NCBI GenBank assembly: GCA_951406725.2 | Contig: CATOCA020000012.1 | Location: forward strand, 51,442 to 115,441 | Reading direction: 5' to 3' | Origin: Octopus vulgaris | Lineage: Eukaryota | DNA: 64,000 bases | Part shown: positions 1 to 64,000 of the stretch, one piece after another | Layout of the letters: each line of letters starts with the position of its first letter | Numbering within the stretch: the first letter of the stretch is position 1 | Notes under the pieces: model-generated | What the model was told of the DNA's origin: nothing | Database searches by the model: none | The model's input: only the letters and a program-made list of their open reading frames with translations | Position numbers and translations under genes: made by a program

Positions 1-290
1 TCCTTGAATATTATAATTTAACAATAGATAATAGTAATTTAATTAGATGTAAGGGAAGTAACTCTGGAAGATTTTAAAGTTATCTTCCTTCGTAGAGTTA
101 CTTACCTTGCATATTTAATAATATGCAAGGGGGAGTAACTCTAGAAAGGGCAATAATTAAAAAATCTTCCAGAGTTAACTCCCTTACATCTAATAAAATT
201 AATATTATCTATTGTTAAATTATAATATTCAAGGGGAGTAACTCTAGAATGGGAAATAGGTACAAAATTTTCCAGAGTTACTTCCTTACA
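1..290. repeat. AT-rich ~105-bp repeat family (AAGGGAGGTAACTCT...AGAGTTACTCCCCTT motifs), units in inverted orientation
   Basis: 1-75 is approximately the reverse complement of 161-235; same family as 2917-3580, 10411-11100, 49200-49896. Confidence 0.85.
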
Positions 291-312
291 TTGTAACGTA
301 ATAACGTTACAA

Positions 313-390
313 TTAGGGTTTAGGGTTAGGTTGGGGTTAGGGTTTAAGGTTAGGGTTAGTGTTTAAGGTTAGGGGTTGGGGTTAAGGGTT
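313..390 (+). repeat. Degenerate (TTAGGG)n telomere-type tract
   Basis: ttagggtttagggttaggttggggttagggtttaaggttaggg... Confidence 0.85.
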
Positions 391-528
391 CTTCAAGAGC
401 TGCACTTAATGTTGCGTGTGTCCGTGTTTCTGGGTCGCAATTTTTGAACCATTCGTAAAGCATCAGGTAGACTTGTTTTACAGCGTCAATAGACTCATCA
501 TCAATTTTCAGTTCAGTTGTATCAACTC
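389..528 (-). pseudogene. Truncated exon encoding the C-terminal half of a putative death domain
   Basis: Minus strand: pyrimidine tract plus AG acceptor (CTATTTTTTTAG|G, AG at 530-529), then GVDTTELKIDDESIDAVKQVYLMLYEWFKNCDPETRTHATLSAALEE. This resembles the death-domain pattern (LG..., QxYxMLxxW, ATLxxALEE). The frame runs directly into the telomeric tract. Confidence 0.45.
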
Positions 529-1157
529 CTAAAAAAATAGCTGCGAAATACGCAACAATAAGAAATAAATGCAACAACCTTAACAATATTAACAATAATA
601 TAAAAGATGTGTGTTGTTATAAACATAACAAAGAAACTATTTCAAGAGAGAAATATAAAAAATATAGCTAAGAAACAAGAAAACTATAAGACGTTGTTAT
701 TTATATCTTTATAAATCCGAGTAAAATTACATAATGGATTTTAAAAAAACAAAGAAAAAATGAAATAAAATTTATGTTCCTGAAACAAAAAAGTGAAACA
801 GAATGTATACTCATACGTGTGTGTATTGTGTCGATGTATATATAATAAAAAAACAGTCTATATATTTATACTGGCGACAAGTGCGAGTGTCAATAGTTTA
901 TTATACATTGATTCGTATATGGCTTCCTTTATTGAATTCTAATTCAGAAAGATTGAAATCAATTCACTATTCACGAGTGAGTTCATATTCTTATGTATAT
1001 GTACATATAAACACATTAAACAAGAAAGAATGTCTTTATGTATTGTCATGCGTGTGTTTATATGTGTGTGTGTGTGTTATATTAGTTCTCAACAAGACAT
1101 ATTGGTACAAGGTTATCAAGGTAACAATGTCTTTATTATTATTATTATTATTATTAC

Positions 1158-1242
1158 GTTCTGAGTTCAAATTCCGCCGAGGGGTCCTACCGGGGTCGAT
1201 TAAATAAGTACCAGTTACGCGCTGGGGTCGATGTAATCGAAT
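1158..1242 (+). mobile_element. tRNA-derived SINE fragment (cephalopod-type), preceded by (TTA)n
   Basis: B-box-like GAGTTCAAATTCC followed by GGGGTCGAT...AAGTACCAGT...CTGGGGTCGATGTAATCGA. Confidence 0.55.
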
Positions 1243-1403
1243 TCTGGTTTGCACGCACAACGGTAGGAACCTAGGAAATTCTGACATATGGCACCATAAC
1301 GACAAGGATTCCTTAAACACTCGTTGATGTCTGAAAAATGAAGCAGAAATTTTATTATTTTCAAAATTATTTGAAGCAAAGAAAGAGTATTTCAATGGAA
1401 ATT

Positions 1404-1817
1404 GAGCCCTAACTCTACCCCTAACCCCTAACCCGAACCCCTTCTGTAACACTGAACCCCGAGACCACTTCTGTGACCACCCGAGACCCCATCTGTGACC
1501 CCACTTCTAGAGACTAACCCAAACCCCTGACCATGTGAGTCCCTCATCCCTGTGACAAGCGAGACCCCTTCCTGTGCCCAACCAATTCCGGAGACCCCAC
1601 CAATTCCCGAGACTAACACTAGCCCTAACTCTAACCCGAACCCATTCTGTAACCCTGAACCCCCGAGACCACTTTTGTGACCACCAGAGACCCCATCTGT
1701 GACCCAAATTCCAGAGACTAACCCAAACCCCTGACCATGTGAGCCCCTCATCCCTGTGACAAGCGAGACCCCTTCCTGTGAACCAAAACAAATTCCCGAG
1801 ACCCAACAAATTCCCGA
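1404..1817. repeat. Two tandem copies of a ~217-bp C-rich unit containing telomere-like hexamers
   Basis: AGCCCTAACTCTA at 1404 and 1621; shared CCGAGACC, CCCTGACCATGTGAG, CCCTGTGACAAGCGAGACCCCTTCCTGTG. Confidence 0.85.
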
Positions 1818-2352
1818 CCCTAACCCTAACCCTAACCCGAACACCACGAATTCCCGAGACTAACCCTAACCCTAACCCTAACCCGAACACCACGAATTCC
1901 CGAGACTAACCCTAACCCTAACCCTAACCCGAACACCACGAATTCCCGAGACTAACCCTAACCCTAACCCTAACCCGAACACCACAAATTCCCGAGACCA
2001 ACCCTAACCCTAACCCTAACCCTAACCCTAACCCAACTAACCCTAACCCTAACCCTAACCCTAACCCTAACCCTAACCCAACCTAACCCTAACCCTAACC
2101 CTAACCCTAACCCTAACCCAACCCTAACCCTAACCCTAACCCTAACCCTAACCCACAACCCCAACCCTAACCCTAACCCTAACCCTAACCCTAACCCTAA
2201 CCCAAACCCTAACCCAACCCTAACCCTAACCCTAACCCTAACCCTAACCCCAACCCAACTAACCCTAACCCTAACCCTAACCCGAACACCACAAATTCCC
2301 GAGACTAACCCTAACCCTAACCCTAACCCGAACACCACAAATTCCCGAGACT
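1818..2352. repeat. 46-bp telomere-hybrid unit CCCGAACACCAC(G/A)AATTCCCGAGACTAA(CCCTAA)3, six copies, interleaved with (CCCTAA)n
   Basis: CCCGAACACC starts at 1836, 1882, 1928, 1974, 2281 and 2327 (46-bp steps within each cluster). Confidence 0.9.
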
Positions 2353-2916
2353 TAACCCTAACCCTAACCCTAACCCTAACCCTAACCCTAACCCTAACCT
2401 ACTAACCCAACCCAAACCCCAACCCCAACCCTAACCCAACCCAACCCCAACCCAACCCAACCCTAACCCTAACCCTAACCCTAACCCTAACCCTAACCCT
2501 AACCCTAACCCTAACCCTAACCCTAACCCTAACCCAACCCCAACCCTAACCCTAACCCTAACCCTAACCCAACCCTAACCCTAACCCAACCCTAACCCAA
2601 CCCTAACCCTAACCCAACCCAACCCTAACCCTAACCCTAACCCTAACCCTAACCCTAACCCTAACCCTAACCCTAACCCTAACCCTAACCCTAACCCTAA
2701 CCCTAACCCTAACCCTAACCCTAACCCTAACCCTAACCCTAACCCTAACCCTAACCCTAACCCCAACCCTAACCCTAACCCCAACCCAACCCAACCCAAC
2801 CCCAACCCAACCAACCCTAACCCTAACCCTAACCCTAACCCTAACCCTAACCCTAACCCTAACCCTAACCCTAACCCTAACCAACCCCAACCCAACCCAA
2901 CCCTAACCCAACCCTA
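2000..2916 (-). repeat. (CCCTAA)n telomeric tract with CCCAA/CCCCAA variants
   Basis: Direct read of canonical metazoan telomere repeat, G-rich strand on minus. Confidence 0.95.
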
Positions 2917-3580
2917 AGATAACTAAACCCAAAACTCTTCCAGGGTTACCTCCCTTACATCTAATTAAATTACTATTATGTATTATTAAATTGAAATGTT
3001 CAAGGGAAGTAACTCTAGAAAGGGAGATAACTAAAAAAAAATCTCCCAGTTACCTCCCTTACATCTAATTCAATTACTATTATTTGTTATTAAATTAATG
3101 TATTCAAGGGGAGTAACTCTAGGAAGGGAGATTTACTCCCCTTGAATACTTCAATTTAATAACACAATAGTAATTTAATTAGATAAAGGGAGGTAACTCT
3201 GGAAGATTTTTTTTAGTTATCTCCCTTTCTAGAGTTACTCCCCTTGAACATTTCAATTTAATAATACATATTAATTTAATTAGATGTAAGGGAGGTAACT
3301 CTGGAAGATTTTTTAGTTCTCTACAGAGGAAGATAACTAAAAAATCTTCCAGAGTTACCTCCCTTATATCTAATTAAATTACTATTATGTATTATTAAAT
3401 TGAAATGTTCAAGGGGAGTAACTCTAGAAAGGGAGATAACTAAAAGATCTTCCAGAGTTACCTCCCTTACATCTAATTGAATTACTAATATGTATTATTA
3501 AATTGAAATATTCAAGGGGAGTAAATCTCCTAGAGATATATAAAAAAATCTTCAAAAGTTACCTCCCTTACATTTAATTA
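2917..3580. repeat. AT-rich ~105-bp telomere-adjacent repeat with orientation switches
   Basis: Recurrent AAGGGGAGTAACTCTAGAAAGGGAGATAACT and AGTTACCTCCCTTACATCTAATT; orientation flips near 3130 and 3325. Confidence 0.85.
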
Positions 3581-3651
3581 AATAACGACTATTATCAAAC
3601 TGTGTCATGGAAGCTAATTAACTCTACAATATAATGTTCAGACGTAACACT

Positions 3652-3850
3652 TTTACTCCTTTCCTTGTTTAGTCATTTCAATGTGCCCATGCTGGAGCAC
3701 AGCGTTTTCTAGAGCAAATCGACACTAGGACTTTTATCTACGTCAGTCTAGTATTTATTCTGTTGGTCTTCTTTTCCCGAACGGATAGGTTAATGGAGTG
3801 TAAAATTCACCGACATCGCTTGTGAAACGGTTTTGGGGACATCGAAACAC
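3652..3850 (-). mobile_element. Degenerate SINE (copies at ~11170-11370 and, inverted, ~48935-49130)
   Basis: CCATGCTGGAGCAC...AGCAAATCGACACTAGGACT...AGTATTTATTCT; related to fragments at 6250-6375, 24930-25110, 27380-27520. Confidence 0.55.
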
Positions 3851-3915
3851 ACACATATATACATATATATAAACATCTATATGTATATACATGTTTCTCT
3901 CTCTATATATATATT

Positions 3916-4761
3916 GCAGAAACAATACTGCTGTCTTTAGTGTTCCCACTGATATTGACGTAAGAGAAGCGAACGAAGTTGACTCCCAACACAAAATTGC
4001 AGACATAACCTTCACTCCCTCTGACATCGTAGCAGCAATAAATGAGGTCAAATACTACTCTGCTGTAGGCCCTGATAGATTCCCCGTTAGTCTCCTGAAG
4101 GAATGTAAACACCAACTTGCAGTCCCACTGACCAACCTCTGGAGAAATTCGTTAGATGCAGGTATATACCAAAACAGTTTCTATCCCAGTCAGTCATCCC
4201 GGTTTTCAAACAGGGAAACAGATCCCTCGCACTCAACTATCGCCCAATCTCACTCACCTCCCACATCATAAAAGTGTTTGAAAGGGTGTTAAGATCAAGG
4301 ATGGCTGACTTCCTGGAGACCCACAAACTCCTATATGCAAATCAGCATGGCTTTCGCTGTGGCAGGGACTGTCTAACACGGCTCTGACACCACATTGAAG
4401 ATGTACTCAAAGCCTTGGGAACAGGTTCGAACTCTGATGTCATATATCTTGACTTCAGTAAAGCGTTCGACAGGGTAGACCATAATATCCTACTCTCAAA
4501 ATTGGCAAATGTTGGAATCCGTGGAAAAGTTCTACACTGGATCAAGTATTTCCTGGCGAATACAACACAACATGTTGTAGTTGATGGAGTCCACTCAAGC
4601 CAAGCAAAAGTCACCAGCGGTGTCCCTCAGGGGTCTGTCTTGGGTCCGCTACTCTTCATAATCTACATAAACGACCTTTCCAGTGTCGTACATTACTGCA
4701 AAGTGAACATATTTGCTGATGACACCAAGCTCCAGCAAATCGTCAATGAAGAAGCAGACCG
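3916..4761 (+). pseudogene. Non-LTR (LINE, CR1/L2/Jockey-group-like) reverse transcriptase fragment, copy 1
   Basis: SAVGPD..F, [frameshift ~4170] VIPVFKQG..NYRPISLTS, NQHGFR, in-frame TGA at ~4385, YLDFSKAFDRVDH, GVPQGSVLGPLLF, FADDTKL; truncated at both ends. Confidence 0.92.
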
Positions 4762-5310
4762 ATCCAGGTATGTAGATACGGGGTGCTTAACACTCGCAAA
4801 TCTGGAGTCACTAAAGGTGCAATTGAACTTCTTTTCATTTAGAACTTAGGGATCTGCAAATGTCGGTATCTTAGAGATGCTTAAAGTGTTTGTTCTAGCT
4901 GTAATTGTCGCATACAAACAGACGCTCACACACGTATACACAGAAATAAAAACATTCACACAAACACAAACACTGAAATGAAAACAGTTACATACCTACA
5001 CATGCACACACACAAATAGAAATGAAAATAGTCACACACAAACATACGCACCCACACAGAAATGAAAACGCAGTTACACATTCACACATAAAACCCTAAC
5101 TAGCATAAACATACAATTTATTCAGAATGTAGAGGGGCATTGGGTGCTTTGCACTCGCAGTTAGAATATCAGCTCCCTCCACGCCAGAATTAGAATTTCT
5201 GTCATCCACTTGTGAAATTAATACATTGACGACACATGGGAAAAATATGAGCAACATCTGAAGCCACTAAAGGTGCAATAAATTGAACTTATTTGTATTA
5301 GTAGTTAGTG
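4762..5310 (+). repeat. CA-rich dispersed module beginning ATCCAGGTATGTAGATACGG (copies at 12281 and 25668; inverted copies ending at 28619 and 48029)
   Basis: Shared CTAAAGGTGCAAT..TTGAACTT, GGGATCTGCAAATGT, GGGGCATTGGGTGCTTTGCACTCGCAGTTAGAATATCAGC. Confidence 0.8.
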
Positions 5311-5323
5311 ATATATGAATATC

Positions 5324-5490
5324 GACGTAGGAATGGCTGTTGTAAGTAGTTTGCTTACGAACCACATGGTTTCGGGTTCATTCCCACTGCCTGTCATCTT
5401 CTGCAATTGTTACTATTGTAGCCCAGGGCCTAGCTAATCCTTGTGATGGGATTTAGTGGAAGGAAATTGATAGAATCTCGTCGTATATAC
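5324..5490 (+). mobile_element. tRNA-headed SINE (copies at ~12843-13010 and, inverted, ~45555-45722)
   Basis: A-box-like TGGCTGTTGTAAG, B-box-like GGGTTCATTCCC, body ending CTCGTCGTATATA followed by (TG)n. Confidence 0.6.
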
Positions 5491-5496
5491 GTTTAA

Positions 5497-5753
5497 ATGT
5501 GTGTGTGTGTGTGCATGTGTGTGTGTGTGTGTGTGCGTGTGTGCGTGTGTGCGTGCGTGCGTGTGTTTGTGTGTGTCTGTGTATGTTCGCACTCGAAGGG
5601 CACACGAGAATGCACGCACGTACTATCACACATACAGATGCAAGTTTTCTTAATAAAACGGAATGAACTCCCATTCCATCCCTTACAGTTTCTTTTTTGT
5701 TTTAGATACTACATATACGTGTGTTGGTATATTCACGTATATCTGTATGTATA

Positions 5754-5819
<66 letters not shown>

Positions 5820-5900
5820 TATATATATAAATATATATACGACGCTATGTACGACATATAAATACACAAACACATACATGTGTGTGTGTGTGTGTATATA
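5497..5900. repeat. (TG)n and (TA)n microsatellite cluster
   Basis: Direct read; tract lengths differ among the copies at 13017-13400 and 45135-45547. Confidence 0.9.
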
Positions 5901-6447
5901 TGAAGGTGCAATAAATTGACTTATTTTGATTTAGTATTTAGTGATCACAAATGTGGGTATCTTACAAATGGTCAAAGTGTTTGTTGTAGTTGTAAGTGAC
6001 GTACACACAAACAAATAGAAAAACTCAGTCGCTCACACACTCGCGCACACAGAAATAAAAACTCTCACACACAAACACTGAAATGAAAATACCCACACTC
6101 ACATAAATAAAAACAGTCCCCCACACACAAGGAGCCCCAATAGGTCTATCAAAAAAGTTTCTAGTATTTTTCCTGGCCCATAATTTATGATAATTGAAAT
6201 TCTTACAATAAATAAATAACTACTAAATAAGTATATCGAACATTACATCCCCGTAACTTATCGGTTCTGCAAAAGAGACCTATACATTAAGTAATAGGCA
6301 TACAAAGAATAATTTCTGGGCTTGATTTGCTTCACTAAAGGCGGTGCTCCACCATGGTCGCAGTGAAATAACGGAAAGAGTCTAAGAGCGACAAAGCGTA
6401 TATTACGATAACTACATACTTAAGGGAGATAACTACTTAAGGGAGGT

Positions 6448-9400
6448 AATTACGTGGCCCTGAATTACATGCACCTGAATGTCCTGCCCCTTAATTACAT
6501 GGCCCTGAATTACATGGCCCTGAATTACATGACCCTGTATTACCTGCCCTTGAATTACCTGTACCTGAGTTACATGTCCCTGAATTACATGCACCTGAAT
6601 TACCTGCCCGTCAATTACCTTCCCCTGAATTACATATCCCTGAATTACATGTCCCTGAATGACATTCCTCTAAATTACCAACCGCTGCATTACCTGCCCC
6701 TGGATTACATTACCCCTGAATTACCCGCCCCTGAATTACATGCCCGAATTACATGCCCCTGAATTTCATGCCCCTGAATTAACTGCCCCTCAATTACCTG
6801 CTCCTTAATTACATGGCCCTGAATTTCCTGCCCCTTAATTACATGCCCCTGTATTACCTGCCCTTGAATTACCTGCCCCTGAGTTACATGTCCCTGAATT
6901 ACCTGCCCCTCAATTACCTTTCCCTGAATTACATGCCCCTGAATTACATGTCCCGGAATTATCTGCCAATGAATGACATTCCTCTAAATTACCTGCCCCT
7001 GAATTACATACCCCTGAATTACCTTCCCCTAAATTACATGCATCTGAATTACCTGCCCCTGAATTACAAACACCTGAATTAGATGCCCCTGAATTACCTG
7101 CCCCTCAATTACATGCACATGAATGACCTGACCCTGAATGATATGCCCCTCAATTATCTATCCCTAAATTACCTGCCCCGGAATTACCTGCCCGTGAATG
7201 TCATGCCCCTGGATTAACTGCCCCTGAATTACATGCCCCTGAATAACATACACCAGAATAAGATACACCTGAATTACCTGCCCCAAAATTAAATACCCCT
7301 GAATTACCTGCCCCTAAATTACATGCATCTGAATTACATGGCCCTGAATTATCTGCCCCTCAATTACATGCCTCTTAATTACATGCACCTGTATGACCTG
7401 ACCCTGAATTATCTATCCCTAAATTACCTGCCCATGAATTACCTGCCCGTGAATGACATGCCCCTGAATTACCTGCACCTAGATTACCTGCCCCAGAATT
7501 ACATGCCCCTGAATTACCTGCCCATGAATGACATTCCTCTAAATTACCTGTCCCTGAATTACCTTCCTCTGAATTACCCACCCATGAATTACATGCCCCT
7601 GAATTACATGCCCCTGAATTACCTACCCCTGAATTAACTACCCCTCAATTACATGCCCCTGGATTACCTAACCCAGAATTACATGCACCTGGATTACCTA
7701 ACCCAGAATTACATGCACCTGAATTACATGCCCCTTAATTACATGCCCCTGAATTACCTGCACCTGAATGACATGCCCCTGAATTACCTCCCCCTGAATT
7801 ACCATCCCCTGAATTTCATGCCCATGAATTACCTGCCCCTGAATGACCTGCCCCTTAATTACATACCCCTGGATTACCTGTCCCTGAATAACCTATACCT
7901 GAATAACCTGACACTCAATAATCTGCCCCTGAAGTTCCTGCCCCTAAATTACCTTCCCCTGAATTACATGCCCCTGAATTACCTGCCCATGAATTACATG
8001 CACCTGAATTACATGCCCCTGAATTACATACACCTGAATTACCTGCCCCTGAGTCTGAATTACCTGCTCCTGAATTACATACACCTGAATTACATGCCTT
8101 TGAATTAACTGCCCCTAAATTATGGGCCCCTGAATTACCTGTCGCTGAATGACATGCCCCTCAATCACCAGCCCATGAATGACATTCCTATAAATTACCT
8201 GTCCCTGAATTACCCCTGAATTACCTTCCCCTGAATTACCTGCCCCTGAATTACCTGCCCCTCAATCACCTGCGCATGAATGACATCCCTATAAATTACC
8301 TTTCCCTGAATTACCCCTGAATTACACTCTAAATTACCGGCCCCTGAATTACATGCCCCTGAATTACATGCCCCTGATTACCTGCCCCTAAATTACCTGC
8401 CCATGAATGACATTCCTCTAAATTACCTGTCCCTGAATTACCCCTGAATTACCTTCCCCTGAAATATATTGCTCTGAATTACCCACCCACGAATTACATG
8501 CCCCTGAATTACCTACCCCTGAATTACATACACCTGAATTACATGCCCCTCAATTACCTGCACCTCAATTACATGCCCCTGAATTACATGCACCTGAATT
8601 ACCTGCACCTGAATTACATGGCCCTGAAATACATTGCTCTGAATTCCCCACCAACGAATTACATGCCCTTGAATTACATGCCCCTGAATTACCTTCCCCA
8701 GAATTACATACATCTGAATTACATGCCCCTCAATTACCTGCACCTCAATTCCATGCCCCTGAATTACATGCCCCTGAATTACATAAACCCTGAATTACCT
8801 GCCCCTCAATTACCTGCGTCTGAATTACCTTGCTCTGAATGACATGCCCCTTAATTACTTAACCCTGAAGTACCTGCCCCTGAATTACCTGCCACTAAAT
8901 TACATGCATCTAAATTACATGCATCTGAATTACCTGCCCCTGAATTACAAACACCTGAATTACATGACCCTGAATTACCTGCCCCTCAATTACATGTCTC
9001 TTAATTACATGCACCTGAATGACCTGCCCCTGAATGACATGTCTCTGAATTGTCTATCCCTAAATTATCTGCCCCTGAATTACCTGCCCGTGAATGACAT
9101 ACCCCTGAAATACCTGCACCTAGATTACCTGCCCCTGAATTACATTTCATCTGAATTACCTGCCCATGAATGACATTCCTATAAATTACCTGTCCCTAAA
9201 TTACCCCTGAATTACATTCCTCTGAATTACCTGCCCCTGAATTACCTGCCCCTGGATTACCTTCCCCTCAATTACCCGCCCATGAATTACATGCCCCTGA
9301 ATTAAATGCCCCTGAATTACATACATCTGAATTATCAGCTCCTGAATTACATGCCCCTGAATTATCTGCCTCTGAGTCCCTGAATTACATGCCCGTGAAT

Positions 9401-9900
9401 TACCTGCCCCTCAATTACCTACCCATGAATTACATACACCTGAATTACCTGCCCGTGAATTACCTGCCCCTAAAATACATGCCCCTGAATGACATGCCCC
9501 TCAATTACCTGCCCATGAATTACATGCCCCTGAACTACCTGCCCCTTAATTACATGTCCCTGAATTATCTGCCAATGAATGACATACCTCTAAATTACCT
9601 GCCCCTGAATTACATACCCCTGAATTACCTGCCTCTAAATTACTACATGCATCTGAATTACCTGCCCCTGAATTACAAACACCTGAATTACCTGCCCCTC
9701 AATTACATGCCTCTTAATTACATGCACATGAATGATCTGACCCTGAATGATATGCCCCTGAATTATCTATCCCTAAATTACCTGCCCGGAATTACCTGCC
9801 AGTGAATGACACACCTCTGGATTAACTGCCCCTGAATAACCTGCCCCTGAATAACATACACCTGAATTACCTTCCCCAGAATTACATGCCCCTGAATTAC
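6448..9900 (+). repeat. 15-bp satellite, consensus AATTAC(A/C)TGCCCCTG, copy 1 (cut by gap)
   Basis: 15-bp periodicity; produces the spurious (Y-[ML]-P-L-N)n ORFs. Confidence 0.95.
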
Positions 9901-10000
9901 NNNNNNNNNNNNNNNNNNNNNNNNNNNNNNNNNNNNNNNNNNNNNNNNNNNNNNNNNNNNNNNNNNNNNNNNNNNNNNNNNNNNNNNNNNNNNNNNNNNN
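9901..10000. other. Scaffolding gap (100 N)
   Basis: Exactly 100 N, a typical unknown-size join. Confidence 0.98.
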
Positions 10001-10224
10001 AACCCTAACCCTAACCCTAACCCAACCCCAACCTTAACCCTAACCCCAACCCAACCCCAACCCTAACCCTAACCCCAACCCAACCCTAACCCTAACCCTA
10101 ACCCTAACCCTAACCCTAACCCTAACCCTAACCCTAACCCTAACCCTAACCCTAACCCTAACCCTAACCCTAACCCTAACCCTAACCCTAAACCCTAAAC
10201 CCTAACCCTAACCCAACCCCAACC

Positions 10225-10265
<41 letters not shown>

Positions 10266-10410
10266 CCCTAACCCTAACCCCAACCCTAACCCTAACCCTA
10301 ACCCTAACCCCAACCCTAACCCTAACCCCAACCCTAACCCTAACCCTAACCCTAACCCTAACCCTAACCCCTAACCCTAACCCTAACCCTAACCCTAACC
10401 CTAACCCTAA
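10001..10410 (-). repeat. (CCCTAA)n telomeric tract at contig start
   Basis: Direct read. Confidence 0.95.
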
Positions 10411-11100
10411 TTTAATAATATGCGAGGGGAGTAACTCTAGAAAGGGAGATAACTAAAAAAAACTCTTCCAGGGTTACCTCCCTTACATCTAATTAAATTA
10501 CTATTATGTATTATTAAATTGAAATGTTCAAGGGAAGTAACTCTAGAAAGGGAGATAACTAAAAAAAATCTCCCAGTTACCTCCCTTATATCTAATTCAA
10601 TTACTATTATTTGTTATTAATTTAATGTATTCAAGGGGAGTAACTCTAGGAAGGGAGATTTACTCCCCTTGAATACTTCAATTTAATAACACAATAGTAA
10701 TTTAATTAGATAAAGGAGGTAACTCTGGAAGATTTTTTAGTTATCTCCTTTCTAGAGTTATCCCTTGAACATTTCAATTTAATAATACATATTAATTTAA
10801 TTAGATGTAAGGGAGGTAACTCTGGAAGATTTTTTAGTTCTCTACAGAGGAAGATAACTAAAAAATCTTCCAGAGTTACCTCCCTTATATCTAATTAAAT
10901 TACTATTATGTATTATTAAATTGAAATGTTCAAGGGGAGTAACTCTAGAAAGGGAGATAACTAAAAGATCTTCCAGAGTTACCTCCCTTACATCTAATTG
11001 AATTACTAATATGTATTATTAAATTGAAATATTCAAGGGGAGTAAATCTCCTAGAGATATATAAAAAAATCTTCAAAAGTTACCTCCCTTACATTTAATT
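10411..11100. repeat. AT-rich ~105-bp telomere-adjacent repeat, copy 2
   Basis: Matches 2917-3580 and, inverted, 49200-49896. Confidence 0.85.
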
Positions 11101-11434
11101 AAATAACGACTATTATCAAACTGTGTCATGGAAGCTAATTAACTCTACAATATAATGTTCAGACGTAACACTTTTACTCCTTTCCTTGTTTAGTCATTTC
11201 AATGTGCCCATGCTGGAGCACAGCGTTTTCTAGAGCAAATCGACACTAGGACTTTTATCTACGTCAGTCTAGTATTTATTCTGTTGGTCTTCTTTTCCCG
11301 AACGGATAGGTTAATGGAGTGTAAAATTCACCGACATCGCTTGTGAAACGGTTTTGGGGACATCGAAACACACACATATATACATATATATAAACATCTA
11401 TATGTATATACATGTTTCTCTCTATATATATATT

Positions 11435-12280
11435 GCAGAAACAATACTGCTGTCTTTAGTGTTCCCACTGATATTGACGTAAGAGAAGCGAACGAAGTTG
11501 ACTCCCAACACAAAATTGCAGACATAACCTTCACTCCCTCTGACATCGTAGCAGCAATAAATGAGGTCAAATACTACTCTGCTGTAGGCCCTGATAGATT
11601 CCCCGTTAGTCTCCTGAAGGAATGTAAACACCAACTTGCAGTCCCACTGACCAACCTCTGGAGAAATTCGTTAGATGCAGGTATATACCAAAACAGTTTC
11701 TATCCCAGTCAGTCATCCCGGTTTTCAAACAGGGAAACAGATCCCTCGCACTCAACTATCGCCCAATCTCACTCACCTCCCACATCATAAAAGTGTTTGA
11801 AAGGGTGTTAAGATCAAGGATGGCTGACTTCCTGGAGACCCACAAACTCCTATATGCAAATCAGCATGGCTTTCGCTGTGGCAGGGACTGTCTAACACGG
11901 CTCTGACACCACATTGAAGATGTACTCAAAGCCTTGGGAACAGGTTCGAACTCTGATGTCATATATCTTGACTTCAGTAAAGCGTTCGACAGGGTAGACC
12001 ATAATATCCTACTCTCAAAATTGGCAAATGTTGGAATCCGTGGAAAAGTTCTACACTGGATCAAGTATTTCCTGGCGAATACAACACAACATGTTGTAGT
12101 TGATGGAGTCCACTCAAGCCAAGCAAAAGTCACCAGCGGTGTCCCTCAGGGGTCTGTCTTGGGTCCGCTACTCTTCATAATCTACATAAACGACCTTTCC
12201 AGTGTCGTACATTACTGCAAAGTGAACATATTTGCTGATGACACCAAGCTCCAGCAAATCGTCAATGAAGAAGCAGACCG
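11435..12280 (+). pseudogene. LINE RT fragment, copy 2
   Basis: Same motifs, same frameshift and same TGA as copy 1. Confidence 0.92.
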
Positions 12281-13015
12281 ATCCAGGTATGTAGATACGG
12301 GGTGCTTAACACTCGCAAATCTGGAGTCACTAAAGGTGCAATTGAACTTCTTTTCATTTAGAACTTAGGGATCTGCAAATGTCGGTATCTTAGAGATGCT
12401 TAAAGTGTTTGTTCTAGCTGTAATTGTCGCATACAAACAGACGCTCACACACGTATACACAGAAATAAAAACATTCACACAAACACAAACACTGAAATGA
12501 AAACAGTTACATACCTACACATGCACACACACAAATAGAAATGAAAATAGTCACACACAAACATACGCACCCACACAGAAATGAAAACGCAGTTACACAT
12601 TCACACATAAAACCCTAACTAGCATAAACATACAATTTATTCAGAATGTAGAGGGGCATTGGGTGCTTTGCACTCGCAGTTAGAATATCAGCTCCCTCCA
12701 CGCCAGAATTAGAATTTCTGTCATCCACTTGTGAAATTAATACATTGACGACACATGGGAAAAATATGAGCAACATCTGAAGCCACTAAAGGTGCAATAA
12801 ATTGAACTTATTTGTATTAGTAGTTAGTGATATATGAATATCGACGTAGGAATGGCTGTTGTAAGTAGTTTGCTTACGAACCACATGGTTTCGGGTTCAT
12901 TCCCACTGCCTGTCATCTTCTGCAATTGTTACTATTGTAGCCCAGGGCCTAGCTAATCCTTGTGATGGGATTTAGTGGAAGGAAATTGATAGAATCTCGT
13001 CGTATATACGTTTAA

Positions 13016-13075
<60 letters not shown>

Positions 13076-13274
13076 GTGCGTGCGTGCGTGTGTTTGTGTG
13101 TGTCTGTGTATGTTCGCACTCGAAGGGCACACGAGAATGCACGCACGTACTATCACACATACAGATGCAAGTTTTCTTAATAAAACGGAATGAACTCCCA
13201 TTCCATCCCTTACAGTTTCTTTTTTGTTTTAGATACTACATATACGTGTGTTGGTATATTCACGTATATATATG

Positions 13275-13341
<67 letters not shown>

Positions 13342-13949
13342 GCTATGTACGACATATAAATACACAAACACATACATGTGTGTGTGTGTGTGTGTGTATA
13401 TATGAAGGTGCAATAAATTGACTTATTTTGATTTAGTATTTAGTGATCACAAATGTGGGTATCTTACAAATGGTCAAAGTGTTTGTTGTAGTTGTAAGTG
13501 ACGTACACACAAACAAATAGAAAAACTCAGTCGCTCACACACTCGCGCACACAGAAATAAAAACTCTCACACACAAACACTGAAATGAAAATACCCACAC
13601 TCACATAAATAAAAACAGTCCCCCACACACAAGGAGCCCCAATAGGTCTATCAAAAAAGTTTCTAGTATTTTTCCTGGCCCATAATTTATGATAATTGAA
13701 ATTCTTACAATAAATAAATAACTACTAAATAAGTATATCGAACATTACATCCCCGTAACTTATCGGTTCTGCAAAAGAGACCTATACATTAAGTAATAGG
13801 CATACAAAGAATAATTTCTGGGCTTGATTTGCTTCACTAAAGGCGGTGCTCCACCATGGTCGCAGTGAAATAACGGAAAGAGTCTAAGAGCGACAAAGCG
13901 TATATTACGATAACTACATACTTAAGGGAGATAACTACTTAAGGGAGGT

Positions 13950-16900
13950 AATTACGTGGCCCTGAATTACATGCACCTGAATGTCCTGCCCCTTAATTAC
14001 ATGGCCCTGAATTACATGGCCCTGAATTACATGACCCTGTATTACCTGCCCTTGAATTACCTGTACCTGAGTTACATGTCCCTGAATTACATGCACCTGA
14101 ATTACCTGCCCGTCAATTACCTTCCCCTGAATTACATATCCCTGAATTACATGTCCCTGAATGACATTCCTCTAAATTACCAACCGCTGCATTACCTGCC
14201 CCTGGATTACATTACCCCTGAATTACCCGCCCCTGAATTACATGCCCGAATTACATGCCCCTGAATTTCATGCCCCTGAATTAACTGCCCCTCAATTACC
14301 TGCTCCTTAATTACATGGCCCTGAATTTCCTGCCCCTTAATTACATGCCCCTGTATTACCTGCCCTTGAATTACCTGCCCCTGAGTTACATGTCCCTGAA
14401 TTACCTGCCCCTCAATTACCTTTCCCTGAATTACATGCCCCTGAATTACATGTCCCGGAATTATCTGCCAATGAATGACATTCCTCTAAATTACCTGCCC
14501 CTGAATTACATACCCCTGAATTACCTTCCCCTAAATTACATGCATCTGAATTACCTGCCCCTGAATTACAAACACCTGAATTACATGCCCCTGAATTACA
14601 TGCCTCTAAATTACATGCACATGAATGAACTGACCCTGAATGATATGCCCCTCAATTATCTATCCCTAAATTACCTGCCCCGGAATTACCTGCCCGTGAA
14701 TGTCATGCCCCTGGATTAACTGCCCCTGAATTACATGCCCCTGAATAACATACACCAGAATAAGATACACCTGAATTACCTGCCCCAAAATTAAATACCC
14801 CTGAATTACCTGCCCCTAAATTACATGCATCTGAATTACATGGCCCTGAATTATCTGCCCCTCAATTACATGCCTCTTAATTACATGCACCTGTATGACC
14901 TGACCCTGAATTATCTATCCCTAAATTACCTGCCCATGAATTACCTGCCCGTGAATGACATGCCCCTGAATTACCTGCACCTAGATTACCTGCCCCAGAA
15001 TTACATGCCCCTGGATTACCTAACCCAGAATTACATGCCCCTGAATTACCTGCCCATGAATGACATTCCTCTAAATTACCTGTCCCTGAATTACCTTCCT
15101 CTGAATTACCCACCCATGAATTACATGCCCCTGAATTACATGCCCCTGAATTACCTACCCCTGAATTAACTACCCCTCAATTACATGCCCCTGGATTACC
15201 TAACCCAGAATTACATGCACCTGGATTACCTAACCCAGAATTACATGCACCTGAATTACATGCCCCTTAATTACATGCCCCTGAATTACATGCACCTGAA
15301 TGACATGCCCCTGAATTACCTCCCCTGAAGAATCCCCTGAATTTCATGCCCATGAATTACCTGCCCCTGAATGACCTGCCCCTTAATTACATACCCCTGA
15401 ATAACCTATACCTGAATAACCTGACACTCAATAATCTGCCCCTGAAGTTCCTGCCCCTAAATTACCTTCCCCTGAATTACATGCCCCTGAATTACCTGCC
15501 CATGAATTACATGCACCTGAATTACATGCCCCTGAATTACATACACCTGAATTACCTGCCCCTGAGTCTGAATTACCTGCTCCTGAATTACATACACCTG
15601 AATTACATGCCTTTGAATTAACTGCCCCTAAATTATGGGCCCCTGAATTACCTGTCGCTGAATGACATGCCCCTCAATCACCAGCCCATGAATGACATTC
15701 CTATAAATTACCTGTCCCTGAATTACCCCTGAATTACCTTCCCCTGAATTACCTGCCCGTGAATTACCTGCCCCTGAATTACCTGCCCCTCAATCACCTG
15801 CGCATGAATGACATCCCTATAAATTACCTTTCCCTGAATTACCCCTGAATTACACTCTAAATTACCGGCCCCTGAATTACCTACCCGTGAATACCCTGCC
15901 CCTGAATCACCTTTCATCTGAATTATGCCCTGAATTACATGCCCCTCGATTACCTGCCCCTAATTACCTGCCCATGAATGACATTCCTCTAAATTACCTG
16001 TCCCTGAATTACCCCTGAATTACCTTCCCCTGAAATATATTGCTCTGAATTACCCACCCACGAATTACATGCCCCTGAATTACCTACCCCTGAATTACAT
16101 ACACCTGAATTACATGCCCCTCAATTACCTGCACCTCAATTACATGCCCCTGAATTACATGCACCTGAATTACCTGCACCTGAATTACATGCCCCTGAAA
16201 TACATTGCTCTGAATTACCCACCAACGAATTACATGCCCTTGAATTACATGCCCCTGAATTACCTTCCCCAGAATTACATGCCCCTGAATTACATGCCCC
16301 TGAATTACCTGCACCTGAATTACATAAACCTGAATTACCTGCCCCTCAATTACCTGCGTCTGAATTACCTTGCTCTGAATGACATGCCCCTTAATTACTT
16401 AACCCTGAAGTACCTGCCCCTGAATTACCTGCCACTAAATTACACATCTAAATTACATGCATCTGAATTACCTGCCCCTGAATTACAAACACCTGAATTA
16501 CATGACCCTGAATTACCTGCCCCTCAATTACATGTCTCTTAATTACATGCACCTGAATGACCTGCCCCTGAATGACATGTCTCTGAATTGTCTATCCCTA
16601 AATTATCTGCCCCTGAATTACCTGCCCGTGAATGACATACCCCTGAAATACCTGCACCTAGAATTACCTGCCCCTGAATTACATTTCATCTGGAATTACC
16701 TGCCCATGAATGACATTCCTATAAATTACCTGTCCCTAAATTACCCCTGAATTACATTCCTCTGAATTACCTGCCCCTGAATTACCTGCCCCTGGATTAC
16801 CTTCCCCTCAATTACCCGCCCATGAATTACATGCCCGAATTACATGCCCCTGAATGAAGTGCACCTGAATTAAATGCCCCTGAATTACATACACCTGAAT

Positions 16901-19900
16901 TATCAGCTCCTGAATTACATGCCCCTGAATTATCTGCCTCTGAGTCCCTGAATTACATGCCCGTGAATTACCTGCCCCTCAATTACCTACCCATGAATTA
17001 CATACACCTGAATTACCTGCCCGTGAATTACCTGCCCCTAAAATACATGCCCCTGAATGACATGCCCCTCAATTACCTGCCCATGAATTACATGCCCCTG
17101 AACTACCTGCCCCTTAATTACATGTCCCTGAATTATCTGCCAATGAATGACATACCTCTAAATTACCTGCCCCTGAATTACATACCCCTGAATTACCTGC
17201 CTCTAAATTACATGCATCTGAATTACAAGCATCTGAATTACCTGCCCCTGAATTACAAACACCTGAATTACCTGCCCCTCAATTACATGCCTCTTAATTA
17301 CATGCACATGAATGATCTGACCCTGAATGATATGCCCCTGAATTATCTATCCCTAAATTACCTGCCCGGAATTACCTGCCAGTGAATGACACACCTCTGG
17401 ATTAACTGCCCCTGAATAACCTGCCCCTGAATAACATACACCTGAATTACCTTCCCCAGAATTACATGCCCTGATTTACCTGCCCCTGAATTACATGGCC
17501 TTCAATTACCTGCCCCTCAATTACATGCACCTAAATGACCTGCCCCTGAATTATCTATCCCTAAATTACCTGCCCGTGATTGACATACCCCTGAATTACC
17601 TGCCCCTGAATTACCTGCCCCTGAATTACAAGCTCCTGAATTACATGCCCCTGGATTACCTAACCCAGAATTACAAGCCCCTGAATTACCTGCCCATGAA
17701 TGACATTCCTCTAAATTACCTGTCCCTGAATTACCCCTGAATTACATGCACCTGAATTACCTGCCCCTAAATTACATGACTCTTAATTACATGCACATGA
17801 ATGATCTGACTCTGAATGATGTGCCCCTGAATTACCTATCCCTAAATTACCCACCCGTGAATGACATGCCCCTGAATTACATACACCTGAATTACATGCC
17901 CCTGAATTACCTGCCCCTGCCCCTGAATTACCTAGCCCTGAATTACCTGCCCCTGAATTACCTTCGCTGAATGACATGCCCCTGAATGACATGCCCCTGA
18001 ATTGCATACCCCTTAATCACCTGCCCATGAATTACATGCACCTGAATTACATGCCCCTGAATTACATGCAACTGATTTACATGCCCCTGAATTACATACA
18101 CCTGAATTACACCCCTGAATTATCTACCCCTGAGTCCCTGAATAACCTGCCCATGAATTAAATGCCCCTGAAGTACCTGCCCCTAAATTACATGACCCTG
18201 AATGACATGCCTCTGAATTATCTATCCCTAAATTACCAGCCCCTGAATTACCTGCCGTGAATGACATGCCCCTGAATTACATGCCCCTGGATTACCTGCC
18301 CCTAAATTACCTGCAGATGAATGACATTCCTCTAAGGTACCTGTCCCTGAATTACCCCTGAATTACCTGCCCCTGGATTACCTTCCCCTGAATTACATGC
18401 CCCTGAATTACATTCCTCTGAATTACCCACCTACGAATTACATGCCCCTGAATTACATGCCCCTGAATTACCTACCCCTGAATTACATACACCTGAATTA
18501 CAGACACCTGAATTACAGACACCTGAATTACATGCCCCTCAATTACCTGCACCTCAATTACATGCCGCTGAATTACCTAACCCTGAATTACCTGCCCCTG
18601 AATTACCTTCCCTGAATGACATGCCCCTGAATTACATACCCCTGAATTACCTGCCCATGAATTACATGCACCTGAATTAAATGCCCCTGAATTACCTGCC
18701 CCAGAATTACATGCCCCTCAAGTATCTACCCCTGAGTCCCTGAATAACCTGCACGTGAATTACCTGCCCCTGAATTACATACACCTGATTTACATGCCCG
18801 TGAATTACCTGCCCGTGAATTACCTGCCCGTGAATTACCTGCCCCTAAATTACATGCCCGTGAATTACCTGCCCCTGAATGACATGCCCCTCAATTAACT
18901 GCCCGTGAACTACCTGGCCCTAAATTACATGCCCCTCAATTACCTGCCCATGAATTAAATGCCCCTAAAATACCTTCCCCTGAAGTACCTGCCCCTAAAT
19001 TACATGCATTTGAATTACGTGCCCCTGAATTACAAGCACCTGAATTAACTGCCTCATAATTACATGCACCTGAATGACCTGCCCCTGAATTTCATGCCTC
19101 TGAATTATCTATCCCTAAATTACCAGCCCCTGAATTACCTGCCCGTGAATGACATGCCCCTGAATTACATGCACCTCGATTACCTGCCCCTGAATTACAT
19201 GCCCCTGGATTACCTGCCCATGAATGATATTCCTCTAAATTACCTGTCCCTGAATTACGCCTGAATTACCTGCGCCTGGATTACCTTCCCCTGAATTACA
19301 TTCCTCTGAATTACCCACCCACGAATTACATGCCCCTGAATTACATACACCTGGATTACGAGCCCCTCAATTACCTGCACCTCAATTACATGCCCCTGAA
19401 TTACAAGACCCTGAATTACCTGTCCATGAATGACATTCCTATAAATTACCTCCCCTGGATTACCTTCCCCTAAATTACATTGCTCTGTATTACCTGCCCC
19501 TGAATTACCTGCCAATGAATGACATTACTCTAAATCACCTGCACCTGGATTACCTTCCCCTCAATTACCCGCACATGAATTACATGCCCGATTTACCTGC
19601 CCCTGAATGACATGCCCCTGAATTACATACCCCTGAATTACCTTCCCATAAATTACATACACCTGAATTACATGCCCGTGAATTACCTGCCCGTGAATTA
19701 CCTGCCCCTAAATTACATGCCCCTGAATGACCTGCCCCTTAATTAGTTACCCCTGGATTACCTGCCCCTGAATAACCTATACCTGAATAACCTGCCCCTG
19801 AATAACATACACCTGAATTACATACACCTGAATTACATGCCCCTCAATTACATGCAACTGATTTACATGCCCCTGAATTACATACACCTGAATTACATGC

Positions 19901-22900
19901 CCCTGAATTATCTACCCCTGAGTCCCTGAATAACCTGCACCTGAATTACATACACCTGAATTACCTGCCCCTAAATTACATGCCCCTGAATTACCTGCCC
20001 CTCAATTACCTGCCCATGAATTACCTGCCCATGAATTACCTGCCCATGAATTAAATGGCCATGAATTACCTGCCCCTGAACTACCTGCCCCTAAATTACA
20101 TGACCCTGAATGACCTGCCCCTGAATGACATGCCTCTGAATTATCTATCCCTAAATTACCAGCCCGTGAATGACATGCCCTGAATTACCTTTCATCTGAA
20201 TTACATGCCCCTAGATTACCTGCCCCTAAATTACCTGCAGATGAATGACATTCCTTTGAGTTACCTGTCCCTGAATTACCCCTGAATTACCTGCCCCTGG
20301 ATTACCTTCCCCTGAATTACATTCCTCTGAATTACCCACCCACGAATTACATGCCCCTGAATTACCTGCCCATTAATTACATGCACCTGAATTACATGCC
20401 CCTGAATTACCTGCCCCTGAATTACATACACTTGAATTACATGCCCGTGAATTACCTGCCCGTGAATTACATGCCACTGAATTACCTGCCCCTGAATGAC
20501 ATGCCCCTCAATTACCTGCCCGTGAACTACCTGGCCCTAAATTACATGCCCCTCAATTACCTGCCCATGAATTAAATGCCCCTAAATTACCTTCCCCTGA
20601 AGTACCTGCCCCTAAATTACATGCATCTGAATTACGTGCCCCTGAATTACAAGCACCTGAATTACATGGCCCTGAATTACCTGTCTCTTAATTACATGCA
20701 CCTGAATGACCTGCCCCTGAATGACATGCCTCTGAATTATCTATCCCTAAATCACCAGCCCCTGAATTACCTGCCCGTGAATTACATGCCTCTGAATTAC
20801 ATGCACCTGAATGACCTGCCCCTGAATTATATGCCCCTGGATTACCTGCACATGAATGACATTCCTCTAAATTACCTGTCCCTGAATTACGCCTGAATTA
20901 CCTGCCCCTGGATGACCTTCCCCCGAATTACATTCCTCTGAATTACCCACCCACGAATTACATGCCCCTGAATTACATACACCTGGATTACAAGCCCCTC
21001 AATTACCTGCACCTCAATTACCCCCGAATTACATTCCCATGAATTACATTCCTATAAATTACCTCCCCCCTGGATTACCTTCCCTTAATTACATTGCTCT
21101 GTATTACCAGCCCCTGAATTACCTGCCAATGAATGACATTACTCTAAATCACCTGCACCTGGATTACCTTCCCCTCAATTACCCGCACATGAATTACATG
21201 CCCGAATTACCTGCCCCTGAATGACATTCCCCTGAATTACATACCCCTGAATTAGCTGCCCATAAATTACATACACCTGAATTACATGCCCGTGAATTAC
21301 CTGCCCGTGAATTACCTGCCCCTAAATTACATGCCCCTGAATATGCCCCTCAATTACCTGCCCATGAATTACATGCCCCTGAATTACCTGCCCCTGAATT
21401 ACCTGCCCATGAATGACATTCCTATAAATTACCTGTCCCTTAATTACCTTCCCCTGAATTACATGCCACTGAATTACATTCCTCTGAATACCTGCCCCTG
21501 AATTACCTGCCAATGAATGACATTACTCTAAATCACCTGCACCTTGATTACCTTCCCCTCAATTACCCGCCCATGAATTACATGCCCGAATTACATGCCC
21601 CTGAATTACCAGCCCCTGAATTACCTTCCCTGAATGACATGTCCCTGAATTACCTGCCCATGAATTACATGCACCTGAATTACATACACCTGAATTACCT
21701 GCCCCTAAATTACATGCCCCTAAATTACATGCCCTTCAATTACCTGCCCATGAATTACATGCCCCTGGATTACCTGCCCCTGAATTACCTTCCCCTGAAT
21801 AACATACATCTGAATTACCTGCCCCTGAATTACATACCCCTGAAGTACTTGCCCCTAAATTACATGCATCTGAATTACCTGCCGCTGAATTGCAAACATC
21901 TGAATTACATGGCCCTCAATTAGATGCCTCTTAATTACAAGCCACTGAATTACATACCCCTGAATTACCTGCCCATGAATGACATTCCTCTAAATTACCT
22001 GTCCCTGAATTACCTGCCCCTGGATTACCTAACCCTGAATTACCTAACCCTGAATTACAATCCTTTAAATTACCTTCCCTGAATTACCCCTGAATTACAT
22101 GCCCCTGAATTACATTCCTCTGAATTACCCACCCATGAATTACATGCCCCTGAATTACCTGCCCCTTAATTACCTACCCCTGAATTACATGCACCTCAAT
22201 TACATACACCTGAATTACATGCCCCTTAATTACCTGCACCTCAATTACATGCCCCTGAATTACCTGCACCTCAATTGCATGCCCCTGAATTACATGCCCC
22301 TCAATTACCTGCCACTGAATTACCTTGCTCTGAATTACATACCCCTTAATTACTTAACCCTGGATTACCTGCCCCTGAATAACCTACACCTGAATAACCT
22401 GACCCTCAATTACCTTCCCCTGAATTACCTGCCCCTGAATGACCTGCCCCTGAATGACATGCCTCTGAATTATCTATCCCCAAAATTACCCTAAATTACC
22501 TGCCCCTGAATTACCTGCCCATGAATGACATTCCTCTAAATTACCTGTCCCTGAATTACCCCTGAATTACATGCCCCTGGATTTCCTAACCCTGAATTAC
22601 CTGCCCCTGAATGACAATCCTCTGAATTACCCACCCATGAATTACATGCCCCTGAATTACATACACCTGAATTACATGCCCCTCAATTACATGCCCCTGA
22701 ATTACATGCCCCTCAATTACCTGCCCATGAATTACATGCCCCTGAACTACCTGCCCCTGGATTACCTGCCCCTGAATTACCTTCCCCTGAATAACATACA
22801 TCTGAATTACCTGCCCCTGAATTACCTGTCCCTGAATAACCTAACCCTAAATAACCTGACCCTGAATTACCTGCCCCTGAATTACAAACACCTGAATTAC

Positions 22901-24336
22901 CTGCCCCTCAATTACATGCCTCTTAATTACATGCACCTGAATGACCTGCCTCTGAATATCCCTAAATTACCTGCCCGTGAATGACATGCCCCTGAAATAC
23001 CTGCCCCTGAATTACCTAACCCTGAATTACCTGCCCCTGAATTACCTGCCCATGAATGACATTCCTATAAATTACCTGCCCCTGAATTACCTTTCATCTG
23101 AATTACATGCCCCTGAATTACATTCCTCTGAATTACCTGCCAATGAATGACATTCCTCTAAATCACCTGCACCTGGATTACCTTCCCCTCAATTACATGC
23201 CCCTGAGTCCCTAAATAACCTGCACCTGAATTACCTGCCCCTGAATTACATACACCTGAATTACATGCTCGTGAATTACCTGCCCCTAAATTACATGCCA
23301 ATGAATTACCTGCCAATGAATCACATACACCTGAATTACATGCCCGTGAATTACCTGCCCCTAAATTACATGCCCCTGAATGACATGCCCCTCAATTACC
23401 TGCCCCTGAACTACCTGCCCTTTAATTACATGCCCCTGAATTACCTGCCCCTGAATAACATACACCTGAATTACCTGCCCCTGAATTACATACCCCTGAA
23501 GTACCTGCACCTAAAGTACATGCATCTGAATTACCTGCCCCTGAATTGCAAACACCTGAATTACATGGCCCTCAATTACATGCCTCTTAATTACATGCAC
23601 CTGAATGACATGCCTCTGAATTATCTATCCCTAAATTACCTGCACCTAGATTACCTGCCCCTGAATTACCTTTCATCTGAATTAATTGCCCCTGAATTAC
23701 ATACCCTGGATTACCTAACCCTGAATACCCTAAGCCCCTCAATCACCAGCCCATGAATGACATTCCTTTAAATTACCTGTCCCTGAATTACCCCTGAATT
23801 ACCTGCCCCTGAATTACCTTCCCTAAATTACATGCCCCTGAATTACATACACCTGAATTATATGCCCCTCAATTACCTGCACCTCAATTACATGCCCCTG
23901 AATTACATGCACCTGAATTACATTCCCCTGAATTACCTGCACCTGAATTACCTGCCCCTGAATTACATGCCCCTCAATTAACTGCCTCTGAATTACCTTG
24001 CTCTGAATTACATGCCCCTTAATTACTTAACCCTGGATTACCTGCCCCTGAATAACCTACACCTGAATAACCTGACCCTGAATTACATACCCCTGAATTA
24101 CATGCCCCTCAATTACCTGCCCCTGAATTACATGTCCCTGAATTACATGTCCCTGAATTTCCTGCCCCTTAATTACATGCCCCTGAATTACTTGTCCATG
24201 AAATACATGCACCTGGATTACCTGCCCCTGAATTTCCTGCGCCTGGATTACCTGCCTTGAATTACCTTCCCTGAATTACCTTCCCCTGAATTACCTGTCC
24301 CTGAATTACATGTCCCTGAATTACATGTCCCTGAAT
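13950..24336 (+). repeat. 15-bp satellite array (~10.4 kb), left arm
   Basis: AATTAC(A/C)TGCCCCTG monomers with recurring variant blocks such as ATGAATGACATTCCTCTA. Confidence 0.95.
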
Positions 24337-24350
24337 GTATGAATATCTAT

Positions 24351-24718
24351 GTATGGACGCATGATGTGTGAACGAGGCTTGTTTGTATGGACGCAAGATA
24401 TGTGAACGAGGCATATTTGTATGGACGCATGATGTGTGAACGAGGCTTGTTTGTATGAACGCATGATGTGTGAACGAGGCTTGGTTGTTTGGACGCATGA
24501 TGTGTGAACGAGGCTTGTTTGAATGGACGCATTATGTGTGAACCAGGTGTGTATGAGTGGACGCATGATGTGTGAACGTGGCTTGTTTGTATGGACGCAT
24601 GATGTGTGAAAGAGGCTTGTTTGTATGGACGCATGATGTGTGAACGAGGCATGTTTGTATGGACGCATGATGTGTGAACGAGGCATGTTTGTATGGACGC
24701 ATGATGGGTGAACGAGGC
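24351..24718 (+). repeat. 34-bp minisatellite TGGACGCATGATGTGTGAACGAGGCTTGTTTGTA, ~11 copies
   Basis: ACGC motif ends every 34 bp from 24360 to 24700; no spacers. Confidence 0.95.
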
Positions 24719-24720
24719 AG

Positions 24721-25110
24721 CACTTATTTTTTTCTAAGCCTAGTATTTATTCTAACTTATTCTTTTCTGCCGAGCCGCTGAAATACAGGGAGGAAAACAC
24801 ACCAGAAAAATCTACTATAGCCCCGAGCCGACCAAAGCCTTGTGATTGGATTTGGTGGAAGGAAACTGGAAAACTCCAGTCATATATATGTTTATATGTG
24901 TGCGTGTGTGTCTTTGTTCCCAAACATTGCTACACAACGGATGCTAGTCTGTTTACGTCCCCATAACTTAGAGGTTCAGCGAAATAGACTGATAGAATAA
25001 GCACTAGGCCTACAATGAATAAGTCCTGGGGTCGATATGCTCGACTAAAGGTCGTGCTCCAACATGGCCACAGTCAAATGACTGAAACAAGTAAATGAGA
25101 GTAAAAGAGT
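24721..25110. mobile_element. Cluster of SINE fragments
   Basis: CTACTATAGCCCCGAGCCGACCAAAGCCTTGTG..GGATTTGGT..GGAAACTG; AATAAGTCCTGGGGTCGAT..GCTCGACTAAAGG..GTGCTCCAACATGGCC. Confidence 0.6.
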
Positions 25111-25450
25111 TAAATAACGAGAAAAGTCCATGACCTGTTAACTAGGGAGATAGCAGAAAATATCTCCTAGAGTTACTTCCCTAACGTCATATAATACGTT
25201 TCATGTTGTAATATCTGTAAGAAAGTAATAATGACATAATCAAGTTTCTTTTTTGTTTTATATAGTATATATGCGTATGTGGGTATATACACGTATATCT
25301 GTAAGTATATATATATATATATAAATACTGGAGCGCCGCCTTTAGTCGATCACATCGTCCGCAGCACTTCTTTGTAAGCCTAGTATTTTATTCTCTTTTG
25401 CCGAACCGCTAAAATACAGGGAGTAAAACAGCTACAGTCGTTCGAAGGTA

Positions 25451-25672
25451 ATGACCAAACTGTCTACTTTTATCCACCAGTTCCAACACGATTTAACAAA
25501 AAAGGAGACAAATTGCTTGACTAGATTTCACTGCAAAGCCAGTAACATATATGAACTTCCCAAAATCTACAAAAGTTAAGCCATAAACAAAACCTGTAAC
25601 AAGTTAACTTCTATAGTTATAAATATTCCACACCCGAGAGATCTCCGAATGAAGCCAATTATGGCCAATCCA
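25451..25672 (+). pseudogene. Penelope-like retroelement RT N-terminal fragment
   Basis: Manual translation from 25451: MTKLSTFIHQFQHDLTKKETNCLTRFHCKASNIYELPKIYKS*AINK...IPHPRDLRMKPIMANP, matching PLE RT motifs 1-2 (FYxLPKIHK...RPIV). Confidence 0.65.
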
Positions 25673-26785
25673 GGTATGTAGATACGGGAGGCATTGGGTG
25701 CTTAACACTCGCAAATCTGAAGTCGCTAAAGGTGCAATAAATTGAACTTCTTTTCATTTAGAACTTAGGGATCTGCAAATGTGGGTATCTTGGAGATGCT
25801 TAAAGTGTCTGCTGTAGCTGTAATCGTCGCACAAACAAACGAATAAAAACAGTCGCTCACACACACGTACACACAAAAATAAAAACATTCACACAAACAC
25901 AGACACTGAAATGAAAATAGCAACACACACACATATAAAAAGTCCCACGCACACAAACACTGAAAAAAAAATTCTCACAAAAACACTCACATACGCACAA
26001 AAAAACACAAATAAAAATACAGATACATATTCACACACTCAAACACGCGGACAAACACAGAAATGAAAACAGTTACATACCTACACATGCACAAACACAG
26101 ACACACACAAATACAAATGGAAAATACGGTAACACATCCAAACTCTAACACACTAACATACGCACAAACACACATACACACAAACATAAGCACCCACACA
26201 GAGAAATGAAAACACAGTTACACACTCACACATAAACCCTAACCCTAACTAGCACAAACATACAAGTTATTCAGAATGTAAAGGGGCATTGGGTGCTTTG
26301 CACTCGCAGTTAGAATATCAGCCCCCTCCACGCCAGTATGAGAATTTCTTTTATCCACTTGTGAAATTAATACATTGTCGACACATGGGAAAAATATGAG
26401 CAACATCTGAAGTCACTAAAGGTGCAATAAATTGAACTTATTTTGATTTAGTAGTTAGTGATCTCAAATGTGGGTATCTTATAAATGGTCAAAGTGTTTG
26501 TTGCATTTGTAAGTGTCGCACACACACAAACAAATAGAAACACTCAGTCGCTCACACACTCGCGCACACAGAAATAAAAACACTCTCACACACACACAAA
26601 CAACCACTGAAATGAAAATACCCATACTCACATAAATAAAAACAGTCCCACACACACAAGGAGCCCCAATAGGTCTATCAAAAAGTTTCTAGTATTTTTC
26701 CTAGCCCATAATTTATAATAATTGAAGTTCTTACAATAAATAAATACCTACTAAATCAGTACATCGAACATTACGTCCCCGTAAC
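25668..26785 (+). repeat. CA-rich module, longer variant, truncated at the palindrome breakpoint
   Basis: Homologous to 4762-5310 and 5900-6260; ends ...ACGTCCCCGTAAC inside a SINE. Confidence 0.8.
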
Positions 26786-27509
26786 AATTACTTCCGAGTT
26801 CAGTCCCACTGAGTGGCACGTTAGGCAAATGTCTTCTACTAGCATATAGGCTCGAGGCGATAATAACTGTCTCGAGTCTATATGATATTACTTTTCCAAA
26901 TCCACCACTCTCGCGTGGTTTTCTCAGCAGTAAATATAAACTAGATAGATATTTATATATATGTTTCTGTGTCCCCAAAACCGCTTGACAACTGATGCTG
27001 GTCTTTTTACACCCCAGTAACTTCGGGAAAAGACGACCAATAAATAATATTCTAGGCTGTCATAGAGTAAGTCCTAGTGTCGATTTGCTCTAGAAAAGCG
27101 TTAAAGGGTGTGTGTCACGTCTCGAATTATATATTCTAGAGCTATTTCTCTCGCATATTATAATTTAATAAAAGTAAAATAATTATATGAAAGGAAAGTA
27201 ACTCTGGAAGATGTTATCTAGTTATCTCCCTTCCGAGAGTTAATATCCTAAAATATTTTATTATTGTTAAAATATAATATTCAAGGGAAGTAACTGTAGA
27301 AGATACTCTGTAGTTATCTCCCTTAAGTATGTAGTTATCTCCCTTAAGTATGTAGTTATCGTAATATACACTTTGTCGCTCTTATACTCTTTCAGTTATT
27401 TCACTGTGACCATGGTGGAGCACCGCCTTTAGTCAAGCAAATCAACCCCAGCAATTATTCTTTGTATGCCTATTACTTAACGTATAGGTCTCTTTTGCAG
27501 AACCGATAA
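26786..27509. other. Non-palindromic 724-bp spacer at the centre of the inverted repeat
   Basis: Arm complementarity stops at GTAAC (26785) / GTTAC (27510); contains SINE pieces and one AT-rich-family unit. Confidence 0.88.
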
Positions 27510-28615
27510 GTTACGGGGACGTAATGTTCGATGTACTGATTTAGTAGGTATTTATTTATTGTAAGAACTTCAATTATTATAAATTATGGGCTAGGAAAAA
27601 TACTAGAAACTTTTTTGATAGACCTATTGGGGCTCCTTGTGTGTGTGGGACTGTTTTTATTTATGTTTGTATGGGTATTTTCATTTCAGTGGTTGTTTGT
27701 GTGTGTGTGAGAGTGTTTTTATTTCTGTGTGCGCGAGTGTGTGAGCGACTGAGTGTTTCTATTTGTTTGTGTGTGTGCGACACTTACAAATGCAACAAGC
27801 ACTTTGACCATTTCTAAGATACCCACATTTGAGATCACTAACTACTAAATCAAAATAAGTTCAATTTATTGCACCTTTAGTGACTTCAGATGTTGCTCAT
27901 ATTTTTCCCATGTGTCGACAACGTATTAATTTCACAAGTGGATAAAAGAAATTCTCATACTGGCATGGAGGGGGCTGATATTCTAACTGCGAGTGCAAAG
28001 CACCCAATGCCCCTTTACATTCTGAATAACTTGTATGTTTGTGCTAGTTAGGGTTAGGGTTTATGTGTGAGTGTGTAACTGTTTTCATTTCTGTGTGTGG
28101 GTGCTTATGTTTGTGTGTATGTGTGTTTGTGCGTATGTTAATGTGTTAGAGTTTGGATGTGTTACCGTATTTTCCATTTGTATTTGTGTGTCTGTGTTTG
28201 TGCATGTGTAGGTATGTAACTGTTTTCATTTCTGTGTTTGTCCGCGTGTTTGAGTGTGTGAATATGTATCTGTATTTTTATTTTTTGTGCGTATGTGAGT
28301 GTTTTTGTGAGAATTTTTTTTTCAGTGTTTGTGTGCGTGGGACTTTTTATATGTGTGTGTGTTGCTATTTTCATTTCAGTGTCTGTGTTTGTGTGAATGT
28401 TTTTATTTTTGTGTGTACGTGTGTGTGAGCGACTGTGTTTTTATTCGTTTGTTTGTGCGACGATTACAGCTACAGCAGACACTTTAAGCATCTCCAAGAT
28501 ACCCACATTTGCAGATCCCTAAGTTCTAAATGAAAAGAAGTTCAATTTATTGCACCTTTAGCGACTTCAGATTTGCGAGTGTTAAGCACCCAATGCCTCC
28601 CGTATCTACATACCT

Positions 28616-28836
28616 GGATTGGCCATAATTGGCTTCATTCGGAGATCTCTCGGGTGTGGAATATTTATAACTATAGAAGTTAACTTGTTACAGGTTTTGT
28701 TTATGGCTTAACTTTTGTAGATTTTGGGAAGTCCATAGATGTTACTGGCTTTGCAGTGAAATCTAGTCAAGCAATTTGTCTCCTTTTTTGTTAAATCGTG
28801 TTGGAACTGGTGGATAAAAGTAGACAGTTTGGTCAT
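28616..28836 (-). pseudogene. Penelope-like RT fragment, inverted copy
   Basis: Reads ASNIYGLPKIYKS here, closer to the YGLPKIHK consensus than the left copy. Confidence 0.65.
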
Positions 28837-28958
28837 TACCTTCGAACGACTGTAGCTGTTTTACTCCTGTATTTTAGCGGTTCGGCAAAAGAGAATAAAA
28901 TACTAGGCTTACAAAGAAGTGCTGCGGACGATGTGATCGACTAAAGGCGGCGCTCCAG

Positions 28959-28990
<32 letters not shown>

Positions 28991-29445
28991 CTTACAGATA
29001 TACGTGTATATACCCACATACGCATATATACTATATAAAACAAAAAAGAAACTTGATTATGTCATTATTACTTTCTTACAGATATTACAACATGAAACGT
29101 ATTATATGACGTTAGGGAAGTAACTCTAGGAGATATTTTCTGCGATCTCCCTAGTTAACAGGTCATGGACTTTTCTCGTTATTTAACTCTTTTACTCTCA
29201 TTTACTTGTTTCAGTCATTTGACTGTGGCCATGTTGGAGCACGACCTTTAGTCGAGCATATCGACCCCAGGACTTATTCATTGTAGGCCTAGTGCTTATT
29301 CTATTAGTCTATTTCGCTGAACCTCTAAGTTATGGGGACGTAAACAGACTAGCATCCGTTGTGTAGCAATGTTTGGGAACAAAGACACACACGCACACAT
29401 AAACATATATATGACTGGAGTTTTCCAGTTTCGAGTTTTCCAGCT

Positions 29446-29848
29446 GCCTCGTTCACCCATCATGCGTCCATACAAACATGCCTCGTTCACACATCATGCG
29501 TCCATACAAACATGCCTCGTTCACACATCATGCGTCCATACAAACATGCCTCGTTCACACATCATGCGTCCATACAAACAAGCCTCTTTCACACATCATG
29601 CGTCCATACAAACAAGCCACGTTCACACATCATGCGTCCATTCAAACAAGCCTCGTTCACACATCATGCGTCCAAACAACCAAGCCTCGTTCACACATCA
29701 TGCGTTCATACAAACAAGCCTCGTTCACACATCATGCGTCCATACAAATATGCCTCGTTCACATATCTTGCGTCCATACAAACAAGCCTCGTTCACACAT
29801 CATGCGTCCATACACACAAGCCTCGTCCACACATCATGCGTCCATACA
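29446..29848 (-). repeat. 34-bp minisatellite, 12 copies, inverted
   Basis: GCCTC/GCCAC every 34 bp from 29446 to 29820. Confidence 0.95.
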
Positions 29849-29861
29849 TAGATATTCATAC

Positions 29862-32800
29862 ATTCAGGGACATGTAATTCAGGGACAGGTAATTCAGGGG
29901 CATGTAATTCAGGGAAGGTAATTCAAGGCAGGTAATCCAGGCGCAGGAAATTCAGGGGCAGGTAATCCAGGTGCATGTATTTCAGGGACAGGTAATTCAG
30001 GGGCATGTAATTAAGGGGCAGGAAATTCAGGGACATGTAATTCACGGGCAGGTAATTGAGGGGCATGTAATTCAGGGGTATGTAATTCAGGTGTAGGTTA
30101 TTCAGGGGCAGGTAATCCAGGGTTAAGTAATTAAGGGGCATGTAATTCAGGGGCATGTAATTCAGAGCAAGGTAGTTAATTGAGGGGCATGTAATTCAGG
30201 GGCAGGTAATTCAGGTTTATGTAATCCAGGTGCAGGTAATTCAGGGGAATGTAATTCAGGTGCATGTAATTCAGGGGCATGTAATTGAGGTGCAGGTAAT
30301 TGAGGAGCATATAATTCAGGTGCATGTAATTCAGGGGCATGTAATTTAGGGGAAGGTAATCCAGGGGCAGGTAATTCAGGGGTAATTCAGGGAAGGTAAT
30401 TTAAAGGAATGTCATTCATGGGCAGGTAATTCAGGGTTAGGTAATCCAGGGTATGTTATTCAGGGGCAGGTAATCTAGGTGCAGGTAATTTAGGGATAGA
30501 TAATTCAGAGGCATGTCATTCAGGTGCATGTAATTAAGAGGCATGTAATTGAGGGCCATGTAATTCAGGTGTTTGCAATTCAGGGGCAGGTAATTCAGAT
30601 GCATGTTATTTAGGGGCAGGTACTTCAGGGGTATGTAATTCATGGGCAGGTAATTCAGGTGTATGTTATTCAGGGGCAGGTAATTCATGGGCATGTAATT
30701 AAAGGGCAGGTAGTTCAGGGGCAGGTAATTTAGGGGCAGGTAATTCACGGGCATGTAATTCAGGTGTATGTGATTCATTGGCATGTAATTTAGGGGCAGG
30801 TAATTCACGTGCATGTAATTCAAGTGTATATAATTCAGGGGCAGGTAATTCAGGTGCAGGTTATTCAGGGACTCAGGGGCAGATAATTCAGGGGCATGTA
30901 ATTGAGGGGAAGGTAATCCAGGTGCAGGTGATTTAGAGGAATGTCATTCATTGGCAGGTAATTCAGAGGAATGTAATTCAGGGGCATGTAATTCAGATGA
31001 AAGGTAATTCAGGGGCAGGTAATTTATAGGAATGTCATTCATGGGCAGGTAATTCAGGGGCAGGTAATTCAGGGGCAGGTAATTTAGGGATAGATAATTC
31101 AGAGGCAGGTCATTCAGGTGCATGTAATTAAGAGGCATGTAATTGAGGGGCAGGTAATTCAGGTGCAGGTAATTCAGGGGAAGGTAATTCAGGGTCAGGT
31201 TATTTAGGGTTAGGTTATTCAGGGGCAGGTAATTCAGATGTATGTTATTCAGGGGAAGGTAATTCAGGGGCAGGTAATCCAGGGGCATGTAATTAAGGGG
31301 CAGGTAGTTCAGGGGCATGTAATTCATGGGCAGGTAATTGAGGGGCATGCAATTCAGGGGCATGTAATTGAGGTGCAGGTATTTGAGGGGCATGTAATTC
31401 AGGTGTATGTAATTCAGGGGCATGTAATTCATGGGTGGGTAATTAAGGGGTAATTCAGGGAAGGTAATTTAGAGGATTGTCATCCAGGGGCAGGTAATTC
31501 AGGGTTAGGAAATCCAGGGGCATGTAATTCAGGGGTAATTCAGGGACAGGTAATTTATAGGAATGTCATTCATGGGCAGGTTATTCAGGGGCAGGTAATT
31601 CAGAGGCATGTCATTCAGGGGCAGGTCATTCAGGTGCATGTAATTAAGGGGCAGGTAATTCAGGGCCATGTAATTCAGGGGAAGGTAATTCAGGGGCAGG
31701 TAATCCAGGGTTAAGTAATTAAGGGGTATGTAATTCAGAGCAAGGTAATTCAGTGGCAGGTAGTTGAGGGGCATGTAATTGAGGTGCAAGTAATTCAGGG
31801 GAACGTAATTCAGGGGAAGGTAATTAAGGGACAGGTAATTTATAGGAATGTCATTCACGGGCAGGTAATTCAGGGGCAGGTAATTAAGGGCATGTAATTC
31901 AGGGGTATGTAATTCAGGGGCATGTAATTCAGATGAAAGGTAATTCAGGGGCATGTCAATCACGGGCAGGTAATTTAGGGATAGATAATTCAGAGGCATG
32001 TCATTCAGGGGCATGTAATTAAGAGGCAGGTAATTCAGGGGCAGGCAATTCAGATGCATGTAATTTAGGGGCAGGTACTTAGGGGGTATGTAATTCAGGG
32101 GCACGTAATTGAGGGGCAGGTAATTCACGGGCATGTAATTCAGGTGTATGTAATTCTTGGGCAGGTAATTGAGGGGCAGGTAACTCAGGGGCAGATAGTT
32201 CAGGGGCAGGTAATTCAGGTGTATGTAATTCAGGTGCATGAAAATTCAGGTGCATGTAATTCAGGGGCATGTAATTCAGGGGCATGTAATTCAGGGGCAG
32301 GTAATTCAGGGGCATGTAATTCATGGGCAGGTAATTCAGGGGTATGTAATTCAGGGACATGTCATTCAGGGAAGGTAATTCAGGGGCTGGTAATTCAGGG
32401 GCATGTAATTCGGGCATGTAATTCATGGGCGGGTAATTGAGGGGAAGGTAATCCAGGTGCAGGTGATTTAGAGTAATGTCATTCATTGGCAGGTAATTCA
32501 GGGGCAGGTATTCAGAGGAATGTAATTCAGGGGAAGGTAATTAAGGGACAGGTAATTTATAGGAATGTCATTCATGGGCAGGTAATTCAGGGGCATGTAA
32601 TTCAGATGAAAGGTAATTCAGGGGCATGTCAATCACGGGCAGGTAATTTAGGGATAAATTATTCAGAGGCATGTCATTCAGGGGCAGGTCATTCAGGTGC
32701 ATGTAATTAAGAGTCAGGTAATTCAGGTGTTTGTAGTTCAGGGGCAGGCAATTCAGATGCATGTAATTTAGGGGCAGGTACTTAGGGGGTATGTAATTCA

Positions 32801-35800
32801 GGGGCACGTAATTCAGGGGAAGGTAATTCAGGGTCAGGTAATCCAGGGTCAAGTAATTAAGGGGCATGTAATTTAGAGCAAGGTAATTCAGTGGCAGGTA
32901 ATTGAGGGGCATGTAATTCAGCTTTATGTAATTCAGGTGCAGGTAATTCAGGTGCAGGTAATTCAGGGGCATGTAATTAAGGGGCATATAATTGAGGTGC
33001 AGGTAATTGAGCAGCATGTAATTCAGGGGCAGGTAATCAAGGGGCAGGTAAACCAGAGGCAGGTAGTTCAGGTGCAGGTGATTTAGAGGAATGTCATTCA
33101 TGGGCATGTAATTCAGGGGCAGGTAATTCAGGGGTATGTAATTCAGAGGAAAGGTAATTCAGGGGCATGTAATTCAGGGGCAGGTATTTCAGGGCATGTC
33201 ATTCACGGGCAGGTAATTCAGGGGCTGGTAATTTAGGGATAGATAATTCAGAGGCATGTCATTCAGGGGCAGGTCATTCAGGTGCATGTAATTAAGAGGC
33301 AGGTAATTCAGGGCCATGTAATTCAGGGGCGGGTAATTCAGATGCATGTTATTTAGGGGCAGGTAATTCAGGGGCAGGTAATTCAGGGGCAGGTAATTCA
33401 GGGCAGGTAATTCAGAGGCAGGTAATTCAGGGGAAGGTAATTCAAATGTATGTTATTCAGGGGAAGGTAATTAAGGGGCAGGTAATCCAGGGGCAGGTAA
33501 TCCAGGGGCATGTAATTAAGGGGCAGGTAGTTCAGGGGCATGTAATTCATGGGCAGGTAATTGAGGGCATGTCATTCAGGGGCATGTAATTTAGGGGCAG
33601 GTAATTCACGGGCAGGTAATTCACGGGCATGTAATTCAGGTGTATGTAATTTATGGGCAGCTAATTCAGGGGAATGTCATTCAGGGGCAGGTAATTCGGG
33701 CATGTAATTCATGTGCGGGTAATTGAGGGGAAGGTAATCCAGGGGGAGGTAATTTATAGGAATGTCATTCATGGGCAGGTAATTCAGGGTCTTGTAATTC
33801 AGGGGCATGTAATTGAGGTGCAGGTAATTGAGGGGCTTGTAATCCAGGTGTATGTAATTCAGGGGCATGTAATTCGTGGGTGGGTAATTCGGGGGAAGGT
33901 AATCCAGGGGCAGGTAATTCAGGCGTAATTCAGGGACAGGTAATTTAGAGGAATGTCATTCATTGGCAGGTAATTCAGGGGCAGGTAATCGAGGTGCATG
34001 TATTTCAGGGGCATGTAATTCACGGGCAGGTAATTCAGGGGCTGGTGATTTAGGGATAGATAATTCAGAGGCATGTCATTCAGGGGCAGGTCATTCAGGT
34101 GCATGTAATTAAGAGACAGGTAATTCAGGTGCTTGCAATTCAGGGGCACGTAATTCAGATGCATGTAATTTAGGGGCAGGTACTTCAGGTGAAGGTAATT
34201 TAGGGGCATTTAATTCATGGGCAGGTAATTGAGGGGCATGTAATTTAGGGCCAGGTAGTTCACGGGCAGGTAATTGAGGGGCAGGTAATTCAGGGGCATG
34301 TAATTCACGGGCAGGTAATTCAGGTGCAGGTTATTCAGGGACTCAGGGGTAGATACTTCAGGGGCATGTAATTCTGGGGCAGGGGCATGTAATTCAGTTG
34401 CATGTAATTCATGGGCATGTAATTCAGGAGCATGTTATTCAGGGGCATGTCATTCAGGGAAGGTAATTCAGGTGCAGGTAATTCAGGGTTAGGTAATTCA
34501 GCGGCATGTAATTGAGGTGCAGGTAATTCAGGGGTAGGTAATTCAGGGGCATGTAATTCGTGGGTGGGTAATTCAGAGGAATGTAATTCAGGGGCATGTA
34601 ATTCAGGGGAAGGTAATCCAGGGGCAGGTAATTCAGGGGCATGTAATTCAGGGGCAGGTAATTCAGGGGCATGTAATTCAGTTGAAAGGTAATTCAGGGC
34701 ATGTAATTCACGGGCAGGTAATTCAGGGGCTGGTAATTTAGGGATAGATAATTCAGAGGCATGTAATTCAGGTGCAGGTAATTCAGGGTTAGGTAATTCA
34801 GCGGCATGTAATTGAGGTGCAGGTAATTCAGGGGCATGTAATTCGTGGGTGGGTAATTCAGGGGAATGTAATTCAGGGGAAGGTAATTCAGGGGCAGGTA
34901 ATTCAGGGGCATGTAATTCAGGGGCAGGTAATTCAGGGGCATGTAATTCAGATGAAAGGTAATTCAGGGCATGTCATTCACGGGCAGGTAATTCAGGGGC
35001 TGGTAATTTAGGGATAGATAATTCAGAGGCATGTCATTCAGGGGCAGGTAATTCAGGGGCATGTAATTTAGGGGCAGGTAATTCAGGGCCATTTAATTCA
35101 TGGGCAGGTAATTGGGGGGCAGGTAATTCATGGGCAGGTAATTCAGGGGCATGTCATTCAGGGGCAGGTAATTACTCTAAATCACCTGCACCTGGATTAC
35201 CTTCCCCTCACATTACCTGCACGTGAATTACATGCCTGATTAACCTGCCCCTCAATGACATGCCCCTGAATTACATACCCCTGAATTACCTTCCCATAAA
35301 TTACATACACCTGAATTACATGCCCCTGAATTACCTACCCCTGAATTACCATTCAGGGAAGGTAATTCAGGGGCATGTAATTCAGGGGCATGTAATTCAG
35401 GGGCAGGTAATTCAGGGGCAGGTAATTTAGGGATAGGTAATTCAGGGGCACATCATTCAGAGTCAGATCATTCATGTGCATGTAATTAAGAGTTATGTAA
35501 TTTAGGGGCAGGTAATTCAGGGGAAGGTAATTCAGGGGTAATTCAGGGACAGGTAATTTAGAGGAATGTCATTCATGGGCAGGTAATTCAGGGGCATGTA
35601 ATTCATGGGCAGGTAATTCAGGGGCATGTAATTCAGGGGCAGGTAATTCAGGGGCAGGTAATTCAGGGTTATGTAATTCAGGGGCAGGTAATTCAGGGGC
35701 ATGTAATTCAGGGGCAGGTAATTCAGGTGCATGTAATTCAGGGGCAGGTAATTCAGGGGCATGTAATTCAGGGGCAGGTAATTCAGGGGCATGTAATTCT

Positions 35801-38800
35801 GGGAAATGTAATTCAGGGGCAGGTAATTCAGGGGCAGGTAATTCAGGGGTATGTCATTCACTGGCAGGTAATTCAGGGCAGGTAATTTAGGTGATAGATA
35901 ATTCAGGGGCATGTAATTCAGGGCAGGTATCATTCAGGGGCATGTAATTCAGGGGCATGTAATTCAGGGGCAGGTAATTCAGGGGCATGTAATTCAGGGG
36001 CAGGTAATTCAGATGCATGTAATTTAGAGGCAGGTAATTCAGGGGTATGTAATTCAGGGGCAGGTAATTCAGGGGCAGGTAATTTAGAGGTATGTCATTC
36101 AGGGGCAGGTAATTCAGGGCATGTAATTAAGGGGCATGTAATTCAGGGGCAAGGTAATTCAGGGGCAGGTAATTGAGGGGCATGTAATTCAGGGGCAGGT
36201 AATTCAGGGGCATGTAATTCAGGGGCATGTAATTCAGGGGCATGTAATTCAGGGGCAGGTAATTCAGGGGAATGTAATTCAGGGGAAGGTAATTCAGGGG
36301 CAGGTAATTCAGGGGCATGTAATTCAGGGGCATGTAATTCAGGGGCAGGGGCAATAATTCAGGGGCATGTAATTCAGGTGCAGGTAATTCAGGTGCATGT
36401 AATTCAGGGGCATGTAATTCAGGTGCATGTAATTCAGGGGCAGGTAATTCAGGGGCATGTAATTCATGGGCAGGTAATTCAGGGGCAGGTAATTCAGGGG
36501 CAGGTAATTTAGAGGAATGTCATTCATGGGCAGGTAATTCAGGGGCAGGTAATCCAGGGGCAGGTAATTCAGGGGTAATTCAGGGACAGGTAATTTAGAG
36601 GAATGTCATTCATGGGCAGGTAATTCAGGGGCTTGTAATTCAGGGGCAGGTAATTCAGGGGCATGTAATTCAGGGGAATGTAATTCAGGGGCAGGTAATC
36701 TAGGTGCAGGTAATTCAGGGGCATGTAATTCACGGGCAGGTAATTCAGGGGCAGGTAATTCAGGGGCAGGTAATTCAGGGGCATGTCATTCACGGGCAGG
36801 TAATTCAGGGGCATGTAATTTAGGGATAGATAATTCAGAGGCATGTCATTCAGGGGCAGGTCATTCAGGTGCATGTAATTAAGAGACATGTAATTGAGGG
36901 GCAGGTAATTCAGGGTCATGTAATTCAGGTGTTTGTAATTCAGGGGCAGGTAATTCAGATGCATGTAATTCAGGTGTATGTAATTCAGGGGTAGGTAATT
37001 CAGGGGCATGTAATTCAGGGGCATGTAATTCGTGGGTGGGTAATTCAGAGCAATATATTTCAGGGGAAGGTAATCCAGGGGCAGGTAATTCAGGGAATGT
37101 CATTCATGGGCAGGTAATTTAGGGGCAGGTAATCGAGGGGCATGTAATTCAGGGGCATGTAATTCAGATGAAAGGTGATTCAGGGGCATGTAATTCAGGG
37201 CAGGTAATCTAGGTGCAGGTAATTCAGGGGCATGTAATTCAGGGCAGGTAATCTAGGTGCAGGTAATTCAGAGGCATGTCATTCAGGGCAGGTCATTGAG
37301 GTGCATGTAAATAAGAGCCATGTATTTCAGGTGTTTGTAATTCAGGGGCAGGTAATTCAGATGCATGTAATTTAGGGGCAGGTACTTCAGGGGTATGTAA
37401 TTCAGGGGCAGGTAATTGAGGGGAAGTTAATTCAGGTGTATGTTATTCAGGGGCAGGTAATTCATGGCCAGGTAATTCAGGGGCATGTAAATTCACGGGC
37501 AGGTAATTCACGGGCATGTAATTCAGGTGTATGTAATTCAGGGGCAGGTAATTCAGGTGCAGGTTATTCAGGGACTCAGGGGTAGATAATTCAGGGGCAT
37601 GTAATTCAGGGTCAGGTAATTCAGGTGTATGTAATTCAGGGGCAGGTAATTCAGGGGCATGTAATTCAGGGGCAGGTAATTCAGGGGCATGCAATTTGGG
37701 GGCAAGTAATTTAGGGGCAGGTAATTCATGGGCGGGTAATTCAGGCGAAGGTAATCCAGGGGCAGGTAGTTCAGGTGCAGGTGATTTAGACGAATGTCAT
37801 TCATTGGCAGGTAATTCAGGGGCACTTAATTTAGAGTGTAATTCAGGGGAAGGTAATCCAGGGGCAGGTAATTCAGGGGTAATTCAGGGAAAGGTAATTT
37901 ATAGGAATGTCATTCATGGGCAGGTAATTCAGGGGCATGTAATTCAGGGGCAGGTAATTCAGGGGCCCATAATTTAGGGGCAGGTAATTCAAAGGCACGT
38001 AATTCAGGTGTATGTAATTCAGGGGCAGGTAATTCAATTGCAGGTTATTCAGGGGCATGTAATTCAGGGGCAGGTAATTCAGATGCATGTAATTCAGGTG
38101 CATGTAATTCATGGGCAGGTAATTCAGGGGCATGTAATTCAGGGGAAGGTAATTTAGGGGCAGGAACTTCAGGGGCAGATTATTGAGTGTCAGGTTATTC
38201 AGGTATAGGTTATTCAGGGACAGGTAATTCCAGGGGTATGTAATTAAGGGGCAGGTCATTCAGGGGCAGGTAATTCAGGGGCACGTAATTCATGGGCATA
38301 AAATTCAGGGGATGGTAATTCAGGGGCACGTAATTCAGGGGCATGTTATTCAGGTGCAGGTAATTGAGGGGCATGTAATTAAGGGGCATGTAATTTAGGG
38401 GCATGTAATTCAGGGGCATGTAATTCATGGGTGGGTAATTCAGGGGAAGGTAATTCAGGGACAGGTAATTTAGAGGAATGTCATTCATGGGCAGGTAATT
38501 CAGGGGCATGTAATTCTGGGTTAGGTAATCCAGGGACATGTAATTTAGGGGCAGGTAATTCAGGGGTATGTAATTTTGGGGCAGGTAATTCAGGTGTATC
38601 TTATTCTGGTGTATGTTATTCAGGGGCATGTAATTCAGGGGCATGACATTCACGGGCAGGTAATTCCGGGGCAGGTAATTTAGGGATAGATAATTGAGGG
38701 GCATATCATTCAGGGTCAGGTCATTCATGTGCATTTAATTAAGAGGCATGTAATTGAGGGGCATCTAATTCAGGTGTCTGTAATTCAGGGGCAGGTAATT

Positions 38801-41800
38801 CAGATGCATGTAATTTAGGGGAAGGTAATTCAGGGGTATGTAATTCAGGGGCAGGTAATTTAGAGGAATGTCATTCATTGGCAGATAATTCCGGGACATG
38901 TAATTCAGGGGCATGTAATTCAGGGGCAGGTAATTCAGGGTTAGGTAATTCAGCGGCATGTAATTGAGGTGCATGTAATTCAGGTGTCTGTAATTCAGGT
39001 GTATGTAATTCAGGGGTAGGTAATTCAGGGGCATGTAATTCGTGGGTGGGTAATTCAGAGGAATGTCATTCATCTGCAGGTAATTTAGGGGCAGGTAATC
39101 CAGGGGCATGTAATTCAGATGAAAGGTAATTCAGGGGCATGTCATTCACGGGCAGGTAATTCAGGGGCTGGTAATTTAGGGATAGATAATTCAGAGGCAT
39201 GTCATTCAGGGGCAGGTCATTCAGGGTCATGTAATTTAGGGGCAGGTAATTCAGGGGCAGGTAATTCAGGGGCATTTAATTCATTGGCCGGTAATTGGGG
39301 GGCAGGTAATTCATAGGCAGGTAATTCATGGGCAGGTAATTGAGGGGCATGTCATTCAGGGGCATGTAATTCAGGGGCATGTAATTCAGGTGCATGTAAT
39401 TCATGGGCAGGTAATTCAGGGGTATGCAATTCAGGGGCATGTCATTCAGGGGCATGTAATTCAGGGAAGGTAATTCAGGGGCAGGTAATTCAGGGCTAGG
39501 TAATCCAGGGGCAGGTAATTCAGGGGCATGTAATTGAGGGGCATGTAATTCAGGTGTATGTTATTCAGGGGCAGGTTATTCAGGTATAGGTTATTCAGGG
39601 GCAGGTAATCCAGATCTAACTAATTAAGGGGCATGTAATTTAGGGGCAGGTAATTCACGGGCATGTAATTCAGGTGTATGTAATTTATGGGAAGGTAATT
39701 CAGGGGCATGTCATTCAGGGGCAGGTAAATCGGGCATGTAATTCATGTGCGGGTAATTGAGGGGAAGGTAATCCAGGTGCAGGTGATTTAGAGTAATGTC
39801 ATTCATTGGCAGGTAATTCAGGGGCAGGTAATACAGAGCAATGTAATTTAGGGGCAGGTAATCCAGGGGCATGTAATTCAGATGAAAGGTAATTCAGGGC
39901 ATGTCATTCACGGGCAGGTAATTCAGGGGCTGGTAATTTAGGGATAGATAATTCAGGCATGTCAATTCAGGGGCAGGTCATTCAGGGTCATGTAATTTAG
40001 GGGCAGGTAATTCAGGGGCAGGTAATTCAGGGGCATTTAATTCATGGGCAGGTAATTGGGGGGCAGGTAATTCATGGGCAGGTAATTCAGGGGCATGTCA
40101 TTCAGGGGCAGGTAATTCAGGGGCATGTAATTTAGGGGCAGGTAATTCAGGTGTATGTTATTCAGGTGCAGGTTATTCAGGGACTCAGGGGTAGATAATT
40201 CAGGGGCATGTAATTCAGGTGCATGTAATTCAGGGGTATGCAATTCAGGGGCATGTCATTCTGGGAAGGTAATTCAGGGGCAGGTAATTCAGGGCTAGGT
40301 AATCCAGGGGCAGGTAATTCAGGGGCATGTAATTGAGGGGCATGTAATTCAGGGGGTTATTCAGGTTATTCAGGGGCAGGTAATCCAGGGCTAACTAATT
40401 AAGGGGCATGTCATTCAGGGGCATGTAATTTAGGGGCAGGTAATTCACGGGCAGGTAATTCACGGGCATGTAATTCAGGTGTATGTAATTTATGGGAAGG
40501 TAATTCAGGGGTATGTAATTCAGGGGCATGTCATTGAGGGGCAGGTAAATCGGGCATGTAATTCATGTGCGGGTAATTGAGGGGAAGGTAATCCAGGTGC
40601 AGGTGATTTAGAGTAATGTCATTCATTGGCAGGTAATTCAGGGGCAGGTAATACAGAGCAATTAATTTAGGGGCAGGTAATCCAGGGGCATGGTAATTCA
40701 GATGAAAGGTAATTCATGGGCATGTCATTCACAAGCAGTTAATTCTGGGGCTGGTAATTTAGGGATAGATAATTCAGAGGCATGTCATTCAGGGGCAGGT
40801 AATTCAGGGTCATGTAATTTAGGGGCAGGTAATTCAGGGGCAGGTAATTCAGGGGCATTTAGTTCATGGGCCGGTAATTGGGGGGCAGGTAATTCATGGG
40901 CAGGTAATTCATGGGCAGGTAATTGAGGGGCATGTCATTCAGGGGCAGGTAATTCAGGGGCATGTAATTTAGGGGCAGGTAATTCAGGTGTATGTTATTC
41001 AGGTGCAGGTTATTCAGGGACTCAGGGGTAGATAATTCAGGGGCATGTAATTCAGGTGTATGTAATTCAGGGGCATGTAAATCAGTTGCATGTAATTCAG
41101 GGGCATGTAATTCAGGTGCATGTAATTCATGGGCAGGTAATTCAGGGGTATGCAATTCAGGGGCATGTCATTCAGGGGCATGTCATTCAGGGAAGGTAAT
41201 TCAGGGCTAGGTAATCCAGGGGCAGGTAATTGAGGGGCATGTAATTCAGGTGTATGTAATTCAGGTGTATGTTATTCAGGGGCAGGTTATTCAGGTATAG
41301 GTTATTCAGGGGCAGGTAATCCAGGGGTAACTAATTAAGGGGCAGGTCATTCAGGGGCATGTAATTTAGGGGCAGGTAATTCAGGGCAGGTAATTCAGGG
41401 CATGTAATTCAGGTGTATGTAATTTATGGGAAGGTAATTCAGGGGTATGTAATTCAGGGGCATGTCATTGAGGGGCAGGTAAATCGGGCATGTAATTCAT
41501 GTGCGGGTAATTGAGGGGAAGGTAATCCAGGTGCAGGTGATTTAGAGTAATGTCATTCTTTGGCAGGTAATTCAGGGGCAGGTAATACAGAGCAATGTAA
41601 TTTAGGGGAAGGTAATCCAGGGGGAGGTAATTTATAGGAATGTCATTCATGGGCAGGTAATTCAGGGTCTTGTAATTCAGGGGCATGTAATTGAGGTGCA
41701 GGTAATTGAGGGGCTTGTAATCCAGGTGTATGTAATTCAGGGGCATGTCATTCGTGGGTGGGTAATTCAGAGGAATGTAATTCGGGGGAAGGTAATCCAG

Positions 41801-44588
41801 GGGCAGGTAATTCAGGCGTAATTCAGGGAAAGGTAATTTAGAGGAATGTCATTCATGGGCAGGTAATCCAGGGGCATGTAATTCAGGTGCATGTAATTCA
41901 GGGGCATGTCATTCACGGGCAGGTAATTCAGGGGCTGGTAATTTAGGGATAGATAATTCAGAGGCATGTCATTCAGGGGCAGGTCATTCAGGTACATGTA
42001 ATTAAGAGGCAGGTAATTCAGGGCCATGTAATTCAGGTGCTTGTAATTCAGGGGCACGTAATTCAGATGCATGTAATTTAGGGGCAGGTAATTCAGGGAA
42101 GGTAATTTAGAGGCATTTAATTCATGGGCAGGTAATTTAGAGGCATTTAATTCATGGGCAGGTAATTGAGGGGCATGTATTTTAGGGCCAGGTAGTTCAC
42201 GGGCAGGTAATTGAGGGGCATGTAATTCAGGGGCAGGTAATTCAGGTGCAGGTTATTCAGGGACTCAGGGGTAGATAATTCAGGGGCATGTAATTCAGGG
42301 TCAGGTAATTCAGGTGTATGTAACTCAGGGACAGGTAATTCAGGGGCATGTAATTCATGGGCAGGTTATTCAGGTGCATGTAATTTAGGGGCAAGTAATT
42401 TAGGGACAGGTAATTTAGAGGAATATTGGCAGATAATTCAAGGACATGTAATTAAGGGGCAGGTATTTCAGGGGCATGTAATTCATGGGCAGGTAATTTA
42501 GGGGCATGTAATTCATGGGCGGGTAATTGAGGCGAAGGTAATCCAGGGGCAGGTAGTTCAGGTGCAGGTGATTTAGAGGAATGTCATTCATTGGCAGGTA
42601 ATTCAGGGGCAGGTAATTTAGAGTGTAATTCAGGGGAAGGTAATCCAGGGGTAGGTAATTCAGGGGTAATTCAGGGAAAGGTAATTTAGAGGAATGTCAT
42701 TCATGGGCAGGTGATTGAGGGGCAGGTAATTCAGTGCCAGGTAATTCACGGGCAGGTAATTCAGGGGAAGGTAATTCAGGGGTAATTCAGGGACAGGTAA
42801 TTTATAGGTATGTCATTCATGGGCAGGTGATTGAGGGGCATGTCATTCAGGGACAGGTAATTCAGGGGCCCATAATTTAGGGGCAGGTAATTCAAAGGCA
42901 TGTAATTCAGGTGTATGTAATTCAGGGGCAGGTAATTCAGATGCAGGTTATTCAGGGACATGTGACTCAGGGGCAGGTAATTCAGGGGCAGGTAATTCAG
43001 GTGTATGTAATTCAGGGGCAGGTAATTCAGGGGCATGTAATTCAGGGGCATGTAATTCATGGGCAGGTAATTCAGGGGCATGTAATTCAGGGAAGGTAAT
43101 CCAGGGGTATGTAATTAAGGGGCAGGTCATTCAGGGGCATGTCATTCAGGGGCAGGTAATTCAGGGGCAGGTAATTCATGGGCATGAAATTCAGGGGATG
43201 GTAATTCAGGGGGAGGTAATTCAGGGGCATGTTATTCAGGTGCAGGTAATTCAGGGGCATGTAATTCAGGGGCATGTAATTCAGGTGCATGTAATTCTGG
43301 GTTAGGTAATCCAGGTGCATGTAATTCTGGGTTAGGTAATCCAGGGGCATGTAATTGAGGGGTAGTTAATTCAGGGGTAGGTAATTCAGGGGCATGTAAT
43401 TCAGGGGCATGTAATTCATGGGTGGGTAATTCAGGGGAAGGTAATTCAGGGACAGGTAATTTAGAGGAATGTCATTCATGGGCAGGTAATTCAGGGGCAT
43501 GTAATTCTGGGTTAGGTAATCCAGGGGCAAGTAATCTAGGTGCATGTAATTCAGGGGCATGTCATTCACGGGCAGGTAATTCATGGGCAGGTAATTTAGG
43601 GATAGATAATTCAGGGTCAGGTCATACAGGTGCATGTAATTAAGAGGCATGTAATTGAGGGGCAGATAATTCAGGGCCATGTAATTTAGGGGCAGGTAAT
43701 TCAGGGGTATGTAATTTTGGGGCAGGTAATTCTGGTGTATGTTGTTATTCAGGGGCATGTAATTCAGGGGCAGTTAATCCAGGGGCATGACATTCACGGG
43801 CAGGTAATTCCGGGGCAGGTAATTTAGGGATAGATAATTGAGGGGCATATCATTCAGGGTCAGGTCATTCATGTGCATGTAATTAAGAGGCATGTAATTG
43901 AGGGGCAGGTAATTCAGGGGCATCTAATTCAGGTGTTTGTAATTCAGGGGCAGGTAATTCAGATGCATGTAATTTAGGGGAAGGTAATTCAGGGGTATGT
44001 AATTCAGGGGCAGGTAATTTAGAGGAATGTCATTCATTGGCAGATAATTCCGGGACATGTAATTCAGGGGCATGTAATTCAGGGAAAGGTAATTGAGGGG
44101 CAGGTAATTCAGGTGCATGTAATTCAGGGACATGTAACTCAGGGGCAGGTAATTCAAGGGCAGGTAATACAGGGGCATGTAATTAAGGGGCAGGAAATTC
44201 AGGGCCATGTAATTCAGGGCCATGTAATTAAGGAGCAGGTAATTGAGGGGCAGTTAATTCAGGGGCATGAAATTCAGGGGCATGTAATTCGGGCATGTAA
44301 TTCAGGGGCGGGTAATTCAGGGGTAATGTAATCCAGGGGCAGGTAATGCAGCGGTTGGTAATTTAGAGGAATGTCATTCAGGGACATGTAATTCAGGGAC
44401 ATGTAATTCAGGGACATGTAATTCAGGGGAAGGTAATTGACGGGCAGGTAATTCAGGTGCATATAATTCAGGGACATGTAACTCAGGTACAGGTAATTCA
44501 AAGGCAGGTTATACAGGGTCATGTAATTCAGGGCCATGTAATTTAGGGGCAGGACATTCAGGTACATGTAATTCAGGGCCACGTAATT
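29862..44588 (-). repeat. 15-bp satellite array (~14.7 kb), right arm
   Basis: CAGGGGCA(G/T)GTAATT monomers. Confidence 0.95.
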
Positions 44589-45131
44589 ACCTCCCTTAAG
44601 TAGTTATCTCCCTTAAGTAGTTATCGTAATATACGCTTTGTCGCTCTTAGACTCTTTCCGTTATTTCACTGCGACCATGGTGGAGCACCGCCTTTAGTGA
44701 AGCAAATCAAGCCCAGGAATTATTCTTTGTATGCCTATTACTTAATGTATAGGTCTCTTTTGCAGAACCGATAAGTTACGGGGACGTAATGTTCGATATA
44801 CTTATTTAGTAGTTATTTATTTATTGTAAGAATTTCAATTATCATAAATTATGGGCTAGGAAAAATACTAGAAACTTTTTTGATAGACCTATTGGGGCTC
44901 CTTGTGTGTGTGGGACTGTTTTTATTTATGTGAGTGTGGGTATTTTCATTTCAGTGTTTGTGTGTGAGAGTGTTTTTATTTCTGTGTGCGCGAGTGTGTG
45001 AGCGACTGAGTGTTTCTATTTGTTTGTGTGTACGTCACTTACAACTACAACAAACACTTTGACCATTTGTAAGATACCCACATTTGTGATCACTAAATAC
45101 TAAATCAAAATAAGTCAATTTATTGCACCTT

Positions 45132-45170
<39 letters not shown>

Positions 45171-45734
45171 ATGTATGTGTTTGTGTTTTTATGTCGTACA
45201 TAGCGTCGTATATATATATATATATATTTATATATATTTATATATATATATAAATATATACATACAGATATACGTGAATATACCAACACACGTATATGTA
45301 GTATCTAAAAGAAACTGTAAGGGATGGAATGGGAGTTCATTCCGTTTTATTAAGAAAACTTGCATCTGTATGTGTGATAGTACGTGCGTGCATTCTCGTG
45401 TGCCCTTCGAGTGCGAACATACACAGACACACACAAACACACGCACGCACACACGCACACACACGCACACACACACACACACACACACACGCACATGCAC
45501 ACACACACACACACACGCACACACACACACAGACACACACACACACATTTAAACATATATACGACGAGATTCTATCAATTTCCTTCCACTAAATCCCATC
45601 ACAAGGATTAGCTAGGCCCTGGGCTACAATAGTAACAATTGCAGAAGATGACAGGCAGTGGGAATGAACCCGAAACCATGTGGTTCGTAAGCAAACTACT
45701 TACAACAGCCATTCCTACGTCGATATTCATATAT

Positions 45735-46406
45735 ACGACGGCTTCTTTCAGTTTCCCTCTACAAACTCCACTCAGAATACATTGGTCGGCCCTAGGCTAT
45801 AGTCGAATACACTTGCCGAAGGTGCAACGCTGTTGGTTTGAACTCGGCACATTGCGGTTCGTGAGCAATCATTCTCACAGAAATGCGCGCACAAACAGAC
45901 ACAGAATGTCGCGGTTTAAAGGTCAACATGTTTAAAACATAAATACCTATGAGTTTGCGTATGTGCATGTATCTATGTGCCTGGGTGCGGACGTGTGTTT
46001 CCAGAATGTCTCAGTTTTAAGGTCAACATATTTGAAACATAAATAGGTACGAGATGGCGTCTTTGCATGTATCTATATTCGTGGGTGCGGACGTGTGAGT
46101 GTTTCTGCGTGTGTGAGCACAGTCCACCTATACCCAAGCTGGTTGCATTGTCTCATAAGAACCAGCCGTGAAAGTTCCGGACCACATTAATGAACTCATT
46201 TGCATACAAACAATTAGGTCCCGCCTTGAACTTGTCCGGTTAACAAACAGTAGTGTCTGAATGGGAATTAGCTTGCTTACCTAACAAATGTTTTCGAGTT
46301 CAGTCACACTGGGTGGCATGTTGGGCAAATGTCTTCTACTATAGTCTCGGGCCGACCAAAGCCTTGTGAGTGGATTTGGGAGACGGAAACTAAAAGAAGA
46401 CTGTCG

Positions 46407-46451
<45 letters not shown>

Positions 46452-46597
46452 GTAAGAGTGGCTACGTAGCTTGCTTTCCAAACACGGTGTTTCTGGTTCT
46501 GTCCAACTACGTGGCCCCAATATAGCCTCGGACAGACCAACGTTTCTGAGTAGATTTGGTACACCGAAACAGAAAGTAGCCCGTGGTATATAGATAG

Positions 46598-46673
<76 letters not shown>

Positions 46674-47480
46674 GTATATATTGACAGATATATGTATATA
46701 TGTATAGATATTTCAACATATATTGGATGGCCATAATGGGACATCCGACTCACTAGAGAGAGCAGTTAAACTTCAAAAAATCGTAAAATCTATGTCATGT
46801 CTGAATAATATATTCGAAAGTTACTTCCTCTTGCTCATTATAATTTATTAAAAGTAATATAATTATATGTAAGGAAAGTAACTCTGGAAGATGTTATCTA
46901 GTTATCTCCCTTCCGAGAGTTAATTTCCCCGCATATTTTTTTATTGTTAAATTATAATATTCAAGGGAAGTAACTGTTGAAGATACTTTGTAGTTATCTC
47001 CCTTAAGTATGTAGTTATCGTAATATACGCTCTGTCGCTCTTAGACTCTTTCAGTTAGTTCACTGTGACCATGGTGGATCACCGCCTTTAGTGAAGCAAA
47101 TCAACCCCAGGAATTATTCTTTGTATGCCTATTACTTAATGTATAGGTCTCTTTTGCTGAACCGATTAGTTACGGGGACGTAATGTTCGATATACTGATT
47201 TAGTAGGTATTTATTTATCGTTAGAATTTCAATTATCATAAATTATGGGCTAGGAAAAATACTAGAAACTTTTTTGATAGACCTATTGGGGCTCCTTGTG
47301 TGTGTGGGACTTTTTATTTATATGAGTGTCGGTATTTTCATTTCAGTGTTTGTGTGTGTGTGTGTTTTTATTTCTGTGTGCACGAGTGTGTGAGCGACTG
47401 AGTGTTTCTATTTGTGTGTGTGCGACACTTACAACTACAACAAACACATTGACCATTTGTAAGATACCCACATTTGAGAT
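45735..47480. other. 1746-bp segment present only in the right arm (SINE fragments, (TA)n/(GA)n, and a paralog of 27130-27880)
   Basis: Left copies join CGATATTCATATAT directly to CACTAACTA (read on the minus strand at ~5310 and ~12830). Confidence 0.88.
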
Positions 47481-48029
47481 CACTAACTACTAATACAAAT
47501 AAGTTCAATTTATTGCACCTTTAGTGGCTTCAGATGTTGCTCATATTTTTCCCATGTGTCGTCAATGTATTAATTTCACAAGTGGATGACAGAAATTCTA
47601 ATTCTGGCGTGGAGGGAGCTGATATTCTAACTGCGAGTGCAAAGCACCCAATGCCCCTCTACATTCTGAATAAATTGTATGTTTATGCTAGTTAGGGTTT
47701 TATGTGTGAATGTGTAACTGCGTTTTCATTTCTGTGTGGGTGCGTATGTTTGTGTGTGACTATTTTCATTTCTATTTGTGTGTGTGCATGTGTAGGTATG
47801 TAACTGTTTTCATTTCAGTGTTTGTGTTTGTGTGAATGTTTTTATTTCTGTGTATACGTGTGTGAGCGTCTGTTTGTATGCGACAATTACAGCTAGAACA
47901 AACACTTTAAGCATCTCTAAGATACCGACATTTGCAGATCCCTAAGTTCTAAATGAAAAGAAGTTCAATTGCACCTTTAGTGACTCCAGATTTGCGAGTG
48001 TTAAGCACCCCGTATCTACATACCTGGAT

Positions 48030-48865
48030 CGGTCTGCTTCTTCATTGACGATTTGCTGGAGCTTGGTGTCATCAGCAAATATGTTCACTTTGCAGTAATG
48101 TACGACACTGGAAAGGTCGTTTATGTAGATTATGAAGAGTAGCGGACAGACCCCTGAGGGACACCGCTGGTGACTTTTGCTTGGCTTGAGTGGACTCCAT
48201 CAACTACAACATGTGTTGTATTCGCCAGGAAATACTTGATCCAGTGTAGAACTTTTCCACGGATTCCAACATTTGCCAATTTTGAGAGTAGGATATTATG
48301 GTCTACCCTGTCGAACGCTTTACTGAAGTCAAGATATATGACATCAGAGTTCGAACCTGTTCCCAAGGCTTTGAGTACATCTTCAATGTGGTGTAAGAGC
48401 CGTGTTAGACAGTCCCTGCCACAGCGAAAGCCATGCTGATTTGCATATAGGAGTTTGTGGGTCTCCAGGAAGTCAGCCATCCTTGATCTTAACACCCTTT
48501 CAAACACTTTTATGATGTGGGAGGTGAGTGAGATTGGGCGATAGTTGAGTGCGAGGGATCTGTTTCCCTGTTTGAAAACCGGGATGACTGACTGGGATAG
48601 AAACTGTTTTGGTATATACCTGCATCTAACGAATTTCTCCAGAGGTTGGTCAGTGGGACTGCAAGTTGGTGTTTACATTCCTTCAGGAGACTAACGGGGA
48701 ATCTATCAGGGCCTACAGCAGAGTAGTATTTGACCTCATTTATTGCTGCTACGATGTCAGAGGGAGTGAAGGTTATGTCTGCAATTTTGTGTTGGGAGTC
48801 AACTTCGTTCGCTTCTCTTACGTCAATATCAGTGGGAACACTAAAGACAGCAGTATTGTTTCTGC
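48030..48865 (-). pseudogene. LINE RT fragment, copy 3 (inverted)
   Basis: Same motifs; has TTA where the left copies have TGA, plus small private deletions (NTT-HVV; GSV then frameshift). Confidence 0.92.
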
Positions 48866-49199
48866 AATATATATATATAGAGAGAAACATGTATATACAT
48901 ATAGATATTTATATATATGTATATATGTGTGTGTTTCGATGTCCCCAAAACCGTTTCACAAGCGATGTCGGTGAATTTTACACTCCATTAACCTATCCGT
49001 TCGGGAAAAGAAGACCAACAGAATAAATACTAGACTGACGTAGATAAAAGTCCTAGTGTCGATTTGCTCTAGAAAAGGCTGTGCTCCAGCATGGGCACAT
49101 TGAAATGACTAAACAAGGAAAGGACTAAAAGTGTTACGTCTGAACATTATATTGTAGAGTTAATTAGCTTCCATGACACATTTTGATAATAGTCGTTAT

Positions 49200-49896
49200 T
49201 TAATTAAATGTAAGGGAGGTAACTTTTGAAGATTTTCTTATATATCTCTAGGAGATTTACTCCCCTAGAATATTTCAATTTAATAATACATAATAGTAAT
49301 TCAATTAGATGTAAGGGAGGTAACTCTGGAAGATCTTTTAGTTATCTCCTTTCTAGAGTTACTCCCCTTGAAAATTTCATTTCAATTTAAAATTCAATAC
49401 ATAATAGTAATTTAATTAGATATAAGGGAGGTAACTTTGGAAGATTTTTTAGTTATCTTTCTTTGTAGAGAACTAAAAATCTTCCAGAGTTACCTCCTTA
49501 CATCTAATTAAATTAATATGTATTATTAAATTGAAATGTTCAAGGGAGTAACTCTGAAAGGGAGATAACTAAAAAAATCTTTCAGAGTTACCTCCTTACA
49601 TCTAATTAAATTACTATTGTGTTATTAAATTGAAGTATTCAAGGGGAGTAAATCTTCCTTCCTAGAGTTACTCCTCTTGAATACATCAATTTAATAACAA
49701 ATAATAGTAATTGAATTAAATGTAAGGGAGGTAACCCTGCAAGAGTTTTTTTTAGTTATCTCCCTTTCTAGAGTTACTTCCCTTGAACATTTCAATTTAA
49801 TAATACATATAGTAATTTAATTAGATGTAAGGGAGGTAACCCTGGAAGAGTTTTTTTAGTTATCTCCTTCTAGAGTTACTCCCTGCATATATTAAA
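49200..49896. repeat. AT-rich ~105-bp telomere-adjacent repeat, inverted copy
   Basis: Reverse complement of 10411-11100. Confidence 0.85.
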
Positions 49897-50017
49897 TTAG
49901 GTTAGGGGGGGGGGGTTAGGAGGGGGGGTGGGTGGAGGCAGGTGGTGGTTGGGCAGGGAGGGCGGCGGGCAGGCGAGGGGAGGCAGGGCCAGCAGGGGGG
50001 GCCAGGGCCGGGGGGAG
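49897..50017 (+). repeat. Short TTAGG(G) start and G-rich transition into CCAGG
   Basis: ttaggttagggggggggggttagg followed by ggcagg/ccaggg. Confidence 0.75.
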
Positions 50018-53000
50018 CCAGGCCAGGCCGCAGGCCAGGCCAGGCCAGGGCCAGGCCAGGCCAGGCCAGGCCAGGCCAGGCCAGGCCAGGCCAGGCCAGG
50101 CCAGGCCAGGGCCAGGGCCAGGGCCAGGCCAGGCCAGGCCAGGGCCAGGCCAGGGCCAGGCAGGGGCCAGGCCAGGCCAGGCCAGGCCAGGCCAGGCCAG
50201 GCCAGGCCAGGCCAGGCCAGGCCAGGCCAGGCCAGGCCAGGAGGCCAGGCCAGGGGCCAGGCCAGGCCAGGCCAGGCCAGGCCAGGCCAGGCCAGGCCAG
50301 GGCCAGGGCCAGGCCAGGGCCAGGGCCAGGCCAGGCCAGGCCAGGCCAGGGGCCAGGCCAGGCCAGGCCAGGCGGCCAGGCCAGGCCAGGCCAGGCCAGG
50401 CCAGGCCAGGCCAGGCCAGGCCAGGCCAGGCCAGGCCAGCCAGGCCAGGCCAGGCCAGGCCAGGCCAGGGCCAGGCCAGGCCAGGCCGGCCAGGCCAGGC
50501 CAGGCCAGGCAGGCCAGGCCAGCAGGCCCAGGCCAGGCCAGGCCAGGCCAGGCCAGGCCAGGCCAGGCCAGGCCAGGCCAGGCCAGGCCAGGCCAGGCCA
50601 GGCCAGGCCAGGCCAGGCCAGGCCAGGCCAGGCCAGGCCAGGCCAGGCCAGGCCAGGCCAGGCCAGGCCAGGCCAGGCCAGGCCAGGCCAGGCCAGGCCA
50701 GGCCAGGCCAGGCCAGGCCAGGCCAGGCCAGGCCAGGCCAGGCCAGGCCAGGCCAGGCCAGGCCAGGCCAGGCCAGGCCAGGCCAGGCCAGGCCAGGCCA
50801 GGCCAGGCCAGGCCAGGCCAGGCCAGGCCAGGCCAGGCCAGGCCAGGCCAGGCCAGGCCAGGCCAGGCCAGGCCAGGCCAGGCCAGGCCAGGCCAGGCCA
50901 GGCCAGGCCAGGCCAGGCCAGGCCAGGCCAGGCCAGGCCAGGCCAGGCCAGGCCAGGCCAGGCCAGGCCAGGCCAGGCCAGGCCAGGCCAGGCCAGGCCA
51001 GGCCAGGAGCCAGGCCAGGCCAGGCCAGGCCAGGCCAGGCCAGGCCAGGCCAGGCCAGGCCAGGCCAGGCCAGGCCAGGCCAGGCCAGGCCAGGCCAGGC
51101 CAGGCCAGGCCAGGCCAGGCCAGGCCAGGCCAGGCCAGGCCAGGCCAGGCCAGGCCAGGCCAGGCCAGGCCAGGCCAGGCCAGGCCAGGCCAGGCCAGGC
51201 CAGGCCAGGCCAGGCCAGGCCAGGCCAGGCCAGGCCAGGCCAGGCCAGGCCAGGCCAGGCCAGGCCAGGCCAGGCCAGGCCAGGCCAGGCCAGGCCAGGC
51301 CAGGCCAGGCCAGGCCAGGCCAGGCCAGGCCAGGCCAGGCCAGGCCAGGCCAGGCCAGGCCAGGCCAGGCCAGGCCAGGCCAGGCCAGGCCAGGCCAGGC
51401 CAGGCCAGGCCAGGGCCAGGCCAGGCCAGCCAGGCCAGGCCAGGCCAGGCCAGGCAGGCCAGGCCAGGCCAGGCCAGGCCAGGCCAGGCCAGGCCAGGCC
51501 AGGCCAGGCCAGGCCAGGCCAGGCCAGGCCAGGCCAGGCCAGGCCAGGCCAGGCCAGGCCAGGCCAGGCCAGGCCAGGCCAGGCCAGGCCAGGCCAGGCC
51601 AGGCCAGGCCAGGCCAGGCCAGGCCAGGCCAGGCCAGGCCAGGCCAGGCCAGGCCAGGCCAGGCCAGGCCAGGCCAGGCCAGGCCAGGCCAGGCCAGGCC
51701 AGGCCAGGCCAGGCCAGGCCAGGCCAGGCCAGGCCAGGCCAGGCCAGGCCAGGCCAGGCCAGGCCAGGCCAGGCCAGGCCAGGCCAGGCCAGGCCAGGCC
51801 AGGCCAGGCCAGGCCAGGCCAGGCCAGGCCAGGCCAGGCCAGGCCAGGCCAGGCCAGGCCAGGCCAGGCCAGGCCAGGCCAGGCCAGGCCAGGCCAGGCC
51901 AGGCCAGGCCAGGCCAGGCCAGGCCAGGCCAGGCCAGGCCAGGCCAGGCCAGGCCAGGCCAGGCCAGGCCAGGCCAGGCCAGGCCAGGCCAGGCCAGGCC
52001 AGGCCAGGCCAGGCCAGGCCAGGCCAGGCCAGGCCAGGCCAGGCCAGGCCAGGCCAGGCCAGGCCAGGCCAGGCCAGGCCAGGCCAGGCCAGGCCAGGCC
52101 AGGCCAGGCCAGGCCAGGCCAGGCCAGGCCAGGCCAGGCCAGGCCAGGCCAGGCCAGGCCAGGCCAGGCCAGGCCAGGCCAGGCCAGGCCAGGCCAGGCC
52201 AGGCCAGGCCAGGCCAGGCCAGGCCAGGCCAGGCCAGGCCAGGCCAGGCCAGGCCAGGCCAGGCCAGGCCAGGCCAGGCCAGGCCAGGCCAGGCCAGGCC
52301 AGGCCAGGGCCAGGCCAGGCCAGGCCAGGCCAGGCCAGGCCAGGCCAGGCCAGGCCAGGCCAGGCCAGGCCAGGCCAGGCCAGGCCAGGCCAGGCCAGGC
52401 CAGGCCAGGCCAGGCCAGGCCAGGCCAGGCCAGGCCAGGCCAGGCCAGGCCAGGCCAGGCCAGGCCAGGCCAGGCCAGGCCAGGCCAGGCCAGGCCAGGC
52501 CAGGCCAGGCCAGGCCAGGCCAGGCCAGGCCAGGCCAGGCCAGGCCAGGCCAGGCCAGGCCAGGCCAGGCCAGGCCAGGCCAGGCCAGGCCAGGCCAGGC
52601 CAGGCCAGGCCAGGCCAGGCCAGGCCAGGCCAGGCCAGGCCAGGCCAGGCCAGGCCAGGCCAGGCCAGGCCAGGCCAGGCCAGGCCAGGCCAGGCCAGGC
52701 CAGGCCAGGCCAGGCCAGGCCAGGCCAGGCCAGGCCAGGCCAGGCCAGGCCAGGCCAGGCCAGGCCAGGCCAGGCCAGGCCAGGCCAGGCCAGGCCAGGC
52801 CAGGCCAGGCCAGGCCAGGCCAGGCCAGGCCAGGCCAGGCCAGGCCAGGCCAGGCCAGGCCAGGCCAGGCCAGGCCAGGCCAGGCCAGGCCAGGCCAGGC
52901 CAGGCCAGGCCAGGCCAGGCCAGGCCAGGCCAGGCCAGGCCAGGCCAGGCCAGGCCAGGCCAGGCCAGGCCAGGCCAGGCCAGGCCAGGCCAGGCCAGGC

Positions 53001-56000
53001 CAGGCCAGGCCAGGCCAGGCCAGGCCAGGCCAGGCCAGGCCAGGCCAGGCCAGGCCAGGCCAGGCCAGGCCAGGCCAGGCCAGGCCAGGCCAGGCCAGGC
53101 CAGGCCAGGCCAGGCCAGGCCAGGCCAGGCCAGGCCAGGCCAGGCCAGGCCAGGCCAGGCCAGGCCAGGCCAGGCCAGGCCAGGCCAGGCCAGGCCAGGC
53201 CAGGCCAGGCCAGGCCAGGCCAGGCCAGGCCAGGCCAGGCCAGGCCAGGCCAGGCCAGGCCAGGCCAGGCCAGGCCAGGCCAGGCCAGGCCAGGCCAGGC
53301 CAGGCCAGGCCAGGCCAGGCCAGGCCAGCCAGGCCAGGCCAGGCCAGGCCAGGCCAGGCCAGGCCAGGGCCAGGCCAGGCCAGGCCAGGCCAGGCCAGGC
53401 CAGGCCAGGCCAGGCCAGGCCAGGCCAGGCCAGGCCAGGCCAGGCCAGGCCAGGCCAGGCCAGGCCAGGCCAGGCCAGGCCAGGCCAGGCCAGGCCAGGC
53501 CAGGCCAGGCCAGGCCAGGCCAGGCCAGGCCAGGCCAGGCCAGGCCAGGCCAGGCCAGGCCAGGCCAGGCCAGGCCAGGCCAGGCCAGGCCAGGCCAGGC
53601 CAGGCCAGGCCAGGCCAGGCCAGGCCAGGCCAGGCCAGGCCAGGCCAGGCCAGGCCAGGCCAGGCCAGGCCAGGCCAGGCCAGGCCAGGCCAGGCCAGGC
53701 CAGGCCAGGCCAGGCCAGGCCAGGCCAGGCCAGGCCAGGCCAGGCCAGGCCAGGCCAGGCCAGGCCAGGCCAGGCCAGGCCAGGCCAGGCCAGGCCAGGC
53801 CAGGCCAGGCCAGGCCAGGCCAGGCCAGGCCAGGCCAGGCCAGGCCAGGCCAGGCCAGGCCAGGCCAGGCCAGGCCAGGCCAGGCCAGGCCAGGCCAGGC
53901 CAGGCCAGGCCAGGCCAGGCCAGGCCAGGCCAGGCCAGGCCAGGCCAGGCCAGGCCAGGCCAGGCCAGGCCAGGCCAGGCCAGGCCAGGCCAGGCCAGGC
54001 CAGGCCAGGCCAGGCCAGGCCAGGCCAGGCCAGGCCAGGCCAGGCCAGGCCAGGCCAGGCCAGGCCAGGCCAGGCCAGGCCAGGCCAGGCCAGGCCAGGC
54101 CAGGCCAGGCCAGGCCAGGCCAGGCCAGGCCAGGCCAGGCCAGGCCAGGCCAGGCCAGGCCAGGCCAGGCCAGGCCAGGCCAGGCCAGGCCAGGCCAGGC
54201 CAGGCCAGGCCAGGCCAGGCCAGGCCAGGCCAGGCCAGGCCAGGCCAGGCCAGGCCAGGCCAGGCCAGGCCAGGCCAGGCCAGGCCAGGCCAGGCCAGGC
54301 CAGGCCAGGCCAGGCCAGGCCAGGCCAGGCCAGGCCAGGCCAGGCCAGGCCAGGCCAGGCCAGGCCAGGCCAGGCCAGGCCAGGCCAGGCCAGGCCAGGC
54401 CAGGCCAGGCCAGGCCAGGCCAGGCCAGGCCAGGCCAGGCCAGGCCAGGCGCCAGGCCAGGCCAGGCCAGGCCAGGCCAGGCCAGGCCAGGCCAGGCCAG
54501 GCCAGGCCAGGCCAGGCCAGGCCAGGCCAGGCCAGGCCAGGCCAGGCCAGGCCAGGCCAGGCCAGGCCAGGCCAGGCCAGGCCAGGCCAGGCCAGGCCAG
54601 GCCAGGCCAGGCCAGGCCAGGCCAGGCCAGGCCAGGCCAGGCCAGGCCAGGCCAGGCCAGGCCAGGCCAGGCCAGGCCAGGCCAGGCCAGGCCAGGCCAG
54701 GCCAGGCCAGGCCAGGCCAGGCCAGGCCAGGCCAGGCCAGGCCAGGCCAGGCCAGGCCAGGCCAGGCCAGGCCAGGCCAGGCCAGGCCAGGCCAGGCCAG
54801 GCCAGGCCAGGCCAGGCCAGGCCAGGCCAGGCCAGGCCAGGCCAGGCCAGGCCAGGCCAGGCCAGGCCAGGCCAGGCCAGGCCAGGCCAGGCCAGGCCAG
54901 GCCAGGCCAGGCCAGGCCAGGCCAGGCCAGGCCAGGCCAGGCCAGGCCAGGCCAGGCCAGGCCAGGCCAGGCCAGGCCAGGCCAGGCCAGGCCAGGCCAG
55001 GCCAGGCCAGGCCAGGCCAGGCCAGGCCAGGCCAGGCCAGGCCAGCCAGCCAGGCCAGGCCAGGCCAGGCCAGGCCAGGCCAGGCCAGGCCAGGCCAGGC
55101 CAGGCCAGGCCAGGCCAGGCCAGGCCAGGCCAGGCCAGGCCAGGCCAGGCCAGGCCAGGCCAGGCCAGGCCAGGCCAGGCCAGGCCAGGCCAGGCCAGGC
55201 CAGGCCAGGCCAGGCCAGGCCAGGCCAGGCCAGGCCAGGCCAGGCCAGGCCAGGCCAGGCCAGGCCAGGCCAGGCCAGGCCAGGCCAGGCCAGGCCAGGC
55301 CAGGCCAGGCCAGGCCAGGCCAGGCCAGGCCAGGCCAGGCCAGGCCAGGCCAGGCCAGGCCAGGCCAGGCCAGGCCAGGCCAGGCCAGGCCAGGCCAGGC
55401 CAGGCCAGGCCAGGCCAGGCCAGGCCAGGCCAGGCCAGGCCAGGCCAGGCCAGGCCAGGCCAGGCCAGGCCAGGCCAGGCCAGGCCAGGCCAGGCCAGGC
55501 CAGGCCAGGCCAGGCCAGGCCAGGCCAGGCCAGGCCAGGCCAGGCCAGGCCAGGCCAGGCCAGGCCAGGCCAGGCCAGGCCAGGCCAGGCCAGGCCAGGC
55601 CAGGCCAGGCCAGGCCAGGCCAGGCCAGGCCAGGCCAGGCCAGGCCAGGCCAGGCCAGGCCAGGCCAGGCCAGGCCAGGCCAGGCCAGGCCAGGCCAGGC
55701 CAGGCCAGGCCAGGCCAGGCCAGGCCAGGCCAGGCCAGGCCAGGCCAGGCCAGGCCAGGCCAGGCCAGGCCAGGCCAGGCCAGGCCAGGCCAGGCCAGGC
55801 CAGGCCAGGCCAGGCCAGGCCAGGCCAGGCCAGGCCAGGCCAGGCCAGGCCAGGCCAGGCCAGGCCAGGCCAGGCCAGGCCAGGCCAGGCCAGGCCAGGC
55901 CAGGCCAGGCCAGGCCAGGCCAGGCCAGGCCAGGCCAGGCCAGGCCAGGCCAGGCCAGGCCAGGCCAGGCCAGGCCAGGCCAGGCCAGGCCAGGCCAGCC

Positions 56001-59000
56001 AGGCCAGGGCCAGGCCAGGCCAGGCCAGGCCAGGCCAGGCCAGGCCAGGCCAGGCCAGGCCAGGCCAGGCCAGGCCAGGCCAGGCCAGGCCAGGCCAGGC
56101 CAGGCCAGGCCAGGCCAGGCCAGGCCAGGCCAGGCCAGGCCAGGCCAGGCCAGGCCAGGCCAGGCCAGGCCAGGCCAGGCCAGGCCAGGCCAGGCCAGGC
56201 CAGGCCAGGCCAGGCCAGGCCAGGCCAGGCCAGGCCAGGCCAGGCCAGGCCAGGCCAGGCCAGGCCAGGCCAGGCCAGGCCAGGCCAGGCCAGGCCAGGC
56301 CAGGCCAGGCCAGGCCAGGCCAGGCCAGGCCAGGCCAGGCCAGGCCAGGCCAGGCCAGGCCAGGCCAGGCCAGGCCAGGCCAGGCCAGGCCAGGCCAGGC
56401 CAGGCCAGGCCAGGCCAGGCCAGGCCAGGCCAGGCCAGGCCAGGCCAGGCCAGGCCAGGCCAGGCCAGGCCAGGCCAGGCCAGGCCAGGCCAGGCCAGGC
56501 CAGGCCAGGCCAGGCCAGGCCAGGCCAGGCCAGGCCAGGCCAGGCCAGGCCAGGCCAGGCCAGGCCAGGCCAGGCCAGGCCAGGCCAGGCCAGGCCAGGC
56601 CAGGCCAGGCCAGGCCAGGCCAGGCCAGGCCAGGCCAGGCCAGGCCAGGCCAGGCCAGGCCAGGCCAGGCCAGGCCAGGCCAGGCCAGGCCAGGCCAGGC
56701 CAGGCCAGGCCAGGCCAGGCCAGGCCAGGCCAGGCCAGGCCAGGCCAGGCCAGGCCAGGCCAGGCCAGGCCAGGCCAGGCCAGGCCAGGCCAGGCCAGGC
56801 CAGGCCAGGCCAGGCCAGGCCAGGCCAGGCCAGGCCAGGCCAGGCCAGGCCAGGCCAGGCCAGGCCAGGCCAGGCCAGGCCAGGCCAGGCCAGGCCAGGC
56901 CAGGCCAGGCCAGGCCAGGCCAGGCCAGGCCAGGCCAGGCCAGGCCAGGCCAGGCCAGGCCAGGCCAGGCCAGGCCAGGCCAGGCCAGGCCAGGCCAGGC
57001 CAGGCCAGGCCAGGCCAGGCCAGGCCAGGCCAGGCCAGGCCAGGCCAGGCCAGGCCCAGGCCAGGCGCCAGGCCAGGCCAGGCCAGGCCAGGCCAGGCCA
57101 GGCCAGGCCAGGCCAGGCCAGGCCAGGCCAGGCCAGGCCAGGCCAGGCCAGGCCAGGCCAGGCCAGGCCAGGCCAGGCCAGGCCAGGCCAGGCCAGGCCA
57201 GGCCAGGCCAGGCCAGGCCAGGCCAGGCCAGGCCAGGCCAGGCCAGGCCAGGCCAGGCCAGGCCAGGCCAGGCCAGGCCAGGCCAGGCCAGGCCAGGCCA
57301 GGCCAGGCCAGGCCAGGCCAGGCCAGGCCAGGCCAGGCCAGGCCAGGCCAGGCCAGGCCAGGCCAGGCCAGGCCAGGCCAGGCCAGGCCAGGCCAGGCCA
57401 GGCCAGGCCAGGCCAGGCCAGGCCAGGCCAGGCCAGGCCAGGCCAGGCCAGGCCAGGCCAGGCCAGGCCAGGCCAGGCCAGGCCAGGCCAGGCCAGGCCA
57501 GGCCAGGGCCAGGCCAGGCCAGGCCAGGCCAGGCCAGGCCAGGCCAGGCCAGGCCAGGCCAGGCCAGGCCAGGCCAGGCCAGGCCAGGCCAGGCCAGGCC
57601 AGGCCAGGCCAGGCCAGGCCAGGCCAGGCCAGGCCAGGCCAGGCCAGGCCAGGCCAGGCCAGGCCAGGCCAGGCCAGGCCAGGCCAGGCCAGGCCAGGCC
57701 AGGCCAGGCCAGGCCAGGCCAGGCCAGGCCAGGCCAGGCCAGGCCAGGCCAGGCCAGGCCAGGCCAGGCCAGGCCAGGCCAGGCCAGGCCAGGCCAGGCC
57801 AGGCCAGGCCAGGCCAGGCCAGGCCAGGCCAGGCCAGGCCAGGCCAGGCCAGGCCAGGCCAGGCCAGGCCAGGCCAGGCCAGGCCAGGCCAGGCCAGGCC
57901 AGGCCAGGCCAGGCCAGGCCAGGCCAGGCCAGGCCAGGCCAGGCCAGGCCAGGCCAGGCCAGGCCAGGCCAGGCCAGGCCAGGCCAGGCCAGGCCAGGCC
58001 AGGCCAGGCCAGGCCAGGCCAGGCCAGGCCAGGCCAGGCCAGGCCAGGCCAGGCCAGGCCAGGCCAGGCCAGGCCAGGCCAGGCCAGGCCAGGCCAGGCC
58101 AGGCCAGGCCAGGCCAGGCCAGGCCAGGCCAGGCCAGGCCAGGCCAGGCCAGGCCAGGCCAGGCCAGGCCAGGCCAGGCCAGGCCAGGCCAGGCCAGGCC
58201 AGGCCAGGCCAGGCCAGGCCAGGCCAGGCCAGGCCAGGCCAGGCCAGGCCAGGCCAGGCCAGGCCAGGCCAGGCCAGGCCAGGCCAGGCCAGGCCAGGCC
58301 AGGCCAGGCCAGGCCAGGCCAGGCCAGGCCAGGCCAGGCCAGGCCAGGCCAGGCCAGGCCAGGCCAGGCCAGGCCAGGCCAGGCCAGGCCAGGCCAGGCC
58401 AGGCCAGGCCAGGCCAGGCCAGGCCAGGCCAGGCCAGGCCAGGCCAGGCCAGGCCAGGCCAGGCCAGGCCAGGCCAGGCCAGGCCAGGCCAGGCCAGGCC
58501 AGGCCAGGCCAGGCCAGGCCAGGCCAGGCCAGGCCAGGCCAGGCCAGGCCAGGCCAGGCCAGGCCAGGCCAGGCCAGGCCAGGCCAGGCCAGGCCAGGCC
58601 AGGCCAGGCCAGGCCAGGCCAGGCCAGGCCAGGCCAGGCCAGGCCAGGCCAGGCCAGGCCAGGCCAGGCCAGGCCAGGGCCAGGGCCAGGCCAGGCCAGG
58701 CCAGGCCAGGCCAGGCCAGGCCAGGCCAGGCCAGGCCAGGCCAGGCCAGGCCAGGCCAGGCCAGGCCAGGCCAGGCCAGGCCAGGCCAGGCCAGGCCAGG
58801 CCAGGCCAGGCCAGGCCAGGCCAGGCCAGGCCAGGCCAGGCCAGGCCAGGCCAGGCCAGGCCAGGCCAGGCCAGGCCAGGCCAGGCCAGGCCAGGCCAGG
58901 CCAGGCCAGGCCAGGCCAGGCCAGGCCAGGCCAGGCCAGGCCAGGCCAGGCCAGGCCAGGCCAGGCCAGGCCAGGCCAGGCCAGGCCAGGCCAGGCCAGG

Positions 59001-62000
59001 CCAGGGCCAGGCCAGGCCAGGCCAGGCCAGGCCAGGCCAGGCCAGGCCAGGCCAGGCCAGGCCAGGCCAGGCCAGGCCAGGCCAGGCCAGGCCAGGCCAG
59101 GCCAGGCCAGGCCAGGCCAGGCCAGGCCAGGCCAGGCCAGGCCAGGCCAGGCCAGGCCAGGCCAGGCCAGGCCAGGCCAGGCCAGGCCAGGCCAGGCCAG
59201 GCCAGGCCAGGCCAGGCCAGGCCAGGCCAGGCCAGGCCAGGCCAGGCCAGGCCAGGCCAGGCCAGGCCAGGCCAGGCCAGGCCAGGCCAGGCCAGGCCAG
59301 GCCAGGCCAGGCCAGGCCAGGCCAGGCCAGGCCAGGCCAGGCCAGGCCAGGCCAGGCCAGGCCAGGCCAGGCCAGGCCAGGCCAGGCCAGGCCAGGCCAG
59401 GCCAGGGCCAGGCCAGGCCAGGCCAGGCCAGGCCAGGCCAGGCCAGGCCAGGCCAGGCCAGGCCAGGCCAGGCCAGGCCAGGCCAGGCCAGGCCAGGCCA
59501 GGCCAGGCCAGGCCAGGCCAGGCCAGGCCAGGCCAGGCCAGGCCAGGCCAGGCCAGGCCAGGCCAGGCCAGGCCAGGCCAGGCCAGGCCAGGCCAGGCCA
59601 GGCCAGGCCAGGCCAGGCCAGGCCAGGCCAGGCCAGGCCAGGCCAGGCCAGGCCAGGCCAGGCCAGGCCAGGCCAGGCCAGGCCAGGCCAGGCCAGGCCA
59701 GGCCAGGCCAGGCCAGGCCAGGCCAGGCCAGGCCAGGCCAGGCCAGGCCAGGCCAGGCCAGGCCAGGCCAGGCCAGGCCAGGCCAGGCCAGGCCAGGCCA
59801 GGCCAGGCCAGGCCAGGCCAGGCCAGGCCAGGCCAGGCCAGGCCAGGCCAGGCCAGGCCAGGCCAGGCCAGGCCAGGCCAGGCCAGGCCAGGCCAGGCCA
59901 GGCCAGGCCAGGCCAGGCCAGGCCAGGCCAGGCCAGGCCAGGCCAGGCCAGGCCAGGCCAGGCCAGGCCAGGCCAGGCCAGGCCAGGCCAGGCCAGGCCA
60001 GGCCAGGCCAGGCCAGGCCAGGCCAGGCCAGGCCAGGCCAGGCCAGGCCAGGCCAGGCCAGGCCAGGCCAGGCCAGGCCAGGCCAGGCCAGGCCAGGCCA
60101 GGCCAGGCCAGGCCAGGCCAGGCCAGGCCAGGCCAGGCCAGGCCAGGCCAGGCCAGGCCAGGCCAGGCCAGGCCAGGCCAGGCCAGGCCAGGCCAGGCCA
60201 GGCCAGGCCAGGCCAGGCCAGGCCAGGCCAGGCCAGGCCAGGCCAGGCCAGGCCAGGGCCAGGCCAGGCCAGGCCAGGCCAGGCCAGGCCAGGCCAGGCC
60301 AGGCCAGGCCAGGCCAGGCCAGGCCAGGCCAGGCCAGGCCAGGCCAGGCCAGGCCAGGCCAGGCCAGGCCAGGCCAGGCCAGGCCAGGCCAGGCCAGGCC
60401 AGGCCAGGCCAGGCCAGGCCAGGCCAGGCCAGGCCAGGCCAGGCCAGGCCAGGCCAGGCCAGGCCAGGCCAGGCCAGGCCAGGCCAGGCCAGGCCAGGCC
60501 AGGCCAGGCCAGGCCAGGCCAGGCCAGGCCAGGCCAGGCCAGGCCAGGCCAGGCCAGGCCAGGCCAGGCCAGGCCAGGCCAGGCCAGGCCAGGCCAGGCC
60601 AGGCCAGGCCAGGCCAGGCCAGGCCAGGCCAGGCCAGGCCAGGCCAGGCCAGGCCAGGCCAGGCCAGGCCAGGCCAGGCCAGGCCAGGCCAGGCCAGGCC
60701 AGGCCAGGCCAGGCCAGGCCAGGCCAGGCCAGGCCAGGCCAGGCCAGGCCAGGCCAGGCCAGGCCAGGCCAGGCCAGGCCAGGCCAGGCCAGGCCAGGCC
60801 AGGCCAGGCCAGGCCAGGCCAGGCCAGGCCAGGCCAGGGCCAGGCCAGGCCAGGCCAGGCCAGGCCAGGCCAGGCCAGGCCAGGCCAGGCCAGGCCAGGC
60901 CAGGCCAGGCCAGGCCAGGCCAGGCCAGGCCAGGCCAGGCCAGGCCAGGCCAGGCCAGGCCAGGCCAGGCCAGGCCAGGCCAGGCCAGGCCAGGCCAGGC
61001 CAGGCCAGGCCAGGCCAGGCCAGGCCAGGCCAGGCCAGGCCAGGCCAGGCCAGGCCAGGCCAGGCCAGGCCAGGCCAGGCCAGGCCAGGCCAGGCCAGGC
61101 CAGGCCAGGCCAGGCCAGGCCAGGCCAGGCCAGGCCAGGCCAGGCCAGGCCAGGCCAGGCCAGGCCAGGCCAGGCCAGGCCAGGCCAGGCCAGGCCAGGC
61201 CAGGCCAGGCCAGGCCAGGCCAGGCCAGGCCAGGCCAGGCCAGGCCAGGCCAGGCCAGGCCAGGCCAGGCCAGGCCAGGCCAGGCCAGGCCAGGCCAGGC
61301 CAGGCCAGGCCAGGCCAGGCCAGGCCAGGCCAGGCCAGGCCAGGCCAGGCCAGGCCAGGCCAGGCCAGGCCAGGCCAGGCCAGGCCAGGCCAGGCCAGGC
61401 CAGGCCAGGCCAGGCCAGGCCAGGCCAGGCCAGGCCAGGCCAGGCCAGGCCAGGCCAGGCCAGGCCAGGCCAGGCCAGGCCAGGCCAGGCCAGGCCAGGC
61501 CAGGCCAGGCCAGGCCAGGCCAGGCCAGGCCAGGCCAGGCCAGGCCAGGCCAGGCCAGGCCAGGCCAGGCCAGGCCAGGCCAGGCCAGGCCAGGCCAGGC
61601 CAGGCCAGGCCAGGCCAGGCCAGGCCAGGCCAGGCCAGGCCAGGCCAGGCCAGGCCAGGCCAGGCCAGGCCAGGCCAGGCCAGGCCAGGCCAGGCCAGGC
61701 CAGGCCAGGCCAGGCCAGGCCAGGCCAGGCCAGGCCAGGCCAGGCCAGGCCAGGCCAGGCCAGGCCAGGCCAGGCCAGGCCAGGCCAGGCCAGGCCAGGC
61801 CAGGCCAGGCCAGGCCAGGCCAGGCCAGGCCAGGCCAGGCCAGGCCAGGCCAGGCCAGGCCAGGCCAGGCCAGGCCAGGCCAGGCCAGGCCAGGCCAGGC
61901 CAGGCCAGGCCAGGCCAGGCCAGGCCAGGCCAGGCCAGGCCAGGCCAGGCCAGGCCAGGCCAGGCCAGGCCAGGCCAGGCCAGGCCAGGCCAGGCCAGGC

Positions 62001-63027
62001 CAGGCCAGGCCAGGCCAGGCCAGGCCAGGCCAGGCCAGGCCAGGCCAGGCCAGGCCAGGCCAGGCCAGGCCAGGCCAGGCCAGGCCAGGCCAGGCCAGGC
62101 CAGGCCAGGCCAGGCCAGGCCAGGCCAGGCCAGGCCAGGCCAGGCCAGGCCAGGCCAGGGCCAGGCCAGGCCAGGCCAGGCCAGGCCAGGCCAGGCCAGG
62201 CCAGGCCAGGCCAGGCCAGGCCAGGCCAGGCCAGGCCAGGCCAGGCCAGGCCAGGCCAGGCCAGGCCAGGCCAGGCCAGGCCAGGCCAGGCCAGGCCAGG
62301 CCAGGCCAGGCCAGGCCAGGCCAGGCCAGGCCAGGCCAGGCCAGGCCAGGCCAGGCCAGGCCAGGCCAGGCCAGGCCAGGGCCAGGCCAGGCCAGGCCAG
62401 GCCAGGCCAGGCCAGGCCAGGCCAGGCCAGGCCAGGCCAGGCCAGGCCAGGCCAGGCCAGGCCAGGCCAGGCCAGGCCAGGCCAGGCCAGGCCAGGCCAG
62501 GCCAGGCCAGGCCAGGCCAGGCCAGGCCAGGCCAGGCCAGGCCAGGCCAGGCCAGAGGCCAGGCCAGCCAGGCCAGGCCAGGCCAGGCCAGGCCAGGCCA
62601 GGCCAGGCCAGGCCAGGCCAGGCCAGGCCAGGCCAGGCCAGGCCAGGCCAGGCCAGGCCAGGCCAGGCCAGGCCAGGCCAGGCCAGGCCAGGCCAGGCCA
62701 GGCCAGGCCAGGCCAGGCCAGGCCAGGCCAGGCCAGGCCAGGCCAGGCCAGGCCAGGCCAGGCCAGGCCAGGCCAGGCCAGGCCAGGCCAGGCCAGGCCA
62801 GGCCAGGCCAGGCCAGGCCAGGCCAGGCCAGGCCAGGCCAGGCCAGGCCAGGCCAGGCCAGGCCAGGCCAGGCCAGGCCAGGCCAGGCCAGGCCAGGCCA
62901 GGCCAGGCCAGGCCAGGCCAGGCCAGGCCAGGCCAGGCCAGGCCAGGCCAGGCCAGGCCAGGCCAGGCCAGGCCAGGCCAGGCCAGGCCAGGCCAGGCCA
63001 GGCCAGGCCAGGCCAGGCCAGGCCAGG
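50018..63027 (+). repeat. ~13-kb (CCAGG)n array (~2600 units) with scattered CCAGGG; possibly miscalled (TTAGGG)n
   Basis: Direct read; flanked by TTAGGG on both sides and located where the mirror arm has (CCCTAA)n. Confidence 0.9.
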
Positions 63028-63030
63028 GAG

Positions 63031-63181
63031 GGTTAGGTTTAGGGTTAGGGTTTGGGTTAGGGTTAGGGTTAGGGTTGGGGTTGGGGTTGGGGTTGGGGTT
63101 GGGGTTGGGGTTGGGGTTGGGGTTAGGTTTAGGTTTAGGGTTAGGGTTAGGGTTAGGGTTAGGGTTAGGGTTAGGGTTAGG
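63031..63181 (+). repeat. (TTAGGG)n/(TTGGGG)n telomere-type tract
   Basis: Direct read. Confidence 0.92.
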
Positions 63182-63205
63182 TGTTTGAACCGAGTCAAGT
63201 GTGAA

Positions 63206-64000
63206 ATGGAGCCTGTTGAGTGTCGAGCAGTGATCCGGTTTTTGTATTTGAAAGGATCCACACCACGGGAGACTTTTGATGAAATGAAAGTAACTTATGG
63301 TGATGATGCCCCATCATATGACCTTGTAAAACGCTGGCATCGTGAATTCAAACATGGTCGGAACTCTGTGGAAACAGCTCCCAGATCTGGTCGCCCTTTC
63401 TGCCATTGATGAGGCATCTGTCCGTCAAGTTGAGGCTGCCATTTTGGAAGATCGATGCATAATTATTCGCCAAATAGCCCATGAGGTCAAGATTAGTACC
63501 AGGTCTGTGGAAACTATCATTCATGACCATTTGCATATGCAAAAGGTGTCTGCCAGATGGATTCCCAGGTTGCTCACGCCTTTCCAGAAGCAAGAACGCG
63601 TCGAGTGCTCGAGGGTGAATTTGGAGATGTGCCAAGAAGATGAGTCAAAATTTTTCAAAAGACTGATTACACAAGATGAAACCTGGGTCCATCACGATGA
63701 TCCAGAGACCAAAGCCCAGTCAATGCACCGTGGCTCACCCCCTCCAAAGAAGGCAAGGGTGCAGCCCTCCGCTGGCAAGATCATGCTCACAGTCTTCTGG
63801 GACCAGGACGGAGTAGTGATGACAGATTTCTTGGCAAAGGGTACCACAATTGCAGGAGCCTATTATGCTTCACTTTTGAGGAAATTAAGAGAAGTTATCA
63901 AAATGAAGAGGCGGGGCAAGTTCAGCAAAGGCATCCTCCTCCTGCAGGACAACACTCCGGTCCACAACTCGCTTGTCGCCAGATCAGAAGCACAGGCGTA
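63206..64000 (+). mobile_element. Mariner (Tc1/mariner) transposase pseudogene, frameshifted, runs off the window; no 5' TIR visible
   Basis: MEPVECRAVIRFL...VKRWHREFK.GR.S.E.APRSGRP (HTH region), frameshift ~63398, then KVSARWIPRLLT, ITQDETWVHH, SAGKIMLTVFWD, ILLLQDN. Confidence 0.93.

Follow-up and report, generated by a model that had tools for sequence, protein, structure and literature searches.

Internal telomere tracts beside cut coding sequences in putatively subtelomeric Octopus vulgaris DNA may differ in origin

Miscalling of CCCTAA as CCCTGG is documented for nanopore sequencing (10.1101/2022.01.11.475254), and the miscall patterns of telomeres include CCTGG and TGGCCTGGCCTGGCC (PMC10769321). 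Contig misjoins have also been traced to single chimeric nanopore reads and to telomeric repeats (10.1101/866020). Telomere-spanning arm fusions, which are somatic cancer events, combine a subtelomere, an inverted-orientation tract and an internal break with 0-3 nt of microhomology and gene cuts, and their tracts are short, mostly a few hundred bp (partial text of PMC11293586). Short interstitial telomeric sequences at double-strand breaks are internal, degenerate and shorter than 100 bp, with healing polarity towards one flank; their classic flanks come from one locus (PMC7215372). In telomerase mutants of C. elegans, telomere-ITS primed synthesis and fusion lead from a telomere through a same-orientation hexamer array to unique DNA, with fusion tracts of 47-232 bp (35-800 bp cited; partial text of 10.1101/2022.09.04.506531). 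Fold-back inverted duplications have long inverted arms that flank a short spacer (excerpt of PMC3907307). Finally, the TBE transposons of Oxytricha end an inverted repeat in outward-pointing telomere repeats, and their hallmarks are three ORFs including a DDE transposase, TIRs of ~78-117 bp, a fixed short telomeric tip motif and an ANT duplication (part of PMC4724952).

The window analysed here (64,000 nt of O. vulgaris, contig CATOCA020000012.1 of assembly GCA_951406725.2) appears to be subtelomeric sequence in a nanopore-type assembly, the platform being judged from the letters themselves. Its anatomy, truncations, paralogy and tract composition were read directly (Table 1). Rfam gave 0 matches at gathering score. 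An original prediction had described two places (sites 1 and 2) where a G-strand TTAGGG tract runs from an AT-rich repeat into a broken coding sequence, and had proposed either telomere-to-break fusion or insertion of a telomere-ended element. The G-strand does run into cut sequence at both. Our preferred reading, to which we give a probability of about 0.5 as a whole, is that the two sites are unlike each other and differ in cause: site 2 would be a miscalled chromosome end that was misjoined, site 1 an old scar, and a third tract (site 3) the product of telomere-ITS recombination.

Table 1. Features of the window, with positions counted from its first nucleotide
Feature	Position	Strand	Remark
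AT-rich hairpin-unit array, diverged copy	1..312		~80-85% vs arm arrays
Site 1 telomere tract, short, degenerate	313..390	+	last 2 nt (389-390) common to tract and exon
Last coding exon of an Octopus ankyrin-RING-death-like (tentative label) gene family member, cut	389..529	-	
Telomere-associated-type repeats: two 204-bp units, then 46-bp units	1409..2000	-	
Site 3: internal (CCCTAA)n, 1.1 kb	1817..2917	-	
Arm 2, ends at gap	2918..9900	+	
100-N scaffold gap	9901..10000		
(CCCTAA)n at contig start	10001..10410	-	ordinary contig end in telomere repeats
Arm 3, left arm of inverted repeat	10411..26785	+	
724-bp spacer, inverted-repeat centre	26786..27509		
Arm 4, right arm, inverted paralogue of arm 3	27510..49896	-	
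Garbled G-rich transition, 120 bp, begins TTAGG	49897..50016	+	
(GCCAG)n, 2,597 copies, without T	50017..63027	+	read as nanopore-miscalled telomere
Site 2 TTAGGG-like tract, 153 bp	63029..63181	+	
Mariner, 5'-truncated, decayed	63179..64000	+	63179-63181 probably shared with telomere tract

Site 2 carries the argument. The order AT-rich repeat, TTAGGG, mariner given for it does not hold: between the array and the 153-bp tract lie the garbled transition and 13,011 bp of (GCCAG)n. There are 0 T in those 13,011 bp and 2,516 of the 2,556 units are exact, every deviant being a C/G length change, whereas the real satellites of the window match at ~75%. The C-strand reads (CCTGG)n, mostly as a 5-mer (2,516 CCTGG vs 18 CCCTGG). 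With a telomere-like end on either side, this run lies along the CCCTAA strand, occupies the slot where the paralogous arms 2 and 3 carry CCCTAA, and is preceded by the garbled transition at the point where arm 3 has clean telomere repeats. No (GCCAG)n-like run was found elsewhere in the window. The tract on its right has 10 canonical units out of 25 and 8 TTGGGG units. Since the T-less CCTGG text matches the published miscall and fills the paralogous CCCTAA slot, site 2 is interpreted as a full-length telomere, which would measure 13 kb as written and ~15.6 kb if every 5-mer represents a hexamer (13-16 kb). It resembles the described miscalls in strand, motif, continuity with CCCTAA, well-called repeats at the ends and position at the end of a subtelomere; it differs in being mostly a 5-mer, fixed in an assembly and known from that assembled sequence. 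A real (GCCAG)n satellite was rejected as most improbable: it would be T-less, present as a single run and substituted for CCCTAA in a paralogous slot.

In arms 3 and 4, losses within homopolymers are concentrated in the terminal arrays (5 of the 6 indels over 688 bp; 6 losses of a single base over 700 bp) and number 0 in 1,680 bp of interior, a signature of low-coverage nanopore sequence. At 99% uniformity, the CCTGG text would seem to derive from a single read or strand and not from many reads of both.

To the right of site 2, the mariner (HTH_48 and Transposase_1 in Pfam) has its ATG at 63206, 24 bp beyond the end of the tract, as originally predicted. It is decayed, with one frameshift near 63398 and a 3-codon deletion. 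According to read-through translations of 2 of 18 relatives, upstream DNA equivalent to another ~30 conserved codons is missing from the window. The possibility that the TTAGG of the junction is the start of a mariner TIR was rejected, conserved sequence extending further upstream in those relatives. A telomere-coded start occurs in 0 of the 18 matches, a weak negative. Judging from the translations of two mariner relatives of other organisms, the junction may include 3 nt of microhomology (chance 0.05). It is contig-internal and clean, with neither an N gap nor obvious foreign sequence.

At site 2, a true chromosome end has most likely been misjoined to an unrelated mariner copy. A normal end, made of the AT-rich subtelomeric array and a full-length telomere, would have been basecalled as CCTGG on its C-strand, and this telomere would then have been glued into the middle of the mariner through a chimeric read or an assembler misjoin. 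A miscalled full-length telomere thus points to the very case that the original prediction had named as its own refutation, namely a true chromosome end, here misjoined. Some observations weigh against a misjoin: microhomologies of 2 and 3 nt suit in-cell end-joining better than a random chimera, position 63181 shows neither an N gap nor obvious foreign sequence, and the well-called 153 bp beside the mariner could reflect short-read correction spanning the junction.

A rather unlikely alternative is that all internal junctions are real telomere-to-break fusions formed by microhomology-mediated end joining, site 2 then retaining an interstitial telomere of 13-16 kb whose CCTGG text would still be a miscall. 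Subtelomere, inverted-orientation tract and internal breakpoint are indeed present at sites 2 and 3, the junction at 63181 is clean, the 2 and 3 nt of microhomology lie within the 0-3 nt given in the available part of PMC11293586, and three internal tracts in one window would be rare under random chimeras. Inverted-orientation tracts in cancer lines were validated as fusions at 12 of 15 sites. However, published fusion tracts are significantly shorter than the intact-telomere length of site 2, and the near-uniform text, suggestive of a single read or strand, argues against this alternative as well. Tract lengths of such fusions fit the 78 bp of site 1 and the 1.1 kb of site 3, both shorter than a functional telomere, but not site 2, which at no less than 13 kb is not. 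The idea of telomere-to-break fusion is reasonable for the short tracts (313-390, 1817-2917); the larger case on which it also relied is probably a miscalled full-length telomere.

The window also contains a 39-kb inverted repeat, absent from the original prediction, with real paralogous arms and telomere repeats at either end. Around the spacer, arms 3 and 4 lie in inverted orientation for 16-22 kb, and the repeats point outward. Arm 3 includes 10.4 kb of a 15-bp satellite (13950-24336) and a 34-bp repeat; arm 4 has 14.7 kb of the same satellite (29862-44588), that is 4.3 kb more, and an extra block of 1.74 kb (45735-47478). They diverge by 0.3-2% (5 substitutions in 1,680 bp, 12 in 1,936 bp). 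Arm 2 is composed of an AT-rich array, a decayed LINE reverse-transcriptase fragment, SINE-like and microsatellite pieces and the 15-bp satellite. Compared with arm 3 it shows 0 substitutions over 1,698 bp; it lacks the homopolymer losses of arms 3 and 4, and its junction lies 37 bp further in than those of the other arms. The AT-rich unit, previously given as 105 bp, varies between ~97 and 105 bp. The center of the inverted repeat falls in a 1-kb module with several paralogues in the window. A fold-back read, in which template and complement are read in turn, was rejected as the origin of the palindrome because of the substitutions, the 1.74-kb block and the 4.3 kb of satellite.

As the arms are not two passes of one molecule, the palindrome (10001-63181) could conceivably be a real non-coding unit of 40-55 kb, either an acentric fragment of fold-back origin or a linear minichromosome, capped by telomeres on both sides. 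Such a cassette would have been fused repeatedly into chromosomes in the germ line, via its full-length telomeres and by microhomology-mediated joining, cutting genes and transposons. The outward repeats at both ends of the inverted arms suit this proposal, and inverted arms with a short spacer are the fold-back signature in the accessible portion of PMC3907307; the arms described there nevertheless differ from ours, which have diverged by the amount given above and both end in telomere repeats. We consider this reading improbable. Its left end stops at the scaffold gap with its flank unseen, the outer flanks are unrelated and, as far as they were compared, showed no target-site duplication, a single copy is seen and lies within the window, and at the multi-paralogue module in the center two chromosome ends could have been wrongly assembled back to back.

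Site 1 has another character. Its 78 bp hold 13 hexamers with at most one mismatch, more than the non-repeat sequence of the window gives by chance (12,810 bp: no more than 5 in any of 200 shuffles, 2 (plus) or 4 (minus) when left unshuffled), which bears out the predicted TTAGGG-like tract. It is strongly degenerate (3 of 13 units canonical, none of them consecutive and perfect), and its variants recur with an internal periodicity of 19 bp. With at least four units, a mismatch count below one per unit and an internal position, the tract falls within the definition of a short interstitial telomeric sequence. The exon next to it is abruptly cut, as predicted: tblastn matches stop at 389, 15 codons ahead of the stop, while 33 of 33 Octopus relatives go on in frame with AEC, which rules out a natural exon end. 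A T-run plus AG suggests a splice acceptor near 528-530. Pfam found no match in the window's exon alone and weak Death matches in full-length relatives (E 0.027 and 0.081). A tail coded by telomere repeats occurs in 0 of 33 longer and 0 of 4 similar-length database proteins; this is a weak negative, as the junction need not be annotated.

The array to the left of site 1 is palindromic, with its center near 118, and finishes in a 22-bp hairpin. The 112 bp before the tract match the arm array at its inner end (score 79), not at its telomere-side end (score 24). Site 1 therefore joins the end of the AT-rich array opposite to that of site 2, and the assumed likeness of the two sites in this respect fails. 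The junction has 2 nt of microhomology (chance 0.16). Differences from the arm arrays are mainly substitutions which, together with the periodic variants, suggest real, aged DNA. The TTAAGG and TTGGGG variants have also been named as current-profile look-alikes of TTAGGG, so that part of the degeneracy could be sequencing error. Site 1 looks like an interstitial telomere scar that is both real and old. The AT-rich array may have been broken and have gained telomere repeats, the polarity being that of healing on this side, and the healed end may then have been end-joined to a broken copy of the multicopy gene. Size, degeneracy, internal position and one healing-polarity flank are those of short interstitial telomeric sequences at double-strand breaks; unlike the classic cases, the flanks are unrelated.

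Site 3 and the (CCCTAA)n at the contig start had been overlooked. The G-strand of site 3 leads from arm 2 into the 46- and 204-bp repeats and the cut gene. Each 46-bp unit holds three telomere hexamers in the strand orientation of the adjoining tract, and such units are interleaved inside the tract itself (2304, 2350). This anatomy is what telomere-ITS recombination would be expected to leave: we infer that the telomere of a subtelomeric arm provided the link to an internal array already bearing same-orientation hexamers. The succession of telomere, same-orientation array and unique DNA recalls the C. elegans case, which in the partial text concerns telomerase mutants and far shorter tracts than the 1.1 kb of this putative event.

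It is quite unlikely that every telomere-to-internal join, those at 390 and 1817-2917 included, is an assembly artefact and that the subtelomeric arms alone are real. The region is repeat-dense, with a scaffold gap between two near-identical arm copies and nanopore error signatures; an assembler has been observed to fuse contigs at telomeric repeats (10.1101/866020), and the lack of telomere-coded exon tails among database proteins agrees, weakly, with artefact. On the other hand, site 1 is short, substitution-diverged, on the inner array end and provided with microhomology, the interleaved 46-bp units of site 3 are unexplained by simple end-to-end gluing, and arm 2 is free of the losses seen in arms 3 and 4.

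The insertion of a telomere-ended element finds little place in these data. The "wrong" polarity that had suggested it is correctly stated for the cut sequences, but polarity alone does not imply an element, since every internal tract has healing polarity to one flank and the opposite to the other. The missing exon end and the mariner 5' part were sought across the window and gave only weak short matches. Between the compared flanks no target-site duplication was found (longest shared word 5-6 nt, off the junctions), position 10001 abutting the gap and sequence left of base 1 being unseen. No transposase was found inside the unit: tblastn with the mariner protein matches only from 63206 onward, outside it. 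ORFs 300-6450 were listed, and the Pfam search, which covered the unit outside arm 4's extra block and the center, found a broken LINE RT as the sole domain of the arm. That a TBE-like DNA transposon, its termini bearing telomere repeats, entered the two sites is thus unsupported and highly improbable, even if the outward repeats on an inverted repeat have the orientation of TBE termini (partial text of PMC4724952). The mariner is outside the unit and itself cut, no duplication of at least 3 bp was found between the flanks compared, the termini differ between sites and between arms, and neither short TIRs nor a fixed 17-bp tip is seen, with arms of 16-22 kb and tracts from 78 bp to >13 kb. As against the TBE described in that excerpt, the unit is ten times larger and has neither ORFs nor fixed termini, nor did the compared flanks show an ANT duplication. 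A mobile element is not needed to explain the window, and site 2, most likely a misread and misjoined chromosome end, gives no evidence for a new jumping element.

If the preferred reading holds, the 13-kb "GC-rich satellite" and the internal telomere mark a hidden chromosome end, and likely a misjoin, in the octopus assembly. The window would then offer a first look at the Octopus subtelomere, with its AT-rich hairpin array and 15-bp satellite, of which no earlier description appeared among the literature matches listed. If site 2 were real, an intact telomere of 13-16 kb would have been fused internally in a wild animal, contradicting the rule that fusion is confined to short telomeres. A palindrome that proved free or mobile would represent, in an animal, a new kind of telomere-capped element.

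The exon cut beside the first telomere-like tract (site 1) is 80-96% identical to 32 of its 33 protein matches and 62% identical to the remaining one. The named source of all 33 is Octopus vulgaris or O. sinensis, and the window is therefore Octopus DNA. The exon's family, ankyrin-RING-death-like, is expanded in Octopus (proteins P0001-P0033), and its last exons recur in nearly identical form on many contigs. TTAGGG is reported, second-hand, as an octopod telomere repeat (PMC6160780). Tandem-repeat and self-alignment results give the order below, in which arms 2 to 4 are paralogous subtelomeric arms carrying an AT-rich array.

Order of features along the window
Feature	Position	Strand	Basis
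AT-rich array	1-312		tandem-repeat/self-alignment
TTAGGG-like tract, site 1	313-390		tandem-repeat/self-alignment
Stretch of ~1 kb containing the cut exon	between site 1 tract and 204-bp/46-bp repeats
Cut exon	389-529	-
204-bp and 46-bp repeats	1409-2000		tandem-repeat/self-alignment
(CCCTAA)n, site 3	1817-2917		tandem-repeat/self-alignment
Arm 2	ends 9900, then 100-N gap
(CCCTAA)n after gap	10001-10410		tandem-repeat/self-alignment
Arm 3	ends 26785
724-bp spacer	between arms 3 and 4
Arm 4, inverted paralogue	27510-49896
Garbled G-rich sequence, 120 bp	between arm 4 and (GCCAG)n
(GCCAG)n	50017-63027
TTAGGG-like tract, site 2 (mariner follows)	63029-63181
Motif shared by 15-bp satellite and AT-rich unit	6417-6460, 13919-13960, 44583-44625, 27309-27360

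The (GCCAG)n block contains no T among 13,011 bases. On the minus strand of 50200-63020, 2,516 of 2,556 units are exact CCTGG and the others vary only in C and G; for comparison, the real 15-bp satellite in the window agrees with its consensus at ~75%. The minus-strand order is CCCTAA, CCTGG, garbled C-rich sequence and arm terminus, while clean telomere repeats occur at the equivalent base in arm 3 and 37 bp further in in arm 2. The C-strand is miscalled as CCCTGG by nanopore basecallers (10.1101/2022.01.11.475254), and CCTGG and TGGCCTGGCCTGGCC are named among such miscall patterns in a telomere-profiling paper (PMC10769321). Arms 3 and 4 show homopolymer losses clustered in their terminal arrays and none in 1,680 bp of interior. 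We conclude from these sequence patterns that 49897-63181 probably represents one telomere, 13.3 kb as written. Were each unit to stand for exactly one hexamer, which is not established (PMC12871981), the length would come to ~15.6 kb.

The mariner beyond site 2 encodes HTH_48 (E 3.9e-10) and Transposase_1 (E 2.9e-20) domains and matches an Oratosquilla oratoria protein at 94% over 64 residues. Across 63179-64000, protein identity to the sequence from this mantis shrimp is 82-94%. That similarity suggests horizontal transfer among marine animals. In two relatives, the read-through translation aligns with the window from 63180-63181 onward and has, upstream of that point, ~30 further codons' worth of mutually similar sequence missing from the window; the mariner 5' end is therefore missing. 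Translations of these same relatives, which come from other organisms, yield a putative 3-nt microhomology at the junction (a random blunt join would give this with probability 0.05). We put the probability that this join is a misjoin at about 60%; contig misjoins have been caused by single long chimeric reads and by telomeric repeats (10.1101/866020). A real fusion, considered for site 2 alone, is a credible though less favoured explanation: it would accommodate the microhomology, and the 153 correctly called bases beside the mariner could derive from junction-spanning short reads, but the tract, at 13-16 kb, is an intact telomere whereas fusion tracts in the literature mostly span a few hundred bases (10.1101/2022.09.04.506531; PMC11293586).

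At site 1, matches to the exon end at 389 while all 33 relatives continue (AEC..; 32 of 33 terminate 15-16 residues on), so the exon is truly cut. The tract holds 13 near-hexamers in 78 bp, against a maximum of 5 across 200 shuffles, and is thus above chance; 3 of the 13 are canonical. The original prediction of telomere tracts running into broken coding sequences was right as to both cuts and this tract, and left 13 kb out of its description of site 2. Because the site 1 tract is short, diverged mostly by substitution, periodic (19 bp) and shares 2 nt with the exon (chance 0.16 for a random blunt join), the favoured reading is a genuine, old repair junction. Short interstitial tracts are known to originate when a break gains telomere repeats and is then end-joined (PMC7215372). 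A perfect hairpin at 291-312 (9-bp stem, 4-base loop) ends exactly where the tract starts and could be a snap-back repair product.

For the 112 bp left of 313, the alignment is to the arm array's inner end (score 79) rather than to its telomere-side end (score 24). Sites 1 and 2 are thus not the same element end. The arm's telomere-side terminus is found instead near 113, where a small palindrome (2-234) has its centre and two copies meet head to head without intervening telomere repeats. The telomere of arms 3 and 4 starts at the equivalent palindrome centre, a hint that breaks and telomere addition occur at hairpin centres.

By geometry, any internal tract faces one of its flanks in healing polarity and the other in the reverse polarity; at site 1 the healing polarity is on the AT-rich side. 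Subtelomere, inverted tract and internal break together correspond to the known telomere-spanning arm fusion (PMC11293586). The suggestion that telomere ends fused to internal breaks is partly supported. A TBE-like inserted element is not supported: the array ends differ, and neither the missing exon half nor the missing mariner half was found within the window. The defining features of TBEs are three ORFs, TIRs of 78-117 bp tipped with a short telomeric sequence, and an ANT duplication (PMC4724952). The octopus unit shows neither of the first two features; at the flanks compared no duplication was seen, though one end of the unit abuts a gap that could hide it. Diverged AT-rich units occur without nearby telomere at 27127-27323 and 46809-47004.

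Site 3, absent from the original prediction, consists of pure repeats grading into 46-bp and 204-bp units that hold telomere hexamers in the same orientation; two units are embedded within the tract. Over 1409-2350 both units hold telomere hexamers, and the 46-bp unit looks to have arisen from the 204-bp one by deletion. Sites 1 and 3 flank a 1-kb gene fragment and both tracts point into it. A telomere 3' end may have invaded an internal telomere-like array, as described in 10.1101/2022.09.04.506531, leaving the graded tract; alternatively, the shared repeats could have misled the assembler.

Across 10001-63181, diverged paralogous arms form an inverted repeat of 39 kb around the spacer, and the telomere repeats at its two ends point outward. 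Arms 3 and 4 differ by 5 substitutions in 1,680 bp and 12 in 1,936 bp, and arm 4 has 4.3 kb of extra satellite and a 1.74-kb block; these differences exclude a single molecule read twice. In paralogous modules the sequence at the edge of the block runs on colinearly, and arms 2 and 3 therefore share a derived deletion. With 0 substitutions in 1,698 bp and differences in whole satellite units, the latter two are read as alleles or very recent paralogues set side by side across the gap. The near-identical stretches flanking it (2918-9900 and 10411-17400) are likely allelic or falsely duplicated sequence. Arms 3 and 4 resemble fold-back duplications, in which inverted arms surround a short spacer (PMC3907307); it is also possible that two chromosome ends were misassembled back to back at the repeated central module.

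Each arm carries a decayed LINE-type reverse-transcriptase fragment (3900-4770, with Pfam RVT_1 at E 3e-18; 11420-12290; 48010-48870). The 15-bp satellite begins directly from a 17-21 bp motif also present in the AT-rich unit, and takes the place of AT-rich units in a 1-kb module that is similar in other respects (27094-28118, 44589-45131, 46777-47757); the two look like one family. In both arms, 11-12 tandem copies of a 34-bp repeat bound the satellite's inner side (24350-24718, 29446-29848).

It is improbable that a telomere-capped palindromic unit enters chromosomes through intact telomeres. Known kinds of event and a known artefact explain most of the window, of which the telomere-capped palindrome is the most novel feature.
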